A stretch of 39,296 nucleotides of DNA, taken from the IMG/VR virus record IMGVR_UViG_2541047784_000014; one strand, 5' to 3'. Both the position numbers and the translations under genes were made by a program. A model generated the notes under the pieces. The model made no database searches. It worked only from the letters and a program-made list of their open reading frames with translations, and had not been told where the DNA came from. How positions within the stretch are numbered: the first letter of the stretch is position 1; the number at the start of each line of letters is the position of its first letter. This document shows positions 1 through 39,296 of this stretch, piece after piece. This stretch comes from a virus (lineage: Duplodnaviria; Heunggongvirae; Uroviricota; Caudoviricetes).

Positions 1-516
1 ATGAAATTTAAAAAATGTCTTCTGCCTGTGGCAATGTTAGCGTCATTCACTCTGGCAGGATGCCAGTCAAATGCTGATGATCATGCCGCCGATGTTTATC
101 AAACCGATCAACTGAATACCAAACAAGAAACTAAAACCGTTAATATTATTTCCATTCTTCCCGCAAAAGTTGCCGTAGACAACGCCCAAAATAAACGGAA
201 CGCACAAGCCTTCGGCGCGCTTATTGGCGCTGTCGCTGGCGGTGTTATCGGCCACAACGTCGGGTCTGGCAGCAATTCCGGAACGACGGCAGGTGCAGTT
301 GGCGGCGGAGCTGTAGGCGCGGCAGCGGGTTCTATGGTGAATGATAAAACCTTAGTGGAAGGTGTTTCTTTAACATATAAGGAAGGCACCAAAGTGTATA
401 CCTCCACCCAAGTGGGTAAAGAGTGCCAGTTTACGACAGGTTTAGCCGTTGTTATTACCACGACGTATAACGAAACGCGTATTCAGCCAAATACCAAATG
501 TCCTGAAAAGAGCTAA
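1..516 (+). CDS. yfgH: Host outer-membrane lipoprotein with glycine-zipper region (YfgH-like)
   Basis: ORF from position 1; N-terminal lipoprotein signal with lipobox LAGC; Gly/Ala-rich zipper segment; size (171 aa) and position next to a 179-aa yfgI-like gene and a guaA 3' remnant match the E. coli yfgH-yfgI-guaA neighbourhood. Symbol assigned from synteny and size, not alignment. Confidence 0.7.
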   Translation: MKFKKCLLPVAMLASFTLAGCQSNADDHAADVYQTDQLNTKQETKTVNIISILPAKVAVDNAQNKRNAQAFGALIGAVAGGVIGHNVGSGSNSGTTAGAVGGGAVGAAAGSMVNDKTLVEGVSLTYKEGTKVYTSTQVGKECQFTTGLAVVITTTYNETRIQPNTKCPEKS

Positions 517-531
517 TAATCAGGAGGAGTC

Positions 532-1071
532 ATGAAGAAAGTTTTTCTTTGCGCCATCTTAGCCTCCTTAAGCTATCCGGCTATCGCCTCATCATTGCAG
601 GATCAACTCTCGGCTGTCGCAGAAGCGGAACAGCAAGGTAAAAATGAAGAGCAAAGGCAGCATGACGAATGGGTCGCGGAGCGCAACAGGGAAATCCAGC
701 AAGAGAAGCAACGTCGCGCAAACGCCCAGGCCGCGGCTAATAAAAGAGCGGCAACGGCAGCAGCGAATAAGAAAGCTCGTCAGGATAAACTGGACGCCGA
801 AGCCACTGCGGACAAAAAACGCGATCAAAGTTATGAAGATGAGCTACGTAGCTTAGAGATTCAGAAACAAAAACTGGCGCTGGCGAAAGAAGAAGCCCGC
901 GTTAAGCGCGAAAACGAATTTATCGATCAGGAACTGAAGCACAAAGCTGCGCAAACCGATGTGGTGCAATCTGAAGCTGACGCAAACAGAAATATGACTG
1001 AAGGCGGTCGCGATCTGATGAAAAGCGTGGGTAAAGCAGAAGAGAATAAATCAGATAGCTGGTTTAACTAA
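532..1071 (+). CDS. yfgI: Host secreted coiled-coil protein (YfgI-like)
   Basis: ATG at 532 preceded by AGGAGG; N-terminal signal peptide; Lys/Glu/Ala-rich helical body; 179 aa as for E. coli YfgI; followed by a hairpin terminator. Symbol from synteny and size. Confidence 0.7.
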   Translation: MKKVFLCAILASLSYPAIASSLQDQLSAVAEAEQQGKNEEQRQHDEWVAERNREIQQEKQRRANAQAAANKRAATAAANKKARQDKLDAEATADKKRDQSYEDELRSLEIQKQKLALAKEEARVKRENEFIDQELKHKAAQTDVVQSEADANRNMTEGGRDLMKSVGKAEENKSDSWFN

Positions 1072-1110
1072 ACGATGTTAGTAACTTCAAACCTATAATT
1101 CTTTAGGATA

Positions 1111-1140
1111 AAAAACCCTCTGTAGTAACAGAGGGTTTTG
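1111..1140. terminator. Rho-independent terminator, probably bidirectional
   Basis: Hairpin CCCTCTGT-agta-ACAGAGGG (1116-1135) flanked by an A-run (1111-1115) and a T-run (1136-1139); lies between yfgI and the prophage end. Confidence 0.7.
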
Positions 1141-1163
1141 TTCATTCATAGTGCAGGGTCAAA

Positions 1164-1178
1164 TCATTCCCACTCAAT
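1164..1178 (-). other. Displaced guaA 3' end (att core remnant) at the prophage left junction
   Basis: Reverse complement reads ATT GAG TGG GAA TGA = I-E-W-E-stop, the remembered C-terminus of GMP synthase; the reading frame upstream is immediately broken by a stop, so only the terminal codons are present, as expected for the duplicated core of a 3'-end-integrating element. Confidence 0.6.
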
Positions 1179-1288
1179 TATTTACGGATACCATAACCAA
1201 TTGAGTGATAACATTTTTCCAAAGATGAATTTTTCTCGTACCGTTTTATATACCGTCACCGGAAATCAGTACCATGAAAAATGCCATG

Positions 1289-1771
1289 CTATCTGGTCAG
1301 GGTGTCGTACTGTTTTTCGCAGACTCTTCCGGCTTCGGCTGCCCGGTCAGCATACTCTGCCAGTTGTCTATTTCTCTCGAGAGATTTGCTGAACACGTCG
1401 GCAAGCAAAACTCCGGTGTCTGCGGCTGACGACCCAGCGCCGACAATGGCGTTATAGTGCCTGAGCTGCTCACGGATGGCAACGAGCTGTTGCTGCAACC
1501 GGCCAGCGCGAGCGGCAGCATCAAGAGCATCATTGCGCGCCTGGTCGATCCTCTGCTGAGCTTCACGTTCATTGGTCACTTTCTCCTGTTCGTAGTACTG
1601 ACGAACTTTTTCTTCTTCGGCTTTGCAGTCTTCTTTCGCCTGCGCATACCCGGCGTCGTACTGACGGCTACCGTGTACATTCCAGGCAACAACTCCTGAT
1701 ATGACCAGAACAGCAAGCACTGCCACGATAATCAACTGTTTCCAGTATGCTTTTACGAATGCCCAGATCAT
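1289..1771 (-). CDS. Rz-like i-spanin
   Basis: N-terminal transmembrane segment followed by a coiled-coil periplasmic domain; start overlaps the endolysin stop (ATGA at 1768-1771); last gene of the lysis cassette. Confidence 0.7.
1297..1572 (-). CDS. Rz1-like o-spanin lipoprotein, embedded in Rz in another frame
   Basis: ORF entirely inside the Rz gene in a different frame; signal peptide ending in lipobox LAGC followed by a Pro/Ser-rich mature peptide. True start may be an internal Met. Confidence 0.55.
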   Translation of the reverse strand: MNVKLSRGSTRRAMMLLMLPLALAGCSNSSLPSVSSSGTITPLSALGRQPQTPEFCLPTCSANLSREIDNWQSMLTGQPKPEESAKNSTTP

Positions 1772-2397
1772 ACCGCCAGCACCTTACTGGCAGTGACGTA
1801 CCGCGCGCGCCGGTCGTCGATGCCATTCCTGCCACCATTGATAATCAGAGTTACACGTGCAATATCGCCGGTATACTTCATGCAACCTTTGCTGGAGAAG
1901 AACCACGCCGCGCTACGAGCCGCGTATTCGTCCTGCGCCAACAGTTCAGGATTCTCCAGCAGGTCCACTTTCAGGCCGTTTCCGCAATCACGATAGTTAT
2001 TCAAACCGGTAATCTGGATAAGTCCGCGGCCACGGTAATTCCAGCCATCGCCGGGGGCATTGTTCCCCATGCGTTTGCTGTACACCAGATTGGCAATCGC
2101 TCGCTGGCGCTCGAGTGGCAATGGTGGTTCACCAGCATGGCGACCCAGTGCATTAGCCTGCCCCTGAGTGAGACGCCCAGCCCGAACGAAGTTAGCCAGT
2201 CCGCTGACACTGTAGTTGAAATTCTCCTGCAACCTGGTGAAGCCCCCAGACTCATGCCCGACTTGAGCAATAAACATTGCCTGATCTTCTGCTTTGCTGA
2301 TACCAAACTCTTTCATCGCAGAAGTTATATGCGAGAACCAGCGTGCGGCCAGCGCCTCGCTAATACCAGCAGCTCGCTGGAATTGTTTAATCTCCAT
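1768..2397 (-). CDS. Endolysin, glycoside hydrolase family 19 (chitinase-like lysozyme)
   Basis: Start set at the internal ATG (MEIKQ...) preceded by GAGGT; motif [12 protein letters not shown]...ENFNYS typical of GH19 catalytic domains; the longer upstream ORF extension overlaps the holin gene and is rejected. Confidence 0.8.
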
Positions 2398-2695
2398 GTT
2401 TAGACCTCGATATTTTGAAAATCTGAACAACGTTACCGCGTGTTTTAATAACCGCGGCAAGCATGACAGCGTTGATAATGACCTCAGATAAATCCACAGC
2501 CATTGGCGTGCGTAACCAGATTGCATAGACGACACGAACAGGAATACTGGCCGCAGCAACAATAAGGAAATAAGCAAGCCACCCTCCCCATCTTCGATGT
2601 TGAGAGCCGTTACGCCGGAATGTGACAACGCGAATTGCTATGCCAGTACAAATAACTGCATTGGTGATAAGCAAAAAAAACTCATGCGTTACCAT
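2387..2695 (-). CDS. Holin-like membrane protein (3 predicted TM segments)
   Basis: Small hydrophobic protein immediately upstream of the endolysin with overlapping stop/start; typical holin/antiholin position. Confidence 0.55.
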
Positions 2696-3086
2696 CGTCT
2701 TTTCTCCCCGGAATTAAATCGCGTGGATTGTCTGAACGGTGGTAGAGCCATATACCAATACGCACAGCGACAATTGCTGACACGAATGCGCCAGCAGAGA
2801 AAACAATCCCTTTTTCAAAAGAGTCCTGCGTGATGGTAGGGATCAGGCTGGCTATGCCGATAAGAATTGATGCTGCTGGTTTGTAGAAAAGAAGTCCACA
2901 GAGAAAGCTAAGCATCGATAAGAGTACGCGACGATGAATTGGGTACTCTACCGCAGAGGTAACAAAAATTACCGCACCAGCAAGAGCACCGAGCGCCACC
3001 TCTGGCGGAACGCCTACGATAACTGCAGCAAGAGAGCTCACACTAAGCCATTGATTTAAAGAATCAGTAGTTAGATGGGCTGACAT
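2682..3086 (-). CDS. Holin-like membrane protein (about 4 predicted TM segments)
   Basis: Hydrophobic 134-aa product from the first ATG (MSAHL...); first gene of the lysis cassette. Start uncertain: an AAGGAG lies 25 nt upstream and a GTG three codons upstream is possible. Confidence 0.55.
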   Translation of the reverse strand: MSAHLTTDSLNQWLSVSSLAAVIVGVPPEVALGALAGAVIFVTSAVEYPIHRRVLLSMLSFLCGLLFYKPAASILIGIASLIPTITQDSFEKGIVFSAGAFVSAIVAVRIGIWLYHRSDNPRDLIPGRKDDGNA

Positions 3087-3249
3087 AATGAACACCGTTT
3101 ATTACGCATAACAATCTCCTTACTATTGAAGATTCACACATAATAAACCATTTAAGGATAATAGTTACCTCAAAACGCTGTATTTCTACCTTCTACGGCA
3201 ATGAAAATTTCGTTCAGAAAATGGTCTAGTGTACCTCTCAGTCACAATT

Positions 3250-3294
3250 AAAGAAGAAAGAAGCCGAACTTACTTCGTAATAAGCAAGCCGGCT
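3250..3294 (-). terminator. Putative terminator downstream of the tailspike gene
   Basis: Imperfect hairpin (AGCCG ... CGGCT with internal pairing) followed on the minus strand by a U/C-rich tract (UCUUUCUUCUUU). Confidence 0.35.
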
Positions 3295-3315
3295 ACTAAG
3301 ATTAATCCTCAATAT

Positions 3316-6072
3316 TTAGCTACTTTCAAGCATTGCAAGACGTGATTCTATTTTTTCGATTCTTCTACGCAAATAAGCTGACTCAAGCCATAAACACTGG
3401 TCAGTACGGATACCCCACCTATTTCCAGCCTTGCAAACCAGAGTTCGCTCTTCTGTTTCGTATTCTTCTTCCATCTCAATTTCGACGCCATCCACAACTT
3501 TAGTGATCATCCTTACCGCCATCACTGGCGCGTATTTATCATCCCATTCATCGTAACAGAGAAGGCCAAATCTGGTTCCATCAATCCCATGCGCGAGGAA
3601 AGTGTCTCTCACTTGTTGTGCTATAACACCAAAATGCCAGCGGGCACCATCTCCCTTTTCCCTGACGGCATCAAGCCAGCGAAAAGCTACAATCCTGATA
3701 TCTCCCCATGCATCCAGAATTGCATCACCTTCATAACCACGAGACATATACAAGCTGAGCTCACTTGTACTAATCGGTTCACTTTTTTCTCTACCATCTG
3801 ATGTGTTTATCGAACCGTTCGCAGAATAAACCTGTGCCCATCTAAATGATGGTGCACCAAGAGATTTGCTGTTATCAATAATTGGTGAAAAATTACCTTT
3901 AATGGCAATATTTCCAGAGTCGCCGAATATATTAATAACTGCAGAGTCATCACCATGGTTTTTTACGCTTAAGTTTCTTGATGAAATATTTATATCTTTG
4001 TTATATCCACTAACATTAATCCATCTTTTACCATCAATGTGATACCCGTAAATATTTCCGTCTGATTGTTCGTCAGGTGACTCTCTAAGAACAATAGCAT
4101 CTGCTCCAGACGACCATTGTATTTTTGTATCTGTAGGCCTCCAGTTCTTTATAATGAACGAACCATCAGTAAACTCCGTTTTTATTTGTCTATTGTCTAC
4201 AAATGCGTCTCTTGGTTTAAACTCACTTGTGTTAACGCTGCTCTGAAGATCAGAAGCAAAAAATCTAAGATTTCCTGTATAACCCTGAGTCTCGGTCTGG
4301 TTATACGCAATCATAATTCCATTTTCAAACTCAGATGATGTTATTTTAACATCACGGCAATCACCAAAAATGCAATTTCCTTTATCAAATGTTGTTTGAG
4401 CTTTGAATTTATCAAACCTTAAATTACGAACAGGGAAACCATCAACCTCTAATGCAAAGGATGCAGGAAGGCCAAAGTATTCTGATGGCTTACCTGATGT
4501 ATGATCAAGAGTAGTGGCTACTGTATTCTCAAAAACAGTCCCGCTAAAATTATTACCAATTGACGGAAACCTGATTACACTTATTGTACCTTGTATTTCA
4601 GGAGAAATACCAGATAGTGTGATGTTAGCTCCATCAAATGATGCATCTGAATACGTATATACTGATTCACTGCCAGCAATTTTAAACTGTTTAACTGAAG
4701 TTATTCTCATCGACTTTTTATGTTTAAATGTCACTGAGCTTTCAGTATTACTTACAAGATCAATCTGAGGGCTATTCCTTATCGCGATCCCTGACTGGAC
4801 ATAAACGTTATTAAAGTGCGTTTTTTCAGGATTTCCCTTCATTGAAAGGCTCCCGTCATTTTCTGTCAGTAGTAGTCCTTTTACCCTCCAATAGCCGACA
4901 ATCTGTACGTTATCAATAACTGAATCACAGCTATCGTATACATGCAACCCTATATCCCAGTCATCACCCAATGAATAAGAATCAGGGTTATTGTATCCTT
5001 CAATACCATTTTTACTTACCATTATTCTCAGGTTGCGTAACTGTGATGCCCTGTTGATACTAACAGCTACGCTCATGGCTTTTGGTGTAGCAGGAGTAAC
5101 ACCTACAGAATCTTCATTTGTAAACTCAGTGAACTTACAAGATATCCCTTCAACAATTTTAATTGGTCTTTCATTAGAGATGTTAAAAAAATATTTGTTT
5201 TTTTCTCCATCACCAGTAAATACAAGATGGGTTCCTTTACTCCAACTTTTTAATAATCTTTCAGGCGCTGGTCTATATGTATCCCAATAATCAATGCCAT
5301 CACCAATTAAAGACACTCCAGGAGGCACATCTATGTTCTTAGAAATCATCCATTTACCTGCAGGTATTCTAACGACACTTGCACCAGAATTTATCGCATT
5401 AATTAACCATTCAGACGCATCAACTTCAAAATTTAATGCAGCATATCTTTGCTCAAACGGAACAAAATCAAGAGCGTTAACGTTATCCCGCATCTTATCC
5501 TGGAACGTTCGGTATACTGCTCCAGAACCATACTGAATAAACCAACCAAAACCACCAACAACTCCGGCGATTGCAGCATCAACATAATTACGCATTGAGC
5601 GATTATTTACAGCATCCTGCTCAAGTGATGGATCTGCAAGGTTAGAAATTCTGTTTTGCTTTGCATCGTAATATTTTGCAAGCAAAGATGGTTTCATCAA
5701 TGCACGTCTGAACCACCCAAAACATTGCTGGATCAGCATCGTCAGGTAGTCAAAAGCATCTTCATGCACTTCGGGGAAAAATTTTCCCTGATTGCGAAGG
5801 TCTGTCTCCTGCACTACATCAAGCACACGATCTATCGTAATTCGCCATCCAGCAGCAAGCGGCGACGGAAGAACAACAGAACCGCCACTATAAGTGCCCG
5901 CCCCAGTTACCGTATAACCGGTATCCAGAACCAATTCTGTTACGTTCCCGTTCAGGTCAGACACCTGAACAACCAGGTCGGATTTTTTGAAAATACGGAA
6001 GGTATACGGAAATGATGTCGTAGCGCCGTTACCGGTGTATTCGTTGTGGTCAACTTCGGTTGAGACCGTCAT
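3316..6072 (-). CDS. Tailspike / tail fibre with T7 gp17-like N-terminal tail-attachment domain and C-terminal S74-type intramolecular chaperone domain
   Basis: GGAG 9 nt before the ATG; N-terminus (YTGNGATTSFPYTFRIF..DLVV) resembles the T7 tail-fibre N-terminal domain; AT-rich central receptor-binding region; C-terminus carries SDGREK and HFGVIAQQV motifs typical of auto-cleaving chaperone domains. Confidence 0.85.
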   Translation of the reverse strand: MTVSTEVDHNEYTGNGATTSFPYTFRIFKKSDLVVQVSDLNGNVTELVLDTGYTVTGAGTYSGGSVVLPSPLAAGWRITIDRVLDVVQETDLRNQGKFFPEVHEDAFDYLTMLIQQCFGWFRRALMKPSLLAKYYDAKQNRISNLADPSLEQDAVNNRSMRNYVDAAIAGVVGGFGWFIQYGSGAVYRTFQDKMRDNVNALDFVPFEQRYAALNFEVDASEWLINAINSGASVVRIPAGKWMISKNIDVPPGVSLIGDGIDYWDTYRPAPERLLKSWSKGTHLVFTGDGEKNKYFFNISNERPIKIVEGISCKFTEFTNEDSVGVTPATPKAMSVAVSINRASQLRNLRIMVSKNGIEGYNNPDSYSLGDDWDIGLHVYDSCDSVIDNVQIVGYWRVKGLLLTENDGSLSMKGNPEKTHFNNVYVQSGIAIRNSPQIDLVSNTESSVTFKHKKSMRITSVKQFKIAGSESVYTYSDASFDGANITLSGISPEIQGTISVIRFPSIGNNFSGTVFENTVATTLDHTSGKPSEYFGLPASFALEVDGFPVRNLRFDKFKAQTTFDKGNCIFGDCRDVKITSSEFENGIMIAYNQTETQGYTGNLRFFASDLQSSVNTSEFKPRDAFVDNRQIKTEFTDGSFIIKNWRPTDTKIQWSSGADAIVLRESPDEQSDGNIYGYHIDGKRWINVSGYNKDINISSRNLSVKNHGDDSAVINIFGDSGNIAIKGNFSPIIDNSKSLGAPSFRWAQVYSANGSINTSDGREKSEPISTSELSLYMSRGYEGDAILDAWGDIRIVAFRWLDAVREKGDGARWHFGVIAQQVRDTFLAHGIDGTRFGLLCYDEWDDKYAPVMAVRMITKVVDGVEIEMEEEYETEERTLVCKAGNRWGIRTDQCLWLESAYLRRRIEKIESRLAMLESS

Positions 6073-6175
6073 GTTAAATCTCCAGATAGTCGCAGCACCC
6101 GTTGCGCCGCATATCTGGTTATTCTATTACCTGAAAAACCACATATGGATAGATAATCCATAAATACGAAAAGAT

Positions 6176-6192
6176 ATTACCTTTCAGGTAAT
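6176..6192. promoter_or_regulatory. Dyad operator-like site ATTACCTTTCAGGTAAT
   Basis: Perfect 6-bp inverted arms around a 5-bp spacer; member of a motif family found at about twelve intergenic sites; sits between the tailspike start and the LexA-box promoter. Confidence 0.5.
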
Positions 6193-6230
6193 TTGCAAAA
6201 CGTGCTGGATAGCAAACAAATTATTTGCTA

Positions 6231-6246
6231 CTGTATAAATATACAG
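6231..6246. promoter_or_regulatory. LexA (SOS) box CTGTATAAATATACAG
   Basis: CTGT-N8-ACAG with an AT-rich centre, near-identical to the E. coli consensus TACTGTATATATATACAGTA; 22 nt upstream of the ATG at 6268; an internal TATAAAT could be the -10 element. Confidence 0.7.
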
Positions 6247-6267
6247 TTATTGCATGGAGAAGATAAG

Positions 6268-6525
6268 ATGCAGCAGTATCACTATCCACTGGAAGACGGA
6301 TTTACCGAAAGGATTCACACGCCGGGAGGCGTCAGGTCACTGGTGGAGGGATCGCACTTGATGAAATTACTCCGGGATCTCGATAAGGATGGATTTAATG
6401 TCGATGGCCCACTTGCCGAACTGACTGCACTGATTAACTACGTCACCAGCTCACAGATGTCTATGCAGGATCTGCAAACACATCTCGACTATTGTGCCGA
6501 ACAATTACGAAAGCAAACCAGATAA
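6268..6525 (+). CDS. Small antirepressor-like protein, paralog of the C-terminal domain of the adjacent Bro-N antirepressor
   Basis: ATG with GGAG 10 nt upstream; residues TPGGVRSLVEGSHLMKLLRDL...DLQTHLDYCAEQ parallel SPSGVLGLTENSLLMNLLNQL...DIQTHAEYINDK at the end of the 6839-7531 product; directly downstream of the LexA box. Confidence 0.6.
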   Translation: MQQYHYPLEDGFTERIHTPGGVRSLVEGSHLMKLLRDLDKDGFNVDGPLAELTALINYVTSSQMSMQDLQTHLDYCAEQLRKQTR

Positions 6526-6555
6526 GGTTTGCAATTACCAAGTGGAGTGCTTATA

Positions 6556-6572
6556 TTTACCTTTGCGGTAAA
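6556..6572. promoter_or_regulatory. Dyad operator-like site TTTACCTTTGCGGTAAA
   Basis: Same motif family; nested in a longer inverted repeat GGAGTGC...GCACTCC (6544-6587). Confidence 0.45.
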
Positions 6573-6664
6573 TTTACATCGCACTCCTCTTGTGCCATAG
6601 TAATCGGGCACTGGCAAAATCCAGTGCCGGGATTGGTCTCCCGGATTACTACAGAGGCACATAT

Positions 6665-6684
6665 GCCGCATAAGCGGTTTTTTT
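6665..6684 (+). terminator. Putative Rho-independent terminator
   Basis: Short hairpin CCGC-ataa-GCGG followed by seven T; preceded by a stable hairpin GGCACTGG-caaaat-CCAGTGCC (6607-6628). Confidence 0.45.
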
Positions 6685-6838
6685 ATGTGTAAAGCGCACC
6701 TATTCTATGGTGGGCTGTGTGGGGGCACCGAAAGGTGCGCCGGGTTCCTTTGTAGCCGGTAAGACCAACTCTGCACAGTTCACCACCATCTGATTGGTCT
6801 CAGCGGTGGTGATTAACCTAACTACAAAGGTGATCGCC

Positions 6839-7531
6839 ATGAATACCAAACCTTCCATCTTTTCCTTTGAGTCATCCTGCCAGATCCGTATGTTCATGAT
6901 TGACGGAGAACCTTGGTTTGTCACCAAAGATGTGTGCAATGCTTTGAATATTGATGTTACACAAGCGAGAAAACTTGATAAAAAAGGCTGGAACAAAAAG
7001 GGGCTGTATTCAATACAGACCCCTGGTGGAATACAAGAACTATCCATCGTTTCAGAATCAGGTCTCTACATCCTTATTCTGCGTTGCAAAGAGGCTATGA
7101 CAGAGGGAACGAGAGCATTCAGATTTCTTGAATGGGTTACAGGTGAGGTTCTTCCTCAGATCCGCCGCACCGGAAGTTACATTAAAAACTCGCTCCCGCA
7201 GGAAGAACGCATAAAGATGGTTGCCGACCAGGTAGCCAACGCCACGGCGTCAGCAGTAATGCAGGCGATGAAGATAGAGAACAAAACCTACAGTGCCCCG
7301 CTGAAGCCCGGCTACCGCAGCCTGATTCACTCGCCGTCTGGTGTTCTCGGCCTGACGGAGAACTCACTGCTGATGAATCTGCTGAACCAGTTACAGGAAG
7401 ACGGGCACGACGTATCGGGCGCGGCGGCGGAGCTGACCACCATGTTCTGCTACATCGTCGGTGTGAGTAAATGCCTGCGTGATATCCAGACGCACGCGGA
7501 GTACATCAACGACAAGGCTGGGTTCTTCTGA
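6839..7531 (+). CDS. Antirepressor with Bro-N domain
   Basis: Start set at the ATG (MNTKPSIFSF...) with AAGGTG 8 nt upstream; N-terminus has the Bro-N pattern (F.F......R....DGEPWF.A.DV...L); C-terminal domain is paralogous to the 6268-6525 product. Confidence 0.8.
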   Translation: MNTKPSIFSFESSCQIRMFMIDGEPWFVTKDVCNALNIDVTQARKLDKKGWNKKGLYSIQTPGGIQELSIVSESGLYILILRCKEAMTEGTRAFRFLEWVTGEVLPQIRRTGSYIKNSLPQEERIKMVADQVANATASAVMQAMKIENKTYSAPLKPGYRSLIHSPSGVLGLTENSLLMNLLNQLQEDGHDVSGAAAELTTMFCYIVGVSKCLRDIQTHAEYINDKAGFF

Positions 7532-7596
7532 CGGGCGGCGGCACATGGATGTGCCTTTAAAATAATCATTGGCGATGTGATGTAGATTCGCGTAAT

Positions 7597-7613
7597 ATTA
7601 CCTTAAAGGTAAA
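7597..7613. promoter_or_regulatory. Dyad operator-like site ATTACCTTAAAGGTAAA
   Basis: Same motif family; 26 nt upstream of the ATG at 7639, close to its strong ribosome-binding site. Confidence 0.45.
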
Positions 7614-7638
7614 CCATGTGTTTACATGAGGAGGAGAT

Positions 7639-7848
7639 ATGGGATTTTGGTTCGCTCGTACAAAAACGAGGGATAATGCACCCAGCCCTCAGGCAAAAAA
7701 TGCAGAAGTTCCGGCGTCAGCGCAGGTTAACAAGCGTGGTGGAGTATATATCTCATCACAGCAAATTTCTGAGCTTCCTGAGGTTAAGGAGATGCGTCGT
7801 CTCGCTGCTGCAATTGTTAAACAGGATCTTGCCACTGTAAGGAAGTAG
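7639..7848 (+). CDS. Hypothetical small protein (69 aa), first gene of an accessory two-gene operon
   Basis: ATG preceded by GAGGAGGAG; stop TAG overlaps the GTG of the next gene (TAGTG). Confidence 0.6.
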   Translation: MGFWFARTKTRDNAPSPQAKNAEVPASAQVNKRGGVYISSQQISELPEVKEMRRLAAAIVKQDLATVRK

Positions 7849-8714
7849 TGTTGCTAGCTCTTCTAATTATCCCAATCCTGGTTAGCGGTTATATTATGAT
7901 AACCGCTAACCAGTATCATTATTTCCGTTTATACCGACACGAAGGCCAGCTTCTTTATATGAAAGTAGCGGCACTAGGTACATATTGCCTTGTTGCATCA
8001 GTAATAATTGCAGCCGCTATAAAATATAAATGGCCTGATTTTCACCTAGTTCACGATATGGTGGAAACTTTTAATGTAACATCAAAACCAGAAACAGATA
8101 GAATTTACATGTGGCTGCTTCTTCTCTCAGCCACATCCATTTGCTTCTCTTTGTGTTATGTGTCTGTTGTGTGGGTGAAAGATTTTCTTCTTGGTTGTTT
8201 TTATAAACGTGATATTTACGAGCAAAAAACAGAGGCAATGAAGGCCAGAGTACTGCGAAAAACTTACTCGCAAGGTTCTTTAGACTTACTATTGCTTGAT
8301 GCTATTGAATCGGATCCTAAACGACCAATGCTGATTACTTTATCATCAAACAAAGTGTATGTTGGAATAATAAATGGTTCTGGTGAACCAACGGAAAATC
8401 AGGGTCCGCATCAGCACATATCTTTTGTTCCTTTAATGTCAGGATACAGGAACAAAGAAAACTTATCTGTCACATTCACTAATGCTTATCCAGGAGAAAT
8501 ACAGGTCAAGCGGACTGCAGCAATAAGAGGAATTAGCAGAAAGAAAGTGCCAGGACTTGAGATCATGGTGTCTATTGACGAAATAAGTTATATATCATGG
8601 TTTGATTTTGAAGTATATAAAGCAACAAATAACAAAGTAGAATCCAGGGGGCACGTTATTCGTGTTACCAAAAATGGAAGAAATATATATCAAAGAAATA
8701 GCAAAAAAGAATAG
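7848..8714 (+). CDS. Hypothetical inner-membrane protein (about 3 N-terminal TM segments plus a roughly 170-aa soluble domain); candidate superinfection-exclusion or abortive-infection factor
   Basis: Long AT-rich ORF with hydrophobic N-terminus, translationally coupled to the 69-aa gene and followed by a strong terminator. Start uncertain (GTG 7848, TTG 7851 or ATG 7896). Function is inference only. Confidence 0.65.
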   Translation: MLLALLIIPILVSGYIMITANQYHYFRLYRHEGQLLYMKVAALGTYCLVASVIIAAAIKYKWPDFHLVHDMVETFNVTSKPETDRIYMWLLLLSATSICFSLCYVSVVWVKDFLLGCFYKRDIYEQKTEAMKARVLRKTYSQGSLDLLLLDAIESDPKRPMLITLSSNKVYVGIINGSGEPTENQGPHQHISFVPLMSGYRNKENLSVTFTNAYPGEIQVKRTAAIRGISRKKVPGLEIMVSIDEISYISWFDFEVYKATNNKVESRGHVIRVTKNGRNIYQRNSKKE

Positions 8715-8735
8715 CCCGCGCTGCGGGCTTTTTTG
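8713..8735 (+). terminator. Rho-independent terminator
   Basis: Hairpin AGCCCGC-gct-GCGGGCT followed by a T-run, immediately after the stop at 8712-8714. Confidence 0.8.
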
Positions 8736-8772
8736 TGTCTGCGGATTCCCGCCCGGGCGGCGGTGGCATTCG

Positions 8773-8798
8773 TTAAAAACAAGGCCGCGAAAGCGGCC
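8773..8798 (-). terminator. Rho-independent terminator for the minus-strand gene 8813-9262
   Basis: Hairpin GGCCGC-gaaa-GCGGCC (8783-8798) followed on the minus strand by UUGUUUUU. Confidence 0.7.
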
Positions 8799-8799
8799 T

Positions 8800-8811
8800 G
8801 TGACATGTCAC
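8800..8811. repeat. 12-bp perfect palindrome GTGACATGTCAC (copy 1 of 3)
   Basis: Identical 12-mer also at 25802-25813 and 28066-28077, each next to a terminator-type hairpin; here it lies between the stop codon (8813-8815) and the terminator hairpin. Confidence 0.6.
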
Positions 8812-8812
8812 G

Positions 8813-9262
8813 CTACTTGCGAAATCTTTCTTTACCCTTCCAGCCAGTAGATGTTAGTTCAGGATGAATGGTTCCCAATATAAAGCCAACCATAGCGGAG
8901 CGAGGATCTTCTATTTTATCCGTTAATTCTTCGGCATAACTCACAGGCAACCAAGCAACAAGATCACCAATCCTCAGCTTTGGTCCTTTGCTGTAAGATG
9001 AATCGGCAATAACAAAAAATCCACCATCAGCTGAGCACACCTTCAGCATTGCCCTTTGTCTTCCAGAATCTAGCAAAACTGGCTGTTCCCCACTTGGACC
9101 AGGTATGATGATGGCTGGCATTGGTTTATTGGCTGAAAGGCTTGTGTCAAGATACTTACACGCATACTCAAAAGCTGAAAAGTTATCCTTAAAGATAAGA
9201 GGTTGAATTTTATTGCTAACCTCCTTACCACCGATTAATCTGTTGATCATCTTCTTGAACAT
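8813..9262 (-). CDS. Hypothetical protein (about 149 aa)
   Basis: ORF with in-frame ATG codons at 9262 and 9250 (the track start is a GTG at 9271); moderately AT-rich; followed by palindrome and terminator. Confidence 0.55.
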   Translation of the reverse strand: MFKKMINRLIGGKEVSNKIQPLIFKDNFSAFEYACKYLDTSLSANKPMPAIIIPGPSGEQPVLLDSGRQRAMLKVCSADGGFFVIADSSYSKGPKLRIGDLVAWLPVSYAEELTDKIEDPRSAMVGFILGTIHPELTSTGWKGKERFRK

Positions 9263-9274
9263 AAAGGTCACCTA

Positions 9275-9715
9275 ATGATTAAGCCGATGCACGCTATTAC
9301 AGCTACCGTTTTGTTTATCCTACCAATTTTTTCGTTTGCAAACGACATATGTTTTAAGAATTTAATAAATGAGGATATGTGTGCACATGCAAACAAAATT
9401 GCATCAGAAGCAGGAAAGTCACTTCCCATAAAATTGAATGATAATATGTCTATTGTTTCAATAAATGCAATACTAAACAAACTTTTAGTTGTAGCGCATC
9501 TTAATTACAACAACAGCTATTTATCAAAAGTTTATAACGGTGATGTAACCTTAGAAAATAAATTAAAGAGTGTAATGCGAAATTATTCAAAATCGAGCAT
9601 TTGCTCCAACAGGCAAATGAAAGCATTTATTCACCTTGGCGGAGAGATTGAATATAGGTATGTATTTAGTGATGGCAATATATTTGATACATACGCCATC
9701 ACTAATTGTGAATAG
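9275..9715 (+). CDS. Secreted (signal-peptide) Cys-containing protein, AT-rich accessory gene
   Basis: Predicted signal peptide (probable cleavage after FSFA); 4 Cys in the mature part; very AT-rich; on the strand opposite to the flanking late genes, its stop codon abutting the convergent stop of the 1129-aa gene (TAG/CTA at 9713-9718). Confidence 0.6.
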   Translation: MIKPMHAITATVLFILPIFSFANDICFKNLINEDMCAHANKIASEAGKSLPIKLNDNMSIVSINAILNKLLVVAHLNYNNSYLSKVYNGDVTLENKLKSVMRNYSKSSICSNRQMKAFIHLGGEIEYRYVFSDGNIFDTYAITNCE

Positions 9716-12700
9716 CTATTTCATCTGCTCTTCAACTTTATTTAGTAACGGTGATATCGCCCACAGGTTCTGAAAAGGTAGCATTTTACGGACCGCGTGG
9801 GTTTGCTGGCTGTCAAATTCTCCGTTAAGTACACCATTCGCAACCGTCGCGGCATCACCGCCAAGATCAAAGGTAGGACCAAGTAAAGCACCAATAGCAT
9901 TACGACTCTGAAACCTTGATACCGGAGGCGCACCAAACATCGCGCCAAGACCAAACCTACCGCCGCTTATGTTCTCAACGGTATTCAGCGGCTCAGAGAG
10001 CCAGCCAAGCATTCCGCCCCGGTCGATCCCCTCTTTCACAAGGTTATTCCAGCTGTAGTCGATATCGCGACCGCTTAACTTCTGTTTCATCATATAGACC
10101 ATTGAGCCAAGCGCAATCGTGCCAAGCGCACCAAGATAGAATGCAGCATCGCCCTGCTGGATACCAGATACTAGCACCCTGTTATGCTGTGCGAAGATAA
10201 ACGTTTTGAACTGCGTGATCATCTTCCAGCCTTCTTTACTAAAAAACAGCGGTGTATCACCTACGCCAGGCGTTACAATCACTGAGTCTACATCTTTCAG
10301 CACTGCAGACTGGAAAATCTCTCTAGCGAAACGGTCATCCCACAGATGACTATGCCCGGTTAACAGCCCGTCCATATCCTCTCCGTGCTTCCCGAATTGC
10401 TCCCCGATTCGGCGCAGAACATCTTCATTGATGCCGACCTGTGCCATCTTCCGCATTTCACTTTTGGAGAGCGTGCCACCAGCAGAAACTTGGCGAGCCG
10501 CGTCAAGTATCCTCGACTGCACTATCATCCCGGACCATGATTTAAGTGCGCTGTTCCACTGATTCATCAGCGTCCAGTTACCGAATTTCTGCGTCATCCA
10601 GTTCAGACCTCGCTCAGCGGCGCTTCTCCGGCTATAGGGGTCAGTAAGATCCGCTATAGCCTTTGTACGCGTAGACAGGACATAATCAAGCCCAACGGCC
10701 ATTTCTCGCAAATCCCTGGTTGCAATTTTCACTGAGTCCATATTTTTAAGCATGCTTACCATTGGTCCGAGAGATTTTCTCAGGCCATGCTGCATCATCG
10801 GTCGCATCAGATCAGTTGCAGCGGAGACAGTCATTCCACCAAGCAAACGGAGGAAGTTAATATTCCTAGCAACTCGCCCGGCACGAACAAAGAAACTGCG
10901 TGGATCTTGAGGTGCACCGTAAGTACCAAGCAGTCGATCACGCATAGCCGTAATATCCCTAATATCAGCCTCCCGTTGCTTCTCAAGAACTGCACGTCGT
11001 TTAGGTGTTTTAGCCTCTTTTATTAGCCGGGTATATTCCTCACTAACCTGACGGATTTGCTCCCCCATATCTTTACGGCCAAACTGCGCAGTCAGCTCAA
11101 TTTCTGGTGCCACCTGCCGGAGATAACTTTCCATGATGTAGTTAACATCTGATTCAAGAAAATCTTCTATACGCTCATCAGGAATAAGCAGCGTTCTGCT
11201 TTTAGTGAAACCAGCCCGACCAACGAGTCTCTCTGGGATAATATCGGCTGGTACAAGCCCGGAAGGTGCGCCTATTATTTTATTCACGATCTCGTCAGCA
11301 GCGTCCTCTGCTTCCTCTCGGGATAGAGGCTCCATCTGCTTCAGTGCTCGTTCGCGGCTTGCATTCAGCCTTGTGGTTGAATTTGCCCGTTTTTGCAGTC
11401 GGCGAAGCTCAGAACGATATTTCCGTGGATTATCCAGCAACTCCATATGGCGCTGATAGACAGGAAGCTCACTCTTTGCCTGCGCTATATCATCAAGGCG
11501 TGTTTTAAGGTCAGAGCTTTCTTTCATCATTCTTGCCTGAAGTTTTTCTGATGAAGTCTCGGCCAACTCTTTTTCTATTCTTGTAAGACGCGCCTGTGTG
11601 TCAGTCTCCTGAGATATAAGCTTATTTCGTTTATCCAGTTCTTCCATGAGTAGAATTTTTTTACCAGACCATTTCTCCGCTTCAGCGATTTCACTAGCGA
11701 GAGCATCAGCGCGCGGTGCCGATTCCTCTGCAGTTTTTAGCAATGAATTTATCCTTTCAATTCGCTGACCTGCTTTGTCAGCACCTTTGGCACTAATCCC
11801 TTGTATCCAGTTGGCAATTCGCCCTCTGAATTCAGTGCGGTCGGAAAGTATCTTATCGAACTTATAAATGCGGGGAAGATAACTTTTCGCCGTCACGACA
11901 TCGATATCCTCAGGAAGGATCCCCAGTTCCTGCATACGGGCTTTTGTGGTCTCGAAAATGGGGCGGATTCTGGCGGCTGCTTGTGAAACCTCAGGAATAT
12001 CACTCTGATCACCACGGCGCATAGCCATGCCAACAGCTTCATTGAACTCAATAAAGTTCATCCTCTTCACGCCGCGGGCGCTAACAGATTTGCTGTACTG
12101 CTGGTAAGCATCACGAGTGGCTTCCATCTGCTTATAAAGCATGGCGTCGTATTGCTTAATCTTAGTCTCGACTGCCGTAAACGTAGCCAACCCCTCATCA
12201 TTTTTGGCGAAGAAATAGTTATTTTCGGCAAGCTGCTGGTTAATCTGACGGGAGACAAGAGATGGTGATTGAGCCAAGCGGCCAGCAGGAGTGACACTCA
12301 ACGTTTTGTTAGCAAGTCCAAGTCCAGCGAGCTGTTCCTGATCGAGTGTGGTATTGAAAACCTGAGCTGCACCAATGCTTTGAGGAGAATCCATACCTCG
12401 CAAATGATTACCTACTGAGTTAACCACTGCCTCGCGCGCGCTAGGTCCAGCAAGTAGCTGTGCACCAGCACCAAGGATCCCACCAACGAGAGCATCAACA
12501 ACAACGTTCGATACGCTCTCCATCGGTGAGCGAGCTTCCTGAGTGGCCTGTAATGCGGCTTCTGATACTCCCCCACCAGCAGCATTCGCCAGGGCAAAAC
12601 GCCCTGCCGTCTCAGCAATACTTCCTCCACGCGCTACCGCCCCTACAGGGATAAACATTGCAGCCACATTAACCGGGTCTATCATTCCCATTGCTAAGCT

Positions 12701-13105
12701 TGAAATAGTACCAGCACCACCCATTTCAGATAGATATTCTCTATCTGTTCTTTGCTTATCGATTCGATGTTTAATTGCCATTGTTTCTTCATGCGAACCG
12801 GAGTTGATAAACGAATCTGCAAAATCTTCATAGCCTTTAATATCTGCTGCATCGTTATCAAATGGGTTATATCCTTCAACCCTGTCAAACTGACTGAAAG
12901 GAGCACTGGCAATAAAGCTACCCAGCGTGTTATCTATACGAAATGCTGCTTGTCTAGACCTTTGAACGCGTTGATCACTGGTAAATGGGTTCACAGCAGA
13001 AAGCAAAGAAGGTGTTTCCATATAGAAATTACTGTCATCAGGTGCTGCTATTTGCTGAATATCCTCGCCAAGCAACTCTTTAGGATCCTGTTCATATATC
13101 GGCAT
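9716..13105 (-). CDS. Internal virion (ejection/core) protein, T7 gp16-like position
   Basis: 1129 aa; Gly/Ala-rich hydrophobic stretches and long coiled-coil region; last large gene before the tail-fibre position in T7 order. Confidence 0.75.
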   Translation of the reverse strand: MPIYEQDPKELLGEDIQQIAAPDDSNFYMETPSLLSAVNPFTSDQRVQRSRQAAFRIDNTLGSFIASAPFSQFDRVEGYNPFDNDAADIKGYEDFADSFINSGSHEETMAIKHRIDKQRTDREYLSEMGGAGTISSLAMGMIDPVNVAAMFIPVGAVARGGSIAETAGRFALANAAGGGVSEAALQATQEARSPMESVSNVVVDALVGGILGAGAQLLAGPSAREAVVNSVGNHLRGMDSPQSIGAAQVFNTTLDQEQLAGLGLANKTLSVTPAGRLAQSPSLVSRQINQQLAENNYFFAKNDEGLATFTAVETKIKQYDAMLYKQMEATRDAYQQYSKSVSARGVKRMNFIEFNEAVGMAMRRGDQSDIPEVSQAAARIRPIFETTKARMQELGILPEDIDVVTAKSYLPRIYKFDKILSDRTEFRGRIANWIQGISAKGADKAGQRIERINSLLKTAEESAPRADALASEIAEAEKWSGKKILLMEELDKRNKLISQETDTQARLTRIEKELAETSSEKLQARMMKESSDLKTRLDDIAQAKSELPVYQRHMELLDNPRKYRSELRRLQKRANSTTRLNASRERALKQMEPLSREEAEDAADEIVNKIIGAPSGLVPADIIPERLVGRAGFTKSRTLLIPDERIEDFLESDVNYIMESYLRQVAPEIELTAQFGRKDMGEQIRQVSEEYTRLIKEAKTPKRRAVLEKQREADIRDITAMRDRLLGTYGAPQDPRSFFVRAGRVARNINFLRLLGGMTVSAATDLMRPMMQHGLRKSLGPMVSMLKNMDSVKIATRDLREMAVGLDYVLSTRTKAIADLTDPYSRRSAAERGLNWMTQKFGNWTLMNQWNSALKSWSGMIVQSRILDAARQVSAGGTLSKSEMRKMAQVGINEDVLRRIGEQFGKHGEDMDGLLTGHSHLWDDRFAREIFQSAVLKDVDSVIVTPGVGDTPLFFSKEGWKMITQFKTFIFAQHNRVLVSGIQQGDAAFYLGALGTIALGSMVYMMKQKLSGRDIDYSWNNLVKEGIDRGGMLGWLSEPLNTVENISGGRFGLGAMFGAPPVSRFQSRNAIGALLGPTFDLGGDAATVANGVLNGEFDSQQTHAVRKMLPFQNLWAISPLLNKVEEQMK

Positions 13106-15852
13106 TATTTGCCCCCTGCGTATATATTGCTCGGAAGGTAATTGGCTGAACCATAACCGAATGGTTTGGTCAGATCTGGAGGAGTATATCCATCTTTATT
13201 GCTGAACTGCGGCAGCGGATTGCCTTCTCTCCGCACTCTAGCCTCATCAACACGTTGTTGCTGGAACTGAATGGTTTGCCTGTACATTGGAGATGTCAGC
13301 TGATCCGGCTTGAAACGAACAGGGAGACCATTTTCTCCAATATAATTTCTCGGTTCTATCGCTCCGTTTGCGTCAGGCTGTAAAACCATAACAGCATAAC
13401 TCCTATCCCTTGCCGTAAGGCCATCAGAAACAAGTATTAAGTCCGTATCACTGCGAGGACCGCCAAAGGATTTTGATTTAAGCTCGCGTTTTTCCTGCTC
13501 CCACTGCCCCTGTATCCAGTTACCAGCACCATTATTTACTCCGTACAATGCCTCAGGTGCATACTTCATAACCTCTGCTTTGCCATTAACCGTAGAAACT
13601 CCCCAGGTGGTTCTGATCATGGCATTGGTCATTTTCTCAGCCTGTTCTGCATCGCCACCTGTCTGTACAAAGTTAGCATCGTAAATTGTCTGGTAATCTC
13701 GCTGATAGGCCGCATTTGATTTTCCTGGATCGGTAATATCCGGAGACCACGAACCAAAGGAAGTCAGACTGCTGGCGTTATTTTGTGCAGCAGTTGCCCT
13801 CGCCGCGACATATTTTTTGTCTCGCATGGCAGTGGAAAGCATCTGTTTCATTCGGTCATCCTGTTGGAACACCTGGCTGTAAGCCATATCAACAGCCTTA
13901 TCCTCCGGCACGCCAGCGCGGGAATAATCGTAAACCTTGCCGTAAAATGCCATCGTACTTTTATCAAGTGTTGCCGCTGCCGCCGGATTATTATCGAATA
14001 ACTGACCGTAGAATTTTGCCATCGGGACAACCAGCGCAGGATCTCTTGATGTTGCTCCACTGTTAAGCATTGTTTTAACCTGAGTTGGTATCATGCCGCT
14101 TTTAGTTGTGACGGTGACCAGTGTATTGATGCTCTGCGGATCAGATATGGAAAACGAAGGCGCGATATCCTGCGCGAAATAACGGTCTACCGCTGCCTGA
14201 TTGTTTTTGTCGTTCGGGTCCAGCGGGAAGTTATTTTGCATTGAAGACACGAACCTGTTTCTTCCCTGCTGAATCTCCCACTCCCTATCCATCTCTTTAA
14301 ATTTGGCCTGCATTTTCTCCCAGCGTTGCTGGTTAGCTGCAAATCCAGGAGCGTTTGGATCCTGTGGACGTAAACGTTCAAGAATGTCTTGTCGTCCTTC
14401 TGGAGTGAGGTCTTTAGCGGCACCAATGACACCTCCATATTGTATCTGCGCCTGCATATCCTTCCACTTCATAGCGCCAATGCGCGGACCATTGGCCCGG
14501 ATAAAATCGTCCTCAGAAGGTAACTTCTCAGGTTTCAATCCTTCATCAAGGGCTGAATATGCATCTTTAACTACGGTGCTAAGCTGGTCCGCATACTGCT
14601 GGCGGTACTGATTTCTCAGCTCATTAGCCTGCCTCAATGCCTGTATTTGCATTTGAGGGCTCATAGCATCAAATGCCGCATTGCCCGTATAACGCTTAGG
14701 TGAATCAAGGTTAGTTAGACCAAGGGCTGCCGAGATACCAGTTTCAAGCTGTTCGGTGCTATAAGGCATACTGCCATTTTCGTGTTTAATAATCCCAGCA
14801 CATAAAGCAGCTAGTGTCTTTGGGTTAGAGATATCAAGCTGATCATTCTCCCCAACACCAAGCTCACCACACAATGCCCTAATATAAGCATCAGTATTAT
14901 TACCATCACTAGCCGGAGCATAGCGATTAACAATCTCGCTAACGGTGTCATAGCCTTGACGCTGGTAAGACAACATATTTTTACCCAACGCGCGGATTCC
15001 ATGCTCAGGGGTAGCAAACGTTGCAAAACGTCCATCGCTACCGATCTGACCTTCCCACGGGTTAGATTTGCTCGCTTCAATATTACCAGGGTTATTATTA
15101 CGTAAACCACGAGCATCCAATGAATTACCATGTGATATTGCACGACTCACACCATCAAGATCCCCTGGCTCTCCATTAACCTGAAGAAACTCGTTGTATT
15201 TTTGAGCGATATTTCCTATCCATGCTTGCTGCCCCATTTGTTCCTTGAGCTGAGTTTTCTGCTGAACACGCCACTCATCAGGAAGCCCATGCGCATCAGC
15301 GTATTGATCAATAGATTCAAATCGCTGCTTGGCTAAATCGACAAATGCTTGGTTATCGCTATATAGCCCCGCAGACTGAGTGACAGCCAATGCATTTCCT
15401 GACAAATACGTTTGATCTTGGAATTGCTGAAACTGCCCAACTTCATATCGACGTGCCTGATTGTAATAAGACTGCATAGACTGCTGGAGTTGAAAGGATA
15501 ATTTATTCCTTTCCTCACTTTCAGGAATTGAGCCTAATAATGCCTGAGCCCTTTCCTGCATATTTTTCATAACAGCGTCACTCTGACCAAGAGCGTTTTT
15601 ACCCTGTTTAGAAATCAGCCCACTTTCAGGGTTGTTAATCTGGTCATCTGCAAATTGGTTAAATTGCAGTAACGCCTCCTGGGCCATAGCAACATTCGCT
15701 TTCTGCCTGGCTTCACCATATGCCACCGCATACTGATCTGCGACATTCGCCAGCACCTGACCTGCTTGAGGAACATCGAAGATCTGAAAACCACCGGTTT
15801 GCACACCACGACTTTGCACCTGGCGTCCGGATGTAGTAGGAACAACAGGCAT
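13105..15852 (-). CDS. Internal virion protein with putative peptidoglycan-hydrolase motif (T7 gp15/gp16-like)
   Basis: 915 aa; central motif GLRNNNPGNIEASKSNPWEGQIG...YAPASDGNN resembles virion-associated cell-wall hydrolase domains; start overlaps the upstream stop. Confidence 0.75.
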   Translation of the reverse strand: MPVVPTTSGRQVQSRGVQTGGFQIFDVPQAGQVLANVADQYAVAYGEARQKANVAMAQEALLQFNQFADDQINNPESGLISKQGKNALGQSDAVMKNMQERAQALLGSIPESEERNKLSFQLQQSMQSYYNQARRYEVGQFQQFQDQTYLSGNALAVTQSAGLYSDNQAFVDLAKQRFESIDQYADAHGLPDEWRVQQKTQLKEQMGQQAWIGNIAQKYNEFLQVNGEPGDLDGVSRAISHGNSLDARGLRNNNPGNIEASKSNPWEGQIGSDGRFATFATPEHGIRALGKNMLSYQRQGYDTVSEIVNRYAPASDGNNTDAYIRALCGELGVGENDQLDISNPKTLAALCAGIIKHENGSMPYSTEQLETGISAALGLTNLDSPKRYTGNAAFDAMSPQMQIQALRQANELRNQYRQQYADQLSTVVKDAYSALDEGLKPEKLPSEDDFIRANGPRIGAMKWKDMQAQIQYGGVIGAAKDLTPEGRQDILERLRPQDPNAPGFAANQQRWEKMQAKFKEMDREWEIQQGRNRFVSSMQNNFPLDPNDKNNQAAVDRYFAQDIAPSFSISDPQSINTLVTVTTKSGMIPTQVKTMLNSGATSRDPALVVPMAKFYGQLFDNNPAAAATLDKSTMAFYGKVYDYSRAGVPEDKAVDMAYSQVFQQDDRMKQMLSTAMRDKKYVAARATAAQNNASSLTSFGSWSPDITDPGKSNAAYQRDYQTIYDANFVQTGGDAEQAEKMTNAMIRTTWGVSTVNGKAEVMKYAPEALYGVNNGAGNWIQGQWEQEKRELKSKSFGGPRSDTDLILVSDGLTARDRSYAVMVLQPDANGAIEPRNYIGENGLPVRFKPDQLTSPMYRQTIQFQQQRVDEARVRREGNPLPQFSNKDGYTPPDLTKPFGYGSANYLPSNIYAGGK

Positions 15853-16427
15853 CAGTAACCTCCTATTTTGAATCGGGAGTCAGAATTCATAAAACCTGAG
15901 TTAGATAACATTGGCGTCCCACCACTAGATGTACTTCCTTTAGAGAACGGACTCCACGTCCCACCAAACATCTGGTACGCACCGTATGCCTTCAGAGGCG
16001 CAGTGAGCAATGTTGTTGCTGCTCCCACATTCCCCTGTTTACGGGCTGAACTGGCTTCTGCTTTATAGTTGGCAGCCTGAACCTGATAACCGTAAGCCTC
16101 GCGTTGCGCGTTATTCACCGTCGTCAGCGAATCAAGAGCGCCAAACTGGGCAGTGTCGCCAAATATATCCAGCGCGTTACCTGTAGATAAATCAGCGCCG
16201 GTAGCCCCCATTGTCGCCGCCTGTGTACCAAGCCGCTGTCGGGTCTCTCTGCGCCGTTGCTCAGCTTCAGCGTTACCTCTGTTTATTGCATCATTTGCCT
16301 GAGCTGTGGCTATATCTGCGTTCGCTTCTGCAACCTTCGAGGCATACTTTCCCTGTTGGTACTGGGTGTATGCCTGAATGCCACTCATGGCGAGCATTGC
16401 GCCACCAGCAATAACCGGATCGCACAT
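15852..16427 (-). CDS. Internal virion protein B-like (T7 gp14-like)
   Basis: 191 aa; N-terminus MCDPVIAGGAMLAMSGIQAYTQ parallels the T7 gp14 N-terminus (MC...A..I..SG.QA); correct position in T7 order. Confidence 0.65.
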   Translation of the reverse strand: MCDPVIAGGAMLAMSGIQAYTQYQQGKYASKVAEANADIATAQANDAINRGNAEAEQRRRETRQRLGTQAATMGATGADLSTGNALDIFGDTAQFGALDSLTTVNNAQREAYGYQVQAANYKAEASSARKQGNVGAATTLLTAPLKAYGAYQMFGGTWSPFSKGSTSSGGTPMLSNSGFMNSDSRFKIGGY

Positions 16428-16891
16428 TATTTTCTCTCCATGTGAAATCTGTGGAAATTAAGACCAAGAGCACCATAAGGCGCGGCTTCTTCAAGCCTGA
16501 ATCCAAGCCAGTGCAGCCATGCTTTGGCAACATGGTTTCGCTCGTCGACGTAGTTTTCCAGGCGCGGATAAACTGCCAGCATCTGCTGCAATACAGGGCG
16601 GCAGTGGCGAAGAAATGTCTTCTGATATTTTTCAATACGGCTGGTTCCTACCAGCCAGGGCGTACCATTGCCACCGATCATTGACGCCGGAGATACGCCA
16701 AACATGGTTACCAGTTCTCCGTTCGCAAATCCTGACCAGGCCATAGTCGCAGTACGCAGACCAACACGCAGCGCATCTTCGGTAGTCATCAGTGATACCG
16801 CATACAGTTCGTCAATATCAGCCTGACGAACATCCGGCAAAATCATCTGAAGATGCTCTTCGGTTGCGGGAATAATTTGAACATCGATCAT
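16427..16891 (-). CDS. Hypothetical virion protein (T7 gp13 position)
   Basis: 154 aa; translationally coupled between tail tubular B-like and gp14-like genes. Confidence 0.55.
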   Translation of the reverse strand: MIDVQIIPATEEHLQMILPDVRQADIDELYAVSLMTTEDALRVGLRTATMAWSGFANGELVTMFGVSPASMIGGNGTPWLVGTSRIEKYQKTFLRHCRPVLQQMLAVYPRLENYVDERNHVAKAWLHWLGFRLEEAAPYGALGLNFHRFHMERK

Positions 16892-19362
16892 CAGAATCCC
16901 CCAACAGTAAGGCGAGGAATAACGGCAAGAACAGACAGCGGCAACGGGTCAAGCTGACGGATTTTTACACGCCCGTTTTTGCCCCAGTTACTGTCCAGTT
17001 TCACTTCTACTTTTCCGGTAGCATCATCAACAGGATCATCGTAGAACTCGAATTCACGCTGTGGATATTCGTACCATTTACCGCCGGGCGTAGTCGCCCA
17101 GATGCCGCGACTGGCATTCACAACCAGAGTAACGGACGGGATCACCTGTTTTTTGTCCAGCAGCGTTTCCTGTCCGTTAATGTTGATATCCAGTGTTTCG
17201 AATTCAGCAGTTATTGGCAGGCCGATGTGCACAACAGCCCCCGGTGATTCCAGCGTGACGGCACCTCCGGAAACTACTTTCTGTGGTTCCACGTTCGCAT
17301 CAGAGAGGATGTTTACGGTCTGACCTTCAAGATGAGACAGGCCTCCAAATGTCCGGCGCGCCATCTGCCAGTTCGTGGTGGCCGCATTCCTGAGGGATGG
17401 CGGGACGTTCCTGTTAGCACGAACCACTACAGCGGTGTTGCTGGTTACAGAAATAATGTCGCAACGTAATTCTTTTGACACTTCATCGCCAGTATCAGGA
17501 TCAGTTCCGGTATAAGGGAACTGTAGTTGCGCACCGACATCACTACTGGTGAAGTACGCACCACCAGAAACACTGATTGTATATTCAGCGCGGTAATCCC
17601 ATTTGCCAGAACCACCAGTGATGGTCATCGTTCTGTCAGACGTATTTCTTCCATCATAGCTAAGGCCAGAATCAACAAAGAAAGCATCTTCATCGCTGGT
17701 AAATAAACGGCTGGACAGTCTCTCGATGTATCTCACTGTTTGCCCGTTAACGGTTCTGTTAACGACGAAATACACCGCATCTTCATTGCCTTCGCTGATA
17801 CTGCATGTGCTTTCATATTTTCCGGTACTGGATTGTGGTGCCCATGCAAAAACCTGCTGATCACGCAAATAGGTCATCACCAGTAATTTACCGTCATCAC
17901 GAATGCAGAAGGCACTGGAGTAAGGGACAATCGAGAAGCACCAGTCAACAATGCTGTGCTTCTGAAAAAGATGATTGGCAAGGATGGTCAGGTCGTTCCC
18001 CTGATAGCCGTCAACATCGAATGAGTAGGCCAGATCACGGACAACGCTGCCTTTCTCCTGGACGAACAGAGCAATATTCGCCACAGCAATTGGTGGGACG
18101 TTGCTTGAGCCATTTGATCCCTGAGAGCTGAATGCAAATGATGATGGGGTTAACACTTTGTTCTGGTCGCCAGTGATGACGTACTCACCTCCGGAAGTCA
18201 GCGCCACCAGCGAACCAACATCAATCAGGTGGCGGATCTCATTAACCTGACGCCCGGCATAGGTGTAGATAATTCTGTCGTCATCCTGCGTAGGATTGCT
18301 TTTGCCAAAATCCTTATAATCCCCGGTACGGCTGGCCCAGATAGTCTGAGGGAACGCGGTCGATGCGGCGAAGTAAAGACGTTGTTGATAATAAACAACA
18401 GTGCCAGGATAACCATTAACACTGTTCCAGGCATATTTAGCCCATTTATAGCTGGCATTATCCTCGCCAACTACCTGCGAAGGGATATAGGAAATCACCT
18501 CGGCAGTTGCAGTAGTTCCATTTGCAGCAGTGATACGGGCAATGCCAAAACCACTGTGCAGATACTCCCACTCAATGCCGGTATCATCATCACCGGATCC
18601 GCCCCAGCCATCCCATGATGTGCCTTCTGTATGCGAAGGGCGCAAAGTACCTGTTTTGCCTGCTGTAACGGCGCGATAGTAGTTACTGTCTGCACGGCGA
18701 ATATCGCCAATCGACGTACTCTTACTGGTTTCCCATACCGGCACTGAATCCACTGCAGGCTGTTCCAGATAGAACAATTTGCCTACCTGCTCCGCGCCAA
18801 AAATAGAGGCGCTTGCCGTTAACGTAATTGTCCCAGTGCTGGCGCTGGCATAAACCGTCACTGACTCGTCAATATTGATATCTTCAAATGGCCCGTTCTT
18901 CGTTACCACATCAACCAGTTGCCAGTTATCATGCGCATAGCGGCGCAACTCTTTCGGCGGGTATGCCGGGTGAACCAGCGTAAGCACGTCGGCGCTTTGC
19001 GTAAATTTAATTCGGAACAGATCAGCTTCAGTATATGGCGTGGCAATTTCATAAATAACATTGCTGCTGTTCAGCACCAACGCACCATCTTTGATAACGC
19101 GCATGTACTGGTGTCCGAACTCCAGAACATAGGTCTGAACAGTCGAGAACTGGAACGGGATCAGGCGGCATTTCCGATTTGGGTATTTGGCGGCACCAAC
19201 AAAACGCGTACCAGGTCGATTCTCAACGCCGCCATACTGCCGCACGATAAAGTTATCGCACTTGCGCAATGCCACCTGGTACTTCGCCATGTCGATACGA
19301 CCGTACAACGACGGTCCAATCTCACCACCGGCAAAGCTGGGCTGGATCCAACTGATAGCCAT
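16891..19362 (-). CDS. Tail tubular protein B-like (T7 gp12-like)
   Basis: 823 aa (T7 gp12 is about 794 aa); N-terminal motif SFAGGEI parallels the T7 gp12 N-terminus; directly follows the gp11-like gene. Confidence 0.75.
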   Translation of the reverse strand: MAISWIQPSFAGGEIGPSLYGRIDMAKYQVALRKCDNFIVRQYGGVENRPGTRFVGAAKYPNRKCRLIPFQFSTVQTYVLEFGHQYMRVIKDGALVLNSSNVIYEIATPYTEADLFRIKFTQSADVLTLVHPAYPPKELRRYAHDNWQLVDVVTKNGPFEDINIDESVTVYASASTGTITLTASASIFGAEQVGKLFYLEQPAVDSVPVWETSKSTSIGDIRRADSNYYRAVTAGKTGTLRPSHTEGTSWDGWGGSGDDDTGIEWEYLHSGFGIARITAANGTTATAEVISYIPSQVVGEDNASYKWAKYAWNSVNGYPGTVVYYQQRLYFAASTAFPQTIWASRTGDYKDFGKSNPTQDDDRIIYTYAGRQVNEIRHLIDVGSLVALTSGGEYVITGDQNKVLTPSSFAFSSQGSNGSSNVPPIAVANIALFVQEKGSVVRDLAYSFDVDGYQGNDLTILANHLFQKHSIVDWCFSIVPYSSAFCIRDDGKLLVMTYLRDQQVFAWAPQSSTGKYESTCSISEGNEDAVYFVVNRTVNGQTVRYIERLSSRLFTSDEDAFFVDSGLSYDGRNTSDRTMTITGGSGKWDYRAEYTISVSGGAYFTSSDVGAQLQFPYTGTDPDTGDEVSKELRCDIISVTSNTAVVVRANRNVPPSLRNAATTNWQMARRTFGGLSHLEGQTVNILSDANVEPQKVVSGGAVTLESPGAVVHIGLPITAEFETLDININGQETLLDKKQVIPSVTLVVNASRGIWATTPGGKWYEYPQREFEFYDDPVDDATGKVEVKLDSNWGKNGRVKIRQLDPLPLSVLAVIPRLTVGGF

Positions 19363-19967
19363 CAGGACAACCTCGCAATGGTAAACTCGTCAACCGGTGG
19401 CTGTGGTTCCTGTGATTCATTCTGGCTATGCGAACCAGCACTAAGAATCACGCGATTGTACATATTGAGGGAAAACGTACCGAGGTCTGCATTCCCAGTC
19501 AGCGCCATGTTAATAGCTGCCGCAAGACGCCAGGCCAGCGCCTCCATAAAAATGGCATCAAACATGTTCACATCTGTAACACGAGAGACATACTTGAGCC
19601 ATGCCTGCGGCTGGTCTGTGTAGATCAACTTTCCTGTTCCGTTGGCGTCTGCACCAACTTCGTACTGAACACGCATTGCTGCTGTTGGATTGCGTACACC
19701 AGGAAGCATAATTTCAGTAATGCGCAGACAATCGGACGGGTACTGGTATGCGTATTCCCAGTCTGGCGGCGGATTGTTCGTATCTGCAAGCGCCACGCGT
19801 TTGGTAGCAAAGTTCCAGTCAAAATCAGAAAGCACAGCATCACGGCAGGCCTCAAAGTGCAGCGAACATTCCCCCGCTTCCTTACTGGCTTCCGTCAGGC
19901 TGTTAATGCTGCGGCTGTTGCCAATATTGGACAGCGCACGATTACAGATCTCTACTACAGAGGCCAT
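19362..19967 (-). CDS. Tail tubular protein A-like (T7 gp11-like)
   Basis: 201 aa (T7 gp11 is about 196 aa); N-terminal ALSNIGNSRSINSL resembles the gp11 N-terminus. Confidence 0.7.
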   Translation of the reverse strand: MASVVEICNRALSNIGNSRSINSLTEASKEAGECSLHFEACRDAVLSDFDWNFATKRVALADTNNPPPDWEYAYQYPSDCLRITEIMLPGVRNPTAAMRVQYEVGADANGTGKLIYTDQPQAWLKYVSRVTDVNMFDAIFMEALAWRLAAAINMALTGNADLGTFSLNMYNRVILSAGSHSQNESQEPQPPVDEFTIARLS

Positions 19968-20290
19968 TACTCACCCCCATTGCCGTACAGAGTTTCAGCC
20001 GCTGATTTTTCTACATCCCCGGAAACAGGAGCGATCGCCATATCAGTGATCTGCAGATCGACGCTGCGATTAACACCATCGTCAGTTTCTCTGGCAGACA
20101 GGCCTCGAATAACAGCCTTTGCAGTTATCATCACTTCTGTTCCGACGCCCTGAGGTTGCGCCTTCAGCTTATTCAATGTGTCGTTATTAAGAGTGATGCA
20201 CAGCCCCCACGGGTATTCATCGCGAGTTCTGGTTTCTCCGCTCTCATCCTGGTAGCTGTCAGTGCCGGTTTTGAGGTTTACGAGTTCCAT
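19967..20290 (-). CDS. Hypothetical head/neck protein
   Basis: Start set at the ATG (MELVN...) preceded by AGGAG; the track start is a GTG two codons upstream. Confidence 0.55.
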   Translation of the reverse strand: MELVNLKTGTDSYQDESGETRTRDEYPWGLCITLNNDTLNKLKAQPQGVGTEVMITAKAVIRGLSARETDDGVNRSVDLQITDMAIAPVSGDVEKSAAETLYGNGGE

Positions 20291-20340
20291 ATACACTCCT
20301 GCAATAAAGGGGCCGAAGCCCCTTGTCTGATTCGCGAGGC

Positions 20341-20685
20341 TTACACGCCCAGTTCTTTACGCTTATCTGCGATCTTCTCGCGGAGCGTTTCGGCTTTGGC
20401 GTTATGGTGTGGCTTCTCGTTAAAGAGCAATTCGTACTCTTCACGGAGCTTATCCAGTTCACCATCATCTGACACATCGTTGATGATTTTGGTGCTGGTT
20501 GCTGCCATAGACACCTTTCCTGCTACCTTTGCTTTTGCCTGTCTGGCTGCATCGTTAACAGGTTCCAGTGCGCTACCAGGCTCACCTTCGTATTCGATTT
20601 CTGCCCCCTCCGGCCACAGTGTGTTATGGATATGAGAGAGGCGCAGAACGCGGTATCTTGGTTTCTCACCTGACATCGAAATCAC
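20341..20685 (-). CDS. Hypothetical head/neck protein
   Basis: 114-aa ORF in the capsid-to-tail interval, followed by an intercistronic hairpin (20307-20324). Confidence 0.55.
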   Translation of the reverse strand: MISMSGEKPRYRVLRLSHIHNTLWPEGAEIEYEGEPGSALEPVNDAARQAKAKVAGKVSMAATSTKIINDVSDDGELDKLREEYELLFNEKPHHNAKAETLREKIADKRKELGV

Positions 20686-20686
20686 C

Positions 20687-21124
20687 TTAACCAGTTACTT
20701 TTGAGCGGATCGGGTACGGCGTATTGGCATCAACATCAAGATTGATACCAGCAGTGAATTCGCCAGCCGTTAGTGGGCCAGTTGCGACGGAGTAGTTAAC
20801 ACGCAGATATCGCTGAACACCGGCAGGAACCTTTGCAGAAACAACTCGTTTACCTGCTGTCAGGGCGGTCTTTGCCAGTGCGCCACTATCATAAATAGTG
20901 GTCCATGAGCTGTTATTCTCACTCGTCTGCAACTGGATGTTTACAGTTGCATCACCGCTTGCCGCGGCGGCTGTGTTAACCAGCGCCCAAAACTCAAGCG
21001 GGTAACCCACGCCGATATCACGACATTTTCCGTCAATTGGACCGAGATCGATTACGTCAGTAGAAGCCGCGGTATTCGTAACCGCCTGAGCTTCGGAGAA
21101 CATCAACAGTTTGTCGGTGATCAT
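20687..21124 (-). CDS. Hypothetical capsid-associated protein (possible decoration protein)
   Basis: 145-aa Thr/Ala/Gly-rich ORF immediately after the capsid gene, GGAG before the ATG; decoration role is a positional guess. Confidence 0.55.
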   Translation of the reverse strand: MITDKLLMFSEAQAVTNTAASTDVIDLGPIDGKCRDIGVGYPLEFWALVNTAAAASGDATVNIQLQTSENNSSWTTIYDSGALAKTALTAGKRVVSAKVPAGVQRYLRVNYSVATGPLTAGEFTAGINLDVDANTPYPIRSKVTG

Positions 21125-21139
21125 CTTCTTTCTCCATTA

Positions 21140-21159
21140 GTGGGCCTGTTGCGGCCCAC
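21140..21159 (-). other. Intercistronic stem-loop downstream of the major capsid gene
   Basis: Hairpin GTGGGCC-tgttgc-GGCCCAC with no U-tract; sits between the capsid stop (21176) and the next start (21124). Confidence 0.45.
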
Positions 21160-21175
21160 AGGTTAATAACAGGCG

Positions 21176-22168
21176 TTACACCACGCGGGCTTCTGTTTCC
21201 AGAAGCGCATCAGTTTCACGAATTGGTACACCACGGAATGAAGTCCACCACTCGCCTTCTGTCTCTTTTACGCTGATCGCCAGAGATGTTTTCTCCAGAG
21301 ATTGCAGATCAAGAGCCTGGCCTACAGTGCGGTTCATGTAGAACACTGGGCGCCCCATGCCACGGTTTGGAATGCGATGCAGTGCTTTAACCATCAACTT
21401 CGCAATATTTGCGGCAGAGGAAGGTTCTGAAAGATTGCTGACATCGATGTTTGCAATGCGAACAACATAACGCCAGTCACGCAGAGCAAGTCCGTTGTCC
21501 CATTTGTAATGGGTGCGATAGCCTTCGTACTTGCCGCCATTAGCATCTTCCAGTGTCACCTGGCCTTTATCTTCCATCTGGATGCCAGCCTTCTGCCCTT
21601 TCGGGAAGATGCCATGCACGGTGTTTTCGCCCCACACCACTAACCAGATTGAGGTGTTATCTGTACCCGTGCCACCAGCATCAATGATGTTCTGAGCATT
21701 ACCCGCAGACAGGCTGGAATAGCGGGAGGACAGTCCCATAAACTGCTGAGGGTTAACGCTGGAATCACCATAAAACAGCGTCTGCGCCATCTGCTGATTC
21801 ATCGCTTCAATAAATGCGCGGTCTTCAGACAGGCGGAATTCAGCGGTATTGCCGTTCAGATCAGCCAGTGACTTATCGACTTCAGCATAGGTTTCCAGCA
21901 TGCCAACGGAATCGGTTACCTGCACTGTGGTTGATTTGCTTGGCTGTACGCCATAGTTCAGCAAACGCCAGGTAGCTGAAGGTAAACCAGAACGAATGGT
22001 GGTTCGGTGTCCGGTAGGAAGGTTCCCTTCGACAAAAGGCATATCCTGAAGGATCGGGTTAGTTTGACCGAGAAGCTCGATAATCTTATCGACTTTCCCG
22101 TTTGGATCGACGCGCTTACCCCAGTCAGCCAGCGTTAGCGCAGTTAAGCCTTTAACAGCCATTGTCAT
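21176..22168 (-). CDS. Major capsid protein
   Basis: 330 aa (T7 gp10A is about 345 aa); follows the scaffold gene; RBS GAGAGG. Confidence 0.8.
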   Translation of the reverse strand: MTMAVKGLTALTLADWGKRVDPNGKVDKIIELLGQTNPILQDMPFVEGNLPTGHRTTIRSGLPSATWRLLNYGVQPSKSTTVQVTDSVGMLETYAEVDKSLADLNGNTAEFRLSEDRAFIEAMNQQMAQTLFYGDSSVNPQQFMGLSSRYSSLSAGNAQNIIDAGGTGTDNTSIWLVVWGENTVHGIFPKGQKAGIQMEDKGQVTLEDANGGKYEGYRTHYKWDNGLALRDWRYVVRIANIDVSNLSEPSSAANIAKLMVKALHRIPNRGMGRPVFYMNRTVGQALDLQSLEKTSLAISVKETEGEWWTSFRGVPIRETDALLETEARVV

Positions 22169-22176
22169 TTCCTCTC

Positions 22177-22878
22177 TTATTTGCCATAGAGCACTTCGGC
22201 CGCACTACGCTGGCCTTCATTACCACCGGTGACCATGCCATCTTCAGACATCGCCTTTCCGATTTTCACGAACGTTTTGACCAGATCAGGGTGATTACCC
22301 AGCCCGGTGGTGTTCAGATATTCTTTGAGTTCAGGTGTCCCGAACTGGTCAAGCGCACGCTGTGCGGCGCTAAGGTTAGAAATCAACTTGTCGCCACCGA
22401 TTTCTTTGTCAGCTTTTACATCCGCAGCCCACTGCTCGGTTGTTTTCTGCCAGGCTTCTGCCTGGCGCTGCTGAACACCTGCCAGAATCTTCGGATAAGC
22501 ATCAACCAGCTTTTGCGCTTGCTCGTTGGTCAGGTTAAGTTCTCGCGCCACCGGCTCGAATTCCTTCAACGCTTCTGTATCCAGCTCTACGCCTTCGGCA
22601 GCCTGAAACTCGTACTTCTCAGGCGCACCCTCTGGTTTATCGCCGTCCTTTTTTTCATCCTGCTTATCGTTTTCAGGCTTTTTGTCATCAGCAGGTTTAT
22701 CGCCATCAGCAACAGGTTGTGGCTTATCACCTTCCTGTTGTGATGGATCACCAACTGGAGCAGGGTTATCACCTGCAGGCGCTGACGGTTCTGACGCAGC
22801 CGGAGCTGCTCCACCATCGACTGGTTGCTCATTGCAAAGACGGCGATACAGCAAACGCTCAAATAAATTCATGATCAC
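22177..22878 (-). CDS. Scaffolding protein
   Basis: Acidic, Ala/Pro/Lys/Asp-rich low-complexity N-terminal half with a helical C-terminal half; located between portal and capsid genes. Confidence 0.7.
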   Translation of the reverse strand: MIMNLFERLLYRRLCNEQPVDGGAAPAASEPSAPAGDNPAPVGDPSQQEGDKPQPVADGDKPADDKKPENDKQDEKKDGDKPEGAPEKYEFQAAEGVELDTEALKEFEPVARELNLTNEQAQKLVDAYPKILAGVQQRQAEAWQKTTEQWAADVKADKEIGGDKLISNLSAAQRALDQFGTPELKEYLNTTGLGNHPDLVKTFVKIGKAMSEDGMVTGGNEGQRSAAEVLYGK

Positions 22879-23171
22879 TCCTGTTCACTGGCCTCTTTGG
22901 CCATCTTCAAATACTGTTCAGGGCAATGCGCCATAACGCGCTGAAACAGTTCCAGCGCCAGATTGCGTTGCCCCTCATTAAATGCCATTGCCATAGCATC
23001 CATCGGAGAGATAGCGGAAAACACACGGCCTTTCTCCAGCACCGACCAGACAACGCGACGCCCCTGTTCACTGCTCATGACAAAGCGAATGTCATCAATT
23101 TCACGCTGTGCCATGTCACGTTGCTTACGGGCGTTTTCTTCTTTCAGTTGATCGTCTTCGTAATCTGTCAT
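22875..23171 (-). CDS. Hypothetical protein between portal and scaffold
   Basis: 98-aa ORF, start overlapping the portal stop (translational coupling). Confidence 0.55.
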   Translation of the reverse strand: MTDYEDDQLKEENARKQRDMAQREIDDIRFVMSSEQGRRVVWSVLEKGRVFSAISPMDAMAMAFNEGQRNLALELFQRVMAHCPEQYLKMAKEASEQE

Positions 23172-24847
23172 TGTGATTGCCCACCCTGACCACTAACTGC
23201 ATTCGCCATAGCTGACAAAACACTCGGATCCGAAGTTTTAGCTTCGCTTAGCGTCTTGGCACCCTGTGCCGCCGCCATCCCCATCGCCATCATTTGTTGC
23301 TGCTGTTGTTGCTGTGCCCGTTGCTGGCGAGCCTGCTCAACCTGTTCCTGCGGAACAATGACGGTTGGAGACACTCCGGACATATCAGCGAATGCATCGA
23401 TCGCCTGATCAACGTTGAGTTTGTCGAGAGCTTCTGGTTTCGCTTGCGCAAGTTGACCAATGAAGTTGACCGTAGACGCCAGACTGGACAGGCCGATAGA
23501 CTTCTGCGCCTGAGCCATGACGGAAATGTATTCGACCTTCAGGGGCATACCTTCCATCGCGTCAGGCGGTGGCGGCAGCATGTTTTTACGCACCATCATC
23601 GAGAAAGCGCGGTCAATGAGAGGATTAAGACATTCGTCGTTCAGACGCTCCAGAACCGGCCCCAACATCAGAAGTTTTTCTTCTTTCATTTCGATCACCG
23701 CTTCAACAGGCATCGAGCGGGTATTGATGTTCTGCAACATCATGAACAGATCGACAAAGTAGGCGCTGTTAATGATTTGACGAGTGTCCTGAATGTCTGC
23801 CACCAAATCTGCTGTACTGGGGTTAACCAGATAAGCAGGTCTGAAACCATCCTGACCAGTAATCTGATCGATATACGTGATGTCGCCAGGAAGAAGGGAG
23901 GCACGCTGATTCTTGAGGGAAGTCGGAGCAACCATCGGCGGATTGGTGGCTTTATCAATCAACTGCGACTTGCGCTTCTGGAGAAGCTGCAATGCCTTAA
24001 CAGGTCCAAGCGCCAGCATACCCGGGCATGATGATCCATAAACATCTTCGCCGTTAACTTCCCAGCGCGGAGCCATAATTGGAAACTCATCGAATCCGGA
24101 CTCACGCAACAACTTGTCGTTATCGCCACCAACCTCGTAATAAACCGATTTGAATGGCTTGTTCTTGCTATCCAGCTTCGATGTATCGCGGTCAATGTTC
24201 GGGTAAACCGAATGCATCACTTCGATCCACTTCTCGTAGGTGCCGCTTTCCCACATGCTTTTTACGGATTCGCTGACGTTATTTAGCCCGAACTCCTGAA
24301 CAAGCTGACGAACAGTCATAGAGAACTTGCGAAAACAGGTGTCAACACTGCCACGAGGTGAGTTAGCCAGGTAGTAACTGCCTATCGGGAATGGCATTGT
24401 GCGAATGATGTCCTCGTCATCCTCCAGCACTGCCATTGCACCAGTGCTGTATGTGCCGAGGCTTCCGTATAACTGCGGCAGCGACTGATAGAGATTCGAC
24501 TTATTGAACATATCGTTCATGCGGTTCTGCACCGCCTCAAGCCACAACTTAACAGGGCCATAATCCATCATTTCAGGATCTGGCGTAGCCAGGCGAAACC
24601 ACGGACGCGCGGGGCTTGTGATGCCTGACATCATGCCGCTGGCGAGAGTGCGCGCCGCCATAGTCCCGGTCGAATCAATAATGCGTGTATTGCGTCGATC
24701 GTTACGGTTGACCTCAGAAGTCAGAAAGCGGGAACCACGCGGGTTGATGTAATCACTCAACTCGCGCCAGTGCGGCTCGAACGACTGACGCTCGCTTTCA
24801 AGTTGTGCGAACTGTTTGTTCAATCGCTCTTTAGTTGTTTCCGCCAT
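23168..24847 (-). CDS. Portal (head-to-tail connector) protein, T7 gp8-like
   Basis: 559 aa; Gln/Ala/Met-rich C-terminal tail (QQQQQQQMMAMGMAAAQG) resembles the T7 gp8 C-terminus; RBS GGAGTCATTGAA. Confidence 0.85.
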   Translation of the reverse strand: MAETTKERLNKQFAQLESERQSFEPHWRELSDYINPRGSRFLTSEVNRNDRRNTRIIDSTGTMAARTLASGMMSGITSPARPWFRLATPDPEMMDYGPVKLWLEAVQNRMNDMFNKSNLYQSLPQLYGSLGTYSTGAMAVLEDDEDIIRTMPFPIGSYYLANSPRGSVDTCFRKFSMTVRQLVQEFGLNNVSESVKSMWESGTYEKWIEVMHSVYPNIDRDTSKLDSKNKPFKSVYYEVGGDNDKLLRESGFDEFPIMAPRWEVNGEDVYGSSCPGMLALGPVKALQLLQKRKSQLIDKATNPPMVAPTSLKNQRASLLPGDITYIDQITGQDGFRPAYLVNPSTADLVADIQDTRQIINSAYFVDLFMMLQNINTRSMPVEAVIEMKEEKLLMLGPVLERLNDECLNPLIDRAFSMMVRKNMLPPPPDAMEGMPLKVEYISVMAQAQKSIGLSSLASTVNFIGQLAQAKPEALDKLNVDQAIDAFADMSGVSPTVIVPQEQVEQARQQRAQQQQQQQMMAMGMAAAQGAKTLSEAKTSDPSVLSAMANAVSGQGGQSQ

Positions 24848-24861
24848 TTCAATGACTCCGG

Positions 24862-25068
24862 TTACTGACCAAGTAGCGTTTTACCGCTGGTATTAGCGGT
24901 TGATGTGTCGCCCTGAGAACCGGTAAGCAGCGTAGAACTACGACCAGCAGCAGCGCGACGGCGACGAGTTTCTTCGTCGCGGGCATCAACAACGGCGGCA
25001 TCCTGCTCCTGTGGTGCTGCCTGAACTTCTGGTGTTGCAGGCACTGATGGTGAGCTACCCATGCACAT
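24862..25068 (-). CDS. Hypothetical small protein (68 aa) upstream of portal
   Basis: ATG preceded by GGAGTCATTGAT, nearly identical to the portal initiation region; an overlapping alternative frame (24849-25088) is less likely. Confidence 0.4.
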   Translation of the reverse strand: MCMGSSPSVPATPEVQAAPQEQDAAVVDARDEETRRRRAAAGRSSTLLTGSQGDTSTANTSGKTLLGQ

Positions 25069-25157
25069 ATCAATGACTCCGTACGCAATTAAATTATTAC
25101 CAATTTAACCACATATGATTTATTTATCGTAGGTAGTTGACATTTAACGCACAAATT

Positions 25158-25174
25158 ATTACCTTTCAGGTAAC
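25158..25174. promoter_or_regulatory. Dyad operator-like site ATTACCTTTCAGGTAAC
   Basis: Near-identical to the 6176-6192 site; preceded by a TTGACA hexamer (25137-25142) and a shared AACCACATA element (25107-25115). Confidence 0.45.
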
Positions 25175-25494
25175 CAAAGAGTTCATTCCGGTTACTAACC
25201 TGACTGGCTTGTCGTTAAATTGAACAGGTGGAGTGAGCTTTTATTTTGAGCAGTACGGCGTATGGCACATGCGCCGATAGCGGTCTGGATACGTTTAAGG
25301 GGCACCCTCCCTTGCTCGGGCAACGAACCAGGTAGCCGGAATGTGCAAGTCGAGCGGTTTTATTCCGCGCACGGGGATTCACCATCCTGGCGATTCGGTG
25401 TGACGCCTCGGAAGAGACGAGGGTACAACGATGAGAGCATTTATGAAGCCGCGACAAAGTGTGGCGTCTTAACAGGCTAAGTGCTCTCAGCGTT

Positions 25495-25571
25495 GTGGCA
25501 TTAGCTCAGTTGGACAGAGCAACCGCCTTCTAAGCGGTTGGTCGCAGGTTCGAATCCTGCATGCCACGCCA
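25495..25571 (+). tRNA. tRNA-Arg, anticodon UCU
   Basis: Full cloverleaf: acceptor GTGGCAT/ATGCCAC, D-arm GCTC-AGTTGGACA-GAGC, anticodon stem ACCGC/GCGGT with loop CTTCTAA, T-arm GCAGG-TTCGAAT-CCTGC, discriminator G and encoded CCA; close to E. coli argU. Confidence 0.9.
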
Positions 25572-25614
25572 GAATCACGCCTAAGGACCGTGATGCCAGA
25601 AGTTCCAGGGGCTT

Positions 25615-25657
25615 GGCGGTGATGGTTTCCCTTGAAGGACTATCACCGCCCTTTTTA
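25615..25657 (+). terminator. Rho-independent terminator downstream of the tRNA
   Basis: 9-bp stem GGCGGTGAT/ATCACCGCC with a large loop, followed by CTTTTT. Confidence 0.6.
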
Positions 25658-25734
25658 CAGCAGGACGCCATTGCGATGACTTCATGCTGTAAACCCGTAC
25701 AGCCACGGAAGGCAAAACTCATTGCTTCCAGTTC

Positions 25735-25758
25735 GCCCGGTTCGCCGGGCATTTTTTT
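25735..25758 (+). terminator. Rho-independent terminator
   Basis: Hairpin GCCCGG-ttcg-CCGGGC followed by seven T. Confidence 0.75.
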
Positions 25759-25801
25759 AAGGTGTGAATCATGAAATACGAATTCGATGGATTTTGATGT
25801 C

Positions 25802-25813
25802 GTGACATGTCAC
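25802..25813. repeat. 12-bp perfect palindrome GTGACATGTCAC (copy 2 of 3)
   Basis: Identical to copies at 8800-8811 and 28066-28077; followed 4 bp later by a terminator hairpin. Confidence 0.6.
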
Positions 25814-25817
25814 AAAC

Positions 25818-25844
25818 AGCCAGCCGATGAGCTGGCTTTGTTTT
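25818..25844 (+). terminator. Rho-independent terminator
   Basis: Hairpin AGCCAGC-cgatga-GCTGGCT followed by TTTGTTTT. Confidence 0.7.
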
Positions 25845-25887
25845 ATCCTCATCAGAGGATATCAACGATATTATCCCCTCAAGCGGA

Positions 25888-27363
25888 TTAAGCATAGGGA
25901 TCGTAATCTGTGATGGCCTTGCCTTGCTGGTTCTGCTGCCCGGGAATTCGCAGACGCTTCGACACAGGGAACGCAAACGTCAGCAGTAGCGCATCGCCTT
26001 TACCAGGCGAACGCCCAAGCCGCTCCTTGATATCTTCCTTCGGTTCGATAACGATTTTACCGTCCACTCGAACTTTGTACTCTGCCGCCGACAGATCGTC
26101 CGCTGTTTCCTGGTCATCCAGCATCCCGCCCAGCCTCAGCCATGTCTTGCATGAGTTGAACATCTCCCCACGCTTGTTGAGCATCTGCTGGTCAGTAGAC
26201 GCGCCACCGAACGGAACAAGTTGCCATGTGCGCCCCCAACCGTCACCGATTGACTTCAGACCGGTACCGTAACCAAAGTCGATGAACACTGCGTCAGCCT
26301 GATACAGGTCTTCAAAGTCAGCAATACGCTTCGCCATAATCAGATCGTCGGTAGTCTTGTTGCCAGTCCACAGCACCTTACTGTGTAGCCCCTGCCGCAG
26401 GTATATCACCGCGTCATCAACGCCTGAATATGCCGGGTCAACACCGATTATCACCGGAGCATGCGCCACCTGCGCAGCGGTTACCACCCGTTTCATTGCC
26501 TCATCAGTAAGACCGGTAGGGATAAACTGCAATTCAGATGCATCAGGGAATATGCCGCGCACACGGATTTTAACGAAGTCGCTGTCTTCCCCGTAGTCAT
26601 CAACCCATTTCTGCAACTGCTGTTTGTTAGTGCCTTCCACCGTCCGGCTGTCAATCTGCGCAGTTTTCCAGCGGTGTTTATATTTGCGGAAACATTCACG
26701 GAATCGCCCGGTATTACGCGTCGGGTTTCCGAACGCCACCCAGATAATCTCAGTGTCTTCGTCCGTTAGCGCACCTTCGGCAACTTCCCACACCAGATCC
26801 GCAATGTTCGACGCTTCATCGAATACCACGATGATGCGTTTGCGCTCGTTGTGTAGTCCGGCGAATGCCTCAGTGTTGTGCTCAGACCAGGGGATTGCGT
26901 CAGCTCGCCACCGCTTGTCGTGCCCAGGATCATTGCTGTACATCGCGGTAGCGGTACAGGTAAACCAGTCTTTCGTGATAGCAAGGTTCGACCACTTGAT
27001 AATTTCCGGCCAGGTCTTCGTTCGTAGCTGGTTGTCGGTGTTGGCGGTCACCACGACCTTACAATCCTCGCAAGTGGACATGCCCCAGTTGATCAGCATT
27101 GAGATGAATGCGGATTTACCAATACCGTGACCAGAAGCGCGTGCCAGCATAAGCGGCTGATAGCGCGTCTCTGGATTCTGCAGGTGATCACGTATCTCTC
27201 GGAACGCATCAGCCTGCCACTGACGTGGGCCGGTGGCATGTGCCAGTTCAGTCCCCTCTTCCCCCCACGGGAACGCATAGAGGGCATAGCCAAGCGGATC
27301 GTGAGTGAACCCTGCAATATCCTCGATCAACTGCTCTTCAGGAGATAACGCTGTATCTGTCAC
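25888..27363 (-). CDS. Terminase large subunit
   Basis: 491 aa; Walker A-like ARASGHGIGKS in the N-terminal ATPase region; overlaps the small-subunit gene end. Confidence 0.85.
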   Translation of the reverse strand: MTDTALSPEEQLIEDIAGFTHDPLGYALYAFPWGEEGTELAHATGPRQWQADAFREIRDHLQNPETRYQPLMLARASGHGIGKSAFISMLINWGMSTCEDCKVVVTANTDNQLRTKTWPEIIKWSNLAITKDWFTCTATAMYSNDPGHDKRWRADAIPWSEHNTEAFAGLHNERKRIIVVFDEASNIADLVWEVAEGALTDEDTEIIWVAFGNPTRNTGRFRECFRKYKHRWKTAQIDSRTVEGTNKQQLQKWVDDYGEDSDFVKIRVRGIFPDASELQFIPTGLTDEAMKRVVTAAQVAHAPVIIGVDPAYSGVDDAVIYLRQGLHSKVLWTGNKTTDDLIMAKRIADFEDLYQADAVFIDFGYGTGLKSIGDGWGRTWQLVPFGGASTDQQMLNKRGEMFNSCKTWLRLGGMLDDQETADDLSAAEYKVRVDGKIVIEPKEDIKERLGRSPGKGDALLLTFAFPVSKRLRIPGQQNQQGKAITDYDPYA

Positions 27364-27956
27364 TGATTACCATCCTGACGTTCTTTGAGTCGCTTCCTGG
27401 CTGCCGCTATGCGATCAGCAATTGTCACATTCACATTAACATCCAGGCGTTCTTTGAACGCGTTGACGTCGACGTGCTTACCAATCAGTTCGAGGTTCTT
27501 CACCTTGTCAGGCCATTTAATTTTTTTGAGGATTGTCTCTATCGAATCCTCGTTCATGTTCATGATGGTCGATGACAGATCAAAGCCACTAAGCGTAGTG
27601 CGCCAGATTTTCGGCCACTCGCGGATTGGCTTAAGGCTCCCATCGTCGTTGAGGATGTCGATCACGTCCATCTGGTCGATCTCCACTAGGCGCATGAGAA
27701 CGTAATCAGCACTGACGCGCATTCGTTTGTTGCGCTCCTCCATCAACTCGGCAATCCGTTTTTGAATGCGTTCATCGCGCATCATGACACTGGCTTTAAC
27801 TGCCGCTGTATTTGGGGAGAATCCTGCGTTAATCGCTGCCTGAGTCTGGTTTTCAGGCGTTTTGATGTATGACTGGCAATAAGCCTCCTGCATTGCTGTT
27901 AGTGGCTTAAATTGCGTTGATTTGCGTTTATAGGTTTTAGGTTCAGCAGGCATCAT
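27360..27956 (-). CDS. Terminase small subunit
   Basis: Start set at the ATG pair (MMPAEPK...); helix-turn-helix-like N-terminus; the longer track ORF (to 28052) would run through a terminator hairpin and operator motifs and is rejected. Confidence 0.75.
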   Translation of the reverse strand: MMPAEPKTYKRKSTQFKPLTAMQEAYCQSYIKTPENQTQAAINAGFSPNTAAVKASVMMRDERIQKRIAELMEERNKRMRVSADYVLMRLVEIDQMDVIDILNDDGSLKPIREWPKIWRTTLSGFDLSSTIMNMNEDSIETILKKIKWPDKVKNLELIGKHVDVNAFKERLDVNVNVTIADRIAAARKRLKERQDGNQ

Positions 27957-27972
27957 AACCACCGTGGTAATA

Positions 27973-27989
27973 GTTACCGTTGTGGTAAT
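27973..27989. promoter_or_regulatory. Dyad operator-like site GTTACCGTTGTGGTAAT upstream of the terminase genes
   Basis: Same TTACC-N5-GGTAA family; 17 bp upstream of the terminase small-subunit start; flanked by GGTAATAGTTACC-type repeats (27966-27995). Confidence 0.45.
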
Positions 27990-27997
27990 AGTACCAT

Positions 27998-28025
27998 GCA
28001 AAATAAAGCCGCCATAGTTGGCGGC
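27998..28025 (-). terminator. Rho-independent terminator between the early (Nin-like) genes and the terminase genes
   Basis: Hairpin GCCGCCA-tagt-TGGCGGC (28008-28025) followed on the minus strand by UUUAUUUUG. Confidence 0.65.
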
Positions 28026-28065
28026 AGTATTCAAAACCATCAAATTCATCATGCATAATCTACTC

Positions 28066-28077
28066 GTGACATGTCAC
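28066..28077. repeat. 12-bp perfect palindrome GTGACATGTCAC (copy 3 of 3)
   Basis: Overlaps the stop codon of the 28074-28415 gene; a terminator hairpin lies about 40 bp downstream on the minus strand. Confidence 0.6.
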
Positions 28078-28415
28078 ACTATTAATTTCGTTTCATGCCA
28101 GCCTTTAGTCACCCAGCATTGTGAGTCACCATTACACGGACATGAATTAACTGGAACTCTCTCGCCGCACTTACCGCAACGTTTTCTAATGATCGATTTT
28201 ATACGCCCGCGCACGCGTGCATCATCCTGGCGGATCAGTAACGCTATATACTCACAAAATTCGTAAGGCGCACGCCCGGGGCGACGCGCAGCACAGTTAC
28301 GCTCAAGCATTTCAATTTCCTGAGCATCAAGCACAATTTCCAGCTTACGCACACCAGATGCAGCTTGTCTGGCTCTCTGAGCGGCTTTGCGCTCTGCTGC
28401 TGATTTAGCCATCAA
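28074..28415 (-). CDS. Hypothetical basic zinc-ribbon protein (Cys cluster CGKCGERVPVNSCPC); candidate late-gene regulator by position
   Basis: 113 aa, Arg/Lys-rich N-terminus and C-terminal Cys cluster; last gene before the terminator and terminase genes, i.e. the position Q occupies in lambda. Regulatory role is inference only. Confidence 0.55.
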   Translation of the reverse strand: MMAKSAAERKAAQRARQAASGVRKLEIVLDAQEIEMLERNCAARRPGRAPYEFCEYIALLIRQDDARVRGRIKSIIRKRCGKCGERVPVNSCPCNGDSQCWVTKGWHETKLIV

Positions 28416-28686
28416 TATTTACCTTTATCGCGAACACCTTTACCGGTTTATCACCGAAGTGGGGATGTGTGATTGTCTTGATTTCATATCCGTCATACTG
28501 GACGTTAATTCTGCGGCTGGAGTCGTCGCGCTTCGGATATCCCTTTGTGATAATCAGGCGGTCATACTCCCGGAACATAATTCGCTTATTCCAGTAGTCA
28601 TTACACAGGCGATACTCTTCCGTTTTCTCTCCGCGAATCATGGCATCGAAGTATTCACCTTTAACGGCAAGTTGCAGGTTAGCCAC
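28405..28686 (-). CDS. Hypothetical protein, possibly ASCH/PUA-like
   Basis: Start set at the GTG preceded by AAGGAG just after the upstream stop; motif GEKTEEYR resembles the ASCH-domain G.KT.E.R pattern (weak). Confidence 0.5.
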   Translation of the reverse strand: MANLQLAVKGEYFDAMIRGEKTEEYRLCNDYWNKRIMFREYDRLIITKGYPKRDDSSRRINVQYDGYEIKTITHPHFGDKPVKVFAIKVNIDG

Positions 28687-29038
28687 GGTTAACTCCTTGC
28701 TGTGTGGCGTCGAGTAATAAATCCCACAACCGCTGAGAGCAATTTCCGCATGTACAGCGTTGACCCACAACGTTTATCGCGTTGCTGATTTCCGGCGTTA
28801 CCTGTTTAGGAACCATAACCCAACCATCCGGAGTTACCGGAGAGTTGCCATCCAGCGCGTTCAACTTGTAAGCCTGGCTTACAGGTTCTGCACTATCAGC
28901 TTCGCGCCGCTTCTGTAGCTCTGCTGCCATCGCTCTCACGACTTCAACTGGTGCCCTTGCAGCAAACTCTATGTTGGTGATCAGCTCATTAAGATATTGC
29001 TCGCTGGGATACTGTTTCTTATTGGTAATAGTGGTCAT
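28679..29038 (-). CDS. Hypothetical early protein
   Basis: 119-aa ORF in an operon-like array with tight junctions; no family recognised. Confidence 0.55.
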   Translation of the reverse strand: MTTITNKKQYPSEQYLNELITNIEFAARAPVEVVRAMAAELQKRREADSAEPVSQAYKLNALDGNSPVTPDGWVMVPKQVTPEISNAINVVGQRCTCGNCSQRLWDLLLDATQQGVNRG

Positions 29039-29041
29039 GTG

Positions 29042-29329
29042 TTAGTCCTCATCCACTTCAACGCCATCTTTCAGCGTGATGCCGTGCCAATCATCAGCCC
29101 AACTGGTTAGCCCTGGCGCATCAATGCTAGGCATATAGACGCTTGCAGTGTGGTAGCCCTTATCGTTATCAATGCTGGCAACGTGCTCGCCGTTGTATGC
29201 GCTCAGCGTGTCCAGGACGCTATAAAACTTTCCTCCGGCTGCCCTGAAATCCTTTACAGCCTTCACAAGGCGATTCCACGCTTTTTCCTGTTCTGGCGTC
29301 AGGTCGATTAATTCCTGCAAAGTTGCCAT
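29042..29329 (-). CDS. Hypothetical early protein
   Basis: Start set at the ATG (MATLQELIDL...) with AGGAGAG upstream, immediately after the upstream stop; the longer track ORF overlaps the upstream gene. Confidence 0.5.
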   Translation of the reverse strand: MATLQELIDLTPEQEKAWNRLVKAVKDFRAAGGKFYSVLDTLSAYNGEHVASIDNDKGYHTASVYMPSIDAPGLTSWADDWHGITLKDGVEVDED

Positions 29330-29330
29330 A

Positions 29331-29954
29331 TCACTCTCCTTTGATGCGAATGCCAGCGGCGCGCTCGGATTCACTTTGTTCCCAAAACCACTTGTGAAGC
29401 TCCATAAGCTTTTCGTCAATCGGTGCATATTTGCGATTAAAGTAGGCCTGAGCATCTTTCTCAGATTCGTCCGGCAATTCGCCAGGGCCAAACAGTGTGT
29501 TATAAATCCATGCCAGTCCGCTCTTAGCGTCGCCAGTTGCCTGCCATTCGATAATCGCAGCCTGCATGACCAGAATGTTTTTCCCGATTAACAGGTCCAG
29601 TTCTTTGAACCGGTTGCGGATGTATGCATTCTCGCTTTGTAATTCAGCGTTGCGCTTCTCTGCGGCTTCCAGCTCAACTCGCAGCTTCCCAACCGTAAGC
29701 GCAATATCCTCGTTCTCCTGGTCACGGCGTTTTATGTATTGCTGGTTTCTTTCCCGTTCATCCAGCAGTGCCAGCACCGTTTCCGGGCCGGTCAGCAGTT
29801 TGAAGTTGTTAATCGCATCAATATCAACATCGCTATCTTTAAGCTCCTTTTCGCTTAACAAGTCATCATCGGCTGGCAACGTTAACAGGCGTTCCATTGC
29901 CGGAATTGCGCGTTCTGCCGCTTCACGCAGTGCCTGATAGTCAATCTTGCTCAC
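29331..29954 (-). CDS. Hypothetical coiled-coil early protein
   Basis: 207 aa with a central coiled-coil segment; start overlaps the upstream stop. Confidence 0.6.
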   Translation of the reverse strand: MSKIDYQALREAAERAIPAMERLLTLPADDDLLSEKELKDSDVDIDAINNFKLLTGPETVLALLDERERNQQYIKRRDQENEDIALTVGKLRVELEAAEKRNAELQSENAYIRNRFKELDLLIGKNILVMQAAIIEWQATGDAKSGLAWIYNTLFGPGELPDESEKDAQAYFNRKYAPIDEKLMELHKWFWEQSESERAAGIRIKGE

Positions 29955-30484
29955 TGGTTGCCTCCTTTGCGAAGCTTCGCCGCAAAATCAGCCGCAACCT
30001 CTTTGACCATATTGGATAGCGGAGTGCCACCTCCGAATTTTTCTGAGAACATCTCTACCCCCTGCGCCCGTACTTCAGCCAGGAAAGCATCGGTGGCTGG
30101 GGTTTCGATATCGTTAATTTCAGGAAGAATCTCTTCCCATGTAGCGATATCGCCATTCAAATGCCATCCGGCAATTCCACTGGAGTTATCCGCAACACTC
30201 CGAACGGCTTCAATAGCTTCATGCATTGCCGCATTCTCCGCCGCCAGCGCCGAAAACTTCTCGTGTGCCAACTTAACAGCCGAATCAGCCTGCTTAATTG
30301 ACTCAATCGCTTTCTGCTGGTCTTCGGCCATCGCATTAGCACGCACCAGTTGCACTTCCAGTTGCGTTGCCAAATCGCTGATCAGCTTTGCCACACTGCG
30401 CATATCAACGGCACCACATTCTGCTTTCAGTTCCGAAGCCATCTCATGCCCGGCGGCAACTAACCCTTTGATATTACTTTCCAT
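29951..30484 (-). CDS. Hypothetical helical early protein
   Basis: 177-aa Ala/Glu-rich ORF. Confidence 0.6.
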   Translation of the reverse strand: MESNIKGLVAAGHEMASELKAECGAVDMRSVAKLISDLATQLEVQLVRANAMAEDQQKAIESIKQADSAVKLAHEKFSALAAENAAMHEAIEAVRSVADNSSGIAGWHLNGDIATWEEILPEINDIETPATDAFLAEVRAQGVEMFSEKFGGGTPLSNMVKEVAADFAAKLRKGGNQ

Positions 30485-30545
30485 CTTTACCCTCGCTTAT
30501 CCACATAACTTATTGATTACATTGATAACTAAAAAGATCGTCGAT

Positions 30546-30890
30546 TCAGAACTCTTCGATGTTCCAGCCACCACCTGCTTTCTTTGGTTTAACCGTTACC
30601 CCGATGATTCGGAACGGATACTGATCTGCGGCGACTTTGGTTTTCACCCTGGCGTCGTCGGTCCAGAAACCTTTCACTTCGTGCAGTTCCATCTCGCCGG
30701 TGGCGAGCATCACAGCAAAATCTGGCGTATAGAACGTGTTGTCAGCTAACCGCAGCTTGATACCCTCAAATCGATACCAGACGATTTCTCCTGCACGTTT
30801 ACGCAACTCAAGGTGCTGGCAATACGCAGATTCTGTTTTGTTCATCTGGCCTGTTTTGAGTCGACCAAGAGCCTGTATCTGTTTTCTCAT
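30546..30890 (-). CDS. DUF1064-like phage protein (putative nuclease/resolvase fold)
   Basis: 114 aa; family assignment from remembered sequence pattern; the start codon abuts an operator-like site (30893-30909). Confidence 0.6.
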   Translation of the reverse strand: MRKQIQALGRLKTGQMNKTESAYCQHLELRKRAGEIVWYRFEGIKLRLADNTFYTPDFAVMLATGEMELHEVKGFWTDDARVKTKVAADQYPFRIIGVTVKPKKAGGGWNIEEF

Positions 30891-30892
30891 AA

Positions 30893-30909
30893 TTTACCCC
30901 TGAGGTAAT
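30893..30909. promoter_or_regulatory. Dyad operator-like site TTTACCCCTGAGGTAAT
   Basis: Same motif family; immediately upstream of the DUF1064 start codon; followed by AACCACATA (30914-30922). Confidence 0.45.
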
Positions 30910-30954
30910 TAAAAACCACATAAGACACGAAATCAATAGAGTTTAGAATACTTT

Positions 30955-30971
30955 GTTACCCAGAAGGTAAC
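30955..30971. promoter_or_regulatory. Dyad operator-like site GTTACCCAGAAGGTAAC
   Basis: Perfect 6-bp arms; second site of the module between the P-like gene and the DUF1064 gene. Confidence 0.45.
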
Positions 30972-31007
30972 TATCAAGGCGTAAAAAAATGCGCTATCGC
31001 GCTGGTA

Positions 31008-31808
31008 TTACTTGATAAATCCTGCCGCCTTTCCCCGCCTGTATTCCTCCATCAGCCACTGTGCCGGTGTTATTCCCCCCAATGTGGCGGCGTTAGGCAT
31101 ACACCCGAAACTTCGCCCTGGTGGATGGTAAACGTCTCTCCCTGTGTCCGGAGGCGTACTCATGGGTTCTGGCTTTGCCTGTATGCTGATCACCGGATCG
31201 GGTATCTGCTGTCCGGAAGCTACCTTTTTCGCCCAATCATCGAGCAGCCTGCGCGCGTGTTTCTCAACCTCAATCTCGCTAAGCTGGCGCTGATACATTG
31301 CACGGCGGGTATCACATACGACCCAGTACATAACCGGATGTCGCCACGGGAATCTTTCGGGACCACCAGGATATAAACTTTTTTCCTTGCTGTACCGGTG
31401 AAACTCCGCCATCACATCGTCAATGGTGACGCCAAGAACCATCTTGCTGTCTTTACACCACTTGATGAATTGCCCTGGCGACGGCCAGAACGGAGATTCA
31501 CTGGCGCGGGCGTGGCGCATACCAGCAGAAACCTGTTCACGGGTTCGGATCCCCCCTTCGGCAAACGCAGCAATCCACTGCTGTTTTGCAGCAACTTCCT
31601 GCTCTGGAGTCTTCAGGTTGGTTACTACTGCCGCCGGAAACAGTTGTTTCAGCTGTTTGAAAAGGGCATCAACAAGCCTCTCTGCTGACATGTTCACCAC
31701 ATTGTCATTGTTGACGTACTGATGCTCATAACCTGACATGCGAGAAAGGGCTTCTCCGTCACGGTTTTGTATCGCGGTAAAAACGTTGTTCACAAGAAAT
31801 CCTCCCAC
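31008..31808 (-). CDS. Replication protein P-like (helicase loader)
   Basis: Central segment GMRHARASESPFWPSPGQFIKWCK parallels lambda P (GMRVARRQNRPFLPSPGQFVAWCR); directly downstream of the O-like gene. Confidence 0.8.
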   Translation of the reverse strand: MGGFLVNNVFTAIQNRDGEALSRMSGYEHQYVNNDNVVNMSAERLVDALFKQLKQLFPAAVVTNLKTPEQEVAAKQQWIAAFAEGGIRTREQVSAGMRHARASESPFWPSPGQFIKWCKDSKMVLGVTIDDVMAEFHRYSKEKSLYPGGPERFPWRHPVMYWVVCDTRRAMYQRQLSEIEVEKHARRLLDDWAKKVASGQQIPDPVISIQAKPEPMSTPPDTGRDVYHPPGRSFGCMPNAATLGGITPAQWLMEEYRRGKAAGFIK

Positions 31809-32629
31809 GCTTCAGGGCTGTTCCAGTGCGGAACGTTGTTATCAGGTAATGTTGATTGCTTCTGTCTGCTAATCTGCAGCCGCCTTGCCAGCTTCTGCTC
31901 CCACTGTGCCTGATGGTATGCCTTACCCTCAGCCATCCAGTAAATTCTGAACTCTGCAAGCTCCTGTGCCGTTGGCAGACTGTCCAGGTAGATCCCCTGC
32001 AATGAGCTTTTCCGAAGAAAGTCATCTGATGGCTGCCATTGTTCATGCATGACAAATTTGCCTAATTGCCCTGGCCCACCAGGAGGAACAAAGTTATTCA
32101 TCACGGCGTTGTTTGCGCCGGGGTCATGAGGCACAGAATCCCCGCTTTTTGTCCTGCTCTCCCTCTCTTGGTTAAATGACTGGTTATATGACTGGTTCTG
32201 GATCCCGTTTTTGGGATCATTCAACATCCCGTTTTTGGGATCATTCAACATCCCGTTTTTGGGATCATTCAACATCCCGTTTTTGGGTATATTCCCGTTT
32301 TCGGTAACATTACCGTTTTCGGGTTCATTACCCCCTTCCCGGTTGCCTTTAATGTTCCCGTTTTTGGTTATATTAAGAGAGAAAACCCGCACTCTTTTCG
32401 TCGCACCCTTTCTCTCTCCGGTATCTGAAATAAGCCCCATTTTCATGAGCGATATAAGCCCGGCCTGCACGGTTTTTTTATTCAGGCAAGTGTCTTTAAC
32501 GAGGCGTTCTATGCTGGGGTAGCAGAGGTTATATTCATCGGCTCTGTCAGCCATCGAGAGCAGTATGAGCTTTAATGACGAGCTACCTGGATCTGTCTCC
32601 CAGGCCCAATCTGTTGCATGTCTGCTCAT
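31790..32629 (-). CDS. Replication initiator O-like protein with embedded origin iterons
   Basis: N-terminal DNA-binding-like domain; central PKNGMLND x3 repeats encoded by three perfect 24-bp tandem iterons; gene order O-P as in lambdoid phages. Confidence 0.75.
   Translation of the reverse strand: MSRHATDWAWETDPGSSSLKLILLSMADRADEYNLCYPSIERLVKDTCLNKKTVQAGLISLMKMGLISDTGERKGATKRVRVFSLNITKNGNIKGNREGGNEPENGNVTENGNIPKNGMLNDPKNGMLNDPKNGMLNDPKNGIQNQSYNQSFNQERESRTKSGDSVPHDPGANNAVMNNFVPPGGPGQLGKFVMHEQWQPSDDFLRKSSLQGIYLDSLPTAQELAEFRIYWMAEGKAYHQAQWEQKLARRLQISRQKQSTLPDNNVPHWNSPEAWEDFL
32202..32273. repeat. Origin-like iterons: three perfect 24-bp tandem repeats ATCCCGTTTTTGGGATCATTCAAC
   Basis: Each unit contains the dyad ATCCC-N6-GGGAT; degenerate copies of CCCGTTTT(T)GG continue to about 32370; located inside the O-like gene as in lambda ori. 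Confidence 0.75.
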
Positions 32630-32644
32630 GATTAATCTCCGCTA

Positions 32645-32845
32645 TCAGCTTGAATGTTGTGGGGAGGAATTAATCATGATCTGCTTAATCTCTGCCCTGA
32701 TGCGACGGTTTGATTCCATAGTGCACTCAACACAGTGTCCGTTGTAAACCCAGCGTTCACTGTCATGTCCGTGCTTACATGGTTTTCCGGTGTAGTAGCG
32801 TTTAAGTCCGCGCTTTGCGGCATCAATACGTGTAATAATTTCCAT
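32645..32845 (-). CDS. Hypothetical small Cys/His-containing protein (cII position)
   Basis: Start set at the internal ATG (MEIITRIDAAKRG...); contains C.H.H...C..C; between the Cro-like gene and the O-like gene. Confidence 0.45.
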   Translation of the reverse strand: MEIITRIDAAKRGLKRYYTGKPCKHGHDSERWVYNGHCVECTMESNRRIRAEIKQIMINSSPQHSS

Positions 32846-32924
32846 GGTAAGCCCTGTTATTAGTATTGGGATTACGGTCATTTTGTGCTGACACAAAAAA
32901 AAGATCAACCAGATTTGGTTTTTT

Positions 32925-32941
32925 ATTACCTTTGAGGTACG
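32925..32941. promoter_or_regulatory. Dyad operator-like site ATTACCTTTGAGGTACG (imperfect right arm)
   Basis: Same motif family; just downstream of the tR1-like terminator. Confidence 0.4.
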
Positions 32942-32944
32942 AAT

Positions 32945-32974
32945 AGATATGAAAAGACCGCCGGATGGCGGTCT
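32945..32974 (-). terminator. Putative terminator downstream of the Cro-like gene (tR1-like position)
   Basis: Hairpin AGACCGCC-ggat-GGCGGTCT followed on the minus strand by UUUCAUAUC. Confidence 0.5.
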
Positions 32975-32995
32975 ACAGAGGGTTGTGGATGGATA

Positions 32996-33226
32996 TCATG
33001 AGTAGAAGAAGTATGCCAGTTCTGCTTTTGAGCGCAGCCATTGTCTTGTTTTACAGGCTTTAAAAAGCCCATTCATCAATACCTTACCTGGCATTTTGCG
33101 CTTACCTGTTAAGTGAGTCTGGATATAGTGACTCGTCGTTCCGGCTTCCTGTGCGAAGGCTTCACGCTCATCCGGAGTAAGTGCAAGCCAGTGCTTTTTG
33201 AAATCGAAATGTCCGTTATCGCTCAT
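32996..33226 (-). CDS. Cro-like HTH regulator
   Basis: 76-aa helix-turn-helix protein transcribed divergently from the repressor-like gene toward the replication genes. Confidence 0.65.
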   Translation of the reverse strand: MSDNGHFDFKKHWLALTPDEREAFAQEAGTTSHYIQTHLTGKRKMPGKVLMNGLFKACKTRQWLRSKAELAYFFYS

Positions 33227-33292
33227 AGCTATTGCCTGATATTTATTTCAGATAATAAATATTCACCCATAAGGTAACAAAAATCAAGGATA

Positions 33293-33309
33293 GTTACCTA
33301 TGAGGTGCA
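33293..33309. promoter_or_regulatory. Dyad operator-like site GTTACCTATGAGGTGCA (imperfect)
   Basis: In the divergent Cro/repressor intergenic region, directly abutting the next site; a GGTAAC half-site lies at 33273-33278. Confidence 0.4.
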
Positions 33310-33326
33310 TTTACCTGTTGGGTAAT
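33310..33326. promoter_or_regulatory. Dyad operator-like site TTTACCTGTTGGGTAAT
   Basis: Near-perfect dyad in the divergent Cro/repressor intergenic region. Confidence 0.5.
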
Positions 33327-33380
33327 ATTGCTTTAAATTGAATCATCTACTGATTCATATATGAGGCGATTTTCCAGAAA

Positions 33381-33965
33381 ATGAAAAGTATCCAGGACGT
33401 CCGCAGGCAAAATCTCAACGACTTGATCGACCGTGAATTCAATGGTGTTCAGACGCGGATGGCAGAAAAACTTGGAACTCAGGCAAATCTGGTAAACCGC
33501 TGGGCTCTTGGCAAGAAGGTTATCGGCGACCAGGTTGCGCGAAAAATTGAAGCTGCCGCCAATAAACCCCGTAACTGGCTTGATATCGATCGCTCGCTTT
33601 CTCAGGAAGGTTTTCAGCCTGTCGGCCCAAGCGACATTGGTCAGCTGGCGGCTCACAACCTGGAACGCTGGATGAGCGAAAGCCGCGACCTTTCAACGCA
33701 GGGAAAACTTCACCGCGCATCCGGCGTCGCCCAGGTGACAATCAGTCGCCTGTTAAACAATGAGGTCAGCGTTTCCATTTCCACCCTGGAGAATGTTGCA
33801 TCCGCATTCGGGCGTCACGGATATGAACTACTGATTCACCCGCACGACCCTGCGACTATCAACTATGACCGCTCGCGCTACGCATTGTTACCCGAAACCG
33901 AGAAAGCAAAGATCGAAAGTTACATTGAATTTGTCATCAACCAGAACGAAAAAAGCAAACAATAA
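33381..33965 (+). CDS. Repressor-like protein with two predicted HTH regions and no recognisable S24 peptidase domain
   Basis: HTH-like segments near residues 25-45 and 115-135; no Ala-Gly/Ser-Lys autocleavage signature seen by eye; cI-like position; followed by a strong terminator. Confidence 0.7.
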   Translation: MKSIQDVRRQNLNDLIDREFNGVQTRMAEKLGTQANLVNRWALGKKVIGDQVARKIEAAANKPRNWLDIDRSLSQEGFQPVGPSDIGQLAAHNLERWMSESRDLSTQGKLHRASGVAQVTISRLLNNEVSVSISTLENVASAFGRHGYELLIHPHDPATINYDRSRYALLPETEKAKIESYIEFVINQNEKSKQ

Positions 33966-33986
33966 AACTATATTTTTCAGTAAGTA

Positions 33987-34009
33987 AGCCGCCTCATGGC
34001 GGCTTTTTT
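33987..34009 (+). terminator. Rho-independent terminator after the repressor-like gene
   Basis: Hairpin AGCCGCC-tcat-GGCGGCT followed by TTTTT. Confidence 0.8.
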
Positions 34010-34021
34010 ATTGCCAGATAG

Positions 34022-34038
34022 ATTACCTTACGGGTAAT
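34022..34038. promoter_or_regulatory. Dyad operator-like site ATTACCTTACGGGTAAT
   Basis: Perfect arms; upstream of a TTGACA hexamer (34057-34062) at the head of the + strand early operon (pL-like position). Confidence 0.5.
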
Positions 34039-34083
34039 TTTTTTAACTCATATCTATTGACACCAAACCAAATAAGCATAATT

Positions 34084-34100
34084 ATTACCTCAACGGTAAC
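34084..34100. promoter_or_regulatory. Dyad operator-like site ATTACCTCAACGGTAAC
   Basis: Second site of the pL-like region, about 20 bp downstream of TTGACA. Confidence 0.45.
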
Positions 34101-34118
34101 AGACCGAGGTAACAAGTT

Positions 34119-34271
34119 ATGCAGTGGAAAATCATCAACGGTTGGTACTGCGTTACTGCATGCGGATTCATGAGCTGGAAGTTCCGCACCTTACAGGAAG
34201 GCATTAAGTGGGCTTTCGTCAGCAAAGAAGCTCGCGATGTAGCCAACGATAATGAGATATGGGAGGGCTGA
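34119..34271 (+). CDS. Small ORF (50 aa), first gene of the early + strand operon
   Basis: ATG with GAGGTAAC 7 nt upstream; hydrophobic/aromatic, Cys-containing N-terminal half; stop 2 nt before the next start; below the ORF-track size cut-off. Confidence 0.4.
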   Translation: MQWKIINGWYCVTACGFMSWKFRTLQEGIKWAFVSKEARDVANDNEIWEG

Positions 34272-34273
34272 TA

Positions 34274-34573
34274 ATGAACGTTAATCAGCAGAAAAATCTT
34301 CAAAAAATCATGCTGGCATTCGACAAGGACTACCGCCTGTCAGAACAGCTATATGACCGACAAGTTGAACTGATTGAGAGCATCCGACTTCATCAACTGT
34401 CCTCAACTTTCGACGTTGTAACAGGCAAAGGCGTTCGTCAGGAAGTGCTGGAGGCTGCTAAAGACAGCCCTGAGTTCGAAGAACTGATGGATGCCTACCG
34501 GCGCGAGGCAATGGCAATTATAGCGCGCTGGGATCTGGCGGATCAGCTTGATGGGCAGAGGGACGCGGCATGA
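34274..34573 (+). CDS. Hypothetical early protein
   Basis: Start set at the ATG (MNVNQQ...) preceded by GGGAGGG; stop overlaps the exonuclease start. Confidence 0.6.
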   Translation: MNVNQQKNLQKIMLAFDKDYRLSEQLYDRQVELIESIRLHQLSSTFDVVTGKGVRQEVLEAAKDSPEFEELMDAYRREAMAIIARWDLADQLDGQRDAA

Positions 34574-35469
34574 TGCGGAACGCTGGAATCATGGATAGAA
34601 CAAAATACATCGGAGGAAGCGATGTTGCAGGGATTCTTGGAATTAGCCCATGGCGCACCCCGCTTGAGGTTTATCTGGATAAGGTCCAGCCACGTGTCAA
34701 ACCAGTAGACCAAAGCAAGCAGAAAGTTTTCACGCGTGGCCAGCGTATGGAGCCATACGTAATAGACCTGCTTTCTGAGGAAACAGGGATGGAAATCGTT
34801 CATCGCGGAAACCGCTATATCCACCGTGATTACGATTTTATTGCAGCTGAGATCGATGCAGAAGCAGCGTCAGGCGAGAACATTGAGATCAAAACAGTTA
34901 GTCCGTTCAAGGCCAAAGAATGGGGAGAAATCCAGACAGATGCAATTCCTGTGCATTACACGGCCCAGGCCATGCACGGGTTGATGGTTACAAACAAACA
35001 GGTATGCGTTTTCGGTGTGCTTATCGGTGGCGACGACTTCCGAATCTATCGGGTTGAGCGTGATGAAGAAACTATCCAGGCGATCTTAGAAAAAGAAATC
35101 GCTTTCTGGGACCGAGTGAAAAATCTTAACCCGCCGGAAGCTACCAGCGTAAGCGATGTATCGCTGATGTTTGAGAAAGATGCCGGGACAAGTATCGAGG
35201 CTGACGGAAAGGCACTCGCACTATTCAACGATCTACGAGACATGAAATCACGCAGAAAATCACTGGAAGAAGAAATAGCTATATCAGAAGAGAAGCTGAA
35301 GATGTACATGCAAGAGCACTCAGTCCTGACCCTGGACGGAAAGCCGCTCTGCACATGGAAATCTCAGATCAGCAACAGATTCGACCAGAAGCTATTCCAG
35401 TCAGTACACCCTGAGTTATTCGAAAAATTCAAAACAACAACGACACAACGCGTCTTCAGAATGAAGTAA
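34570..35469 (+). CDS. YqaJ-like recombination exonuclease
   Basis: N-terminal IGGSDVAGILGISPWRTPLEVY pattern of YqaJ/lambda-exonuclease-like proteins; immediately upstream of RecT. Confidence 0.8.
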   Translation: MMRNAGIMDRTKYIGGSDVAGILGISPWRTPLEVYLDKVQPRVKPVDQSKQKVFTRGQRMEPYVIDLLSEETGMEIVHRGNRYIHRDYDFIAAEIDAEAASGENIEIKTVSPFKAKEWGEIQTDAIPVHYTAQAMHGLMVTNKQVCVFGVLIGGDDFRIYRVERDEETIQAILEKEIAFWDRVKNLNPPEATSVSDVSLMFEKDAGTSIEADGKALALFNDLRDMKSRRKSLEEEIAISEEKLKMYMQEHSVLTLDGKPLCTWKSQISNRFDQKLFQSVHPELFEKFKTTTTQRVFRMK

Positions 35470-35478
35470 GGAGAAAAA

Positions 35479-36501
35479 ATGTCTATCAATGCACTTAAGG
35501 CAGCGGCTACCGGTAACCAAGTTGCACATCATAATGAGAAACCAACAACTCTGGCCGGACTTCTGGCAGACCCAAAAATTAAAGCTCAGATGGCTTTGGC
35601 ACTTCCAAAGCACATGACAGCAGACCGTCTGGCGCGCATAGCAACCACAGAGATCAGAAAGGTTCCAAAACTTGCATCATGCGACCAAGCCAGCTTCCTG
35701 GGGGCAATTATGCAATGTGCCCAATTGGGTCTTGAACCAGGCGGAGCTCTTGGACACGCTTACCTGATACCGTTCGACAAACGCCAGAAAGTAAATGGAA
35801 GATGGGAAACCGTATCTACAGAAGCACAGCTGATTATCGGCTATCGCGGAATGATTGACCTTGCCCGCCGCTCTGGGCAGATCCTGAGTATCTCGGCTCG
35901 TACCGTACATACAAACGACAAATTCAGCTACTCATACGGCCTGGAAGAAACGCTCGAGCATTTACCTTGCGAAACAGGTGACCGCGGAGAATTAACGCAC
36001 GTTTACGCCGTTGCACGACTGAAAGATGGCGGAGTCCAATTTGAAGTTATGAGCCGGGCAGACGTTGAGAAAGTTCGTGCACTGAGCAAAGCCGGTAGCA
36101 GTGGCCCATGGGTTGATCACTTCGATGAGATGGCTAAAAAAACAGTAATTCGCCGACTGTTCAAATATCTTCCTGTTTCTATTGAAATGCAGAAGGCTGT
36201 TGTTATGGATGAGCGCGCTGAAGCTGGACTTAGCCAAGATAACGCAGCTGTTATCACTGGTGAATATTCCGTAGTTGACGATGAGCGTCAACACCTGTCG
36301 CCAATTTCAGATTCAGAACGAGAAGAAGCTCGAGAATATATCATCGCGATACTTAATAGCCTGGATCCATCTGCTGAAGATGCAAAAACGATGTTCAAGC
36401 GCGCTGAAAATGAAATTAACACCATGGCTGAAAAGCTCGGTGATGAATATCACCAAAAATTCATGATGACGCTTAACGATATGCGTCCAGAATTCGAGTA
36501 A
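35479..36501 (+). CDS. RecT-like single-strand annealing recombinase
   Basis: 340 aa; AAGGAG RBS; paired with the upstream exonuclease as in Rac/lambdoid recombination modules. Confidence 0.75.
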   Translation: MSINALKAAATGNQVAHHNEKPTTLAGLLADPKIKAQMALALPKHMTADRLARIATTEIRKVPKLASCDQASFLGAIMQCAQLGLEPGGALGHAYLIPFDKRQKVNGRWETVSTEAQLIIGYRGMIDLARRSGQILSISARTVHTNDKFSYSYGLEETLEHLPCETGDRGELTHVYAVARLKDGGVQFEVMSRADVEKVRALSKAGSSGPWVDHFDEMAKKTVIRRLFKYLPVSIEMQKAVVMDERAEAGLSQDNAAVITGEYSVVDDERQHLSPISDSEREEAREYIIAILNSLDPSAEDAKTMFKRAENEINTMAEKLGDEYHQKFMMTLNDMRPEFE

Positions 36502-36550
36502 CCACCACCGCGGCGCCACGTGCGCCGCACTGCAACCAAGAGAGGTATTC

Positions 36551-36799
36551 ATGAAAGGTGCATTAGGTAAGAAAGAACTCCTGGCGGTGGTGCCACTGTC
36601 ATGGAGCACTATCGACCGTATGGAGCGCGCAGGGGAATTTCCTAAACGCTGGTATATCACCGATAAACGCTGCGCATGGAACCGTGATGAAGTTGAGCGT
36701 TGGCTTGATGAACGTCAGGCAGCAAGCCCGGCAGAGTTCCAGGGTAAAAAGCCTCCTGTTCAGCAACGTGTATATCGTCCCGTGAGCAACGCTGCATGA
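36551..36799 (+). CDS. AlpA-family HTH protein (putative excisionase or regulator)
   Basis: 82 aa; HTH core LSWSTIDRMERAGEFPKRWYITDKRCAWNRDEVERWL typical of AlpA/Xis-like proteins associated with P4-type integrases. Confidence 0.65.
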   Translation: MKGALGKKELLAVVPLSWSTIDRMERAGEFPKRWYITDKRCAWNRDEVERWLDERQAASPAEFQGKKPPVQQRVYRPVSNAA

Positions 36800-36908
36800 G
36801 TGCGCTGCTAAGGCACTGGAGCAAATGGTCAGGATGGTACTTATTCCTGGCCTCTGTTTCAGCATGGCTTTATCTGCTGGCATTAATTTTCAGAGAGGGT
36901 TGGATTAA

Positions 36909-37208
36909 GTGAGAAAGTTAAGCCGACTTGAAAAATATCACATGAATAAGGTTTCAATGCGCAGTCCGTCAAAGATTGTCGCCGTTACTCCTGCGGCGAT
37001 AGAGATCGAAAAACGCGCGATTGAAAGAGAGAAAAAAGGGCAATTCCGCATTGCCGCTCACCTTTGGCTTCAGTGTATGGATGTTGCTTCTGGTGATGTT
37101 GAACGTGCAAGGATCGCGGTTCGCAGGGACCAATGTATCACAAAAGGTAACGGCCTTCGCCGTGGCGACTATAGCGGCATAGGATGTTGTGGGGTGGTTT
37201 ATGACTAA
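36909..37208 (+). CDS. PerC-like putative transcriptional regulator
   Basis: Pattern KKGQFRIAAHLWLQCMDV...RRDQC resembles PerC-family proteins; start ambiguous (GTG 36909, ATG 36942 or 36957). Confidence 0.45.
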   Translation: MRKLSRLEKYHMNKVSMRSPSKIVAVTPAAIEIEKRAIEREKKGQFRIAAHLWLQCMDVASGDVERARIAVRRDQCITKGNGLRRGDYSGIGCCGVVYD

Positions 37209-37851
37209 GAAATACACACTAATCTATGCAGATCCACCCTGGGTATACCGGGACAAAGCCGCAGATGGTAATCGCGGTGCCGGTTTTAAATATCCGGTTA
37301 TGAGTGTGCTGGATATCTGCCGCCTTCCTGTGTGGGATTTGGCCGATGAAAACTGTCTGTTGGCCATGTGGTGGGTGCCAACACAACCACTCGAAGCACT
37401 AAAAGTTGTTGAAGCCTGGGGATTCCGTCTGATGACGATGAAGGGCTTCACGTGGATAAAATGTGGTAGTCGACAACCAGATAAACTGGTTATGGGTATG
37501 GGACACATGACTCGCGCCAATAGTGAAGATTGCCTGTTTGCGGTAAAGGGAAAACTACCTACGCGCATTAATGCAGGGATCGTTCAGTCATTTACCGCAC
37601 CGCGGCTTGAGCATTCAAGAAAGCCAGATATCGTTCGTGAAAAACTTGTGCAATTATTAGGCGATGTTTCTCGCATTGAACTGTTCGCCCGCCAGACGTC
37701 TCATGGCTTCGATGTTTGGGGTAATCAGTGCGAAGACCCGGCAGTGCAACTACACCCTGGATACGCGTTGGATATTGGCGGATTAACAAATGCATTCAGC
37801 AATGCTCCGCTGTCACCAACAGACATCCAGGGGCGGGAGCGTGCTGCATGA
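37201..37851 (+). CDS. DNA N6-adenine methyltransferase (orphan, phage Dam-like)
   Basis: N-terminal IYADPPW motif (DPPW catalytic signature); no adjacent restriction endonuclease gene seen. Confidence 0.8.
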   Translation: MTKKYTLIYADPPWVYRDKAADGNRGAGFKYPVMSVLDICRLPVWDLADENCLLAMWWVPTQPLEALKVVEAWGFRLMTMKGFTWIKCGSRQPDKLVMGMGHMTRANSEDCLFAVKGKLPTRINAGIVQSFTAPRLEHSRKPDIVREKLVQLLGDVSRIELFARQTSHGFDVWGNQCEDPAVQLHPGYALDIGGLTNAFSNAPLSPTDIQGRERAA

Positions 37852-38042
37852 ACAGGGCATCACCAGCAGATTTAAGAAAATGCCTTGAAACTGCAAACAT
37901 GCTTGCACACAGCGGGATCAGGTTTGTTCCAATTCCCGCTGTCACTGATGCTGAATTTGCAACACTGTCAGCAATATTCGAAAACAAAATTGAATCACTG
38001 GCAGCAGAAGCAGAGATGGAAGAAAATCAGCAGAACTATTAA
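37848..38042 (+). CDS. Hypothetical small protein (64 aa)
   Basis: ATG overlapping the methyltransferase stop (ATGA); stop lies 3 bp from the convergent integrase stop. Confidence 0.45.
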   Translation: MNRASPADLRKCLETANMLAHSGIRFVPIPAVTDAEFATLSAIFENKIESLAAEAEMEENQQNY

Positions 38043-38045
38043 ACG

Positions 38046-39296
38046 TTATTCCCCCGCCATCCACTTCTCAAACTTCGACGGGGAGAACGGAATCAGATCC
38101 GTATGCTCCCCGTCAATCCATGAATCAATCATATCGGCCCACTGCTGCAACATGTAGGCGCGCTGTCTGGCGTATTCCGCTTTGTTATATACGGCGCGCA
38201 CACCTTTCTGCTCATGTGCCAGAGCCTTTTCAATCCAGTCTGAAGGATAACCAGCCTCATGCAACAACGTACTGGCTGTACGGCGCATATCATGTACAGT
38301 GAAGTCCTGAATATGCTCACCATCTTCATTTATTATTTTCACCGTTCTGTCGATCAGAGAGTTCAGCGCGGCATTAGATAATGGCTTCCGGATATTGTAA
38401 CGACCAGGAACCAGATATTCACTTCCACCAGCGCACATCTGCAACCCGACCAATATATCCTGTGCCTGTTTAGGCAGGTAAATAACGTGCGCCCGGCTTC
38501 CCTTCATGCGGTCTGGAGGAATTGTCCATGTCCATTTTTTAAAATCTATTTCATCCCACGTTGCATTGGTGAATTCGCCCTTACGAACCATAGTGATAAG
38601 CACCAGTTTTAAAGCCATTTTCATAGTGCCCATAGCACCAATGGCATCCAGCGTGCGGAAGAACAGGCCAATTTCTTCTGGTGTCAGTGTTCGCTCTCGT
38701 GGTTTAAATATGGCGATAGACGAAGGTTTAATGTCAGCCGCAGGATTAAACAAACCATGACCACGGTCATTGGCGTGACGGTATACGCTACTGATGATCT
38801 CCCTGGCCTGCACTGCTGTTGCCCGGCCACCGCGTTCGACAATCCGGTCACACAAATCACGAACCATCGATGTGGTAATTTCAGCCATCATTTTATTGCC
38901 AAGAACCGGAAGTATGTCACGGTCGATCACCGCCTGTTTCATTGCGCGGGTACTGTCAGCCAGGATGACGTGTTTCATATAACTGTCGGTATGTACCGCA
39001 AACGTCTCGGCACCACGAATCTTTTTGATACCGTCACGTTTAGCCGCAGCCGGTGACTGGCCTGCTTTAAGCAGCTTCTTTGCAGCAATCAGTTCTTCTC
39101 GCGCTTCTGCCAGGCTGATACCGTCACGCCCATACTGCCCGATTACCAGTGTTTCGCGGCGACCGTTGATACGGTAGTCATAGCGAAACGAGACCGTGCC
39201 TGACGTAAGCACAGCTACATACAGCCCGTCACGATCGGAAACCTTGTACAGTTTGTCCTGCGGCTTGAGGTTTTTTAATTTTGTATCGGTAAGCAC
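38046..39296 (-). CDS. Tyrosine integrase, P4-type (N-terminus truncated by the window edge)
   Basis: N-terminal LTDTKLKNLKP..YKVSDRDGLYVAV...FRYDYRINGRR pattern of P4-like integrases and a C-terminal catalytic region (R...HDMRRT...H..Y); the ORF is open at position 39296. Confidence 0.85.
   Translation of the reverse strand: MLTDTKLKNLKPQDKLYKVSDRDGLYVAVLTSGTVSFRYDYRINGRRETLVIGQYGRDGISLAEAREELIAAKKLLKAGQSPAAAKRDGIKKIRGAETFAVHTDSYMKHVILADSTRAMKQAVIDRDILPVLGNKMMAEITTSMVRDLCDRIVERGGRATAVQAREIISSVYRHANDRGHGLFNPAADIKPSSIAIFKPRERTLTPEEIGLFFRTLDAIGAMGTMKMALKLVLITMVRKGEFTNATWDEIDFKKWTWTIPPDRMKGSRAHVIYLPKQAQDILVGLQMCAGGSEYLVPGRYNIRKPLSNAALNSLIDRTVKIINEDGEHIQDFTVHDMRRTASTLLHEAGYPSDWIEKALAHEQKGVRAVYNKAEYARQRAYMLQQWADMIDSWIDGEHTDLIPFSPSKFEKWMAGE

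Follow-up and report, generated by a model that had tools for sequence, protein, structure and literature searches.

The 12-bp palindrome GTGACATGTCAC is found three times in the window, i.e. the whole stretch of 39,296 nucleotides that was analysed, which is the genome of an epsilon15/phiV10-like (Uetakevirus) phage of E. coli. Sequence comparisons show that the constant partner of this palindrome is a phage gene of the PHROG 536 family, rather than a terminator. With a probability of about 0.6, we infer that the PHROG 536 protein binds the palindrome as its cognate double-stranded DNA site, and that the site acts as a boundary element at the ends of transcription units. The conservation of the palindrome, the definition of its motif and its co-occurrence with the gene are direct observations. 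The protein-site pair appears to be previously undescribed.

A sequence search of the window returned three exact copies of the palindrome, in agreement with the first-pass annotation (Table 1). The annotation had also considered three identical 12-mers unlikely to arise by chance. This applies to a palindromic 12-mer, for which the calculated probability of any one being present three times is ~1e-5, but not to 12-mers in general. Because any 12-mer recurs three times in 6 of 50 shuffled sequences, it is the palindromy and the placement of the copies that count. For one specified 12-mer, the expected number of occurrences in 39 kb is 0.002, and the pattern GTGAC-NN-GTCAC is seen 3 times in the window against 0.034 expected. 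The only copy with one mismatch, GTGCCATGTCAC, is probably a chance occurrence and was left out of the system.

Table 1. Palindrome copies, candidate binding-protein gene and neighbouring terminators in the window.
Feature	Position	Strand	Description
Palindrome copy 1, GTGACATGTCAC	8800..8811		Between the last stop of the late operon and the late-operon terminator hairpin
Palindrome copy 2, GTGACATGTCAC	25802..25813		End of a small plus-strand unit converging on the large terminase gene
Palindrome copy 3, GTGACATGTCAC	28066..28077		Includes the TGA (28076-28074) of the gp49-like gene
One-mismatch copy, GTGCCATGTCAC	23108..23119		n = 1; inside the coding region of a structural gene; probably chance
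Candidate binding-protein gene	28074-28412 (ORF 28074..28415)	minus	112 aa; PHROG 536
Late-operon intrinsic terminator	8774..8799	minus	AGGCCGC-TTTC-GCGGCCT (8799-8782), then TGTTTTTA
Site 2 intrinsic terminator	25818..25846	plus	AGCCAGC-CGATGA-GCTGGCT (25818-25837), then TTGTTTTAT
Site 3 intrinsic terminator	28000..28025	minus	GCCGCCA-ACTA-TGGCGGC (28025-28008), then TTTATTTT

Each of the three copies has the end of a transcription unit on one side and an intrinsic terminator on the other. Copy 1 lies 1 nt past the TAG of ORF 8813..9271 (minus strand), the final gene of the minus-strand structural (late) operon. Copy 2 is preceded by a tRNA-Arg gene (25495-25571, plus strand) and an 8-codon remnant ORF (25771-25797), and it faces the large terminase gene (25888..27363, minus strand). 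The gp49-like gene, whose stop lies inside copy 3, is the last gene of the early-right operon. The stop codons at sites 1 and 3 bear out the earlier remark that two of the copies abut the ends of upstream genes.

The hairpins with U-tracts that had been reported next to the palindromes are all present, and each time the palindrome is upstream in the orientation of the U-tract. All three consist of a G+C-rich hairpin followed by a U-tract, as is characteristic of intrinsic terminators; the palindrome itself has a 4-bp stem and no U-tract, and is an element separate from the adjoining terminators. At site 1, the hairpin touches the palindrome directly (the shorter stem given in the first-pass annotation, 8798-8783, is 1 nt off), and the homologous hairpin is an annotated terminator in phiV10 and epsilon15. 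The site 2 hairpin, 4 nt from the palindrome, is likewise annotated as a terminator in phiV10, and on the opposite strand it is followed by GTTTGTG, a weak U-tract. The site 3 hairpin comes 40 nt after copy 3 and precedes a TTACC-N5-GGTAA operator and the small terminase gene; this terminator is kept in epsilon15, Tyrion and SPN9TCW, and relatives have an intact 70-aa ORF between the palindrome and the hairpin. The palindromes of sites 1 and 2 precede the hairpin by 0-11 nt in all Uetakevirus genomes that were examined over their full length, with spacings of up to about 23 nt in a few related IMG/VR contigs. The proposed coupling to terminators is therefore regular in this genus, but it is not a defining property: the spacing ranges from 0 to 40 nt, the hairpin sequences at the three sites are unrelated, and in other phages the palindrome is intragenic, or precedes a LexA-controlled promoter or a start codon with its Shine-Dalgarno sequence.

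Positional conservation in related phages had been suggested as a check on the palindrome, and the 12-mer is indeed unchanged at the corresponding positions of phiV10, epsilon15, Tyrion and SPN9TCW. Since it is unchanged in genomes that are 77-81% identical overall and whose DNA flanking the sites cannot be aligned, we consider the reality of the palindrome settled. The site 1 copy is also invariant in BUCT711; the upstream gene ends are unalignable across the five relatives, and homology to other phages ends within a few bases of the palindrome. The site 2 copy is kept after terL in phiV10, epsilon15, Tyrion and SPN9TCW, with the upstream stop belonging to a p03/gp50-type gene in the first two and to another small same-strand gene in the last two. 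At site 3, 75 of 80 close relatives share the arrangement of stop and palindrome, as do epsilon15, Tyrion, SPN9TCW, BUCT711 and many distant homologues. Remnants of one small ORF end (..EFDGF/L-stop) adjoin both site 2 and site 3.

Homologues of the PHROG 536 protein, down to about 31% identity, were found in lambdoid, P2-like, N15, Vibrio and Erwinia/Pantoea phages. Among them are homologues of 46-57% identity in which the exact 12-mer is retained at 0-10 nt from the stop, and distant homologues have Y-GTGAC-NN-GTCAC-R at or near the gene, usually with further copies. In the lambda-like phage Chlobot, the site is by the gp49-like gene near int/xis and is the sole copy in 46 kb. In N15, the stop of gp46 lies inside GTGACTGGTCAC and there are two more copies, while a Yersinia P2-like phage has GTGACGCGTCAC 35 nt past the homologous region, approximately at the annotated stop. 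Vibrio phage K233 and one related contig contain three sites each, L213, L217, L219 and L222 contain 1-2 sites each, and 4 of 5 Erwinia/Pantoea prophages have a site at the stop. Four loci with homologues (L110, L117, L226 and L220) have no site beside the gene. All phages found here have Enterobacterales, Vibrio or Aeromonas as hosts. Zero sites are present in the 124 kb of lambda, P22 and P2, which also have no clear PHROG 536 homologue (best tblastn E-value 0.05); because these phages have no sites, the site tracks the phage gene and not simply the host clade.

Among 16 genomes or loci (456,560 bp), GTGAC-N2-GTCAC is present 36 times against about 0.4 expected, a count that includes loci found via the motif itself (L110 and L154). 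In the same DNA, the other spacings from N0 to N6 are seen 0-1 times each and everted or direct arrangements of the half-sites 0-3 times, and the half-sites alone are not enriched (835 vs. 892 expected). The Y/R rule at the outer flanks holds in 70 of 72 cases, while the central dinucleotide differs by lineage (AT, GC, AC, TG, AG or CT). Invariant half-sites with a variable centre and a fixed spacing are characteristic of a dimeric DNA-binding protein rather than of an RNA stem. Although the genomes consist mostly of coding sequence, about 24 of 30 sites fall at gene boundaries; intragenic sites are found in BUCT711 (23066 and 26462) and in repA of N15 (33237), and both orientations relative to transcription are represented. 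The regulator site envisaged by the first-pass annotation is supported, and can be narrowed to a putative site for the product of one phage gene, PHROG 536, which it accompanies across phage backbones.

The protein encoded in the window is a homologue of epsilon15 gp49, phiV10 p55 and N15 gp46, and has no Pfam family. It is predicted to comprise a basic N-terminal helix, in which R8 and R13 are nearly invariant, a ribbon-helix-helix-like core and a Cys-rich C-terminal part (C79, C82, C91/93 and C99) that, in the model, looks like a zinc knuckle. The structure model is confident (pLDDT 90.8), and the structures that match it best belong, with few exceptions, to DNA-binding ribbon-helix-helix proteins, MatP included. 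Some family members have weak matches to Pfam ribbon-helix-helix models; none is significant for the window protein. The family profile is also weakly similar to TraR/YbiI zinc fingers (E = 0.07), a type of zinc finger that binds RNA polymerase.

We propose that a dimer of this ribbon-helix-helix-like, probably zinc-binding protein would read two inverted GTGAC half-sites at a fixed 2-bp spacing, with Y-GTGAC-NN-GTCAC-R as the full recognised motif. One site is retained at the protein's own gene, usually over the stop codon, so that gene and site travel together between phage backbones, and further copies are placed elsewhere in the genome. In this phage genus, the early-right operon, the structural late operon and the small convergent tRNA/moron unit each have one of the three copies at their 3′ end, just ahead of an intrinsic terminator. 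The bound protein may act there as a roadblock or insulator that strengthens the separation of neighbouring or convergent units, or else it may hold the sites together; the late region lies between the first and last copies, and the terminase genes are bracketed by copies 3 and 2. Binding itself and its consequence are what we infer here, and the boundary or roadblock function is purely conjectural. A roadblock would not obviously be placed immediately upstream of a terminator, and the sites do not overlap promoters, unlike the usual operators of ribbon-helix-helix regulators. The intragenic sites fit better with an architectural than with a transcriptional role.

MatP, the organiser of the Ter macrodomain in E. 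coli and its relatives, contains a ribbon-helix-helix domain. Its matS motif is the 13-bp sequence GTGAC[AG]N[CT]GTCAC (PMC3603311, PMC7394560). The phage site has the same GTGAC/GTCAC half-sites with a spacer of 2 bp instead of the 3 bp in matS: all three window copies are 12 bp long with a 2-bp centre, and the 16 genomes or loci contain 36 N2 sites vs. 1 N3 site. Homology between the two proteins is undetectable (hhalign probability of 0.35%; a family profile search gave no MatP match). In addition, MatP has a four-helix bundle and a C-terminal coiled coil, whereas the phage protein has neither and carries the Cys-rich knuckle instead; the phage protein further differs in being phage-encoded, with one site tied to its gene. 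The PHROG 536 protein is a family separate from MatP, and the two protein-site pairs are alike in kind. It is conceivable, though unlikely, that the protein and its sites are a phage-borne counterpart of MatP/matS, architectural rather than a transcription factor. In that case, the protein would bridge or mark a few points on the phage chromosome, which in this phage are either end of the late region and the two flanks of the terminase genes, using matS half-sites at an orthogonal spacing. Such a system could serve in the folding or positioning of phage DNA during replication, or it could interfere with the host SMC (MukBEF-type) or Ter-organising machinery, and the protein might share ancestry with the DNA-binding core of MatP.

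We find it quite improbable that the palindrome is a matS-like site for MatP or another host protein, with the adjacent phage gene as a passenger, an arrangement that would link the phage or prophage to the organisation of the host chromosome, e.g. through MukBEF exclusion or division-site anchoring. The half-sites are identical to those of matS, the A-T centre equals the R and Y of matS minus the N, Enterobacterales, Vibrio and Aeromonas, the only hosts found, are groups that encode MatP, and phage K233 has one true 13-bp matS-type site besides its 12-mers. Against this, the 2-bp spacing is strict and a difference of one base rotates and shifts the half-sites, the centres CT, TG and AG violate the R..Y rule of matS, and the site goes with the phage gene, as its absence from lambda, P22 and P2 indicates. 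To our knowledge, no binding of MatP to a 12-mer has been reported. Furthermore, true matS motifs are absent from about 500 prophages and are apparently avoided (PMC3603311).

Alternatively, the palindrome and hairpin could form one module, in which a bound protein or a pause sequence alters the efficiency of the adjacent terminator, either through lambda Q-type antitermination, with loading from DNA beside the protein's own gene, or by enhancement of termination. We regard this as rather unlikely. In the genus, the palindrome is always upstream of a U-tract hairpin, mostly by 0-4 nt at sites 1 and 2, and the TraR/YbiI similarity would suit such a module. At site 3, the regulator gene, last in the early-right operon, is followed by a DNA site, an intrinsic terminator and the packaging and late genes, mirroring the lambda order of Q, qut/pR′, tR′ and late genes. 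This likeness is confined to site 3, and the phage sites differ from that of Q in having no overlapping conserved promoter and in their extra copies, which are at the ends and not the starts of units; neither a sequence nor a fold relation was found between Q and the PHROG 536 protein. GTGACA within the palindrome is followed at site 3 by an 18-nt spacer and CATGAT, but this promoter-like match is no better than in shuffled sequence and is not conserved in relatives. The suggested promoter-terminator cassette is not supported: the -35-like GTGACA inside the palindrome is its one promoter-like feature, with no conserved -10 after it. The variable spacing and the unrelated hairpins also speak against a module, as do other lineages without a terminator after the gene-adjacent site, and the repressor-type operator between the site 3 terminator and terS, which probably implies a separate promoter there. 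The family coexists with a Q-like antiterminator (Chlobot, L154) and is present in P2-like phages, and the earlier idea of an antitermination or pause element found no positive evidence.

A role in RNA also seems distinctly unlikely. A hairpin GUGA-CAUG-UCAC in 3′ untranslated or intercistronic regions, possibly bound by the Cys-rich domain of the protein, would influence the stability or processing of the mRNA or the coupling of translation. Each copy is transcribed and is next-to-last in its unit, the 4-bp hairpin is present in minimum-free-energy folds, the upstream stop is often inside the motif, and many lineages have a Shine-Dalgarno sequence and start codon within 3-20 nt. Nevertheless, a hairpin of 4 base pairs is very weak, its "stem" is invariant without covariation while the would-be loop centre varies, which is the reverse of RNA structure, and the sites are found inside genes and in both orientations. 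At the gathering score, Rfam matches in the window are only to C4 antisense RNA, isrK and tRNA-Arg, none of which overlaps the palindrome. We consider it highly improbable that the palindrome is simply a short conserved linker for mosaic exchange at module boundaries, with no protein bound. The loss of homology to many relatives beside site 1, the difference between relatives on one side of each site, the same ORF-end remnants beside sites 2 and 3 and the RecE/RecT-type recombination genes of the phage are consistent with such a joint. A linker, however, needs neither perfect dyad symmetry nor a fixed 2-bp spacer with a free centre, and need not track one gene across podo-, sipho- and myovirus backbones and Vibrio and enteric hosts; wherever a functional site is strongly conserved, joints between mosaic modules are to be expected.

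The palindrome was also compared with known classes of sites. Since its central dinucleotide is not constant from one lineage to another, it is unlikely to be a restriction/modification recognition site. CRP/FNR sites have the consensus TGTGA-N6-TCACA, whereas GTGA and TCAC are 4 bp apart here, and SlmA sites, which are GTGAGTACTCAC-type palindromes, have G and C where the phage motif has an invariant C5 and G8 and varies at the inner positions 6-7. The operators of ribbon-helix-helix regulators from phages and plasmids (Arc, Mnt, CopG, omega, ParG and TraM/TraY) overlap promoters, centromeres or oriT, while the phage sites are at the 3′ ends of genes, ahead of terminators, between cistrons or intragenic, and the PHROG 536 protein has an extra Cys-rich C-terminal domain that those families do not share. 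KorA and KorB, global regulators of IncP plasmids, are HTH/ParB-type proteins, and the phage system has no linked partition genes. The likeness to KorA/KorB lies in a small set of identical scattered palindromes (12-13 bp in the plasmids, some far from promoters) and an element-encoded protein, here a predicted binder.

The window comprises all or nearly all of the genome of an E. coli podophage, temperate and epsilon15/phiV10-like (genus Uetakevirus). Phages phiv142-3, PAS61, TL-2011b and ZX5 match it at 97-98% identity across most of its length; for epsilon15 and Enterobacter phage Tyrion, identity is about 77-82% in the regions that align. The ZX5 paper covers only the repressor and antirepressor. 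The late (structural) genes are encoded on the minus strand and extend from the gene for the small terminase, near 28.0 kb, to about 8.8 kb.

An exact-match search of the window found the 12-bp palindrome GTGACATGTCAC at the three positions reported in the first-pass annotation, and one further copy with a single mismatch (see table). Inspection of the hairpins likewise bore out the three U-tract terminators, in location and orientation, and two copies abut stop codons as had been claimed. All three sites therefore share the same order: unit end, palindrome, and that unit's intrinsic terminator. Since the three hairpins are unrelated in sequence, the sites do not represent a duplicated cassette, and the 12-mer is the only sequence common to them. 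By chance, any one 12-mer should turn up 0.002 times in 39 kb and about 0.3 times per 5 Mb of host chromosome, so that coincidence is indeed unlikely, and even the generalised motif (GTGAC-N2-GTCAC) is expected only 0.034 times in the window. The finding is real and non-random. Copies 3 and 1 form the limits of the whole late region, while the terminase genes are bracketed by copies 3 and 2.

Palindrome copies and other features of the window, and palindrome sites in other phage lineages
Genome	Feature	Position (strand)	Context
Window	Copy 1	8800-8811	1 nt past the TAG that ends the late operon's final gene, 8813..9271 (minus); abuts terminator 8799-8774
Window	Copy 2	25802-25813	Closes a small plus-strand unit (tRNA-Arg gene and 8-codon remnant ORF) converging on the large terminase gene; terminator 25818-25846 begins 4 nt on
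Window	Copy 3	28066-28077	Includes the TGA of the early-right operon's final gene, 28074..28412 (minus); then a remnant ORF, then terminator 28025-28000
Window	One-mismatch copy	23108	Within a gene
Window	tRNA-Arg gene, anticodon TCT	25495-25571 (plus)	Between the terminase and portal regions
Window	Remnant ORF, MKYEFDGF-stop	25771-25797 (plus)	8 codons, beside copy 2
Window	Remnant, MHDEFDGF	28052-28029 (minus)	Beside copy 3
Window	TTACC-N5-GGTAA	6177, 6557, 7598, 25159, 27974, 30894, 30956, 33311, 34023, 34085	Transcription unit starts
Window	isrK and C4 antisense RNA (Rfam)	6608-6684 and 6703-6790 (plus)	Head of the plus-strand antirepressor region, directly past a TTACC-N5-GGTAA site
Window	Small terminase ORF	27360-28052 (minus)	230 aa; crosses the terminator hairpin and an operator
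Window	CCAAAAACGGGA repeats	32203-32367	Inside replication gene 31790..32629 (minus)
Chlobot (lambda-like)	Site		Homologue near int/xis; palindrome 9 nt past its stop; sole copy in 46 kb
N15	Sites		gp46 stop inside GTGACTGGTCAC; same 12-mer also past the antirepressor operon and inside repA
P2-like Yersinia phage	Site		GTGACGCGTCAC 35 nt past the homologous region, at about the gene's annotated stop
Vibrio phage K233 and a related contig	Sites		Three each, one just upstream of terS
Four more lineages (metagenomes and genomes)	Sites		One or two each
Erwinia/Pantoea prophages	Sites		At the stop in 4 of 5

The exact 12-mer occurs at homologous places in phiV10, epsilon15, Tyrion, SPN9TCW and BUCT711. 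The records of epsilon15, Salmonella phage SPN9TCW and Tyrion (circularised) hold three copies each. That of phiV10 holds two, and joining its ends revealed no third; Klebsiella phage BUCT711 lacks copy 2 and has two additional intragenic sites. When 70 nt on each side are aligned, the 12 invariant columns form an island: the flanks of sites 1 and 2 cannot be aligned except for the adjoining terminator hairpin, and at site 3 the upstream coding sequence of the epsilon15 gp49-like gene aligns as well. At site 1, homology between the window and many relatives ends within a few bases of the palindrome. The distance from site to terminator is 0-11 nt at sites 1 and 2 and 23-40 nt at site 3 in the Uetakevirus genomes examined in full, reaching about 23 nt at site 1 in a few related viral contigs. 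Association of site 2 with the p03/gp50 gene was considered and rejected; the family (N4 gp49/Sf6 gp66) is widespread, and site 2 is tied to its position rather than to this gene, because the window, which lacks the gene, retains both palindrome and terminator.

Across phage backbones, the constant partner of the palindrome is the gp49-like gene and not the terminator. An exact-match scan of viral contigs with the 14-mer CGTGACATGTCACA yielded many loci in which the palindrome follows coding sequence for a C-terminus ending ...GWHETKL-stop, in homologues of the window gene 28074..28412. What lies downstream differs completely, namely: a terminator; an intact 70-aa ORF and a terminator; a strong promoter with a LexA box that drives a umuD'-like gene; or a start codon preceded by a Shine-Dalgarno sequence. 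In tblastn searches, even homologues at 46-57% identity have the site 0-10 nt away from the 3' end of the gene, and it lies at the stop in 75 of 80 loci that were retrieved via the protein alone. The gene is also present in Aeromonas phages. Neither a clear homologue (best tblastn E-value 0.05) nor a site was found in lambda, P22 or P2. Thus the coupling to terminators put forward in the first-pass annotation stands as a placement rule at the genus level but is not the essence of the element, since other lineages differ downstream, while its suggestion of a regulator site was right in kind: the site accompanies one phage gene across backbones.

Several observations concern the surroundings of these sites. 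The two remnants in the window resemble the C-terminus (..YDEFDGL-stop) of the intact 70-aa ORF (1659-1871 in viral locus L008), which lies between palindrome and terminator in 28 of the 80 relatives; the remnants are what deletion or recombination has left behind there. In Klebsiella-type relatives (viral loci L087, L091, L105, L116 and L208; BUCT711 at about 380-430), the promoter TTGACT-N17-TATACT lies 6 nt past the gene's palindrome and is overlapped by a LexA box, TACTGT-N8-ACAGTA; the gene it drives in L091 begins MGFPSPA.. and looks like a pre-cleaved UmuD'. Two types of lambdoid contig that carry a homologue have the exact 12-mer elsewhere: in L154 (1238) the start codon of a gene for a Q-like antiterminator directly precedes it (ATGCGTGACATGTCACAG), and in L110 (1499) it falls within a cII-like gene, towards the 3' end. 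Some seemingly chance coding matches in such phages may in reality belong to the system. Arrays of GTGAC/GTCAC around a chance 12-mer in the high-G+C viral contigs L104, L123, L133, L152 and L190 were treated as unrelated because no protein homologue was found in those loci; they are dense and look like iterons within replication-type genes (coding context ..ERKR..RDMSRDVT..).

The motif itself was defined over 456,560 bp from 16 independent genomes or loci, in which GTGAC-N2-GTCAC is seen 36 times against about 0.4 expected. Every other spacing occurs 0-1 times and everted or direct arrangements 0-3 times, and the half-sites alone show no enrichment. Flanking Y and R are found in 70 of 72 cases, so that the motif reads Y-GTGAC-NN-GTCAC-R, its two central bases being free. 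Half-sites that never change, set at a rigid spacing around a variable centre, are the pattern expected of a dimeric DNA-binding protein, whereas an RNA stem would covary; we found neither covariation nor an Rfam match at the palindromes, and rejected an RNA element. A promoter role was also rejected: the palindrome includes GTGACA, yet a conserved -10 is absent downstream. A restriction or modification site (ACATGT, GTSAC), which the first-pass annotation had proposed to check, does not fit a centre that varies between lineages.

The candidate binder is the 112-aa product of the gene ending at copy 3. It belongs to PHROG 536, labelled 'transcriptional regulator', a label with no experimental basis as far as we can tell. 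Sequence searches of Pfam, NCBIfam and PDB gave no match. The family has about 150 representatives at 50% clustering, and its profile gave only weak TraR/YbiI matches (E = 0.07), on which we do not rely. Family conservation outlines a basic N-terminal helix with nearly invariant R8 and R13, an extended segment and two helices, and a Cys-rich knuckle in which C79 and C82 are invariant, C99 is nearly so and a further Cys lies at 91/93. The AlphaFold2 model is confident (pLDDT 90.8). In the literature searched, we found no paper on the protein-site pair or containing the 12-mer, and nothing on a phage MatP-like or RHH-zinc regulator.

Because MatP was among the structural matches of the model, we compared the palindrome with matS, the MatP-binding site of the bacterial chromosome (GTGAC[AG]N[CT]GTCAC). 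The half-sites are the same, whereas the phage spacer is one base shorter. Profile comparison (hhalign) detected no homology to MatP, so the resemblance is one of kind (fold class and half-site) rather than of family membership. True matS is absent from about 500 prophages (Bobay et al., PMC3603311), where it is reported to be avoided; this absence fits the orthogonal spacing of the phage site. Vibrio phage K233 (L211) has, besides its three 12-bp sites, one true 13-bp matS-type sequence, GTGACACCGTCAC, at a gene end (19491), followed by a hairpin.

Taken together, we consider it likely, with a probability of about 0.6, that the palindrome is the cognate site, with matS-like half-sites, of an uncharacterised and widely distributed phage protein family, whose binding is predicted here. 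Any particular downstream mechanism is roughly half as probable and is offered tentatively. Gene boundaries account for about 24 of 30 sites, and in three lineages a site is found at or near the 3' end of an antirepressor operon (window site 1; N15, 28550; a tandem pair in viral locus L217). This placement, together with that at unit ends, at the late-region limits and around the terminase genes, favours either a boundary role, in which the bound protein would insulate units, or block the passage between them, where they adjoin or converge, or an architectural role in bridging the sites; the latter agrees better with the sites found inside genes in BUCT711 and N15. Modulation of the adjoining terminator in the manner of Q is possible, but is weakened by the variable spacing to the terminator, by lineages with no terminator at the site and by the coexistence of the family with Q-like genes.

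A boundary or architectural protein would matter in either form: if it works where operons end, it would represent a boundary factor of an unusual, element-encoded sort, and as an architectural protein, a new kind of phage genome organiser. Epsilon15-like, lambdoid, P2-like, N15-like, Vibrio and Erwinia/Pantoea temperate phages share the pair, which lacks a Pfam family; a single 112-aa protein and its sharply defined 14-bp site make an immediately testable regulon. It would also explain a conserved Uetakevirus feature recorded in earlier annotations only as 'terminators'. The likeness to matS raises the questions of how ribbon-helix-helix-type proteins read GTGAC, and of whether phages avoid or exploit the host Ter-organising system through a spacing one base shorter.

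The 'repressor' sites annotated in the epsilon15 record were rejected as instances of the same element, being a different palindrome, TTACC-N5-GGTAA. The window holds ten counterparts of these against 0.01 expected, at the starts of the tailspike, antirepressor region, head operon, terS and immunity region units, which suggests that one repressor would directly control every unit. The plus-strand antirepressor operon, headed by matches to isrK and C4 (P1/P7-type anti-immunity control), ends about 85 nt from copy 1. ORF 25501..25752 (PHROG 4647; p04 in the phiV10 annotation) overlaps the tRNA-Arg gene on the opposite strand and so may not be a real gene. The Pfam domain of the small terminase begins at residue 51, and translation of the gene probably starts near 27955 (ATGATGCC); the start annotated in phiV10 seems to be affected in the same way. 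Finally, the replication gene contains CCAAAAACGGGA five times exactly and once more with a single mismatch; the first four repeats recur every 24 bp, and the set probably represents origin iterons.

What the first reader, a model, noticed from the sequence alone, without database searches (positions are those of the whole stretch)
8813..9715. Back-to-back gene pair with a secreted Cys-containing protein embedded antisense in the late operon
The plus-strand gene 9275-9715 encodes a very AT-rich signal-peptide protein with four Cys. Its stop codon directly abuts the convergent stop of the 1129-aa internal virion gene with no terminator, and its start is only about 12 bp from the divergent start of the minus-strand gene 8813-9262. 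Late transcription must therefore run antisense through it, which would couple its expression inversely to lytic growth. A periplasmic product expressed in the lysogen suggests lysogenic conversion or an envelope-level exclusion function.
Basis: partly seen in the sequence, partly recalled or inferred. Interest (0 to 1): 0.65.

Follow-up and report, generated by a model that had tools for sequence, protein, structure and literature searches.

The report
Periplasmic pilotin-fold protein in sieA-like slot
A phiV10-like E. coli prophage carries a small exported, disulfide-bonded protein with the fold of a secretion-system pilotin, placed exactly where phage P22 keeps its superinfection-exclusion gene; it is probably a new kind of blocker of DNA injection by rival phages, but this is untested.

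Summary
ORF B (9275-9715, +) and ORF A (8813-9262, -) are conserved genes under purifying selection. Their starts are 12 nt apart, and B's stop abuts the stop of the 1129-aa internal-virion (ejection) gene.

Every phage-context locus examined, with B relatives down to 29% identity, has the gene convergent with the last ejection-protein gene. This is the position and orientation of P22 sieA. In Klebsiella and other relatives B lies downstream of an Mnt-type repressor gene, opposite arc-ant, as in P22 immI.

Two diverged relatives (287 and 290 aa) fuse the B domain to a copy of the first ~100-140 residues of the neighbouring ejection protein, ending in a membrane anchor.

A and B are not an obligate pair, because each occurs without the other. 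A is a cytoplasmic protein with a probable OB fold, encoded on the late strand.

Best reading (about 0.45): B is a periplasmic superinfection-exclusion factor acting on incoming ejection proteins. Expression in the lysogen and the exclusion phenotype are untested.

The parts
9275..9715 (+). Gene B: 146-aa exported protein (WP_000595048.1, phrog_8772), antisense to the late strand
   Evidence: ORF and PGAP call. phrog_8772 at E 2e-79. dN/dS 0.17-0.23. Family of 306 representatives at E<=1e-3.
9275..9340 (+). Signal peptide of B (aa 1-22, MIKPMHAITATVLFILPIFSFA | ND), SPase-I type, not a lipoprotein
   Evidence: Read directly from the sequence. Hydrophobicity peak at residues 7-21. pLDDT 58-64 for residues 1-20. 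No lipobox at the conserved Cys in the family.
9341..9712 (+). Mature B domain: AspS/PA3611-type alpha/beta fold with four conserved Cys (26, 36, 110, 145) and the LGGEIEY motif
8813..9262 (-). Gene A: 149-aa cytoplasmic protein (WP_000473936.1, phrog_9944) on the same strand as the late operon; probable OB-fold core
9263..9274 (.). 12-nt spacer between the divergent start codons. It holds the ribosome-binding sites of both genes on opposite strands (AGGTGA for A, AAGG for B).
   Evidence: Read directly from the sequence. The spacer is also 12 nt in the related loci where it can be read from gene coordinates (L010, L020, L021, L022) and 19 nt in L006.
9214..9242 (+). Candidate weak sigma-70 promoter for B inside A's first codons (TTGCTA-17-TAATCT). 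Inferred only.
   Evidence: Hand-read. Retained as TTGCYA/TTGATA...TAWYCT in six loci, but confounded by A's coding constraint and below the scan threshold.
9651..9678 (-). Promoter-like site on the late strand inside the 3' end of B (TTGCCA-16-TATATT, 10 of 12), pointing at A. Unverified.
   Evidence: The same motif is present in Klebsiella L007. Promoter-like sites in the region are not more frequent than in shuffles.
8782..8799 (-). Intrinsic-terminator hairpin just downstream of A on the late strand, within a highly conserved 75-85-nt element
   Evidence: The element is 94-100% identical in many phiV10-like phages and is annotated as a terminator in phiV10.
8713..8729 (.). Bidirectional terminator hairpin that ends the plus-strand antirepressor/288-aa unit and backs up termination of the late strand
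9716..13105 (-). Last internal-virion/ejection protein gene (1129 aa), convergent with B
   Evidence: phrog_342 'internal virion protein with endolysin domain', E 2.7e-235. The upstream 915-aa gene carries an SLT transglycosylase.
12749..12910 (-). Codons 66-119 of the ejection protein (GYNPF...GYE.FA..FI.S.S.EET.AIK..ID). This motif is copied into the C-terminal extension of B-domain fusion proteins in relatives.
   Evidence: BLASTP of P0030 and P0038 against this protein: 50% identity over 54 aa, E 9e-11 and 2e-12. Against their own ejection proteins the match runs over 102-143 aa, E down to 2e-19.

Best explanation
**What B is.** B is an accessory, non-virion gene of a phiV10-like temperate podovirus. 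Its product is exported by Sec, cleaved after A22, and folds in the periplasm into a disulfide-stabilised AspS/PA3611-type domain. In the pilotin AspS, this fold clamps a short helical segment of a channel-forming secretin.

**Where it sits.** B occupies the slot that sieA occupies in P22. It is antisense to, and abuts, the last ejection-protein gene.

**Proposed mechanism (inferred).** B is made at a low level in the lysogen. There it binds or caps the periplasmic, membrane-proximal N-terminal module of ejection proteins released by a superinfecting related phage, so the trans-envelope DNA conduit fails to form and DNA injection is blocked. In longer relatives the same domain is tethered to the inner membrane through a copy of that ejection-protein module. 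That copy could act as a decoy or poison subunit.

**Effect of late transcription (inferred).** Late transcription reads antisense through B and in sense into A, then stops at the terminators after A. This would lower B expression during lytic growth.

**What A is.** A is an independent cytoplasmic accessory gene with a probable OB fold. It is not B's partner.

**Shown:** gene reality, the export signal, the fold, the synteny, the operon context in relatives, and the fusions.

**Inferred:** expression in the lysogen, binding to ejection proteins, and the exclusion phenotype.
For: **Fold**
- AF2 model pLDDT 91.4.
- The secondary-structure order matches the AspS/PA3611 description, including PA3611's extra helix after beta3. 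A Cys in helix alpha2 paired with a C-terminal Cys is also consistent with it.

**Export**
- SPase-I signal peptide across the family, with no lipobox.

**Synteny**
- In every phage-context locus examined, the B homologue (29-100% identity) is convergent with the homologue of the 1129-aa gene. It usually lies within 0-46 nt of it or overlaps it by 4 nt. Hosts include E. coli, Klebsiella, Providencia and Cedecea, plus IMG/VR contigs.

**P22 parallel**
- The P22 annotation shows gene 16 followed by a convergent sieA, then orf59a and mnt, then divergent arc-ant, then the tailspike gene.
- Klebsiella L007-L009 and L016 show the same layout with B in sieA's place.
- L016 Mnt is 72% identical to P22 Mnt.
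- The mnt-like gene and B are 11 nt apart with no terminator between them.

**Fusions**
- P0030/L031 (290 aa) and P0038 (287 aa) consist of signal peptide, B domain, linker, a homologue of residues ~3-144 of the adjacent ejection protein, a TM helix and a basic tail.
- Their B domains are only 35% identical to each other, so the fusion is old and has been kept.

**Precedent**
- P22 SieA blocks injection, and escape mutations map to ejection proteins gp16 and gp20 (PMC10883804).

**Foreign origin**
- Low GC.
- The cassette is present in 14 of 5426 complete E. coli genomes, while 523 share the flanks.
Against: - There are no expression data and no phenotype.
- The promoter scan found no plus-strand promoter-like site upstream of B in this window. 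The hand-read candidate is weak and confounded by A's coding sequence.
- B has no sequence similarity to SieA, which is a multi-pass membrane protein. The P22 parallel is therefore positional only.
- B identity tracks the adjacent C-terminal and middle parts of the ejection protein (rho 0.55) better than its N-terminal module (rho 0.22). This is what physical linkage alone predicts.
- The window's B lacks the decoy extension.
- More distant family members are not next to ejection genes. Some sit beside integrases or are fused to Sel1 or LprI-like domains, so the domain is a general periplasmic module.
- A 32% GC gene may be silenced by H-NS (general knowledge).
Confidence: 0.45

Rival explanations
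1. Lysogenic-conversion factor aimed at the host. B acts as a soluble pilotin mimic or secretin-binding protein, or binds another envelope protein. This would alter host type II secretion, pili or envelope physiology, or block phages that depend on those structures, without touching ejection proteins.
For: The best structural matches are the secretin-binding pilotin AspS and PA3611. PA3611 was proposed to bind secretins in the periplasm (PMC3542185). Distant family members occur outside phage ejection modules. Three family members give weak hits to PF16549.
Against: There is no lipobox and so no outer-membrane targeting. There is no HMM-level relation to AspS. The strict synteny with the ejection gene and the fusions to the ejection-protein N-terminal module point to the phage's own injection machinery.
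Confidence: 0.2
2. Lytic-cycle periplasmic function. B is made after infection or induction and acts in the periplasm of the producing cell. It might inhibit the transglycosylase of ejection proteins (T4 Spackle-like protection from secondary adsorption or lysis from without), or it might sense superinfection to tune lysis timing.
For: B is periplasmic. The neighbouring 915-aa ejection protein carries an SLT transglycosylase. Some family members are fused to LprI 'lysozyme inhibitor' domains. In this window no lysogenic promoter was identified.
Against: B is antisense to the late operon, which is an odd arrangement for a late gene. In relatives it lies downstream of the mnt-type maintenance-repressor gene. 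The fold is unrelated to known lysozyme inhibitors.
Confidence: 0.15
3. A and B form one two-gene system, for example a regulator plus an effector, or a toxin-antitoxin-like or mutually antisense switch, with function depending on the back-to-back arrangement.
For: The 12-nt divergent arrangement is kept in loci whose B proteins are only 63-79% identical to the window's (window, L020, L022, L030), and in L010, whose mature domain is replaced. A similar arrangement with a 19-nt spacer occurs in Cedecea L006. Promoter-like sites for each gene lie inside the other gene.
Against: A occurs without B in L011/L012. B occurs without A in Klebsiella, Providencia, L013, L016 and L031-L035. A distant A homologue sits next to a cI-type repressor in an Acinetobacter phage with no B present. 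Promoter-like sites are not enriched over shuffles.
Confidence: 0.1

Closest known systems
P22 SieA (superinfection exclusion A)
   Same: Same genomic position and orientation. Both are convergent with the last ejection-protein gene, downstream of mnt, opposite arc-ant, and before the tailspike gene. Both are small envelope-located prophage accessory proteins. SieA's genetic targets are ejection proteins (PMC10883804).
   Different: No sequence similarity. SieA is a multi-pass inner-membrane protein, whereas B is a soluble periplasmic alpha/beta domain with disulfides. The phage lineage also differs (phiV10/epsilon15-like rather than P22-like). The function of B is untested.
AspS (Vibrio-type T2SS pilotin, PF16549) and PA3611 of P. 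aeruginosa
   Different: No detectable sequence relationship. B has no lipid anchor, is not encoded near a secretin or T2SS genes, carries a second N-terminal Cys pair, and is phage-borne.
Ltp of Streptococcus phage TP-J34 (secreted lipoprotein that excludes phages by targeting the tape measure protein)
   Same: Same concept: a prophage-encoded protein exposed outside the cytoplasmic membrane that acts on the channel-forming protein delivered by the incoming phage. The reference is listed; the comparison rests on published knowledge.
   Different: Ltp is a lipoprotein with a different fold, from a Gram-positive siphovirus, and its target is the tape measure protein. No homology was tested or is expected.
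T4 Spackle/Imm and the HXS periplasmic DNA-entry block
   Same: Periplasm-level inhibition of genome entry after normal adsorption (HXS: PMC13128918; Spackle and Imm from general knowledge).
   Different: Unrelated proteins and mechanisms. Spackle inhibits the gp5 lysozyme, and HxsA is an rSAM-matured peptidoglycan-binding effector. B shows none of their defining features.

Membership tests
AspS-type T2SS pilotin (Pfam PF16549 T2SSS_2) | AspS alpha/beta fold (alpha1-beta1-3-alpha2-alpha3-beta4-5) | tested here: met
AspS-type T2SS pilotin (Pfam PF16549 T2SSS_2) | Lipoprotein signal peptide with a lipobox Cys, for Lol-dependent outer-membrane targeting | tested here: not met
   The cleavage site is SFA|NDIC. 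The conserved Cys lies 2-5 residues after an AxA-type site across the family, and the five regex hits fall inside the h-region.
AspS-type T2SS pilotin (Pfam PF16549 T2SSS_2) | Sequence match to the family HMM | tested here: not met
   The window protein has no PF16549 hit at E<=1. Only 3 of 78 family members give weak hits, best E 0.0012. The profile search of PDB sequences finds neither 4ftf nor 3npd.
AspS-type T2SS pilotin (Pfam PF16549 T2SSS_2) | Encoded with, or acting on, a Vibrio-type GspD secretin | tested here: not met
   The gene lies in a prophage between an ejection-protein gene and accessory genes, and no T2SS genes are present in the window. Binding to a secretin could not be tested.
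PA3611-like periplasmic proteins (structural relatives of AspS, function unknown) | AspS-like fold with an extra helix after beta3, a non-lipoprotein signal peptide, and a conserved alpha2-to-C-terminus disulfide | tested here: met
SieA superinfection-exclusion proteins of P22-like phages | Sequence homology to a SieA type | tested here: not met
   BLASTP of P22 SieA against B and its neighbours gives no hit to B at E<=10.
SieA superinfection-exclusion proteins of P22-like phages | Multi-pass inner-membrane protein | tested here: not met
   B has one cleavable signal peptide and a soluble domain. Only the fusion relatives carry a C-terminal TM helix.
SieA superinfection-exclusion proteins of P22-like phages | Gene convergent with the last ejection-protein gene, on the mnt side of an immI-type region | tested here: met
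   P22 annotation compared with the window, Klebsiella L007-L009 and L016. In the window itself the mnt/arc/ant module is replaced by an isrK/C4/BRO-N module.
SieA superinfection-exclusion proteins of P22-like phages | Blocks DNA injection of superinfecting phage, with escape mutations in ejection proteins | not testable with these tools
   Needs plating, DNA-entry and escape-mutant experiments.
Phage moron (autonomous accessory gene inserted in a late operon) | Atypical composition, variable presence between otherwise near-identical phages, and its own promoter and terminator | tested here: inconclusive
   GC is 31.7% against 48%. The cassette is in 14 genomes, while 523 share the flanks with other cargo. 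No dedicated terminator is present, because the stops abut. Only a weak hand-read promoter was found.

The most novel reading that the evidence does not exclude
The B family is a previously unrecognised class of periplasmic anti-injection proteins. An AspS/PA3611-fold domain captures the N-terminal, membrane-proximal module of podovirus ejection proteins. In some phages it is fused to a membrane-anchored copy of that module, which acts as a decoy or poison subunit. Phages would then keep an 'anti-conduit' gene permanently linked, tail to tail, with the conduit gene it targets.
Probability: 0.3. Interest if true: 0.8.

Novelty: new variant of a known kind. Interest (0 to 1): 0.66.

Why it matters
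How podovirus ejection proteins build a conduit across the periplasm, and how prophages block that step, is poorly understood. P22 SieA is the main genetic handle, and its mechanism is still a model.

A soluble, high-confidence-fold periplasmic protein that sits in the same slot would be much easier to study biochemically than a multi-pass membrane protein. Natural fusions point to a specific ~140-residue region of the ejection protein as its partner. The protein could give a direct way to map the interaction surface of the conduit.

It would also give the first function for the PA3611-like branch of the pilotin fold, and it would add a family to defence and exclusion catalogues. PADLOC, Pfam and NCBIfam currently have no model for it, and the matching PHROG has no assigned function.

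Tried and rejected
**Family and structure searches that found nothing useful**
- Pfam, NCBIfam and PADLOC scans of A, B and the 288-aa neighbour gave nothing above threshold. The weak Ntox35 hit for B (E 0.056) was dismissed.
- PDB sequence-profile searches for A and B gave no relatives.
- A BFVD viral fold library search with B gave no hit at E<=1e-3 and TM scores of 0.40 or less.
- tblastn of B against 50,697 phage records gave no match.
- The fold of A gave only generic OB-fold matches from a mid-confidence model, so no specific function is claimed.

**Ideas tested and rejected**
- B as a lipoprotein pilotin: rejected, no lipobox.
- B as a SieA homologue: rejected.
- The 283-aa alternative cargo as a B-family member: rejected. 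Its score of 6.8 bits comes from the signal peptide and the first Cys motif only.
- A and B as an obligate pair: rejected on co-occurrence.

**Analyses that were not decisive**
- Covariation of B with the ejection protein's N-terminal module: rho is only 0.22, against 0.55 for the adjacent C-terminal part, so this gives no support.
- Promoter scans: sites are no more frequent than in shuffles, and none lies upstream of B on the plus strand. The conserved hexamers inside A cannot be separated from coding constraint.
- The tail of the 178-aa Providencia-type B resembles the extreme N-terminus of one ejection-protein type only marginally (z 3.9) and does not resemble its own phage's protein. This was not counted as evidence.

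**Searches that could not be completed**
- Look-ups of two distant members returned only short contigs.
Full report
**Setting**

The window is a phiV10/epsilon15-like (Uetakevirus-type) temperate podovirus genome. Its structural region is 97-98% identical to Escherichia phages EC.W1-9, vB_EcoP_PAS61, phiv142-3 and TL-2011b. The finding lies between the last internal-virion gene and the tailspike gene, in a region that is a variable cargo slot.

- Only 14 of 5426 complete E. coli genomes carry the A+B cassette. 523 genomes share the flanks.
- Most relatives, including phage EC.W1-9, carry instead a single 283-aa gene on the late strand.
- phiV10 carries a 46-aa two-TM protein there.

**Checking the observation**

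- ORF B is 9275-9715 (+, 146 aa) and ORF A is 8813-9262 (-, 149 aa from its ATG). PGAP annotates both as hypothetical proteins in a 100%-identical chromosome.
- B's TAG touches the stop of the 1129-aa gene. The two start codons are 12 nt apart.
- B is 31.7% GC in a 48% GC genome.
- B has four Cys, which are conserved across the family.
- B has a classical SPase-I signal peptide.
- Both genes are under purifying selection: dN/dS is 0.17-0.23 for B and 0.08-0.16 for A.
- The 1129-aa protein matches the PHROG 'internal virion protein with endolysin domain'. The 915-aa protein before it carries an SLT transglycosylase.
- No terminator-like site separates the 1129-aa gene from A. Two strong hairpins follow A.

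**What B is**

- No curated family matches B in Pfam, NCBIfam or PADLOC. It belongs to phrog_8772, which has no assigned function.
- Close homologues are few: 9 clusters, from E. coli, Klebsiella and Providencia.
- An exhaustive profile search found 306 cluster representatives at E<=1e-3. Most are 140-150 aa signal-peptide proteins. Some are tandem copies or are fused to Sel1 or LprI-like domains.
- With a 78-sequence alignment, AlphaFold2 gives a confident model: pLDDT 91.4 overall and about 97 over the mature domain.
- The element order matches the published AspS/PA3611 description, including PA3611's extra helix. The invariant C110 (end of the long helix) and C145 (C-terminus) are placed like the conserved AspS/PA3611 disulfide.
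- Unlike AspS and like PA3611, B and its family have no lipobox.
- No sequence-level relation to AspS or PA3611 is detectable.
- The fold has no significant match in a library of predicted viral protein structures.
- B is absent from 50,697 deposited phage genomes.

**Where B lives**

This is the most informative result. In every phage-context locus I could examine, the B homologue is convergent with the homologue of the 1129-aa gene. B identities range from 100% down to 29%. The two genes are usually 0-46 nt apart or overlap by 4 nt. The loci are:

- Providencia L003-L005
- Cedecea L006
- Klebsiella L007-L009
- metagenomic L013-L016 and L020-L022
- thirteen IMG/VR viral contigs, L023-L035

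What lies on B's other side varies:

- gene A (window, L006, L020-L022, L030);
- an Mnt/Arc-family repressor gene on the same strand, with a divergent arc-antirepressor pair (Klebsiella);
- Mnt plus a 212-aa protein (L016, and the 212-aa type also in L033);
- a small membrane protein on the other strand (Providencia, L035).

The RefSeq annotation of P22 shows the same map: genes 7, 20 and 16, then a convergent sieA with its own promoter, then orf59a and mnt, then divergent arc and ant, then tailspike gene 9. The L016 Mnt is 72% identical to P22 Mnt.

In Klebsiella, the mnt-like gene and B (77% identical to the window's B) are 11 nt apart with no terminator between them. A promoter-like site lies in the palindrome-rich arc-mnt spacer.

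B is therefore the positional equivalent of sieA. In those relatives it is almost certainly co-transcribed with the maintenance repressor, which in P22 is a lysogen-expressed function. P22 SieA blocks DNA injection, and its escape mutations map to ejection proteins gp16 and gp20 (PMC10883804).

**The fusions**

Two relatives encoded at the same slot carry the B domain followed by an extension. They are P0030 (290 aa; found in three assemblies, with a near-identical 290-aa gene, 97% in the B domain, on IMG/VR contig L031) and P0038 (287 aa). Each consists of:

- a signal peptide and the B domain;
- a Pro-rich linker;
- a segment homologous to the N-terminal ~100-140 residues of the adjacent ejection protein, including its first hydrophobic helix;
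- a basic C-terminal tail.

The similarity figures are:

| Fusion protein | Compared with | Result |
|---|---|---|
| P0030 | its own 982-aa ejection protein | 38% over 102 aa, E 2e-19 |
| P0030 | the L016 ejection protein | 34% over 143 aa, residues 3-144 |
| P0038 | its own 962-aa ejection protein | 35% over 110 aa, E 2e-15 |
| P0030 and P0038 | residues 66-119 of the window's 1129-aa protein | 50% identity, E 9e-11 and 2e-12 |

The predicted topology puts the B domain and the copied module in the periplasm, anchored to the inner membrane. The B domains of the two fusions are only 35% identical, so the architecture is old and maintained.

By the usual domain-fusion logic, the B domain and the ejection protein's N-terminal module work together or on each other.

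**Mechanism proposed**

- Shown: B is a real, exported, disulfide-containing periplasmic domain with a fold that, in AspS, grips a helical segment of a channel protein. It is held tail to tail with the last ejection-protein gene. In relatives it is in the mnt operon, or is fused to a copy of the ejection protein's N-terminal module.
- Inferred: B is made in the lysogen and binds or caps ejection proteins of a superinfecting related phage in the periplasm. This prevents assembly or function of the DNA conduit. The fusion forms add a membrane-anchored decoy.
- I put this at about 0.45.

**Weak points**

- There are no expression or phenotype data.
- The promoter scan finds nothing on the plus strand upstream of B in this window.
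- The only candidate, TTGCTA-17-TAATCT at 9214-9242, is weak. Its conservation cannot be separated from A's coding constraint.
- B identity tracks the adjacent C-terminal part of the ejection protein (rho 0.55), not its N-terminal module (rho 0.22). Linkage alone predicts this.
- Distant family members are found beside integrases rather than ejection genes.

**Gene A**

A is not B's obligate partner.

- It occurs directly after the ejection genes, on their strand and without B, in phiV10-type loci L011/L012.
- A distant homologue (29% identity, E 4e-6) sits immediately downstream of a cI-type repressor in an Acinetobacter phage.
- Its model is of middling confidence (pLDDT 66, core 75-86) and gives only generic OB-fold matches.
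- It has a good ribosome-binding site (AGGTGA, then 5 nt, then ATG) that shares the 12-nt spacer with B's site.

I treat A as an independent cytoplasmic accessory gene, read by late read-through or from a promoter inside B. A 10-of-12 promoter-like site lies at 9678-9651 but is unverified.

**Rivals**

- A host-directed conversion factor, such as a secretin-binding pilotin mimic (0.2).
- A lytic-cycle periplasmic function, such as inhibition of the ejection transglycosylase or lysis timing (0.15).
- A true A-B two-gene system (0.1).
- A spurious ORF is excluded by conservation, dN/dS and the confident fold.

**Comparison with known systems and novelty**

- Functionally and positionally the closest system is P22 SieA. 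B fails SieA's sequence and membrane-topology criteria.
- Structurally the closest proteins are AspS and PA3611. B fails the lipoprotein, HMM and secretin-context criteria for an AspS pilotin. It fits the undefined PA3611-like group, whose function is unknown.
- Conceptually it resembles TP-J34 Ltp, T4 Spackle/Imm and the recently described periplasmic HXS DNA-entry block. It shares no parts with any of them.
- I found no paper mentioning the two protein accessions or the PHROG, and none on exclusion in phiV10/epsilon15-like phages.
- I rate it a new variant of a known kind: a sieA-slot exclusion candidate built on an unrelated, soluble pilotin-type fold, with natural decoy fusions. Interest is about 0.66.

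Noticed in passing
window 6608-6790 (+), upstream of the BRO-N gene 6839-7531: Rfam gathering-level hits to the isrK Hfq-binding RNA (6608-6684) and the C4 antisense RNA (6703-6790) lie directly before the BRO-N antirepressor-like gene. This phage therefore carries a P1/P7-type c4-antirepressor module where its Klebsiella and L016 relatives carry a P22-type mnt/arc/ant module.
   Followed up: partly
window 8738-8821: A 75-85-nt element containing the terminator hairpin after gene A is 94-100% identical in many otherwise mosaic phiV10-like phages, and is annotated as a terminator in phiV10. It looks like a conserved boundary or recombination joint for the cargo slot.
   Followed up: partly
L019 3569-4420 (-), L018 3601-4452 (-), L002 5069-5920 (-): In most E. 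coli relatives, and in phage EC.W1-9, the same slot holds a single 283-aa gene on the late strand (phrog_6118). It also starts with a signal peptide and a Cys-x-Cys-rich N-terminus, but it is not a B-family member. The slot seems to collect exported proteins.
   Followed up: partly
L010 4545-4988 (-): The gene in B's position keeps B's signal peptide almost unchanged (MIKPMRAITAIILFILPIISFANDI), but the mature part is replaced by an unrelated sequence with two Cys. This is a mosaic joint at or just after the signal-peptide cleavage site.
   Followed up: no
window 7848-8714 (+), PGAP 7896-8714: A low-GC (37%) 288-aa protein with an N-terminal hydrophobic region (phrog_3630, no PADLOC hit) lies between the antirepressor gene and the bidirectional terminator. 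A 15-bp-stem hairpin sits at its 5' end (7878-7913). It could be another prophage accessory or defence gene.
   Followed up: no
L037 1-2827; L039 1-2749: Distant B-family members lie next to an integron-type integrase followed by several small secreted-protein genes (L037), or next to a phage-type integrase and a resolvase (L039). This suggests the domain also travels as a mobile cassette outside phage ejection modules.
   Followed up: partly
L041 4195-5387 (Acinetobacter phage MD-2021a): A distant homologue of gene A (29% identity over 88% of A) is encoded immediately downstream of the cI-type repressor, on the same strand. This position is typical of lysogen-expressed accessory genes.
   Followed up: partly
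window 25495-25568 (+): A tRNA gene lies inside the phage genome, on the strand opposite to the flanking large ORFs.
   Followed up: no

Follow-up and report, generated by a model that had tools for sequence, protein, structure and literature searches.

A covarying, pseudoknotted RNA upstream of a phage tRNA-Arg(UCU) gene is part of a mobile RNA module

GOLLD and ROOL, two kinds of large and ornate RNA, are carried by phages and prophages, often beside tRNA genes, and are of unknown function. Other phage RNAs (C4 of P1 and P7, CI of P4, and stable RNAs encoded in the T4 tRNA cluster) are cut by RNase P from longer early transcripts at a tRNA-like feature. Mobile elements are known to use RNA antiterminators (PMC9378689, PMC11658703); put of HK022 measures ∼70 nt, consists of two stem-loops, and is present in copies behind PL and PR (PMC9378689). 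Like GOLLD and ROOL, the RNA described here (the element), which lies upstream of a tRNA gene in a phage window (the whole stretch of DNA that was analysed, 39,296 nt; IMG/VR record IMGVR_UViG_2541047784_000014), is large, intricately structured, and phage-carried. It differs from both in being smaller, in its Enterobacterales hosts, and in keeping a fixed register with a single cassette, be it a tRNA or a tRNA-like RNA; Rfam returned neither family for it, with E allowed up to 10. In lambdoid carriers the element, like put, directly follows the early leftward promoter and precedes terminators, with no N gene, but it comprises a 175-nt pseudoknotted core, a closing helix and the cassette, and occurs as a single copy. 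Homology to put was rejected, because size and fold differ and because the covariance model of the element (R1) had no match in the immunity region of HK022 (23.5-32.5 kb). Neither sequence nor model similarity connects the element to the C4 and CI RNAs or to the T4 stable RNAs, and the anti-sRNAs AgvB and AsxR of EHEC prophages (51-60 nt, at the PR′ moron site) are of a different class.

The tRNA unit and its control

The window represents a temperate podophage of the phiV10/epsilon15 type, with 97.5% identity to phage phiv142-3 at the tRNA unit, the parts and surroundings of which are the following.

23168-24847, minus strand: portal gene (PF12236, 1.6e-187)
25089-25132, no strand: divergent control block, from a small minus-strand ORF to the −35 hexamer
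25137-25165, plus strand: predicted sigma-70-type promoter, read directly from the sequence
25159-25173, no strand: repressor-type operator, palindrome TTACCTTTCAGGTAA, overlapping the −10 hexamer
25174-25254, plus strand: 5′ leader, in the Uetakevirus version of the module only; partly conserved in alignment A1
25255-25429, plus strand: pseudoknotted 5′ domain (covariance model R1; covariation in alignments A2 and A4)
25426-25495, plus strand: closing helix with a hypervariable insert at 25442-25481 (duplexfold, covariation)
25495-25571, plus strand: tRNA-Arg, anticodon UCU, encoded CCA, filling the cassette slot of the module (ARAGORN, Rfam)
25574-25594, plus strand: post-cassette hairpin AUCACG-CCUAAGGAC-CGUGAU, invariant in A1
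25615-25657, plus strand: predicted terminator T1, 14-bp stem, then CUUUUUA; −22 kcal/mol
25658-25734, plus strand: T1-T2 spacer, hairpin ACAGCA..UGCUGU with the near-invariant loop GGACGCCAUUGCGAUGAC; conserved in A1
25735-25758, plus strand: predicted terminator T2, GCCCGG-UUCG-CCGGGC, then seven U; −11.2 kcal/mol
25759-25817, plus strand: empty cargo slot (A1)
25818-25845, plus strand by the scan, probably bidirectional: predicted terminator T3; −12.9 kcal/mol
25888-27363, minus strand: TerL gene, named from annotated relatives; no Pfam match
27360-28052, minus strand: TerS gene (PF03592)

The original prediction of a tRNA-Arg on the plus strand between minus-strand terminase and portal genes was borne out, by the Pfam matches to portal and TerS and by the relatives in the case of TerL; the unit is situated between two minus-strand gene blocks, terminase and portal/head. 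The only tRNA that ARAGORN found in the window is tRNA-Arg(tct), with the anticodon at position 35, and the Rfam tRNA model (RF00005) scored 73.3 bits (gathering score 29; E = 2.4e-14), which leaves the gene genuine. Its D-loop, AGUUGGACA, contains G18-G19-A20, the anticodon loop is CUUCUAA with C35, and the discriminator G73 is followed by CCA. Judged from these letters, it looks like a functional, normal tRNA that carries the ArgRS identity elements A20 and C35 plus the 3′ CCA; its D and T arms we take to be of the argU type. No tmRNA was detected by ARAGORN in the window or in related loci.

Phage and Escherichia coli K-12 codons were counted on ORFs from one caller, and the suspected excess of rare codons was confirmed: AGA and AGG amount to 8.95 and 6.17 per 1,000 codons in the phage (together 25% of its Arg codons) versus 2.36 and 1.18 per 1,000 in K-12 (6.2% of Arg codons; 50 kb). 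The capsid, portal, and terminase genes contain almost no AGA or AGG, and the tailspike gene is the richest in them. The tRNA most likely supplies AGA, and plausibly some AGG, decoding for the phage, above all for the tailspike gene, the relationship being one of correlation. Taken alone, the tRNA is routine, namely a rare-codon tRNA of a temperate phage that was annotated before in relatives: phiv142-3, O157 typing phages 9 and 10, SPN9TCW, SPC32H/N, and Klebsiella phage ST512-KPC3phi13.3 all have tRNA-Arg(UCU) annotated. In these relatives it occupies the same place between TerL and portal, and in the E. coli phages the identity is 97-98%, the tRNA itself being without differences. Some public records can be corrected on this basis: that of phiv142-3 gives the tRNA on the wrong strand and with a length of 69 nt, that of phiV10 has a spurious hypothetical CDS (p04) spanning the tRNA, and the RNA region has been left blank.

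The predicted promoter consists of the −35 hexamer TTGACA (25137-25142), a 17-nt spacer and a weak −10 hexamer, TACCTT (25160-25165; 3/6). Because a stricter consensus scan does not list it, promoter activity is something we infer; both the −35 hexamer and the operator are kept in alignment A1. The operator motif, TTACC-N5-GGTAA, is present 10 times without mismatch in the window and 36 times when up to two mismatches are allowed, compared with 10.9 ± 3.1 in shuffled sequence. The further exact sites include those in the C4/isrK immunity region (6177, 6557, and 7598; the one at 6177 is the identical 15-mer) and one just 3′ of the TTGACA of the main early (rightward) promoter (34085). The motif is also present at 34023, beside the early rightward promoter, and at 33311. 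The motif shared with the immunity region overlaps the −10 hexamer of the unit, and binding of the repressor is predicted. The unit had been placed within the late operon; since its operator is that of the early promoters of the phage, it looks instead like an early, repressor-controlled accessory unit. Upstream, the small minus-strand ORF (start at 25068) borders the divergent control block, inside which lies an operator half-site, ATTATTACC (25093-25101). According to A1, this block is invariant in E. coli, Salmonella, and Klebsiella phages, whereas flanking coding DNA is 70-80% identical, and the epsilon15 record has repressor and IHF sites annotated in its homologue. The epsilon15 counterpart of the 5′ leader is annotated as “RNaseIII, mRNA processing.”

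All three terminators that had been anticipated on the plus strand were recovered by the scan (at 25615-25650, 25735-25750, and 25818-25837), which returned four sites in 2 kb where 1.6 were expected. Each has a G+C-rich hairpin followed by a U-run, as predicted for intrinsic terminators. T3 forms the shared 3′ end of the unit, 43 nt past the stop codon of the oppositely oriented TerL gene, and its hairpin is annotated in the phiV10 record as a minus-strand rho-independent terminator.

Fold and covariation of the structured RNA

The most notable feature of the region, and the new result, is the structured RNA upstream of the tRNA. The original prediction saw an upstream module of promoter and operator; TTGACA at 25137 and the operator at 25159-25173 are indeed present, but about 240 of the 330 nt upstream of the tRNA (25255-25495) are a non-coding, strongly structured, pseudoknotted RNA. 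A coding role of 25174-25494 was ruled out, as many indels of lengths other than multiples of three break every frame in A1; the window and phiv142-3 differ by a 1-nt indel that breaks a 72-codon ORF, and the ORF at 25262-25480 has no Pfam family match.

The RNA contains five helices, one of which is a pseudoknot, and its closing helix covaries too. The 5′ domain starts with hairpin P1, followed by helix P2, which holds a variable insert, the invariant stretch GGUAGCCGGAAUGUGCAAG, a variable P3 region, P4, and P5, the hairpin loop of which is GAAGAGA. In the pseudoknot, the P4 loop CACC (25405-25408) pairs with GGUG downstream (25422-25425), and the pairing covaries from CACC/GGUG to AACC/GGUU. 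Model R1 matched the window at 146.9 bits (E = 3.7e-42) and in a single copy. In alignment A2, 92.2% of the cells are paired (26-50% once the partners are slid), and in 14 pairs both sides have changed; none of 500 shuffles came up to this. Alignment A4, an independent set of sequences left out of model building, is 90.8% paired, with 12 pairs changing on both sides. Conserved G-U pairs identify the plus strand as the transcribed one; the opposite strand would have A-C mismatches at these positions.

The closing helix is formed by CAACGAUGAGAGCA (5′ strand, 25426-25439) and UGCUCUCAGCGUUG (3′ strand, 25482-25495), the last G of which is also nucleotide 1 of the tRNA. Its energy is −20 to −34 kcal/mol in most variants (duplexfold). 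Inner pairs covary (GC 25/AU 10 at one; AU 28/CG 4/GC 3 at another), and the outer strand GUUGUGG is invariant, its partner strand changing solely via wobble pairs.

In the window, Rfam 15 gave no match on the element at the gathering threshold other than the adjoining tRNA; neither did the versions of the element from the window, L012, L034, and L006 match any Rfam family at E up to 10, nor six further element loci at E up to 0.1. Most of these scans used permissive thresholds, and the tRNA-like cassettes described below had no Rfam match either. No second, diverged copy was found behind the rightward promoter in the window or, with filters off, in the whole mEp460 genome. Literature searched by 15-19-mer, phage name, and topic (the P1 genome paper being outside this search) contained no description of the element.

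The mobile module: carriers, cassette, and cargo

The structured RNA, the tRNA slot, the post-cassette hairpin, and T1 together are one copy of a mobile RNA module, whose architecture and RNA structure are conserved. It is found behind early promoters of lambdoid phages (downstream of cI), of P1-like phages (in the C1-controlled ban operon), and of Uetake-like phages, its carriers including lambdoid phages, P1, P7, D6 and SJ46, Klebsiella and Enterobacter phages, and 591 plasmids. The element was detected in IMG/VR contigs (at least 120), in prophages from 12 or more Enterobacterales genera, and in 1,840 of 5,426 complete E. coli genomes (34%), the site never being annotated; it is absent from K-12 (CPS-53), ST64B, and the HK022 immunity region. 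At 61 loci it comes just after cI and a promoter with an operator, in the position of nutL or putL. Outside Uetakeviruses the module is without a promoter of its own, and it always lies between an early promoter and downstream genes. Its sequence has diverged to ∼70% identity with pairs kept by compensation, and blocks of 19 nt are invariant across genera. In units without a cargo gene, such as that in this window, the whole RNA part is 97-99% identical.

The cassette slot contains tRNA-Arg in 29 of 144 contexts, and in 99 of the 144 no tRNA was detected; in most of the latter it is occupied by an acceptor-closed, tRNA-like RNA. The mEp460 cassette folds into the acceptor-closed shape no better than shuffled sequences do (z = −0.8), so that the term “tRNA-like” rests on the conserved ends and, in a few variants, canonical T arms. 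The hairpin at 25574-25594 also stands 3′ of tRNA-like cassettes in lambdoid and other loci. Two carriers are reduced: the P1 copy has the 5′ domain only, without cassette or T1, and in epsilon15 most of the element and the tRNA are deleted, which, as this phage is viable, means that the module is dispensable.

Rather than being local features, T1 and the T1-T2 spacer are conserved components of the mobile module. The T1 pattern UUGGCGGU..ACCGCC CUUUUUACA was present in 66 of 132 contexts, lambdoid ones included, and its stem covaries; judged from this pattern, T1 is part of the module and travels with the element. The spacer sequence also follows T1 in loci outside Uetakeviruses. A short RNA between T2 and T3, in contrast, could not be upheld. 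This interval is an emptied cargo slot, which is protein-coding in phiV10, epsilon15, SPN9TCW, and the Klebsiella phage, and in the window it retains a ribosome-binding site (AAGGTG), a conserved 12-bp palindrome, GTGACATGTCAC (25802-25813), and, of a reading frame, no more than a stub of 8 codons (25771-25797). In the relatives, the ribosome-binding site of the cargo gene, AAGGUG, begins 3 nt past the U-run of T2. The cargo genes are phiV10p03 and epsilon15 gp50 (PF13876; gp49/66-family), a Tad2-like gene (PF11195) in the Klebsiella phage, and SPN9TCW_003; PHROGs labels all of them “unknown function” except for a protease-like label on SPN9TCW_003.

Proposed function and alternatives

The reading preferred here, to which a probability of roughly 0.5 is assigned, is that of a self-contained, repressor-controlled early RNA unit, from which a processed stable RNA acts on a host partner in concert with its cassette, whether tRNA or tRNA-like. 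Once the operator (25159-25173) is free of repressor, transcription by the host polymerase would begin near 25172 and yield one primary transcript composed of the ∼80-nt leader, the 175-nt pseudoknotted domain, the closing helix, tRNA-Arg, the hairpin, and T1. A cut by RNase P at 25494/25495 would release the tRNA and at the same time provide the structured RNA with a defined 3′ end; read-through past T1 would add the conserved spacer, T2, and the empty cargo slot, and would end at T3. The structured RNA would then be a processed stable product acting with the cassette on a host partner, not merely a transcriptional signal, and either the tRNA-handling machinery or a defence system is a candidate partner. 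Promoter use, the transcription start, the RNase P site, the stability of the RNA, and its action in trans we infer. A bolder reading, according to which 25255-25657 represents an undescribed class of composite phage RNA, made as soon as the repressor is gone and acting on host tRNA handling, tRNA-targeting defence, or RNA polymerase, with tRNA-Arg as a working tRNA recruited to a slot that a mimic usually fills, is tentative and held to have slightly less than an even chance.

The element might also be a cis-acting processive antiterminator (like HK022 put, EAR, conAn, and canT) with the tRNA as a passenger, the nascent RNA binding or modifying RNA polymerase such that T1 and T2 are read through into cargo or early genes. 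Its position would fit such a role in cis equally well, the element always lying close to the promoter and in the orientation of the genes that follow it. Strong terminators separate it from these genes, whose ribosome-binding site directly adjoins the T2 U-run and so leaves no space for another promoter; mEp460 has no N-like gene before the terminators, and RNA-based antitermination has its precedents in mobile elements (PMC9378689, PMC11658703). At least one plus-strand terminator follows within 600 nt in 79% of the contexts, but the minus-strand control has terminators in 57% as well, so this frequency discriminates only weakly. Against antitermination, the element is two to three times the size of put and more intricate, T1 is carried as a part of the module, and with one copy per genome the rightward operon would have no partner. 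Moreover, the element is nearly unchanged where T1 and T2 precede no gene, as in this window, epsilon15 has kept T2 and the cargo gene yet lacks the element, and in P1 no terminator lies between the element and ban. A likeness to lambda nut is a lead only: the P5 hairpin with its GAAGAGA loop presumably resembles boxB of nutL, UGCUCUC/UGCUCUUU is, as we take it, similar to boxA, GUUGUGG resembles the boxC sequence UCUGUGUGGG, and the order of the three matches that of lambda nut/rrn. However, the boxA-like stretch is held in a helix of −25 to −30 kcal/mol, its distance from the boxC-like stretch is 3-4 nt instead of 18-19 nt, and variant L158 has a quite different sequence at this stretch. With this stretch paired and missing from one variant, the spacing wrong, and both strands varying about equally, the boxA-boxC reading of UGCUCUC..GUUGUGG was judged weak. 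A processed stable RNA is favoured over a cis antiterminator, which is considered a real but rather unlikely possibility.

The 5′ domain might alternatively be a riboswitch-like sensor whose ligand is a tRNA, a protein, or a small molecule, the closing helix competing with a pairing between GUUGUGG and the 3′ end of the cassette and thereby controlling processing or read-through. With its invariant loops and two candidate pseudoknots the domain has traits typical of an aptamer, GUUGUGG can pair either with the 5′ strand of the closing helix or with the 3′ CCACAAC of the cassette (mutually exclusive pairings), and RNAalifold proposed an alternative long-range pairing of GCACAU with AUGUGC. Yet no Rfam riboswitch family matched at E up to 10, the tRNA version in the window lacks the CCACAAC partner, the cargo genes are functionally unrelated and thus suggest no common metabolite, and the putative switch segments are invariant, which places the alternatives beyond a test by covariation; sensing of this kind is improbable. 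Nor is much credence given to the notion of an ordinary phage tRNA gene, whose long, minor precursor leader aids stability or processing and whose conservation reflects recent horizontal spread. Consistent with this notion, sister phages have the tRNA annotated, phages often have a tRNA-Arg(UCU) for rare codons, of which this phage has a real excess, and epsilon15 is viable without leader and tRNA; but it does not account for the 99 of 144 contexts in which no tRNA adjoins the element, and recent spread alone does not explain ∼70% identity with compensatory pairs and invariant 19-nt blocks. A role at the level of DNA, as a site for protein binding, recombination, or packaging, would be in keeping with the location between terminase and portal genes in Uetakeviruses and with the P1 hairpin, which in some variants is a DNA palindrome, GGCACATGTGCC. 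It is very hard to reconcile, however, with conserved G-U wobbles that equal A-C mismatches on the opposite strand, with a covarying pseudoknot, with an orientation that always matches the downstream transcription unit, and with contexts as unrelated as the leader of ban in phage P1 and the stretch that follows cI in lambdoid phages, and is deemed highly improbable.

If the preferred reading of a processed stable RNA holds, this tRNA-linked early RNA would possibly belong to an anti-defence locus, given the Tad2-like genes among the cargo. Irrespective of which of the two likelier outcomes applies, a new RNA antiterminator or a new tRNA-linked early RNA, the answer would be informative, and the element can be tested directly with lysogens of P1, phiV10, or lambdoid phages. 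As its carriers are among the best-studied phages and hosts, an overlooked RNA of such size would be a useful new object: large, covarying, pseudoknotted, without Rfam family or annotation, placed where early transcription starts, and in register with a tRNA or its mimic. Elsewhere in the window, at 6703-6790, the Rfam scan detected a genuine C4 RNA.

The tRNA-Arg gene and its control region

Over the 1,041 bases that surround the finding, identity is 97.5% to Escherichia phage phiv142-3, 97–98% to members of the genus Uetakevirus (phiV10, O157 typing phages 9 and 10, TL-2011b and others) and 99% to prophages of many E. coli chromosomes. In the whole window, ARAGORN detected a single tRNA. This tRNA-Arg(tct) lies, as predicted, on the plus strand between the minus-strand terminase and portal genes (identified by Pfam or from relatives):

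23168–24847, minus strand, portal gene (PF12236, E = 1.6e-187)
25495–25571, plus strand, tRNA-Arg(UCU)
25888–27363, minus strand, large terminase subunit gene (named from relatives; without a Pfam match)
27360–28052, minus strand, small terminase subunit gene (PF03592)

The Rfam tRNA covariance model recognized the gene at 73.3 bits (E = 2.4e-14), and its sequence contains G18-G19-A20, the anticodon loop CUUCUAA, discriminator G and an encoded CCA. In the phiv142-3 record (L001, MN187550, 3153–3221), the tRNA-Arg is entered as 69 nt and on the wrong strand; the phiV10 record (L002, DQ126339, 3153–3404) holds no tRNA, and a hypothetical CDS (p04) is placed antisense over it instead.

When one ORF caller was applied to both the window and 50 kb of the K-12 core genome, AGA and AGG were found at 8.95 and 6.17 per 1,000 codons in the phage, compared with 2.36 and 1.18 in the host (25% versus 6.2% of Arg codons); the codons that such a tRNA was expected to decode are thus in excess in the phage. 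By far the heaviest rare-codon load is that of a tailspike-like gene with a Peptidase_S74 chaperone domain (3316–6072, minus strand; 31 of 50 Arg codons), which suggests recent acquisition from a low-GC source. The excess is also found in the large genes at 9716–15852 and in several early genes, and the two codons are nearly absent from the capsid, portal and terminase genes. Because of this excess, rare-codon supply is a reasonable role for the tRNA, albeit a correlation. Alternatively, the tRNA may have an anti-defence role, standing in for a host tRNA destroyed by a nuclease, which would fit the anti-defence cargo of the slot downstream. In itself, the tRNA is ordinary, one member of a known and annotated gene set. 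The original prediction was thus correct as an observation and partly right as an interpretation; what makes the region interesting is a structured RNA module that has escaped annotation and in which the tRNA is an exchangeable component.

The proposed promoter and operator of the unit were both recovered: TTGACA at 25137–25142 and the perfect palindrome TTACCTTTCAGGTAA at 25159–25173, which overlaps a weak −10 (TACCTT) positioned 17 nt past TTGACA. Its pattern, TTACC-N5-GGTAA, occurs at 36 sites in the window when up to two mismatches are allowed (10.9 ± 3.1 in shuffles), and 10 scattered sites are exact:

33311, 34023 and 34085, around the HTH repressor gene and the early rightward promoter
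6177, 6557 and 7598, around the P1-like C4/isrK immunity locus
27974, upstream of the terminase genes
30894 and 30956
25159, at the tRNA unit

The operator at 34085 likewise comes after the TTGACA of the main early promoter. In the epsilon15 record, the region homologous to the control region of the tRNA unit is annotated with sites for a repressor and for IHF. The unit had been placed inside the late operon. It belongs to neither of the two minus-strand gene blocks that flank it. Since the same operator is found at the early promoter and the immunity locus, the unit is, from its sequence context, most readily understood as an early one under repressor control, one of several scattered over the genome in the manner of the C1 operators of phage P1. 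The 44 bp between a small minus-strand ORF and the −35 (25089–25132) are invariant among the E. coli, Salmonella and Klebsiella phages of an alignment of the window, phiv142-3, phiV10, SPN9TCW and a Klebsiella phage (epsilon15 was compared separately), where adjacent coding DNA reaches a mere 70–80% identity. The block probably acts as a control region shared by divergent transcription units and probably serves the portal/head operon; judging from the epsilon15 record, it contains the IHF site. At the immunity locus itself, an isrK Hfq-binding RNA (6608–6684, plus strand; Rfam, 74.7 bits) is directly followed by a C4 antisense RNA (6703–6790; 78.6 bits), which makes 6608–6790 a P1/P7 immI-type locus in a podophage, flanked by the three exact operators at 6177, 6557 and 7598.

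The structured RNA upstream of the tRNA

The 330 nt between promoter and tRNA alternate between near-invariant blocks and hypervariable stretches. A coding leader was considered, as a 72-codon ORF spans 25262–25480, but a 1-nt indel in phiv142-3 disrupts its frame, as do numerous further indels, and no Pfam family matched it. The plus strand instead folds into an RNA, here called the element:

25255–25429, plus strand, pseudoknotted 5′ domain
25426–25495, plus strand, closing helix

The 5′ domain comprises five helices: P1 (a 9-bp hairpin), P2 (enclosing a variable insert), P4, the pseudoknot formed by the P4 loop CACC with a downstream GGUG, and the hairpin P5 with the loop GAAGAGA. In a MAFFT alignment of 29 diverse element copies, 92.2% of the cells pair, versus 26–50% when partners are slid by one to three columns; 14 of the 30 pairs are changed on both sides (74 cells), and the covariation score of 0.289 (0.132 in shuffles) was reached by none of 500 shuffles. 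The pseudoknot covaries as well, CACC/GGUG becoming AACC/GGUU in lambdoid copies, and conserved G-U pairs identify the plus strand as the RNA strand. An independent set of 23 matches from species-representative genomes, outside the training set of the covariance model built for the 5′ domain, gave 90.8% pairing with 12 pairs changed on both sides (again 0 of 500 shuffles); this alignment was fitted to the model and therefore leans towards the structure, a bias from which the MAFFT alignment is free. RNAalifold added a pairing of GCACAU (helix P1) with AUGUGC (within an invariant 19-mer, GGTAGCCGGAATGTGCAAG); both sides are invariant, and the pairing may represent either a second pseudoknot or an alternate conformer.

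The closing helix lies 3′ of P5 (CAAC-GAU-GAGAGCA ... UGCUCUC-AGC-GUUG) and encloses an insert of 36 to ∼200 nt, and for most variants duplexfold puts its energy between −20 and −34 kcal/mol. Covariation is seen at the inner pairs; GUUGUGG, the 3′ strand, shows no variation, and its partner varies solely by wobble-compatible substitutions. The last base of the helix, G 25495, is at the same time nucleotide 1 of the tRNA.

The covariance model found one copy each in the window (25255–25429, 146.9 bits) and in the complete mEp460 genome. Used by itself as a BLAST query, the leader matched lambdoid phages (mEp460, cdtI, Stx2c and Stx2a phages, Ayreon), phages P1, P7, D6, SJ46 and RCS47, Klebsiella and Enterobacter phages, and 591 mainly P1-like plasmids. 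The 19-mer is present in at least 120 IMG/VR contigs (110 distinct core variants) and in species representatives of at least 12 Enterobacterales genera. The element occurs in 1840 of 5426 complete E. coli genomes, with no annotated feature under it among the matches listed; it is absent from HK022, ST64B and K-12 CPS-53. Several versions searched against all of Rfam 15 matched no family, its conserved 15- to 19-mers found no match in a literature search, and it failed membership of put, nut/rrn antitermination sites and tmRNA. At locus L025 (minus strand), tandem copies (3993–4153 and 4800–4958) lie 650 nt apart with an opposite-strand ORF between them, the downstream copy being degenerate (19-mer and P4 mutated), a snapshot of duplication and decay.

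Cassettes, terminators and cargo

Among 144 non-redundant contexts, tRNA-Arg(UCU) directly follows the element in 29, tRNA-Ile2(CAU) directly precedes it in 15 (phage P1 type), and tRNA-Ile(aat) lies ∼530 nt downstream in one; no tRNA was detected beside it in the other 99. There, the slot usually holds an RNA that starts with GUGGU and ends with (A/G)CCAC followed by AAC, in some variants with a D-arm-like hairpin and a canonical T arm (GGUUCGAUUCC). Three Salmonella Uetake-like prophages (L042, L066, L122) carry such a tRNA-like cassette precisely at the position of the tRNA-Arg in the window. On the 3′ side of the cassette, a conserved hairpin (AUCACG..CGUGAU) precedes the first terminator, T1; the features of this stretch in the window are:

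25574–25594, plus strand, conserved hairpin
25615–25657, plus strand, terminator T1
25735–25758, plus strand, terminator T2
25771–25797, 8-codon stub, preceded by a ribosome-binding site
25802–25813, 12-bp perfect palindrome GTGACATGTCAC
25818–25845, plus strand, terminator T3

The T1 pattern UUGGCGGU...ACCGCC-CUUUUUACA recurs in 66 of 132 contexts, lambdoid ones included, and its stem covaries; T1 and the T1–T2 spacer are conserved and also present outside Uetakeviruses, the spacer following T1 in several contexts. Because cassette, hairpin and T1 recur with the element across contexts, the mobile unit is an RNA of ∼400–500 nt made of 5′ domain, closing helix, cassette, hairpin and T1.

The invariant GUUGUGG is complementary both to the upstream strand of the closing helix and to CCACAAC, the 3′ end of tRNA-like cassettes; the two pairings are mutually exclusive, and the tRNA-Arg version is without the CCACAAC partner. 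In mEp460 (L006, ∼2866–2880) and homologous lambdoid sites, the cassette 3′ tail CCACAACA includes CACAACA, the consensus target of the GcvB R1 seed used by the prophage anti-sRNA AgvB (PMC4104026). This likeness may be coincidence, since the same bases complement GUUGUGG inside the module.

All three predicted terminators were recovered by a scan (hairpins at 25615–25650, 25735–25750 and 25818–25837; four terminators in 2 kb versus 1.6 in shuffles), with hairpin energies of −22, −11.2 and −12.9 kcal/mol in a separate energy-based scan. The ∼85-nt short RNA proposed between T2 and T3 did not hold up: since relatives hold genes there and the window keeps a ribosome-binding site and a stub, the interval is rather a deletion scar or an empty cargo slot. 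In phiV10 and epsilon15 (gp50), it holds a PF13876 gene (N4 gp49/Sf6 gp66 family), in the Klebsiella phage a Tad2-like gene (PF11195), and in SPN9TCW an unrelated 168-codon gene, each with its ribosome-binding site ∼3 nt past the T2 U-run; the window and phiv142-3 retain nothing beyond site and stub. The palindrome directly before T3 is kept in phiV10, SPN9TCW and the Klebsiella phage (two changes), whichever cargo gene precedes, and may be a protein-binding site. T3 is probably bidirectional, because the phiV10 record annotates it as the minus-strand terminator of the terminase genes.

Genomic contexts and function

At 61 loci, an S24/LexA-type cI repressor gene lies upstream on the same strand; between it and the element are a terminator and then a promoter with an operator, so that the element occupies the pL/nutL/putL position. 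In its mode of working, the element would most resemble either RNase P-processed phage RNAs (C4, CI) or RNA antiterminators (put); with GOLLD and ROOL it shares solely that it is a large phage RNA beside tRNAs. We tentatively favor, at a probability of roughly 0.4, a processed, stable product that would act together with its cassette. The module brings along a terminator and a processing signal of tRNA type, at which RNase P would be predicted to cleave; its invariant loops are of the kind that contacts a partner; and 97–99% identity is kept in units which, like that of the window, have nothing downstream to regulate.

The other main reading, a cis-acting antiterminator, is judged less likely. 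In its favor, the element is always promoter-proximal and upstream of strong terminators, the genes behind these are too close for a separate promoter to fit in, and no N gene lies ahead of the terminators. Its size and its single copy per genome speak against this role, as does the fact that T1 travels with it. So do two phage configurations: the ban operon of phage P1, which is under C1 control, carries the 5′ domain alone, between trnI and ban, and in epsilon15 (L007, 2550–2620) a natural deletion joins the P2 insert to the 3′ half of T1, so that the RNA core and the tRNA are lost and T2 and gp50 are kept. Still smaller weight went to three other readings: a leader that acts as a sensor, one that is simply part of the precursor, and a site acting as DNA. 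In P1-like relatives (L041), the full module is present and a Tad2-like gene follows it.

The RNase III stretch annotated in epsilon15 corresponds to the leader upstream of the element remnant. The ban leader of phage P1 (L005, AF234173; 826–979, 2411–2682) runs through a dicF-like region, tRNA-Asn, tRNA-Thr, tciABC, tRNA-Ile and the 5′ domain to ban, an RNA-rich early operon. In Klebsiella-type lambdoid copies (L129, OM816834, 2378–2945), five hairpins CCGGGAAAGACCGG that look like repeated boxB-type sites flank the element; the host label of this record (Stenotrophomonas phage) may be doubtful, because its sequence here equals that of Klebsiella-type loci.

Follow-up and report, generated by a model that had tools for sequence, protein, structure and literature searches.

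The locus studied here raises the question of what is encoded by a GC-rich segment lying directly upstream of a tRNA gene in a tailed phage. The window, which is the whole stretch of DNA that was analysed, comprises 39,296 nucleotides. The original prediction described positions 25200-25494 as a structured non-coding region, possibly a processed leader or an unclassified structured RNA. The source phage is a phiV10/epsilon15-like podophage (Uetakevirus), and the phages phiV10, TL-2011b and vB_EcoP_ZX5 match positions 25000-25700 at 98-99% identity.

Limits, coding status and structure

The element sits in a short plus strand insert, together with tRNA-Arg(UCU). On one side the insert is flanked by the portal and gp3 genes (23168-25068, minus strand), and on the other by the large terminase gene (25888-27363, minus strand), which is convergent with the plus strand unit. 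The predicted structured segment is present, but its true limits are 25256-25494 on the plus strand, with a 168-nt core at 25256-25423. Positions 25200-25255 belong to a less conserved 5' leader (25173-25255) that contains a hairpin at 25188-25207.

The GC content is 0.539 for 25200-25494 and 0.569 for 25256-25494, compared with 0.40 for the promoter stretch upstream, 0.49 downstream of the element and 0.48 for the whole window (standard deviation 0.051 for 295-nt windows, 9.5% of which are equally GC-rich). The claimed GC contrast is thus real but modest, as the excess of 25200-25494 amounts to about 1.2 standard deviations and is sharp only against the AT-rich promoter.

Two open reading frames overlap the segment, one of 72 aa on the plus strand (25262-25480) and one of 80 aa on the minus strand, and several GenBank records place hypothetical proteins over the element. 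No frame is open across the family of 105 distinct members; in each frame, the shortest open stretch across the invariant block measures 9-63 nt, and the core length varies without 3-periodicity. The claim that the segment holds no convincing ORF agrees with this lack of a conserved frame and with indels that do not come in threes. By this comparison, the hypothetical protein calls that cover the element in some phage records are spurious.

In brief, the structural model consists of three hairpins, an H-type pseudoknot and a 14-bp closing helix, P6, with near-invariant junctions. In the alignments, invariant blocks alternate with stretches of variable length and sequence, and about 60 nucleotides of the element are near-invariant. 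Folding of the single sequence is only mildly unusual (z = -2.1 on the plus strand and -1.5 on the minus strand; folding energies -92.3 and -78.3 kcal/mol, respectively), and the evidence for the structure is therefore comparative. For 30 modelled pairs counted in 34 diverse copies, standard pairing was seen in 95.7% of the cells; sliding the 3' partners by 1-3 columns lowers this to 26-45%. Compensatory changes on both sides were found in 12 of the 30 pairs, and none of 500 shuffles attained the observed covariation values. Comparative alignment, which had been suggested as a check of the structure, revealed covariation across unrelated phages in P1, P2, the pseudoknot, P5 and P6. Many of the pairs are G-U, corresponding to A-C on the opposite strand, which indicates an RNA read from the plus strand. 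Taken on this comparative evidence, the element is a structured non-coding RNA and not a chance GC-rich patch.

Helix P1 is the hairpin CGGCGU/GCGCCG (25256-25261/25271-25276) with the 9-nt loop AUGGCACAU. One of its pairs changes from G-C to A-U in 14 of the 34 sequences, and its G-U pairs work only on the plus strand. The loop sequence GCACAU is complementary to an invariant AUGUGC (25341-25346); neither side ever varies, and the two could form a tertiary contact or a switch. Helix P2, CUGG/CCAG (25285-25288/25328-25331), closes a stem of variable length and sequence that is extended in the clade of the source phage, and three of its four pairs are changed on both sides (CUGG/CCAG, CCGG/CCGG, CCAC/GUGG). 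The first consensus given by RNAalifold, in which UCYGG pairs with the invariant CCGGA as P2, was ruled out by the copies with CCAC/GUGG. The near-invariant block GGUAGCCGGAAUGUGCAAG (25331-25349) is the same in the first 12 phages from BLAST. The invariant AUGUGC also contributes to P3, GUGC/GCAC (25343-25346/25369-25372), which was modelled by folding the segment in each of the 34 representatives and encloses a variable hairpin, GCGG/CCGC (25354-25357/25365-25368). The P3 partner reads GCAC, GUAC, GCAU or GUAU in most clades and is ill-defined in phages P1 and mEp460.

The pseudoknot is formed by S1, GGGAU/AUCCU (25374-25378/25384-25388), and S2, CACC/GGUG (25380-25383/25397-25400), and its loop 3 is the conserved GGCGAUUC (within 25374-25400, plus strand). 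Three S1 pairs are changed on both sides (GGGA/UCCU, ACGA/UCGU, ACGC/GCGU, UUGA/UCAA), and S2 shows C-G to A-U in three sequences. The P5 hairpin, CCUCG-GAAGAGA-CGAGG (25406-25410/25418-25422), has three of five pairs changed on both sides, which confirms one of the helices named in the original prediction. The other helices named there, CGGAAT/ATTCCG (25337/25362) and GACGCC/GGCGTC (25402/25463), proved to be specific to one clade, as their partners are absent from other clades in alignment A3; the former would also involve an invariant block and a variable loop.

P6 pairs CAACGAUGAGAGCA with UGCUCUCAGCGUUG (25426-25439/25482-25495) around a variable insert (25440-25481), and its final pair involves G25495, where tRNA-Arg begins. 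All 23 distinct strand pairs form 12-15 bp, and the most divergent variants prefer their own partner. Within the leader, 25208-25250 (GTCGTTAAATTGAACAGGTGGAGTGAGCTTTT) shares homology with a stretch of other copies (L080, L013) that comprises the last part of the P6 insert and the P6 3' strand, and seems to be what is left of a tandem copy upstream. Some P6 inserts contain a tRNA T-arm-like sequence, GGTTCGATTCC (L008, L103, L107). Downstream of P6 (as in L080) there is either a genuine tRNA, whose acceptor stem is GUGGCAU/AUGCCAC, or a domain that GUGGUGA/UCACCAC closes. Both features hint at exchange between tRNA and tRNA-like modules around P6.

Distribution and family status

A BLAST search with 25200-25494 showed that the central 170-240 nt recur at 70-82% identity in otherwise unrelated phages. 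Carriers include the P1-type phages P1, P7, D6, SJ46 and RCS47, the lambdoid phages mEp460, mEp390, cdtI, Ayreon, 2H10, twelve Stx2c phages and Stx2a_1447/WGPS2, further phages of Klebsiella, Salmonella and Enterobacter, and two phages labelled Stenotrophomonas. In E. coli, 831 of 5426 complete genomes carry the element, and 356 places are on plasmids; the single plasmid copy inspected is a P1-like plasmid. The exact 19-mer GGTAGCCGGAATGTGCAAG occurs in at least 120 IMG/VR contigs and in 24 species-representative genomes, nearly all of them Enterobacterales. An independent anchor in the P1 hairpin finds essentially the same loci, with the 19-mer off by one base in 4 of about 120. Based on these comparisons, the element is a mobile family common to P1 and the lambdoid phages that lack N.

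The covariance model R1, which represents the core in 156 positions, scores 104-163 bits on 88 loci. In the loci and genome parts searched with R1, each phage has just one copy, and the PR operon has none; the exception is one locus (L030, 3999-4957). This locus has two copies on one strand downstream of cI, the second of them degenerate, separated by reverse-oriented genes for membrane-like proteins (morons).

A search of 25200-25494 against Rfam 15 gave no match at the gathering threshold or at E <= 10 and found only the tRNA, and the cores of 11 relatives gave no match either. This Rfam/Infernal search is consistent with the term unclassified structured RNA. STnc100/PasD was rejected as an identity for the element; these are unrelated neighbours, and sub-threshold STnc100 scores were obtained only beside the element, in ST64B and P1. 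The PL leader of ST64B (L164, 7465-7950) is without the R1 core and has a P6-like helix; the domain after this helix, which GUUGUGGUGA...UCACCACAAC closes, scores 35 bits for STnc100 (gathering score 47). A similar sub-threshold match lies upstream of tciA in phage P1 (L002, 558-677). There may thus be further families of early-leader RNA modules, as judged from these sequences.

Neither a sequence string nor the topic was found in 8 million full texts; the element appears to be undescribed, though it may have been mentioned before. It is absent from the E. coli K-12 prophage CPS-53, and Salmonella ST64B has no core and only the P6-like module, which may explain its absence from classic transcriptome maps.

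Elsewhere in the window, isrK (6608-6684) adjoins a C4 antisense RNA (6703-6790), together a P1-type immI immunity module. The isrK/C4 pair is also found in ST64B, Ayreon and Stx2a_WGPS2.

Promoter, terminators and downstream genes

A sigma-70-type promoter, TTGACA (25137-25142), a 17-nt spacer and TACCTT (25160-25165), was identified on the plus strand from sequence and promoter scoring. It lies 90 nt upstream of the element, and tRNA-Arg(UCU) follows the element directly (25495-25571, plus strand), in agreement with the claimed position between a promoter module and the tRNA. Transcription is predicted to start near 25172, and the likeness to other Uetakeviruses ends at about 25173. The repeat AAATTATTACC flanks the promoter (25091 and 25153), and the homologous promoter region of epsilon15 is annotated as repressor and IHF sites.

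We surveyed the context of 157 loci, placed on the strand of the element. An S24 cI-type repressor gene is nearest upstream on the same strand in 64 of these, at a median of 156 nt, a spacing that corresponds to the PL-leader position, as for nutL or putL. About 45 loci occupy the Uetakevirus slot between the portal and terminase genes. In about 19 P1-like loci, tRNA-Ile(CAU) lies upstream of the core, with its end 10-19 nt away, and the start of ban (dnaB) is approximately 90 nt past the core. The lambdoid gene order is cI, the cI terminator, PL, the element and yfdP/yfdQ/yfdR-type genes, and no N gene was found in mEp460, Ayreon or Stx2a_WGPS2. A recent survey also reports such phages as being without N, and guesses at a put-like RNA (PMC12315714).

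Promoter scoring of 62 flank classes gave a promoter-like site 7-120 nt upstream of the core in most classes. The -10 box ends 7-8 nt before the core in five of them, so that the core would be the 5' end of the transcript there. This promoter-adjacent placing of the core agrees with putL (PMC9378689). The upstream cI genes of the lambdoids, together with the repressor and IHF annotation of epsilon15, point to an element carried in a repressor-controlled early transcript in the lambdoid and Uetakevirus contexts. The ban operon of phage P1, which carries the element, is presumably C1-controlled. In this operon the stop codon of a 14-codon ORF (ATGCCGATT...TGCTAATG; L002, about 1730-1775) overlaps the start codon of ban, which suggests that translation of ban is coupled to a leader peptide.

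A co-oriented tRNA adjoins the element in 47 of the 157 loci (about 31%), leaving about 69% without a tRNA neighbour, and in 28 loci tRNA-Arg(UCU) adjoins the end of P6 exactly. Since P6 ends at the first nucleotide of the tRNA, cleavage by RNase P would set the 3' end of the element. This junction, the covariation and the lack of an Rfam 15 match support the suggestion of a processed leader or unclassified structured RNA.

Three plus strand intrinsic terminators lie within 230 nt past the co-transcribed tRNA (25615-25845). By terminator prediction, T1 (25615-25656) has a 14-pair stem and a U-tract. T2 (25735-25758), GCCCGGUUCGCCGGGC plus U7, is directly followed by a Shine-Dalgarno sequence, AAGGUG, and an 8-codon ORF, MKYEFDGF* (25771-25797), and T3 (25818-25845) is the last before the convergent terminase gene. 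T1-T3 are unidirectional, so late transcription on the minus strand would not be blocked.

The Uetakevirus cassette is ordered as promoter, leader, core, P6, in some cases tRNA-Arg, T1, T2, Shine-Dalgarno sequence and cargo ORF. T2 (GCCCGGTTCGCCGGGC plus T7) is kept, with a compensatory stem change, before differing cargo ORFs in six relatives. The Shine-Dalgarno sequence of these variable ORFs begins within 1 nt of T2 and is followed by ATG, which leaves no room for a promoter; the cargo would therefore be transcribed only through T1 and T2. The cargo genes at this junction in relatives are unrelated, with annotated lengths of 28-175 aa and a 292-aa ORF called in one locus (L014), and the 8-codon ORF at this position hence looks like a stump left after cargo loss. 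In epsilon15 (L005, 1551-1611), only P1 and the 5' half of P2 are kept; the deletion reaches the 3' half of T1, while T2 and the cargo gene p50 are retained. The GenBank record of epsilon15 marks the upstream leader as an RNase III site.

In the lambdoid phage mEp460, the element is separated from the first ORF by a strong terminator (-20.7 kcal/mol) and one further terminator, and no promoter was seen after these two. Across 129 distinct loci, with regions of the same loci as controls, terminator-like hairpins occur at 2.5 per kb in the 500 nt downstream of the element against 0.65 per kb in the controls (about fourfold), and strong ones at 1.10 against 0.10 per kb (about 11-fold); the loci are kin, and the counts are not independent. 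The first terminator is separated from the core by 150-250 nt of modular sequence, or by a tRNA. About 23% of the loci have no intrinsic terminator predicted within 900 nt downstream, and none is predicted between the element and ban in phage P1. In one locus (L073), 30 nt separate P5 from a Shine-Dalgarno sequence and ATG. The element is co-oriented with the cargo and 5' of it in all loci, and the downstream genes have no common function.

Possible functions of the RNA

The RNA structure, its strand and spread, its promoter-proximal position and the downstream terminators are observed in the sequences. The reading that we prefer, and that we hold tentatively and at somewhat less than even confidence, is that the element is a cis-acting processive antiterminator that works like put and is structurally unrelated to it. 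As the first approximately 240 nt of a repressor-controlled early transcription unit, the RNA would fold co-transcriptionally into a compact pseudoknotted structure and stay on the transcribing RNA polymerase. The polymerase so bound would resist intrinsic, and probably also Rho-dependent, terminators further down the unit, and would pass them at a distance of hundreds of nucleotides, beyond the tRNA or modular RNA domains. The put RNA of HK022 makes the polymerase pass terminators from the same position (PMC9378689).

Several lines of evidence argue for this antitermination. The element is a real plus strand RNA at the head of an early unit, close to its promoter and in the PL-leader position of nutL and putL, it is under predicted repressor control, and its lambdoid carriers have no N gene. 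Terminators stand before the first gene and are enriched downstream, and the Uetakeviruses have no separate cargo promoter. The tRNA or 150-250 nt between the core and the first terminator would fit a processive mechanism and speak against a local attenuator or riboswitch. The conserved unpaired nucleotides and the narrow Enterobacterales range fit binding to a conserved host machine.

Other observations argue against it. The copy in phage P1 lies mid-operon after tRNA-Ile, with no predicted terminator before ban, and the roughly 23% of loci without a predicted terminator count in the same direction. Epsilon15 lacks the core and yet keeps T2 and its cargo gene. The element occurs only once in a phage and is missing from the PR operon, and it has no homology to put. 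Finally, the unit of the source phage is down to tRNA-Arg and the 8-codon stump, with three terminators ending it, so there would be hardly anything left for the proposed activity to act on. T1, with its 14-bp stem, was considered as an "antitermination-resistant" terminator (PMC10325885); this is at most suggestive and was not used in the argument, as the terminators of lambdoid copies are equally strong and would need read-through.

The put RNAs suppress termination in cis without phage proteins, and are blocked by mutations in the zinc-binding domain of the RNA polymerase beta' subunit. The element resembles put in being a cis-encoded RNA just after PL in lambdoids without N, with terminators before the early genes, and in having a structure in which unpaired bases are conserved. 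HK639 likewise carries just one annotated put, in its left operon, and HK639 putL shares with the element the stem sequence CGGCG...CAUGCGYCG and a GGAAGAG motif. In contrast, put has two stems in about 70 nt and lacks a pseudoknot, whereas the core of the element spans 145-175 nt and has five helices together with an H-type pseudoknot, to which P6 is added. The element is also found outside lambdoids (P1, Uetakeviruses, Lastavirus) and beside tRNAs, and antitermination is proven for put while we infer it for the element. Homology was rejected on two grounds: R1 finds nothing in HK022 (L134) or HK639 (L135), despite a putL annotated at 34187-34312, and BLAST of HK639 putL finds HK022 putL but only 7-8-mers in the window.

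The early-leader place is shared with nut sites, and UGCUCUC/UGCUCUUU in the P6 3' strand resembles boxA. We did not count UGCUCUC as evidence for a boxA, since the string belongs to a helix that covaries, and some copies have an unrelated sequence in its place. In one relative (L092), the core is immediately followed by UGCUCUUUAACAA, an exact rrn boxA. Unlike in lambda-type nut regions, the first ORFs after the element are yfdP/yfdQ-like, with no N gene. Processive antitermination from the starts of long operons is also known for EAR RNA of the Bacillus eps operon and for conAn2 RNA of Gram-positive conjugative plasmids (PMC8191782, PMC10325885). Compared by description, these differ from the element in their hosts, so that a resemblance would not be expected, and conAn also requires a protein partner.

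An unlikely but still substantial alternative is a stable trans-acting RNA, cut from the primary transcript and acting free early in infection, e.g. by binding or sequestering a host protein or defence factor. Release could come from RNase P at the tRNA-Arg 5' end, from tRNA 3' maturation in phage P1, or from nearby terminators in the lambdoids. There are precedents, as species 1 and 2, the stable RNAs of T4, are processed together with tRNAs, and GOLLD and ROOL adjoin phage tRNAs. The likeness extends to structured RNAs found with phage tRNAs, and the 47 loci with an adjoining co-oriented tRNA fit it; but the element is much smaller, has no Rfam match to GOLLD or ROOL, and is without a tRNA neighbour in the majority of its copies. 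Strong terminators 150-250 nt downstream could bound a discrete RNA, the source phage unit encodes only RNAs, and the invariant single-stranded blocks suit protein recognition. A stop at those terminators would, however, leave the early-left operon of lambdoids without N untranscribed. An ORF directly after the core in several loci, e.g. L073, and a position always upstream of co-oriented cargo also speak against a free RNA.

We consider it rather improbable that the element is a sensing, riboswitch-like leader, an RNA-processing or stability element, or a ribozyme that tunes downstream expression, whether by a pocket for a metabolite or signal, by self-cleavage, or as a 5' shield against RNases. 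Its build is of the aptamer or ribozyme type, with invariant junctions, a pseudoknot and variable peripheral parts (P2, P3 and the P6 insert), it is placed at the transcript 5' end, and AUGUGC could pair with either the P1 loop or the P3 partner, a possible switch. Against this, no expression platform overlaps the core, the first terminator being 150-250 nt off, beyond P6 and often a tRNA; the downstream genes share no function, and no Rfam riboswitch or ribozyme matches. Protection of the 5' end alone would not require about 60 invariant nucleotides.

A small protein gene (25262-25480), or a site that acts as DNA (for instance an operator or a site of recombination), has the overlapping ORFs and hypothetical protein annotations in its favour, and is effectively refuted by the sequence comparisons, in which no frame stays open family-wide, indels are not in threes, helix substitutions are compensatory and G-U pairs occur on one strand only.

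P1 and the Shiga-toxin phages belong to the best-studied and medically most relevant phages, and an unannotated pseudoknotted RNA with approximately 60 near-invariant nucleotides in their early transcripts would be a gap in the map. If the element is an antiterminator, it would explain early-left expression in a large group of lambdoids without N, including Stx2c phages; it would be a second natural RNA that modifies RNA polymerase, open to structural study, and could be used as a portable genetic part. It is possible, though we would not count on it, that a second class of phage RNA that reprograms RNA polymerase to antiterminate processively, unrelated to put in structure, larger, more elaborate and modular, is exchanged among lambdoid, P1-like and epsilon15-like phages and controls the early-left operon of Stx2c and some Stx2a phages. 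If it is instead a protein decoy, a sensor or a ribozyme, it would be a new class of RNA that is expressed as the choice between lysis and lysogeny is made. In both cases, the element merits an entry in the RNA family database, by which spurious hypothetical protein calls would be removed.

Follow-up and report, generated by a model that had tools for sequence, protein, structure and literature searches.

The DNA analysed here (the window; 39,296 nucleotides) is a complete or near-complete genome of the epsilon15/phiV10 type (Uetakevirus, 39.3 kb). The region 27300-29100 matches Escherichia coli O157 typing phages 9 and 10, PAS61, phiV10, and TL-2011b at 94-99%; epsilon15, SPN1S, and Tyrion are more distant matches. 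Prophages of the epsilon15 type occur in 612 of 5426 complete E. coli genomes (about 11%). All genes around the early/late junction are carried on the minus strand. In Uetake-like phages the early-right genes end with one for a 112-aa basic protein, which directly precedes terS, with terL (76-94% identical) downstream. The features of the junction, in the direction of transcription, are as follows.

28412 to 28074, minus strand: gene for the 112-aa basic protein, last of the early-right operon (open reading frame 28074-28415)
28066 to 28077, no strand: palindrome copy A, GTGACATGTCAC, a perfect palindrome that contains the stop codon TGA (28076-28074)
28025 to 27998, minus strand: tA, intrinsic terminator that closes the early-right operon, stem GCCGCCAACTATGGCGGC then TTTATTTTGC
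27996 to 27988, minus strand: candidate extended -10 element TGGTACTAT (TGnTAnnAT), directly after the T-tract of tA and overlapping O1 by two bases
27973 to 27989, no strand: putative operator O1, ATTACCACAACGGTAAC, one mismatch from ATTACC-N5-GGTAAT
27955 to 27971, no strand: putative operator O2, ATTACCACGGTGGTTAT, 18 bp from O1, the two sharing the direct repeat GTGGTAATAGT at 18-bp spacing
27956 to 27360, minus strand: terS, terminase small subunit, short start (Pfam Terminase_2, E=1e-29; phrog_51)
27363 to 25888, minus strand: terL, terminase large subunit (phrog_2 and phrog_5902)

The open reading frame of the 112-aa protein opens with TTG, and the ATG at 28412 is the likely start. The short start of terS agrees with the annotations of epsilon15, Tyrion, and TL-2011b. 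An earlier note on this DNA had described the order of basic Cys-cluster gene, stop-codon palindrome, terminator, dyad, and terminase genes, and all of these were found in place. It had missed the operator at 27955-27971, the extended -10 element at 27988-27996, and the further palindromes at 25802 and 8800, as well as the palindrome's lack of specificity for the early/late junction.

The 112-aa protein has a pI of 9.7, with 23 Lys and Arg vs. 13 Asp and Glu residues, and contains seven cysteines (positions 40, 53, 79, 82, 91, 93, and 99). C79, C82, C91, and C99 are invariant in an alignment of distant homologues, which also keeps R8, R13, R43, Y50, and E54. The AlphaFold2 model (pLDDT 87.6) comprises a basic helix (residues 5-19), an extended segment (20-29), two helices (30-42 and 52-74), and then the cysteine knuckle and a final helix. 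The predicted model has the strand-helix-helix fold of ribbon-helix-helix (RHH) proteins, and its best structural matches belong to the RHH group. The protein thus models as an RHH domain with a C-terminal Cys4 zinc knuckle. The description of the last early gene product as a basic protein of zinc type is borne out by its pI, the four invariant cysteines, and the knuckle in the model.

Profile searches were less informative. A Pfam scan returned nothing at E<=0.1 for the protein and nothing for 72 family members, and no Pfam RHH model matched; a few homologues carry precomputed PF10723 matches. No Q, Ogr/Delta, or Mor/C signature was found in the protein. Its NCBIfam match to the LexA-regulated YbfE was below threshold (E=0.04; 14 bits vs. 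a cut-off of 62). A PADLOC scan yielded nothing usable, and a single-sequence PDB search nothing; a profile search of the PDB gave only weak matches to zinc-ribbon ribosomal proteins (E>=0.03), the zinc region being weakly similar to the ribbons of L40e and L32. PHROGs assigns the protein to phrog_536, "transcriptional regulator". The family is small and forms 229 clusters at 50% identity, mostly of 105-135 aa. Counterparts in related phages are epsilon15 gp49 and phiV10 p55, and in the epsilon15 record gp49 is described as resembling N15 gp46. These proteins (N15 gp46, phiKO2 gp45, epsilon15 gp49, and phiV10 p55) are true homologues with 32-97% identity, the same two-domain architecture, and the site at the stop codon. 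No experimental characterisation of these proteins was found in the literature searched, and a search for RHH or zinc-ribbon phage regulators gave nothing relevant.

That the stop codon of this gene overlaps the palindrome was also noted earlier and is correct, the TGA lying inside 28066-28077. The palindrome occurs in three exact copies in the window (28066, 25802, and 8800), vs. 0.001 expected from shuffled sequence, and is the sole repeated 12-nt palindrome there. Every copy adjoins an intrinsic terminator: copy A lies 40 nt upstream of tA, and the other two copies are placed as follows.

25802 to 25813, no strand: palindrome copy B, GTGACATGTCAC, just past the terL stop codon and 4 nt from the tB hairpin
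25818 to 25847, plus strand: terminator tB, AGCCAGCCGATGAGCTGGCT followed by TTGTTTTATC, canonical in the direction of the tRNA/moron unit
8800 to 8811, no strand: palindrome copy C, GTGACATGTCAC, one base past a stop codon and abutting tC, at the end of the structural operon
8799 to 8775, minus strand: tC, terminator closing the late structural operon, AGGCCGCTTTCGCGGCC then TTGTTTTT, annotated in the phiV10 and epsilon15 records

The T-run of tB is weak on the late strand, and its proper T-tract points away from terL. Epsilon15 and Tyrion carry three exact copies beside terminators, syntenic with those of the window. PhiV10 has the same three positions, with one copy split over the record ends and bearing one mismatch. 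The equivalents of copy B are found at 2262 in phiV10, 2142 in epsilon15, and 2702 in Tyrion, and those of copy C at 19493 in phiV10, 19517 in epsilon15, 20377 in Tyrion, and 18526 in the Klebsiella phage BUCT711, which has the first and third copies. Copies A and B are kept in most of 80 close relatives.

No sigma-70 promoter was detectable or conserved at the three copies in the window. A promoter-like match that begins in the palindrome (28077-28048) scored 9/12, and its -10 is not conserved in relatives. A promoter at the palindrome (-35 GTGACA; -10 CATGAT or TAAATT) was rejected: neither the -10 candidates nor their spacing are conserved, and in spacers of the epsilon15 type the transcript start would fall on the terminator stem itself. 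The phiV10 record begins inside one copy; a role as pac or cos site or as genome end was likewise rejected, given three copies per genome and the different starting points of the epsilon15 and Tyrion records. Host sites of CRP, LexA, SlmA, and LacI type presumably do not fit the palindrome either, in view of their spacing and inner bases.

The coupling of gene and site extends well beyond the Uetake-like phages. GTGAC-N2-GTCAC overlaps or abuts the stop codon of the gene family in N15-like, P2-like, and lambdoid prophages. In N15 the gp46 gene ends in GCG TGA CTGGTCAC, giving GTGACTGGTCAC; the stop codon is overlapped in 49 of 49 loci of the N15 type, where the centre varies (TG, GG, CA, CC) and the half-sites are invariant. 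Two further copies are present in N15: the first lies in the gap between genes 33 and 32, the second within repA. In Yersinia P2-like phages, where the gene-site pair is located after gene A, the gene ends in GTGACGCGTCAC in nearly all intact loci (most of 51). Among 66 prophage loci from species representatives of Enterobacterales, only about 16 of which are Uetake-like, the site overlaps the stop codon in 24 and sits no further than 30 nt away in about 17 others. What follows the gene in prophages outside the Uetake-like group is ninB or a gene for an HNH endonuclease, an integrase, or a methyltransferase. No such site was found in the partial loci (7-8 kb around the gene) of the Vibrio K233 and Aeromonas homologues.

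The C-terminal residues of the homologues differ between lineages (V, L, or A), so the site at the stop codon is not accounted for by constraint on the protein sequence. In 1.46 Mb of loci, 102 matches were found for the 2-bp spacer, vs. 0-5 for each other spacing from N0 to N8, and a reversed-arm control on the same 1.46 Mb gave 0-2 matches. Across phages the half-sites are invariant and the spacing strict, with AT, TG, GG, GC, or GT at the centre; the 12-bp form is YGTGAC-N2-GTCACR, and the flanks widen the consensus to YGTGACATGTCACR. Read from sequence, this pattern is the signature of a dimeric DNA-binding protein travelling together with its own site. It is quite likely, from the linkage of gene and site and from the counts of half-sites and spacers, that the palindrome is the binding site of the 112-aa protein itself. 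A literature search for the exact palindromes and for N15 gp46 returned nothing relevant, and the protein-site pair appears to be undescribed.

The fold and the putative target agree in part with those of well-studied RHH repressors (Arc, Mnt, CopG, MetJ, TacA, ParD, AmrZ, and TraM/TraY), which share the predicted strand-helix-helix core and a palindromic target short enough (12-14 bp) for a single dimer. The 112-aa protein differs from these in its additional N-terminal basic helix and C-terminal Cys4 zinc knuckle, and the phage sites lie at the 3′ end of the protein's own gene and at operon ends, not at promoters.

At the junction itself, an alignment of 11 Uetake-like phages and prophages from several genera revealed three conserved blocks: the palindrome, the terminator, and the stretch from the T-tract to the ATG of terS. 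The stretch between the palindrome and tA is not conserved and has at least two lengths (23 and 40 nt, or more). The minus-strand intrinsic terminator reported earlier between the last early gene and terS is confirmed: its stem (28025-28008) has seven pairs, six of them G-C, the T-tract extends to 27998, and the GenBank records of epsilon15 and phiV10 already mark a rho-independent terminator here. tA is kept across the 11 relatives with stem and loop variants. An Rfam search at the junction found no RNA family. One Uetake-like lineage (L192/L218) lacks both palindrome and terminator, and its operators and terS come straight after the stop codon of the gene.

Downstream of tA, the extended -10 element, O1, O2, and the Shine-Dalgarno sequence are conserved across the 11 junctions. 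The -10 element follows the form TGnTA(C/G/T)(T/G)AT, with TG and TA..AT invariant in 11/11 and hexamer positions 3-4 variable, and would place the start of the terS transcript near 27981. A consensus scanner that needs a -35 found no sigma-70 promoter at this element, where no -35 is recognisable. Its conservation makes it likely that the element is a functional promoter. O2 spans the terS Shine-Dalgarno sequence GGTGG (27963-27959) and the ATG (27956-27954).

The dyad ATTACC-N5-GGTAAT (17 bp) has 13 matches in the window at up to two mismatches, vs. 0.97 expected from shuffles. They cluster at the immunity region and are repeated upstream of other units: on both sides of the repressor gene at 33381-33965 (32925, 33310, 34022, and 34084), in tandem before terS (O1 and O2), and upstream of the DUF1064 unit (30955 and 30893), the head unit (25158), the tailspike unit (6176), and the antirepressor region (6556 and 7597). 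The DUF1064 gene is preceded (30990-30888) by the arrangement seen at terS: a terminator, an operator, and another operator at the start codon. The epsilon15 record lists seven "protein_bind: repressor" sites with the same consensus, and the one equivalent to O1 lies just upstream of terS (record positions 12-27). By this annotation and the motif enrichment, O1 and O2 match operators of the prophage repressor. The operator dyad that the earlier note placed before the terminase genes, as part of a late switch, is therefore present, but as one of a set of repressor sites spread over the genome. With operators and a conserved extended -10 downstream of tA, terS would need no readthrough; terS-terL probably has its own repressor-controlled promoter, and tA would simply end the early-right operon.

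On balance we lean towards an explanation of the junction as a stop-and-restart boundary under the prophage repressor, combined with a protein-site pair that acts at boundaries. In this scheme tA would end the early-right operon and the extended -10 would restart transcription, with O1 and O2 flanking the predicted start; O1 overlaps the -10 and that predicted start, and O2 covers the ribosome site and start codon of terS. The combination of terminator, promoter, and tandem operators argues that the terminase operon is controlled directly by the prophage repressor. The operon would thus be shut by that repressor and would restart by itself after repressor loss. The 112-aa protein would bind YGTGAC-N2-GTCACR sites as a dimer, one at the 3′ end of its own gene and two against the terminators that close the terminase (tB) and structural (tC) operons. 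Once bound, it may act at the ends of transcription units, either as a roadblock or by reinforcing or modulating termination and insulation.

This last role, at boundaries or in termination, is put forward tentatively. Sites within 60 nt of terminator-like hairpins number 34 of 102, vs. 9.4% of random positions (a three- to four-fold excess), and 25 of the 34 lie upstream of the terminator. The association could simply reflect the position of the sites at gene and operon ends. Canonical terminators follow the gene in 13 of 39 loci with the palindrome vs. 3 of 23 without it, a difference that is not significant (p=0.13), and a functional coupling of palindrome and terminator at the gene 3′ end was not retained on this contingency test. 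In N15, the copies inside repA and directly before the ribosome site of the next gene do not fit a purely terminator-associated role.

Among other explanations, the protein may organise phage DNA at specific sites, much as MatP does at matS, its three sites serving replication, segregation, condensation, or packaging, and the location at gene ends merely avoiding coding sequence. E. coli MatP has an RHH domain and binds matS, GTGACRNYGTCAC (PMC6907758; PMC3603311). The two systems are alike in the RHH fold, the GTGAC...GTCAC half-sites, the small number of dispersed sites, and the taxonomic range (Enterobacterales and Vibrio). Three dispersed copies per genome in Uetake-like and N15-like elements would suit an organiser, as would the N15 copy inside the replication gene repA, which is conserved across relatives of 76-100% identity; a protein numbered gp46 has been detected in telomere-phage lysogens (PMC12042878), though it is likened to N15 gp46 by number alone. 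Against this, the spacer of matS is 3 bp, for a site of 13 bp, and that of the phage site 2 bp, for a length of strictly 12 bp; the 13-bp form is found once in the 1.46 Mb of loci and nowhere in the window, even with one mismatch. Its absence from the window and near-absence from the related loci agree with the reported absence of true matS sites from prophages (PMC3603311). Homology to MatP was rejected by profile-profile comparison (hhalign probability 0.1%), and no relative of MatP type was seen in the best 150 of the 229 clusters, mostly full-length matches of about 105-135 aa. Where MatP has a four-helix bundle and a coiled coil, the model of the 112-aa protein has neither and carries the zinc knuckle instead. 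In addition, epsilon15-like phages integrate and thus need no partition function. We regard an organiser role as rather unlikely, and the resemblance to a matS one base pair longer as a lead and not a finding.

A related, improbable idea is that the RHH-Cys4 family reads its matS-like 12-bp sites at unit ends, that of its own gene included, and alters the behaviour of RNA polymerase at the neighbouring terminator as a promoter-independent termination or antitermination factor, possibly with an ancestry shared with MatP/matS. If true, a factor directed by a DNA site would set the early-to-late boundary in epsilon15-like phages.

The earlier note had read the junction as a counterpart of lambda Q, pR′, qut, and tR′, with late genes requiring the upstream protein. 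By this account the 112-aa protein would bind the palindrome at its own gene end, engage the passing RNA polymerase, and read through tA into terS, so that late expression is delayed until the last early product has accumulated. The likeness to the lambda module is real in several respects: the gene is the last of the early-right operon immediately before terS, the protein has zinc cysteines, and transcription meets a probable DNA site 23-40 nt before it reaches a strong terminator, an order shared by 25 of the 34 terminator-proximal sites of the wider set. Lambda Q, too, has a zinc ribbon, and its first step is to bind to a DNA site (PMC9388147). For terS, no strong sigma-70 promoter of consensus type was found, and the terminator before it is conserved.

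The candidate promoter and the operators downstream of tA argue otherwise. The 112-aa protein shows no relation to Q in sequence or fold and has no Q, Ogr, or Mor signature. Upstream of tA there is no conserved promoter, no sigma-dependent pause element, and no short terminated unit that could serve as pR′; here the late operon probably starts under operator control beyond the terminator, at a conserved extended -10. The site occurs three times per genome, and antitermination fits copies B and C poorly: copy B comes before tB on a path that would carry polymerase into terL in antisense, and copy C before tC at the end of the late operon. Nor is a "Q position" general for the family: N15 has its own bona fide Q-type activator, gp40, alongside the homologue, other prophages place the gene at non-late positions (before ninB, integrase, or methyltransferase genes), and some relatives have neither palindrome nor terminator at the terS junction. 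The interpretation is thus partly supported, and antitermination at tA is possible, without specific support; as a whole, a switch of the Q kind appears unlikely.

A comparison with P2 Ogr and P4 Delta leads in a similar direction. These are also small phage proteins with a Cys4 zinc site, and they control late transcription; the 112-aa protein gave no Ogr_Delta match, and no TGT-N12-ACA elements were seen. Yersinia P2-like phages have no annotated Ogr gene and carry the 112-aa family at the end of the early operon. The sole exact site in the Yersinia P2-like phage lies at the stop codon of the gene itself, with none at the four late promoters.

Several host operators are similar to palindromes whose outer arms read GTGA...TCAC. 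It is nevertheless very unlikely that the palindrome is read by a host factor or another phage protein, or works as a small hairpin of the mRNA 3′ end, with the gene link due to hitch-hiking: binding by the adjacent protein is indeed deduced from sequence, and RNA folding predicts a 5-bp hairpin (GUGAC/GUCAC), but the coupling holds in four unrelated phage architectures that share little else, the strict spacing, invariant half-sites, and variable centre are the pattern of a dimeric DNA-binding protein, the RNA element forms only a very short stem-loop, and no Rfam family matches.

Returning to the stop-and-restart boundary, the analysis suggests that the prophage repressor directly controls every transcription unit, the terminase operon included, which would be a simpler logic than the lambda cascade. 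The few papers on epsilon15-like phages covered by our literature search do not address late-gene timing. The more interesting result is the protein-site pair. It moves through podo-, sipho-, and myovirus backgrounds, N15 phage-plasmids included, and the one-base-pair relationship of the phage site to the host matS is intriguing. A family annotated only as "hypothetical" or "transcriptional regulator" can now be paired with a precise candidate site, YGTGAC-N2-GTCACR. The pairing is a directly testable binding hypothesis and offers a handle on transcription-unit boundaries in epsilon15-like phages.

The junction ahead of the DUF1064 / Holliday-junction-resolvase-like gene repeats the design of the terS entry, where a terminator precedes paired operators (ATTACC-N5-GGTAAT motifs). 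The second of its two operators stops 2 nt short of the ATG of this gene.

30888-30990, minus strand: DUF1064 junction; a weak hairpin and its T-run come first, then operators 30955-30971 and 30893-30909

The region encoding a tRNA (25130-25850, plus strand) appears to be a separate small unit. At its start a TTGACA promoter-like element adjoins an operator (25158-25174), and several plus-strand terminators close it; the final one is the partner of palindrome B, the second window copy of the 12-bp GTGAC-N2-GTCAC palindrome.

25495-25571, plus strand, opposite the late genes: tRNA-Arg(TCT) gene, with terL on one side and the head genes on the other

In the antirepressor region, two RNA genes (6608-6790, plus strand) form an antisense immunity module of the P1/P7/N15 type, beside operator-like sites at 6556 and 7597.

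6608-6684, plus strand: isrK Hfq-binding RNA (Rfam, 74.7 bits)
6703-6790, plus strand: C4 antisense RNA (Rfam, 78.6 bits), directly after the isrK RNA

Two sets of tandem repeats (window 32169-32332) were located within a 279-aa ORF (31790-32629, minus strand); they look like origin iterons inside a replication gene.

32202-32287: perfect 24-bp tandem repeats, unit ATCCCGTTTTTGGGATCATTCAAC, 3.6 copies
32277-32332: 18-bp repeats, after the 24-bp set

Several relatives carry an insert directly 3' of the gp49-family gene (encoding the predicted palindrome-binding protein) and the palindrome, consisting of a LexA-box-like dyad (CTGT-N8-ACAG), a promoter and a small gene. It was seen in BUCT711 (L091, about 380-430), in a Yersinia phage (L005, about 4400-4440) and in the relative records L194, L195 and L206. 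The small gene is probably an SOS-controlled antirepressor or moron.

The phiV10 RefSeq record (NC_007804) opens mid-palindrome. Its terS CDS (41-715) extends about 80 nt farther upstream than those of epsilon15, Tyrion and TL-2011b, and thus spans the terminator and operators; this long start is probably a mis-annotation.

Further palindrome copies were identified. One window variant with a single mismatch lies in coding sequence and may be either a fourth, weak site or a chance occurrence; it is retained at the syntenic position in phiV10 (5306-5317) and in many close relatives.

23108-23119: palindrome variant GTGCCATGTCAC, near the portal/gp5 boundary

Three copies of GTGACTGGTCAC are present in N15 (AF064539), at 28550, 33237 and 39269. 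One of them is within the replication gene repA, at a position kept across N15-like phage-plasmids, which hints at a role of the palindrome not confined to transcription-unit ends.

What the first reader, a model, noticed from the sequence alone, without database searches (positions are those of the whole stretch)
33381..33965. Lysogeny repressor candidate has two HTH regions and no recognisable autocleavage domain
The cI-position protein (194 aa) shows two helix-turn-helix-like segments and none of the S24 peptidase hallmarks seen by eye. With the LexA-box antirepressor module elsewhere, induction is predicted to work by antirepression rather than RecA-stimulated cleavage.
Basis: inference. 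Interest (0 to 1): 0.55.

Follow-up and report, generated by a model that had tools for sequence, protein, structure and literature searches.

The report
Known non-cleavable phage repressor (SPC32H-type Rep)
This gene encodes the lysogeny repressor of a phiV10/epsilon15-like E. coli phage; it has no self-cleavage domain and is almost certainly switched off by a small LexA-controlled antirepressor, as already shown by genetics and crystal structures for its homolog in Salmonella phage SPC32H, so the finding is correct but ordinary.

Summary
The ORF at 33381-33965 (+, 194 aa) is real. It has two HTH-type regions (Cro/YdaS-like at aa 20-61, Pfam HTH_3 at aa 104-147). No S24 peptidase shows up by Pfam, profile-versus-PDB or fold search, and there is no Ala-Gly or Cys-Gly site.

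The window is a phiV10/epsilon15-like Uetakevirus. The protein is 99.5% identical to phiV10 gp40, which GenBank already annotates as "putative repressor, two helix-turn-helix motifs". It is a full-length homolog (E 3.5e-42) of SPC32H Rep (PDB 5D50/5D4Z).

The LexA box (6231-6246) precedes a gene (6268-6525) whose product is 88% identical to SPC32H Ant, the other chain in 5D50. The operator dyad, LexA box and ant layout is conserved in phages of four host genera.

Two corrections:
- In the solved homolog the second "HTH" is a dimerization domain.
- A third, C-terminal tetramerization/Ant-binding domain was missed.

Noticed in passing: a second antirepressor (a Bro-N domain fused to an Ant-like domain) sits behind isrK and C4 antisense RNAs, resembling P1 immI. 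SPC32H lacks this module.

The parts
33381..33965 (+). rep: 194-aa lysogeny repressor, ortholog of phiV10 gp40, ZX5 ORF21 and SPC32H Rep
   Evidence: ORF. 99.5% identical to phiV10 gp40 and 100% to the HEMP4 protein. Full-length hit to PDB 5D50_A at E 3.5e-42. Overexpressing the identical ZX5/phiV10 protein abolishes free phage.
33381..33590 (+). N-terminal Cro/YdaS-type HTH domain (aa 1-70), the inferred DNA-binding domain
   Evidence: YdaS/Cro-type hits. Net charge +4, the only basic domain. 54% identical to SPC32H Rep, with N36, R40 and W41 of the NLVNRW helix invariant. The DBD is at the N-terminus in SPC32H Rep.
33645..33830 (+). Middle HTH_3-like domain (aa 89-150), equivalent to the middle dimerization domain (MDD) of SPC32H Rep
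   Evidence: Pfam HTH_3 at aa 104-147. Aligns to the 5D4Z construct. Least conserved domain, 34% identity. MDD assignment from the literature.
33831..33962 (+). C-terminal domain (aa 151-194), equivalent to the CAD tetramerization/Ant-binding domain
   Evidence: 50% identical to SPC32H Rep, with a conserved motif (G144, Y148, E149, Y162, L170, F184 invariant). CAD function from the literature.
33986..34015 (+). Intrinsic terminator after rep
   Evidence: 8-bp GC-rich stem plus a T-run. Annotated as a terminator in phiV10.
33263..33325 (.). O_R-like operator cluster: three TTACC-N5-GGTAA dyads (33263, 33294, 33311) between rep and the cro-like gene. The first overlaps a leftward promoter-like site (33280-33252).
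   Evidence: Same three-site layout, with the 17-bp adjacent pair, as in SPC32H.
34023..34099 (.). O_L-like operator pair (34023, 34085; 62 bp apart) bracketing a promoter-like site (TTGACA-17-AATTAT, 34057-34085) for the recombination operon
   Evidence: The 62-bp spacing is conserved in SPC32H. Equivalent sites are annotated as repressor-binding in epsilon15.
32996..33226 (-). Divergent 76-aa Cro/cII-like early gene (phiV10 gp41)
   Evidence: phrog_35 'transcriptional repressor', E 5.6e-13. Annotation.
6229..6248 (+). LexA box TACTGTATAAATATACAGTT (18 of 20 matches to the consensus as I recall it), 20 bp upstream of the ant ATG
   Evidence: Conserved upstream of ant in SPC32H, epsilon15, Tyrion and (with one mismatch) a Klebsiella phage. 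The SPC32N mutation lies in this box.
6268..6525 (+). ant: 85-aa antirepressor, ortholog of SPC32H Ant
   Evidence: E 4e-47 to PDB 5D50_E 'Anti-repressor protein'. 88% identity. Co-occurs with rep in 35 of 36 phage records.
6177..6191 (.). Rep-type dyad in the tailspike-ant divergent intergenic region, about 40 bp upstream of the LexA box
   Evidence: Invariant in five phages. Annotated as 'protein_bind: repressor' in epsilon15.
6608..6684 (+). isrK-family Hfq-binding RNA with its own terminator
   Evidence: Rfam RF01394, 74.7 bits against a gathering score of 50.
6703..6790 (+). C4 antisense RNA (P1/P7 immI type)
   Evidence: Rfam RF01695, 78.6 bits against a gathering score of 45. Its loop CCUUUGUAG and 3' UCACCACC are complementary to 6822-6830 (covering the SD of the next gene) and 6805-6812.
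6839..7531 (+). Second antirepressor: Bro-N domain fused to a C-terminal Ant-like domain
   Evidence: Pfam Bro-N, E 2e-13. C-terminal 74 aa are 42% identical to Ant, E 6e-16. phrog_450 hit at E 3e-37. C-terminal ~120 aa are identical to ZX5 ORF4, whose overexpression lowers prophage titre 1000-fold.

Best explanation
The gene encodes the prophage maintenance repressor (Rep) of a phiV10/epsilon15-like temperate podophage. By homology with SPC32H Rep it has three parts: an N-terminal HTH DNA-binding domain, a middle HTH-fold domain used for dimerization, and a short C-terminal domain that assembles two dimers into a tetramer. The tetramer binds 17-bp ATTACC-N5-GGTAAT dyads. These flank rep (O_R-like and O_L-like clusters) and also lie at several other intergenic sites, which keeps the lytic promoters off. 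Rep has no S24 protease domain, so RecA* cannot make it cleave itself. Instead, host LexA represses a small gene, ant, located 27 kb away next to the tailspike gene. DNA damage removes LexA, Ant is made, and Ant binds the C-terminal domain of Rep. This splits the Rep tetramer into dimers that no longer hold the operators, and the prophage is induced. Shown here: the homologies, the absence of S24, the LexA box, the operator layout and the co-occurrence of Rep with Ant. Shown elsewhere for close relatives: repressor function of the identical ZX5/phiV10 protein, and the Rep-Ant complex and LexA control in SPC32H. Inferred: that this 44%-identical Rep is likewise uncleaved and is disassembled by its 88%-identical Ant.
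For: Full-length match to the PDB 5D50 Rep chain (E 3.5e-42; family profile E 9.9e-65). Foldseek top hits are only 5D50 and 5D4Z. Ant matches 5D50 chain E at E 4e-47 and 88% identity. A perfect CTGT-N8-ACAG box lies 20 bp upstream of ant; four such sites occur in the window against 0.43 expected, and this one matches 18 of 20 consensus positions. The dyad, LexA box and SD/ATG are conserved in phages of Escherichia, Salmonella, Enterobacter and Klebsiella. SPC32H and SPC32N differ at two bases, one of which breaks this LexA box. Rep and Ant co-occur in 35 of 36 phage records. There are ten perfect TTACC-N5-GGTAA dyads, far more than chance predicts, all intergenic and at positions syntenic with SPC32H, with conserved 17/18-bp and 62-bp spacings. 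No S24 by any test and no AG/CG site. Overexpressing the identical repressor in ZX5 removes free phage and cuts lysis-gene transcripts by 99.97-99.99%. Literature on the domain roles and on Ant-driven tetramer disassembly.
Against: Identity to the characterised SPC32H Rep is only 44% overall (50% in the Ant-binding domain, 34% in the middle domain). Non-cleavage, tetramer formation and Ant binding have not been shown for this allele. The primary SPC32H papers (J Virol 2013, PNAS 2016) were not available in the held library, so the mechanistic details come from secondary citations and my own recollection. The monomer AlphaFold model is only moderately confident (pLDDT 76.5, pTM 0.40) and does not reproduce the beta-strand of the C-terminal domain. 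The ZX5 study did not test the small Ant or DNA damage.
Confidence: 0.87

Rival explanations
1. Rep is still inactivated proteolytically after DNA damage, through a cryptic or non-S24 route (RecA-stimulated cleavage at a non-canonical site, or damage-induced degradation by Lon or ClpXP). Ant would then be accessory.
For: Nothing positive here. Only the disordered linker at aa 74-83, which is the kind of region where cleavage sites usually lie.
Against: No S24 domain in 37 of 37 family members, in the profile-versus-PDB search or in the fold search. No Ala-Gly or Cys-Gly site. One base change in the ant LexA box is one of only two differences between SPC32H and its constitutively inducing sibling. 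The review literature states that cleavage is not the route for these phages.
Confidence: 0.04
2. Both HTH regions bind DNA, as the reader's 'two HTH regions' implies, so that one Rep chain reads two DNA segments. The middle HTH_3 domain would be a second DNA-binding module rather than only a dimerization domain.
For: The middle domain is the stronger Pfam HTH_3 match and keeps a canonical HTH_3 sequence pattern with invariant Q107 and R123. The family profile also matches the DNA-binding XRE regulator NHTF (3VK0) over positions 83-173. The ZX5 authors assume the C-terminal HTH binds DNA.
Against: In the solved SPC32H Rep this domain is described as the dimerization domain, and the DBD is N-terminal. 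The middle domain has net charge 0 against +4 for the N-terminal domain. It is also the least conserved domain (34%), although both phages share the same operator half-sites.
Confidence: 0.1
3. The protein is not the immunity repressor but an HTH antitoxin or accessory regulator (one record labels it 'VapI antidote'; the PDB profile has weak HigA hits).
For: BP9 annotation 'plasmid maintenance system antidote protein VapI'. Weak HigA matches at E 0.02-0.2.
Against: The gene is in the cI position between divergent early operons with flanking operator clusters. It is annotated as the repressor in epsilon15, SPC32H and phiV10. Overexpression of the same protein blocks lytic growth. There is no adjacent toxin gene.
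Confidence: 0.02

Closest known systems
Rep/Ant lytic switch of Salmonella podophage SPC32H (PDB 5D4Z, 5D50; Kim & Ryu 2013 J Virol; Kim et al. 2016 PNAS)
   Same: Same phage genus (Uetakevirus) and same gene positions (rep between divergent early operons; ant divergent from the tailspike gene). Full-length Rep homology, Ant 88% identical, the same LexA box position, and the same TTACC-N5-GGTAA operator half-sites and site spacings.
   Different: Rep is only 44% identical, and the central 5 bp of the operators are less A/T-rich. The window phage also carries an isrK + C4 RNA + Bro-N-Ant-fusion module that SPC32H lacks.
phiV10 gp40 / vB_EcoP_ZX5 ORF21 repressor (GenBank DQ126339; Li et al. 2022, PMC9782041)
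   Same: Essentially the same protein (99.5% identity). GenBank already notes 'two helix-turn-helix motifs', and ZX5 overexpression shows repressor activity.
   Different: Those sources do not link the protein to SPC32H Rep, to LexA or to the small Ant, which they annotate as 'hypothetical protein'.
LexA-controlled antirepressors of other temperate phages (186 Tum; Gifsy-1/-3 GfoA/GfhA; N15 AntC)
   Same: The same logic: a non-cleavable repressor, with a LexA box on a small antirepressor gene that couples induction to the SOS response.
   Different: No sequence relationship was detected: Ant has no significant Pfam hit and falls in phrog_450 'unknown function'. Ant acts by breaking up a repressor tetramer via its C-terminal domain rather than by occupying the DNA-binding surface.
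Lambda CI / P22 C2 / LexA family (HTH plus S24 autopeptidase)
   Same: An N-terminal Cro/C1-type HTH, the cI gene position, flanking O_L/O_R-like operator clusters, and oligomerization through C-terminal domains.
   Different: No S24 domain, no Ala-Gly site and no Ser/Lys dyad context. Inactivation is reversible and non-proteolytic.
P1/P7 immI (C1 operator - c4 - icd - ant1/2) and the Gifsy-1 isrK-orf45-anrP locus
   Same: For the second antirepressor only: a C4-family antisense RNA directly upstream of an antirepressor gene with complementarity over its RBS, an isrK-family RNA in front, and a main-repressor dyad at the head of the module.
   Different: There is no icd-like ORF between C4 and the antirepressor gene (only 48 nt). 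The antirepressor is a Bro-N domain fused to an SPC32H-Ant-like domain, not P1 Ant1/2.

Membership tests
SPC32H-type Rep repressors (PDB 5D50_A / 5D4Z) | Full-length sequence homology to SPC32H Rep | tested here: met
   phmmer E 3.5e-42 over aa 1-190. Family profile E 9.9e-65. 43.8% global identity.
SPC32H-type Rep repressors (PDB 5D50_A / 5D4Z) | Three-part architecture: N-terminal HTH DBD, middle HTH-fold dimerization domain, C-terminal tetramerization/Ant-binding domain | tested here: met
   Colinear alignment over all three parts. AlphaFold shows two helical domains plus a C-terminal helix. Foldseek top hits are 5D50 and 5D4Z, with TM 0.71 on the C-terminal construct. The C-terminal beta-strand is not reproduced in the monomer model.
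SPC32H-type Rep repressors (PDB 5D50_A / 5D4Z) | Cognate Ant gene in the same genome | tested here: met
   ant at 6268-6525, 88% identical to SPC32H Ant. Co-occurrence in 35 of 36 phage records.
SPC32H-type Rep repressors (PDB 5D50_A / 5D4Z) | ant promoter region carries a LexA box | tested here: met
   CTGTATAAATATACAG at 6231-6246. Conserved in five phages. The SPC32N mutation maps to it.
SPC32H-type Rep repressors (PDB 5D50_A / 5D4Z) | Same operator dyads and layout | tested here: met
   Ten perfect TTACC-N5-GGTAA sites in each genome at syntenic positions, with 17/18-bp and 62-bp spacings.
SPC32H-type Rep repressors (PDB 5D50_A / 5D4Z) | Rep is not cleaved on SOS induction, forms a tetramer on DNA, and is dissociated by tetrameric Ant | not testable with these tools
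   Needs a western blot, SEC/AUC, and pull-down or EMSA. Known for SPC32H only.
LexA / lambda CI-type autocleaving repressors | C-terminal Peptidase_S24 domain with a Ser/Lys dyad | tested here: not met
   No S24 hit at E<=1 in the protein or in 37 homologs. None in the profile-versus-PDB search at E<=1. None among the Foldseek PDB hits.
LexA / lambda CI-type autocleaving repressors | Ala-Gly (or Cys-Gly) scissile bond in the inter-domain linker | tested here: not met
   No AG or CG dipeptide anywhere, and no cysteine.
LexA / lambda CI-type autocleaving repressors | N-terminal Cro/C1-type HTH DNA-binding domain | tested here: met
   YdaS/Cro/HTH_3-type hits at aa 20-61.
P1 immI-type RNA-controlled antirepressor module (for the second antirepressor at 6608-7531) | C4-family antisense RNA immediately upstream of the antirepressor gene | tested here: met
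   RF01695, 78.6 bits, at 6703-6790.
P1 immI-type RNA-controlled antirepressor module (for the second antirepressor at 6608-7531) | C4 segments complementary to the downstream ribosome-binding region | tested here: met
   9-nt and 8-nt perfect complements at 6822-6830 (SD region) and 6805-6812.
P1 immI-type RNA-controlled antirepressor module (for the second antirepressor at 6608-7531) | icd-like ORF between c4 and ant, translationally coupled to ant | tested here: not met
   Only 48 nt separate the C4 end (6790) from the ATG at 6839.

The most novel reading that the evidence does not exclude
phiV10-type E. coli phages may feed two independent signals into one non-cleavable repressor through the same Ant fold. 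One signal is the small LexA-controlled Ant (SOS). The other is a Bro-N-Ant-domain fusion held off by a P1-immI-like C4 antisense RNA plus an isrK RNA, and bracketed by Rep operators at 6557 and 7598. The second arm would give a positive-feedback or superinfection-sensing route that SPC32H lacks. To my knowledge, nobody has described the Ant-like domain of the Bro-N protein or its RNA control in these phages.
Probability: 0.35. Interest if true: 0.4.

Novelty: already known. Interest (0 to 1): 0.12.

Why it matters
For the finding itself, little is new. The two-HTH architecture has been in the phiV10 GenBank record since the genome was deposited. The same protein was shown to act as a repressor in ZX5. 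The non-cleavable-repressor/LexA-antirepressor mechanism was solved genetically and structurally in SPC32H.

The practical value lies in annotation:
- This rep allele is present at 95% identity or more in 537 of 5426 complete E. coli genomes, where it is labelled only 'helix-turn-helix domain-containing protein'.
- Its partner Ant is 'hypothetical protein' in nearly all E. coli phage records and 'unknown function' in PHROGs.

Transferring the SPC32H knowledge would explain SOS induction of a common E. coli prophage type, including O157-specific phiV10, which is used for reporter and biocontrol phage engineering.

Tried and rejected
- I tried to read the primary SPC32H papers (DOIs and PMC3807360, PMC4983836) and the epsilon15 genome paper (PMC2698709). 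None is held, so the mechanistic statements rest on secondary citations and, where marked, on my memory.
- I tested whether the two HTH regions are an internal duplication. BLASTP finds no similarity between aa 1-73 and aa 82-156, so this is rejected.
- I tested for a cryptic S24 domain four ways: Pfam on the single sequence, Pfam on 37 homologs, a profile search of the PDB, and Foldseek. All were negative.
- I considered the antisense ORF at 33333-33656 (107 aa). It has no PHROG hit and is treated as spurious.
- My first script used a wrong Ant start (6269) and produced a frame-shifted nonsense alignment. This was corrected to ATG 6268.
- The consensus promoter scan did not call an ant promoter. 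The -10/-35 assignment overlapping the LexA box remains by eye only and is not claimed.
- I considered whether the scattered dyads were a new observation. They are not: the epsilon15 GenBank record annotates the equivalent sites as repressor-binding.

Full report
**What is at the coordinates.** An ATG-to-stop ORF occupies exactly 33381-33965 on the + strand and encodes 194 aa. It is followed by an intrinsic terminator at 33986-34005. It is divergent from a 76-aa Cro/cII-like gene (32996-33226, phrog_35), behind which lie DnaT/O-like and lambda-P-like replication genes. Downstream on the same strand is a YqaJ-exonuclease/RecT recombination operon. This is the classical cI position. An antisense ORF at 33333-33656 has no family hits and is treated as spurious.

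**Which element this is.** The immunity region is about 98% identical in DNA to Escherichia phage phiV10 and a dozen relatives of the genus Uetakevirus, the epsilon15-like temperate podophages. The protein is 100% identical to that of phage HEMP4 and 99.5% identical to phiV10 gp40, ZX5 ORF21 and others. The phiV10 GenBank record already annotates it as [quoted passage not shown]. The same allele, at 95% nucleotide identity or more, occurs in 537 of 5426 complete E. coli genomes, where it is labelled only "helix-turn-helix domain-containing protein".

**Checking the observation.**
- Pfam finds HTH_3 at aa 104-147 (E 1.2e-9, above the curated cut-off; two stretches) and a YdaS/Cro-type HTH at aa 21-61. 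The latter is sub-threshold in this sequence, but it is matched by 37 of 37 homologs with a best E of 3.5e-9.
- An AlphaFold model built on a 37-sequence alignment (pLDDT 76.5) shows two helical domains (aa 4-59 and 83-151). They are separated by a disordered linker at aa 74-83 and followed by a long C-terminal helix at aa 172-193.
- The two HTH regions show no detectable similarity to each other, so they are not a recent duplication.
- Peptidase_S24 is absent from the protein and from all 37 homologs at E<=1. It is also absent from a family-profile search of all PDB sequences at E<=1 and from the Foldseek hits of the model against the PDB.
- The sequence contains no Ala-Gly or Cys-Gly dipeptide and no cysteine.

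**What it is.** The protein matches chain A ("Repressor") of PDB 5D50, [quoted passage not shown], over its whole length (E 3.5e-42). It also matches 5D4Z, the C-terminal construct. The family profile gives E 9.9e-65, and the only significant fold matches are these two entries. The GenBank record of SPC32H (KC911856) annotates the homolog as rep. Global identity is 43.8%: 54% in aa 1-70, 22% in the linker, 34% in aa 89-150 and 50% in aa 151-194.

The literature describes SPC32H Rep as having three domains:
- an N-terminal DNA-binding domain;
- a middle dimerization domain (MDD);
- a C-terminal domain (CAD, a p53-like "TetDloop") that both tetramerizes Rep and binds the antirepressor.

In that description the tetramer is the DNA-binding form. 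The DNA-binding domain pairs come from different dimers, and a tetrameric Ant binds two Rep dimers and breaks the tetramer. Two results here fit the N-terminal domain being the DNA reader: it is the only net-basic part (+4, against 0 and -1), and its NLVNRW helix has invariant N36, R40 and W41.

**The antirepressor half.**
- A perfect LexA box, CTGTATAAATATACAG (6231-6246), matches 18 of 20 positions of the consensus as I recall it. It lies 20 bp upstream of an 85-aa gene at 6268-6525.
- The product of that gene matches chain E ("Anti-repressor protein") of 5D50 at E 4e-47 and is 88% identical to SPC32H Ant.
- As in SPC32H, ant is divergent from the tailspike/tail-fibre gene.
- An alignment of this intergenic region from the window, SPC32H, epsilon15, Enterobacter phage Tyrion and a Klebsiella phage shows three conserved elements: a 17-bp dyad (its ATTACC and GGTAA arms invariant), the LexA box (one mismatch in the Klebsiella phage), and the SD/ATG.
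- I diffed the SPC32H and SPC32N genomes directly. They differ at two positions only, and one converts the ACAG arm of this LexA box to AAAG. This fits my recollection of Kim & Ryu 2013 that SPC32N makes Ant constitutively.
- Rep and Ant homologs co-occur in 35 of 36 phage records.
- A review states that in these Salmonella phages repressor cleavage is not the route, and that a LexA-controlled antirepressor inactivates the repressor by protein-protein contact.

**Operators.** The core TTACC-N5-GGTAA occurs ten times perfectly in the window. With up to two mismatches there are 36 sites, against 10.9 +/- 3.1 in shuffles, and a perfect 10-base palindrome is expected about 0.04 times by my arithmetic.
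- All ten perfect sites are intergenic. Three sites (one perfect, two degenerate) lie between rep and the cro-like gene: 33263, 33294 and 33311. The first overlaps a leftward promoter-like site.
- Two sites 62 bp apart (34023, 34085) bracket a TTGACA-17-AATTAT promoter-like site for the recombination operon.
- Other sites lie upstream of the small terminase gene (27956/27974), upstream of the portal operon (25159), after the P gene (30894/30956, again 62 bp apart), next to the ant LexA box (6177), and on either side of the second antirepressor module (6557, 7598).
- SPC32H has ten perfect sites with the same half-sites at syntenic positions and the same 17/18-bp and 62-bp spacings.
- The epsilon15 GenBank record annotates the equivalent sites as "protein_bind: repressor (lysogeny)" and notes "HHpred: 5d50_A Repressor" on its repressor CDS. 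Neither the operators nor the structural link is therefore new.

**Direct functional evidence for this allele.** In phage vB_EcoP_ZX5, overexpressing ORF21 reduced free phage to zero and cut endolysin and holin transcripts by 99.99% and 99.97%. The paper states that ORF21 has the same sequence as phiV10 gp40. That paper does not mention SPC32H, LexA or the small Ant, which ZX5 annotates as "hypothetical protein" although it is 100% identical to the window's Ant.

**Mechanism and confidence.** The best explanation (0.87) is the SPC32H mechanism: a non-cleavable tetrameric Rep on the dyads, LexA-repressed ant, and Ant-driven disassembly of Rep after DNA damage. The following are inferred by homology rather than shown: that this allele is not cleaved, that it forms a tetramer, and that its 50%-identical C-terminal domain binds its Ant. 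Three rivals were considered:
- cryptic proteolysis (0.04);
- a DNA-binding role for the middle HTH as well (0.10; this refines the main model rather than competing with it);
- an antitoxin-type regulator (0.02).

**Noticed beyond the finding.** Between ant and the next protein gene, Rfam detects two RNAs above gathering thresholds: an isrK-family RNA (6608-6684, 74.7 bits) and a C4 antisense RNA (6703-6790, 78.6 bits). The gene that follows (6839-7531) encodes a Bro-N domain. It is fused to a C-terminal domain that is 42% identical to Ant (E 6e-16) and hits the Ant PHROG at E 3e-37. The C4 loop CCUUUGUAG and the 3' segment UCACCACC are perfectly complementary to 6822-6830 (over the SD) and 6805-6812. 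This matches the way P1 C4 is described as blocking antirepressor expression. ZX5 has the same RNAs, and its ORF4 "anti-repressor" is identical over the C-terminal ~120 aa. Overexpressing ORF4 lowered the prophage titre from 1e9 to 1e6. SPC32H lacks the whole module. This points to a second, RNA-gated input into the same repressor. I rate that reading at 0.35 probability and moderate interest.

**Verdict.** The novelty class is "already known". Interest is 0.12.

Noticed in passing
window 6608-7531: An isrK-family RNA (6608-6684) and a C4 antisense RNA (6703-6790) precede a Bro-N protein gene (6839-7531). That protein's C-terminal 74 aa are 42% identical to the small Ant. C4 has 9-nt and 8-nt perfect complements over the gene's SD region. 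This is a P1-immI-like, RNA-gated second antirepressor. It is present in ZX5 (C-terminal ~120 aa identical to the experimentally tested ORF4) and absent from SPC32H.
   Followed up: partly
window 6177, 6557, 7598, 25159, 27974 (+27956), 30894, 30956, 33311 (+33263, 33294), 34023, 34085 (+32926): Ten perfect TTACC-N5-GGTAA dyads plus degenerate partners, all intergenic, lie at positions syntenic with SPC32H. Spacings recur at 17/18 bp and 62 bp (about six helical turns), which fits one Rep tetramer bridging two dyads. The equivalent sites are already annotated as repressor-binding in the epsilon15 GenBank record.
   Followed up: partly
window 6268-6525 and 33381-33965: There is an annotation gap. 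The Ant family is 'unknown function' in PHROGs (phrog_450) and 'hypothetical protein' in nearly all E. coli phage records, despite the 5D50 crystal structure. The rep allele is 'helix-turn-helix domain-containing protein' in 537 of 5426 complete E. coli genomes, and one phage record calls it a 'VapI antidote'.
   Followed up: yes
window 6120-6150: A second conserved block, CATTCTATTACC..AAAACC.TATATG, lies in the tailspike-ant intergenic region and is nearly invariant across five phages. It contains one TTACC half-site. Epsilon15 annotates an IHF site next to the repressor site in this region. It may belong to the tailspike promoter.
   Followed up: no
window 34570-36501: The recombination module is a separate YqaJ-type exonuclease (299 aa) and RecT (340 aa), with the same gene lengths as in epsilon15 (900 and 1023 nt). 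phiV10 instead annotates a single fused 'recET' CDS of 1761 nt, which indicates module exchange or a frameshift difference among close relatives.
   Followed up: no
window 25495-25571: A tRNA-Arg (anticodon TCT) lies between the large terminase gene and the portal operon, at the same relative position as the tRNA-Arg of SPC32H.
   Followed up: no
window 7639-9715: A block of four ORFs (69, 288, 152 and 146 aa, on mixed strands) lies between the antirepressor module and the large virion protein gene. They match only PHROGs of unknown function and have no Pfam domains. This is a likely moron or accessory region, with a Rep-type dyad (7598) at its head.
   Followed up: no
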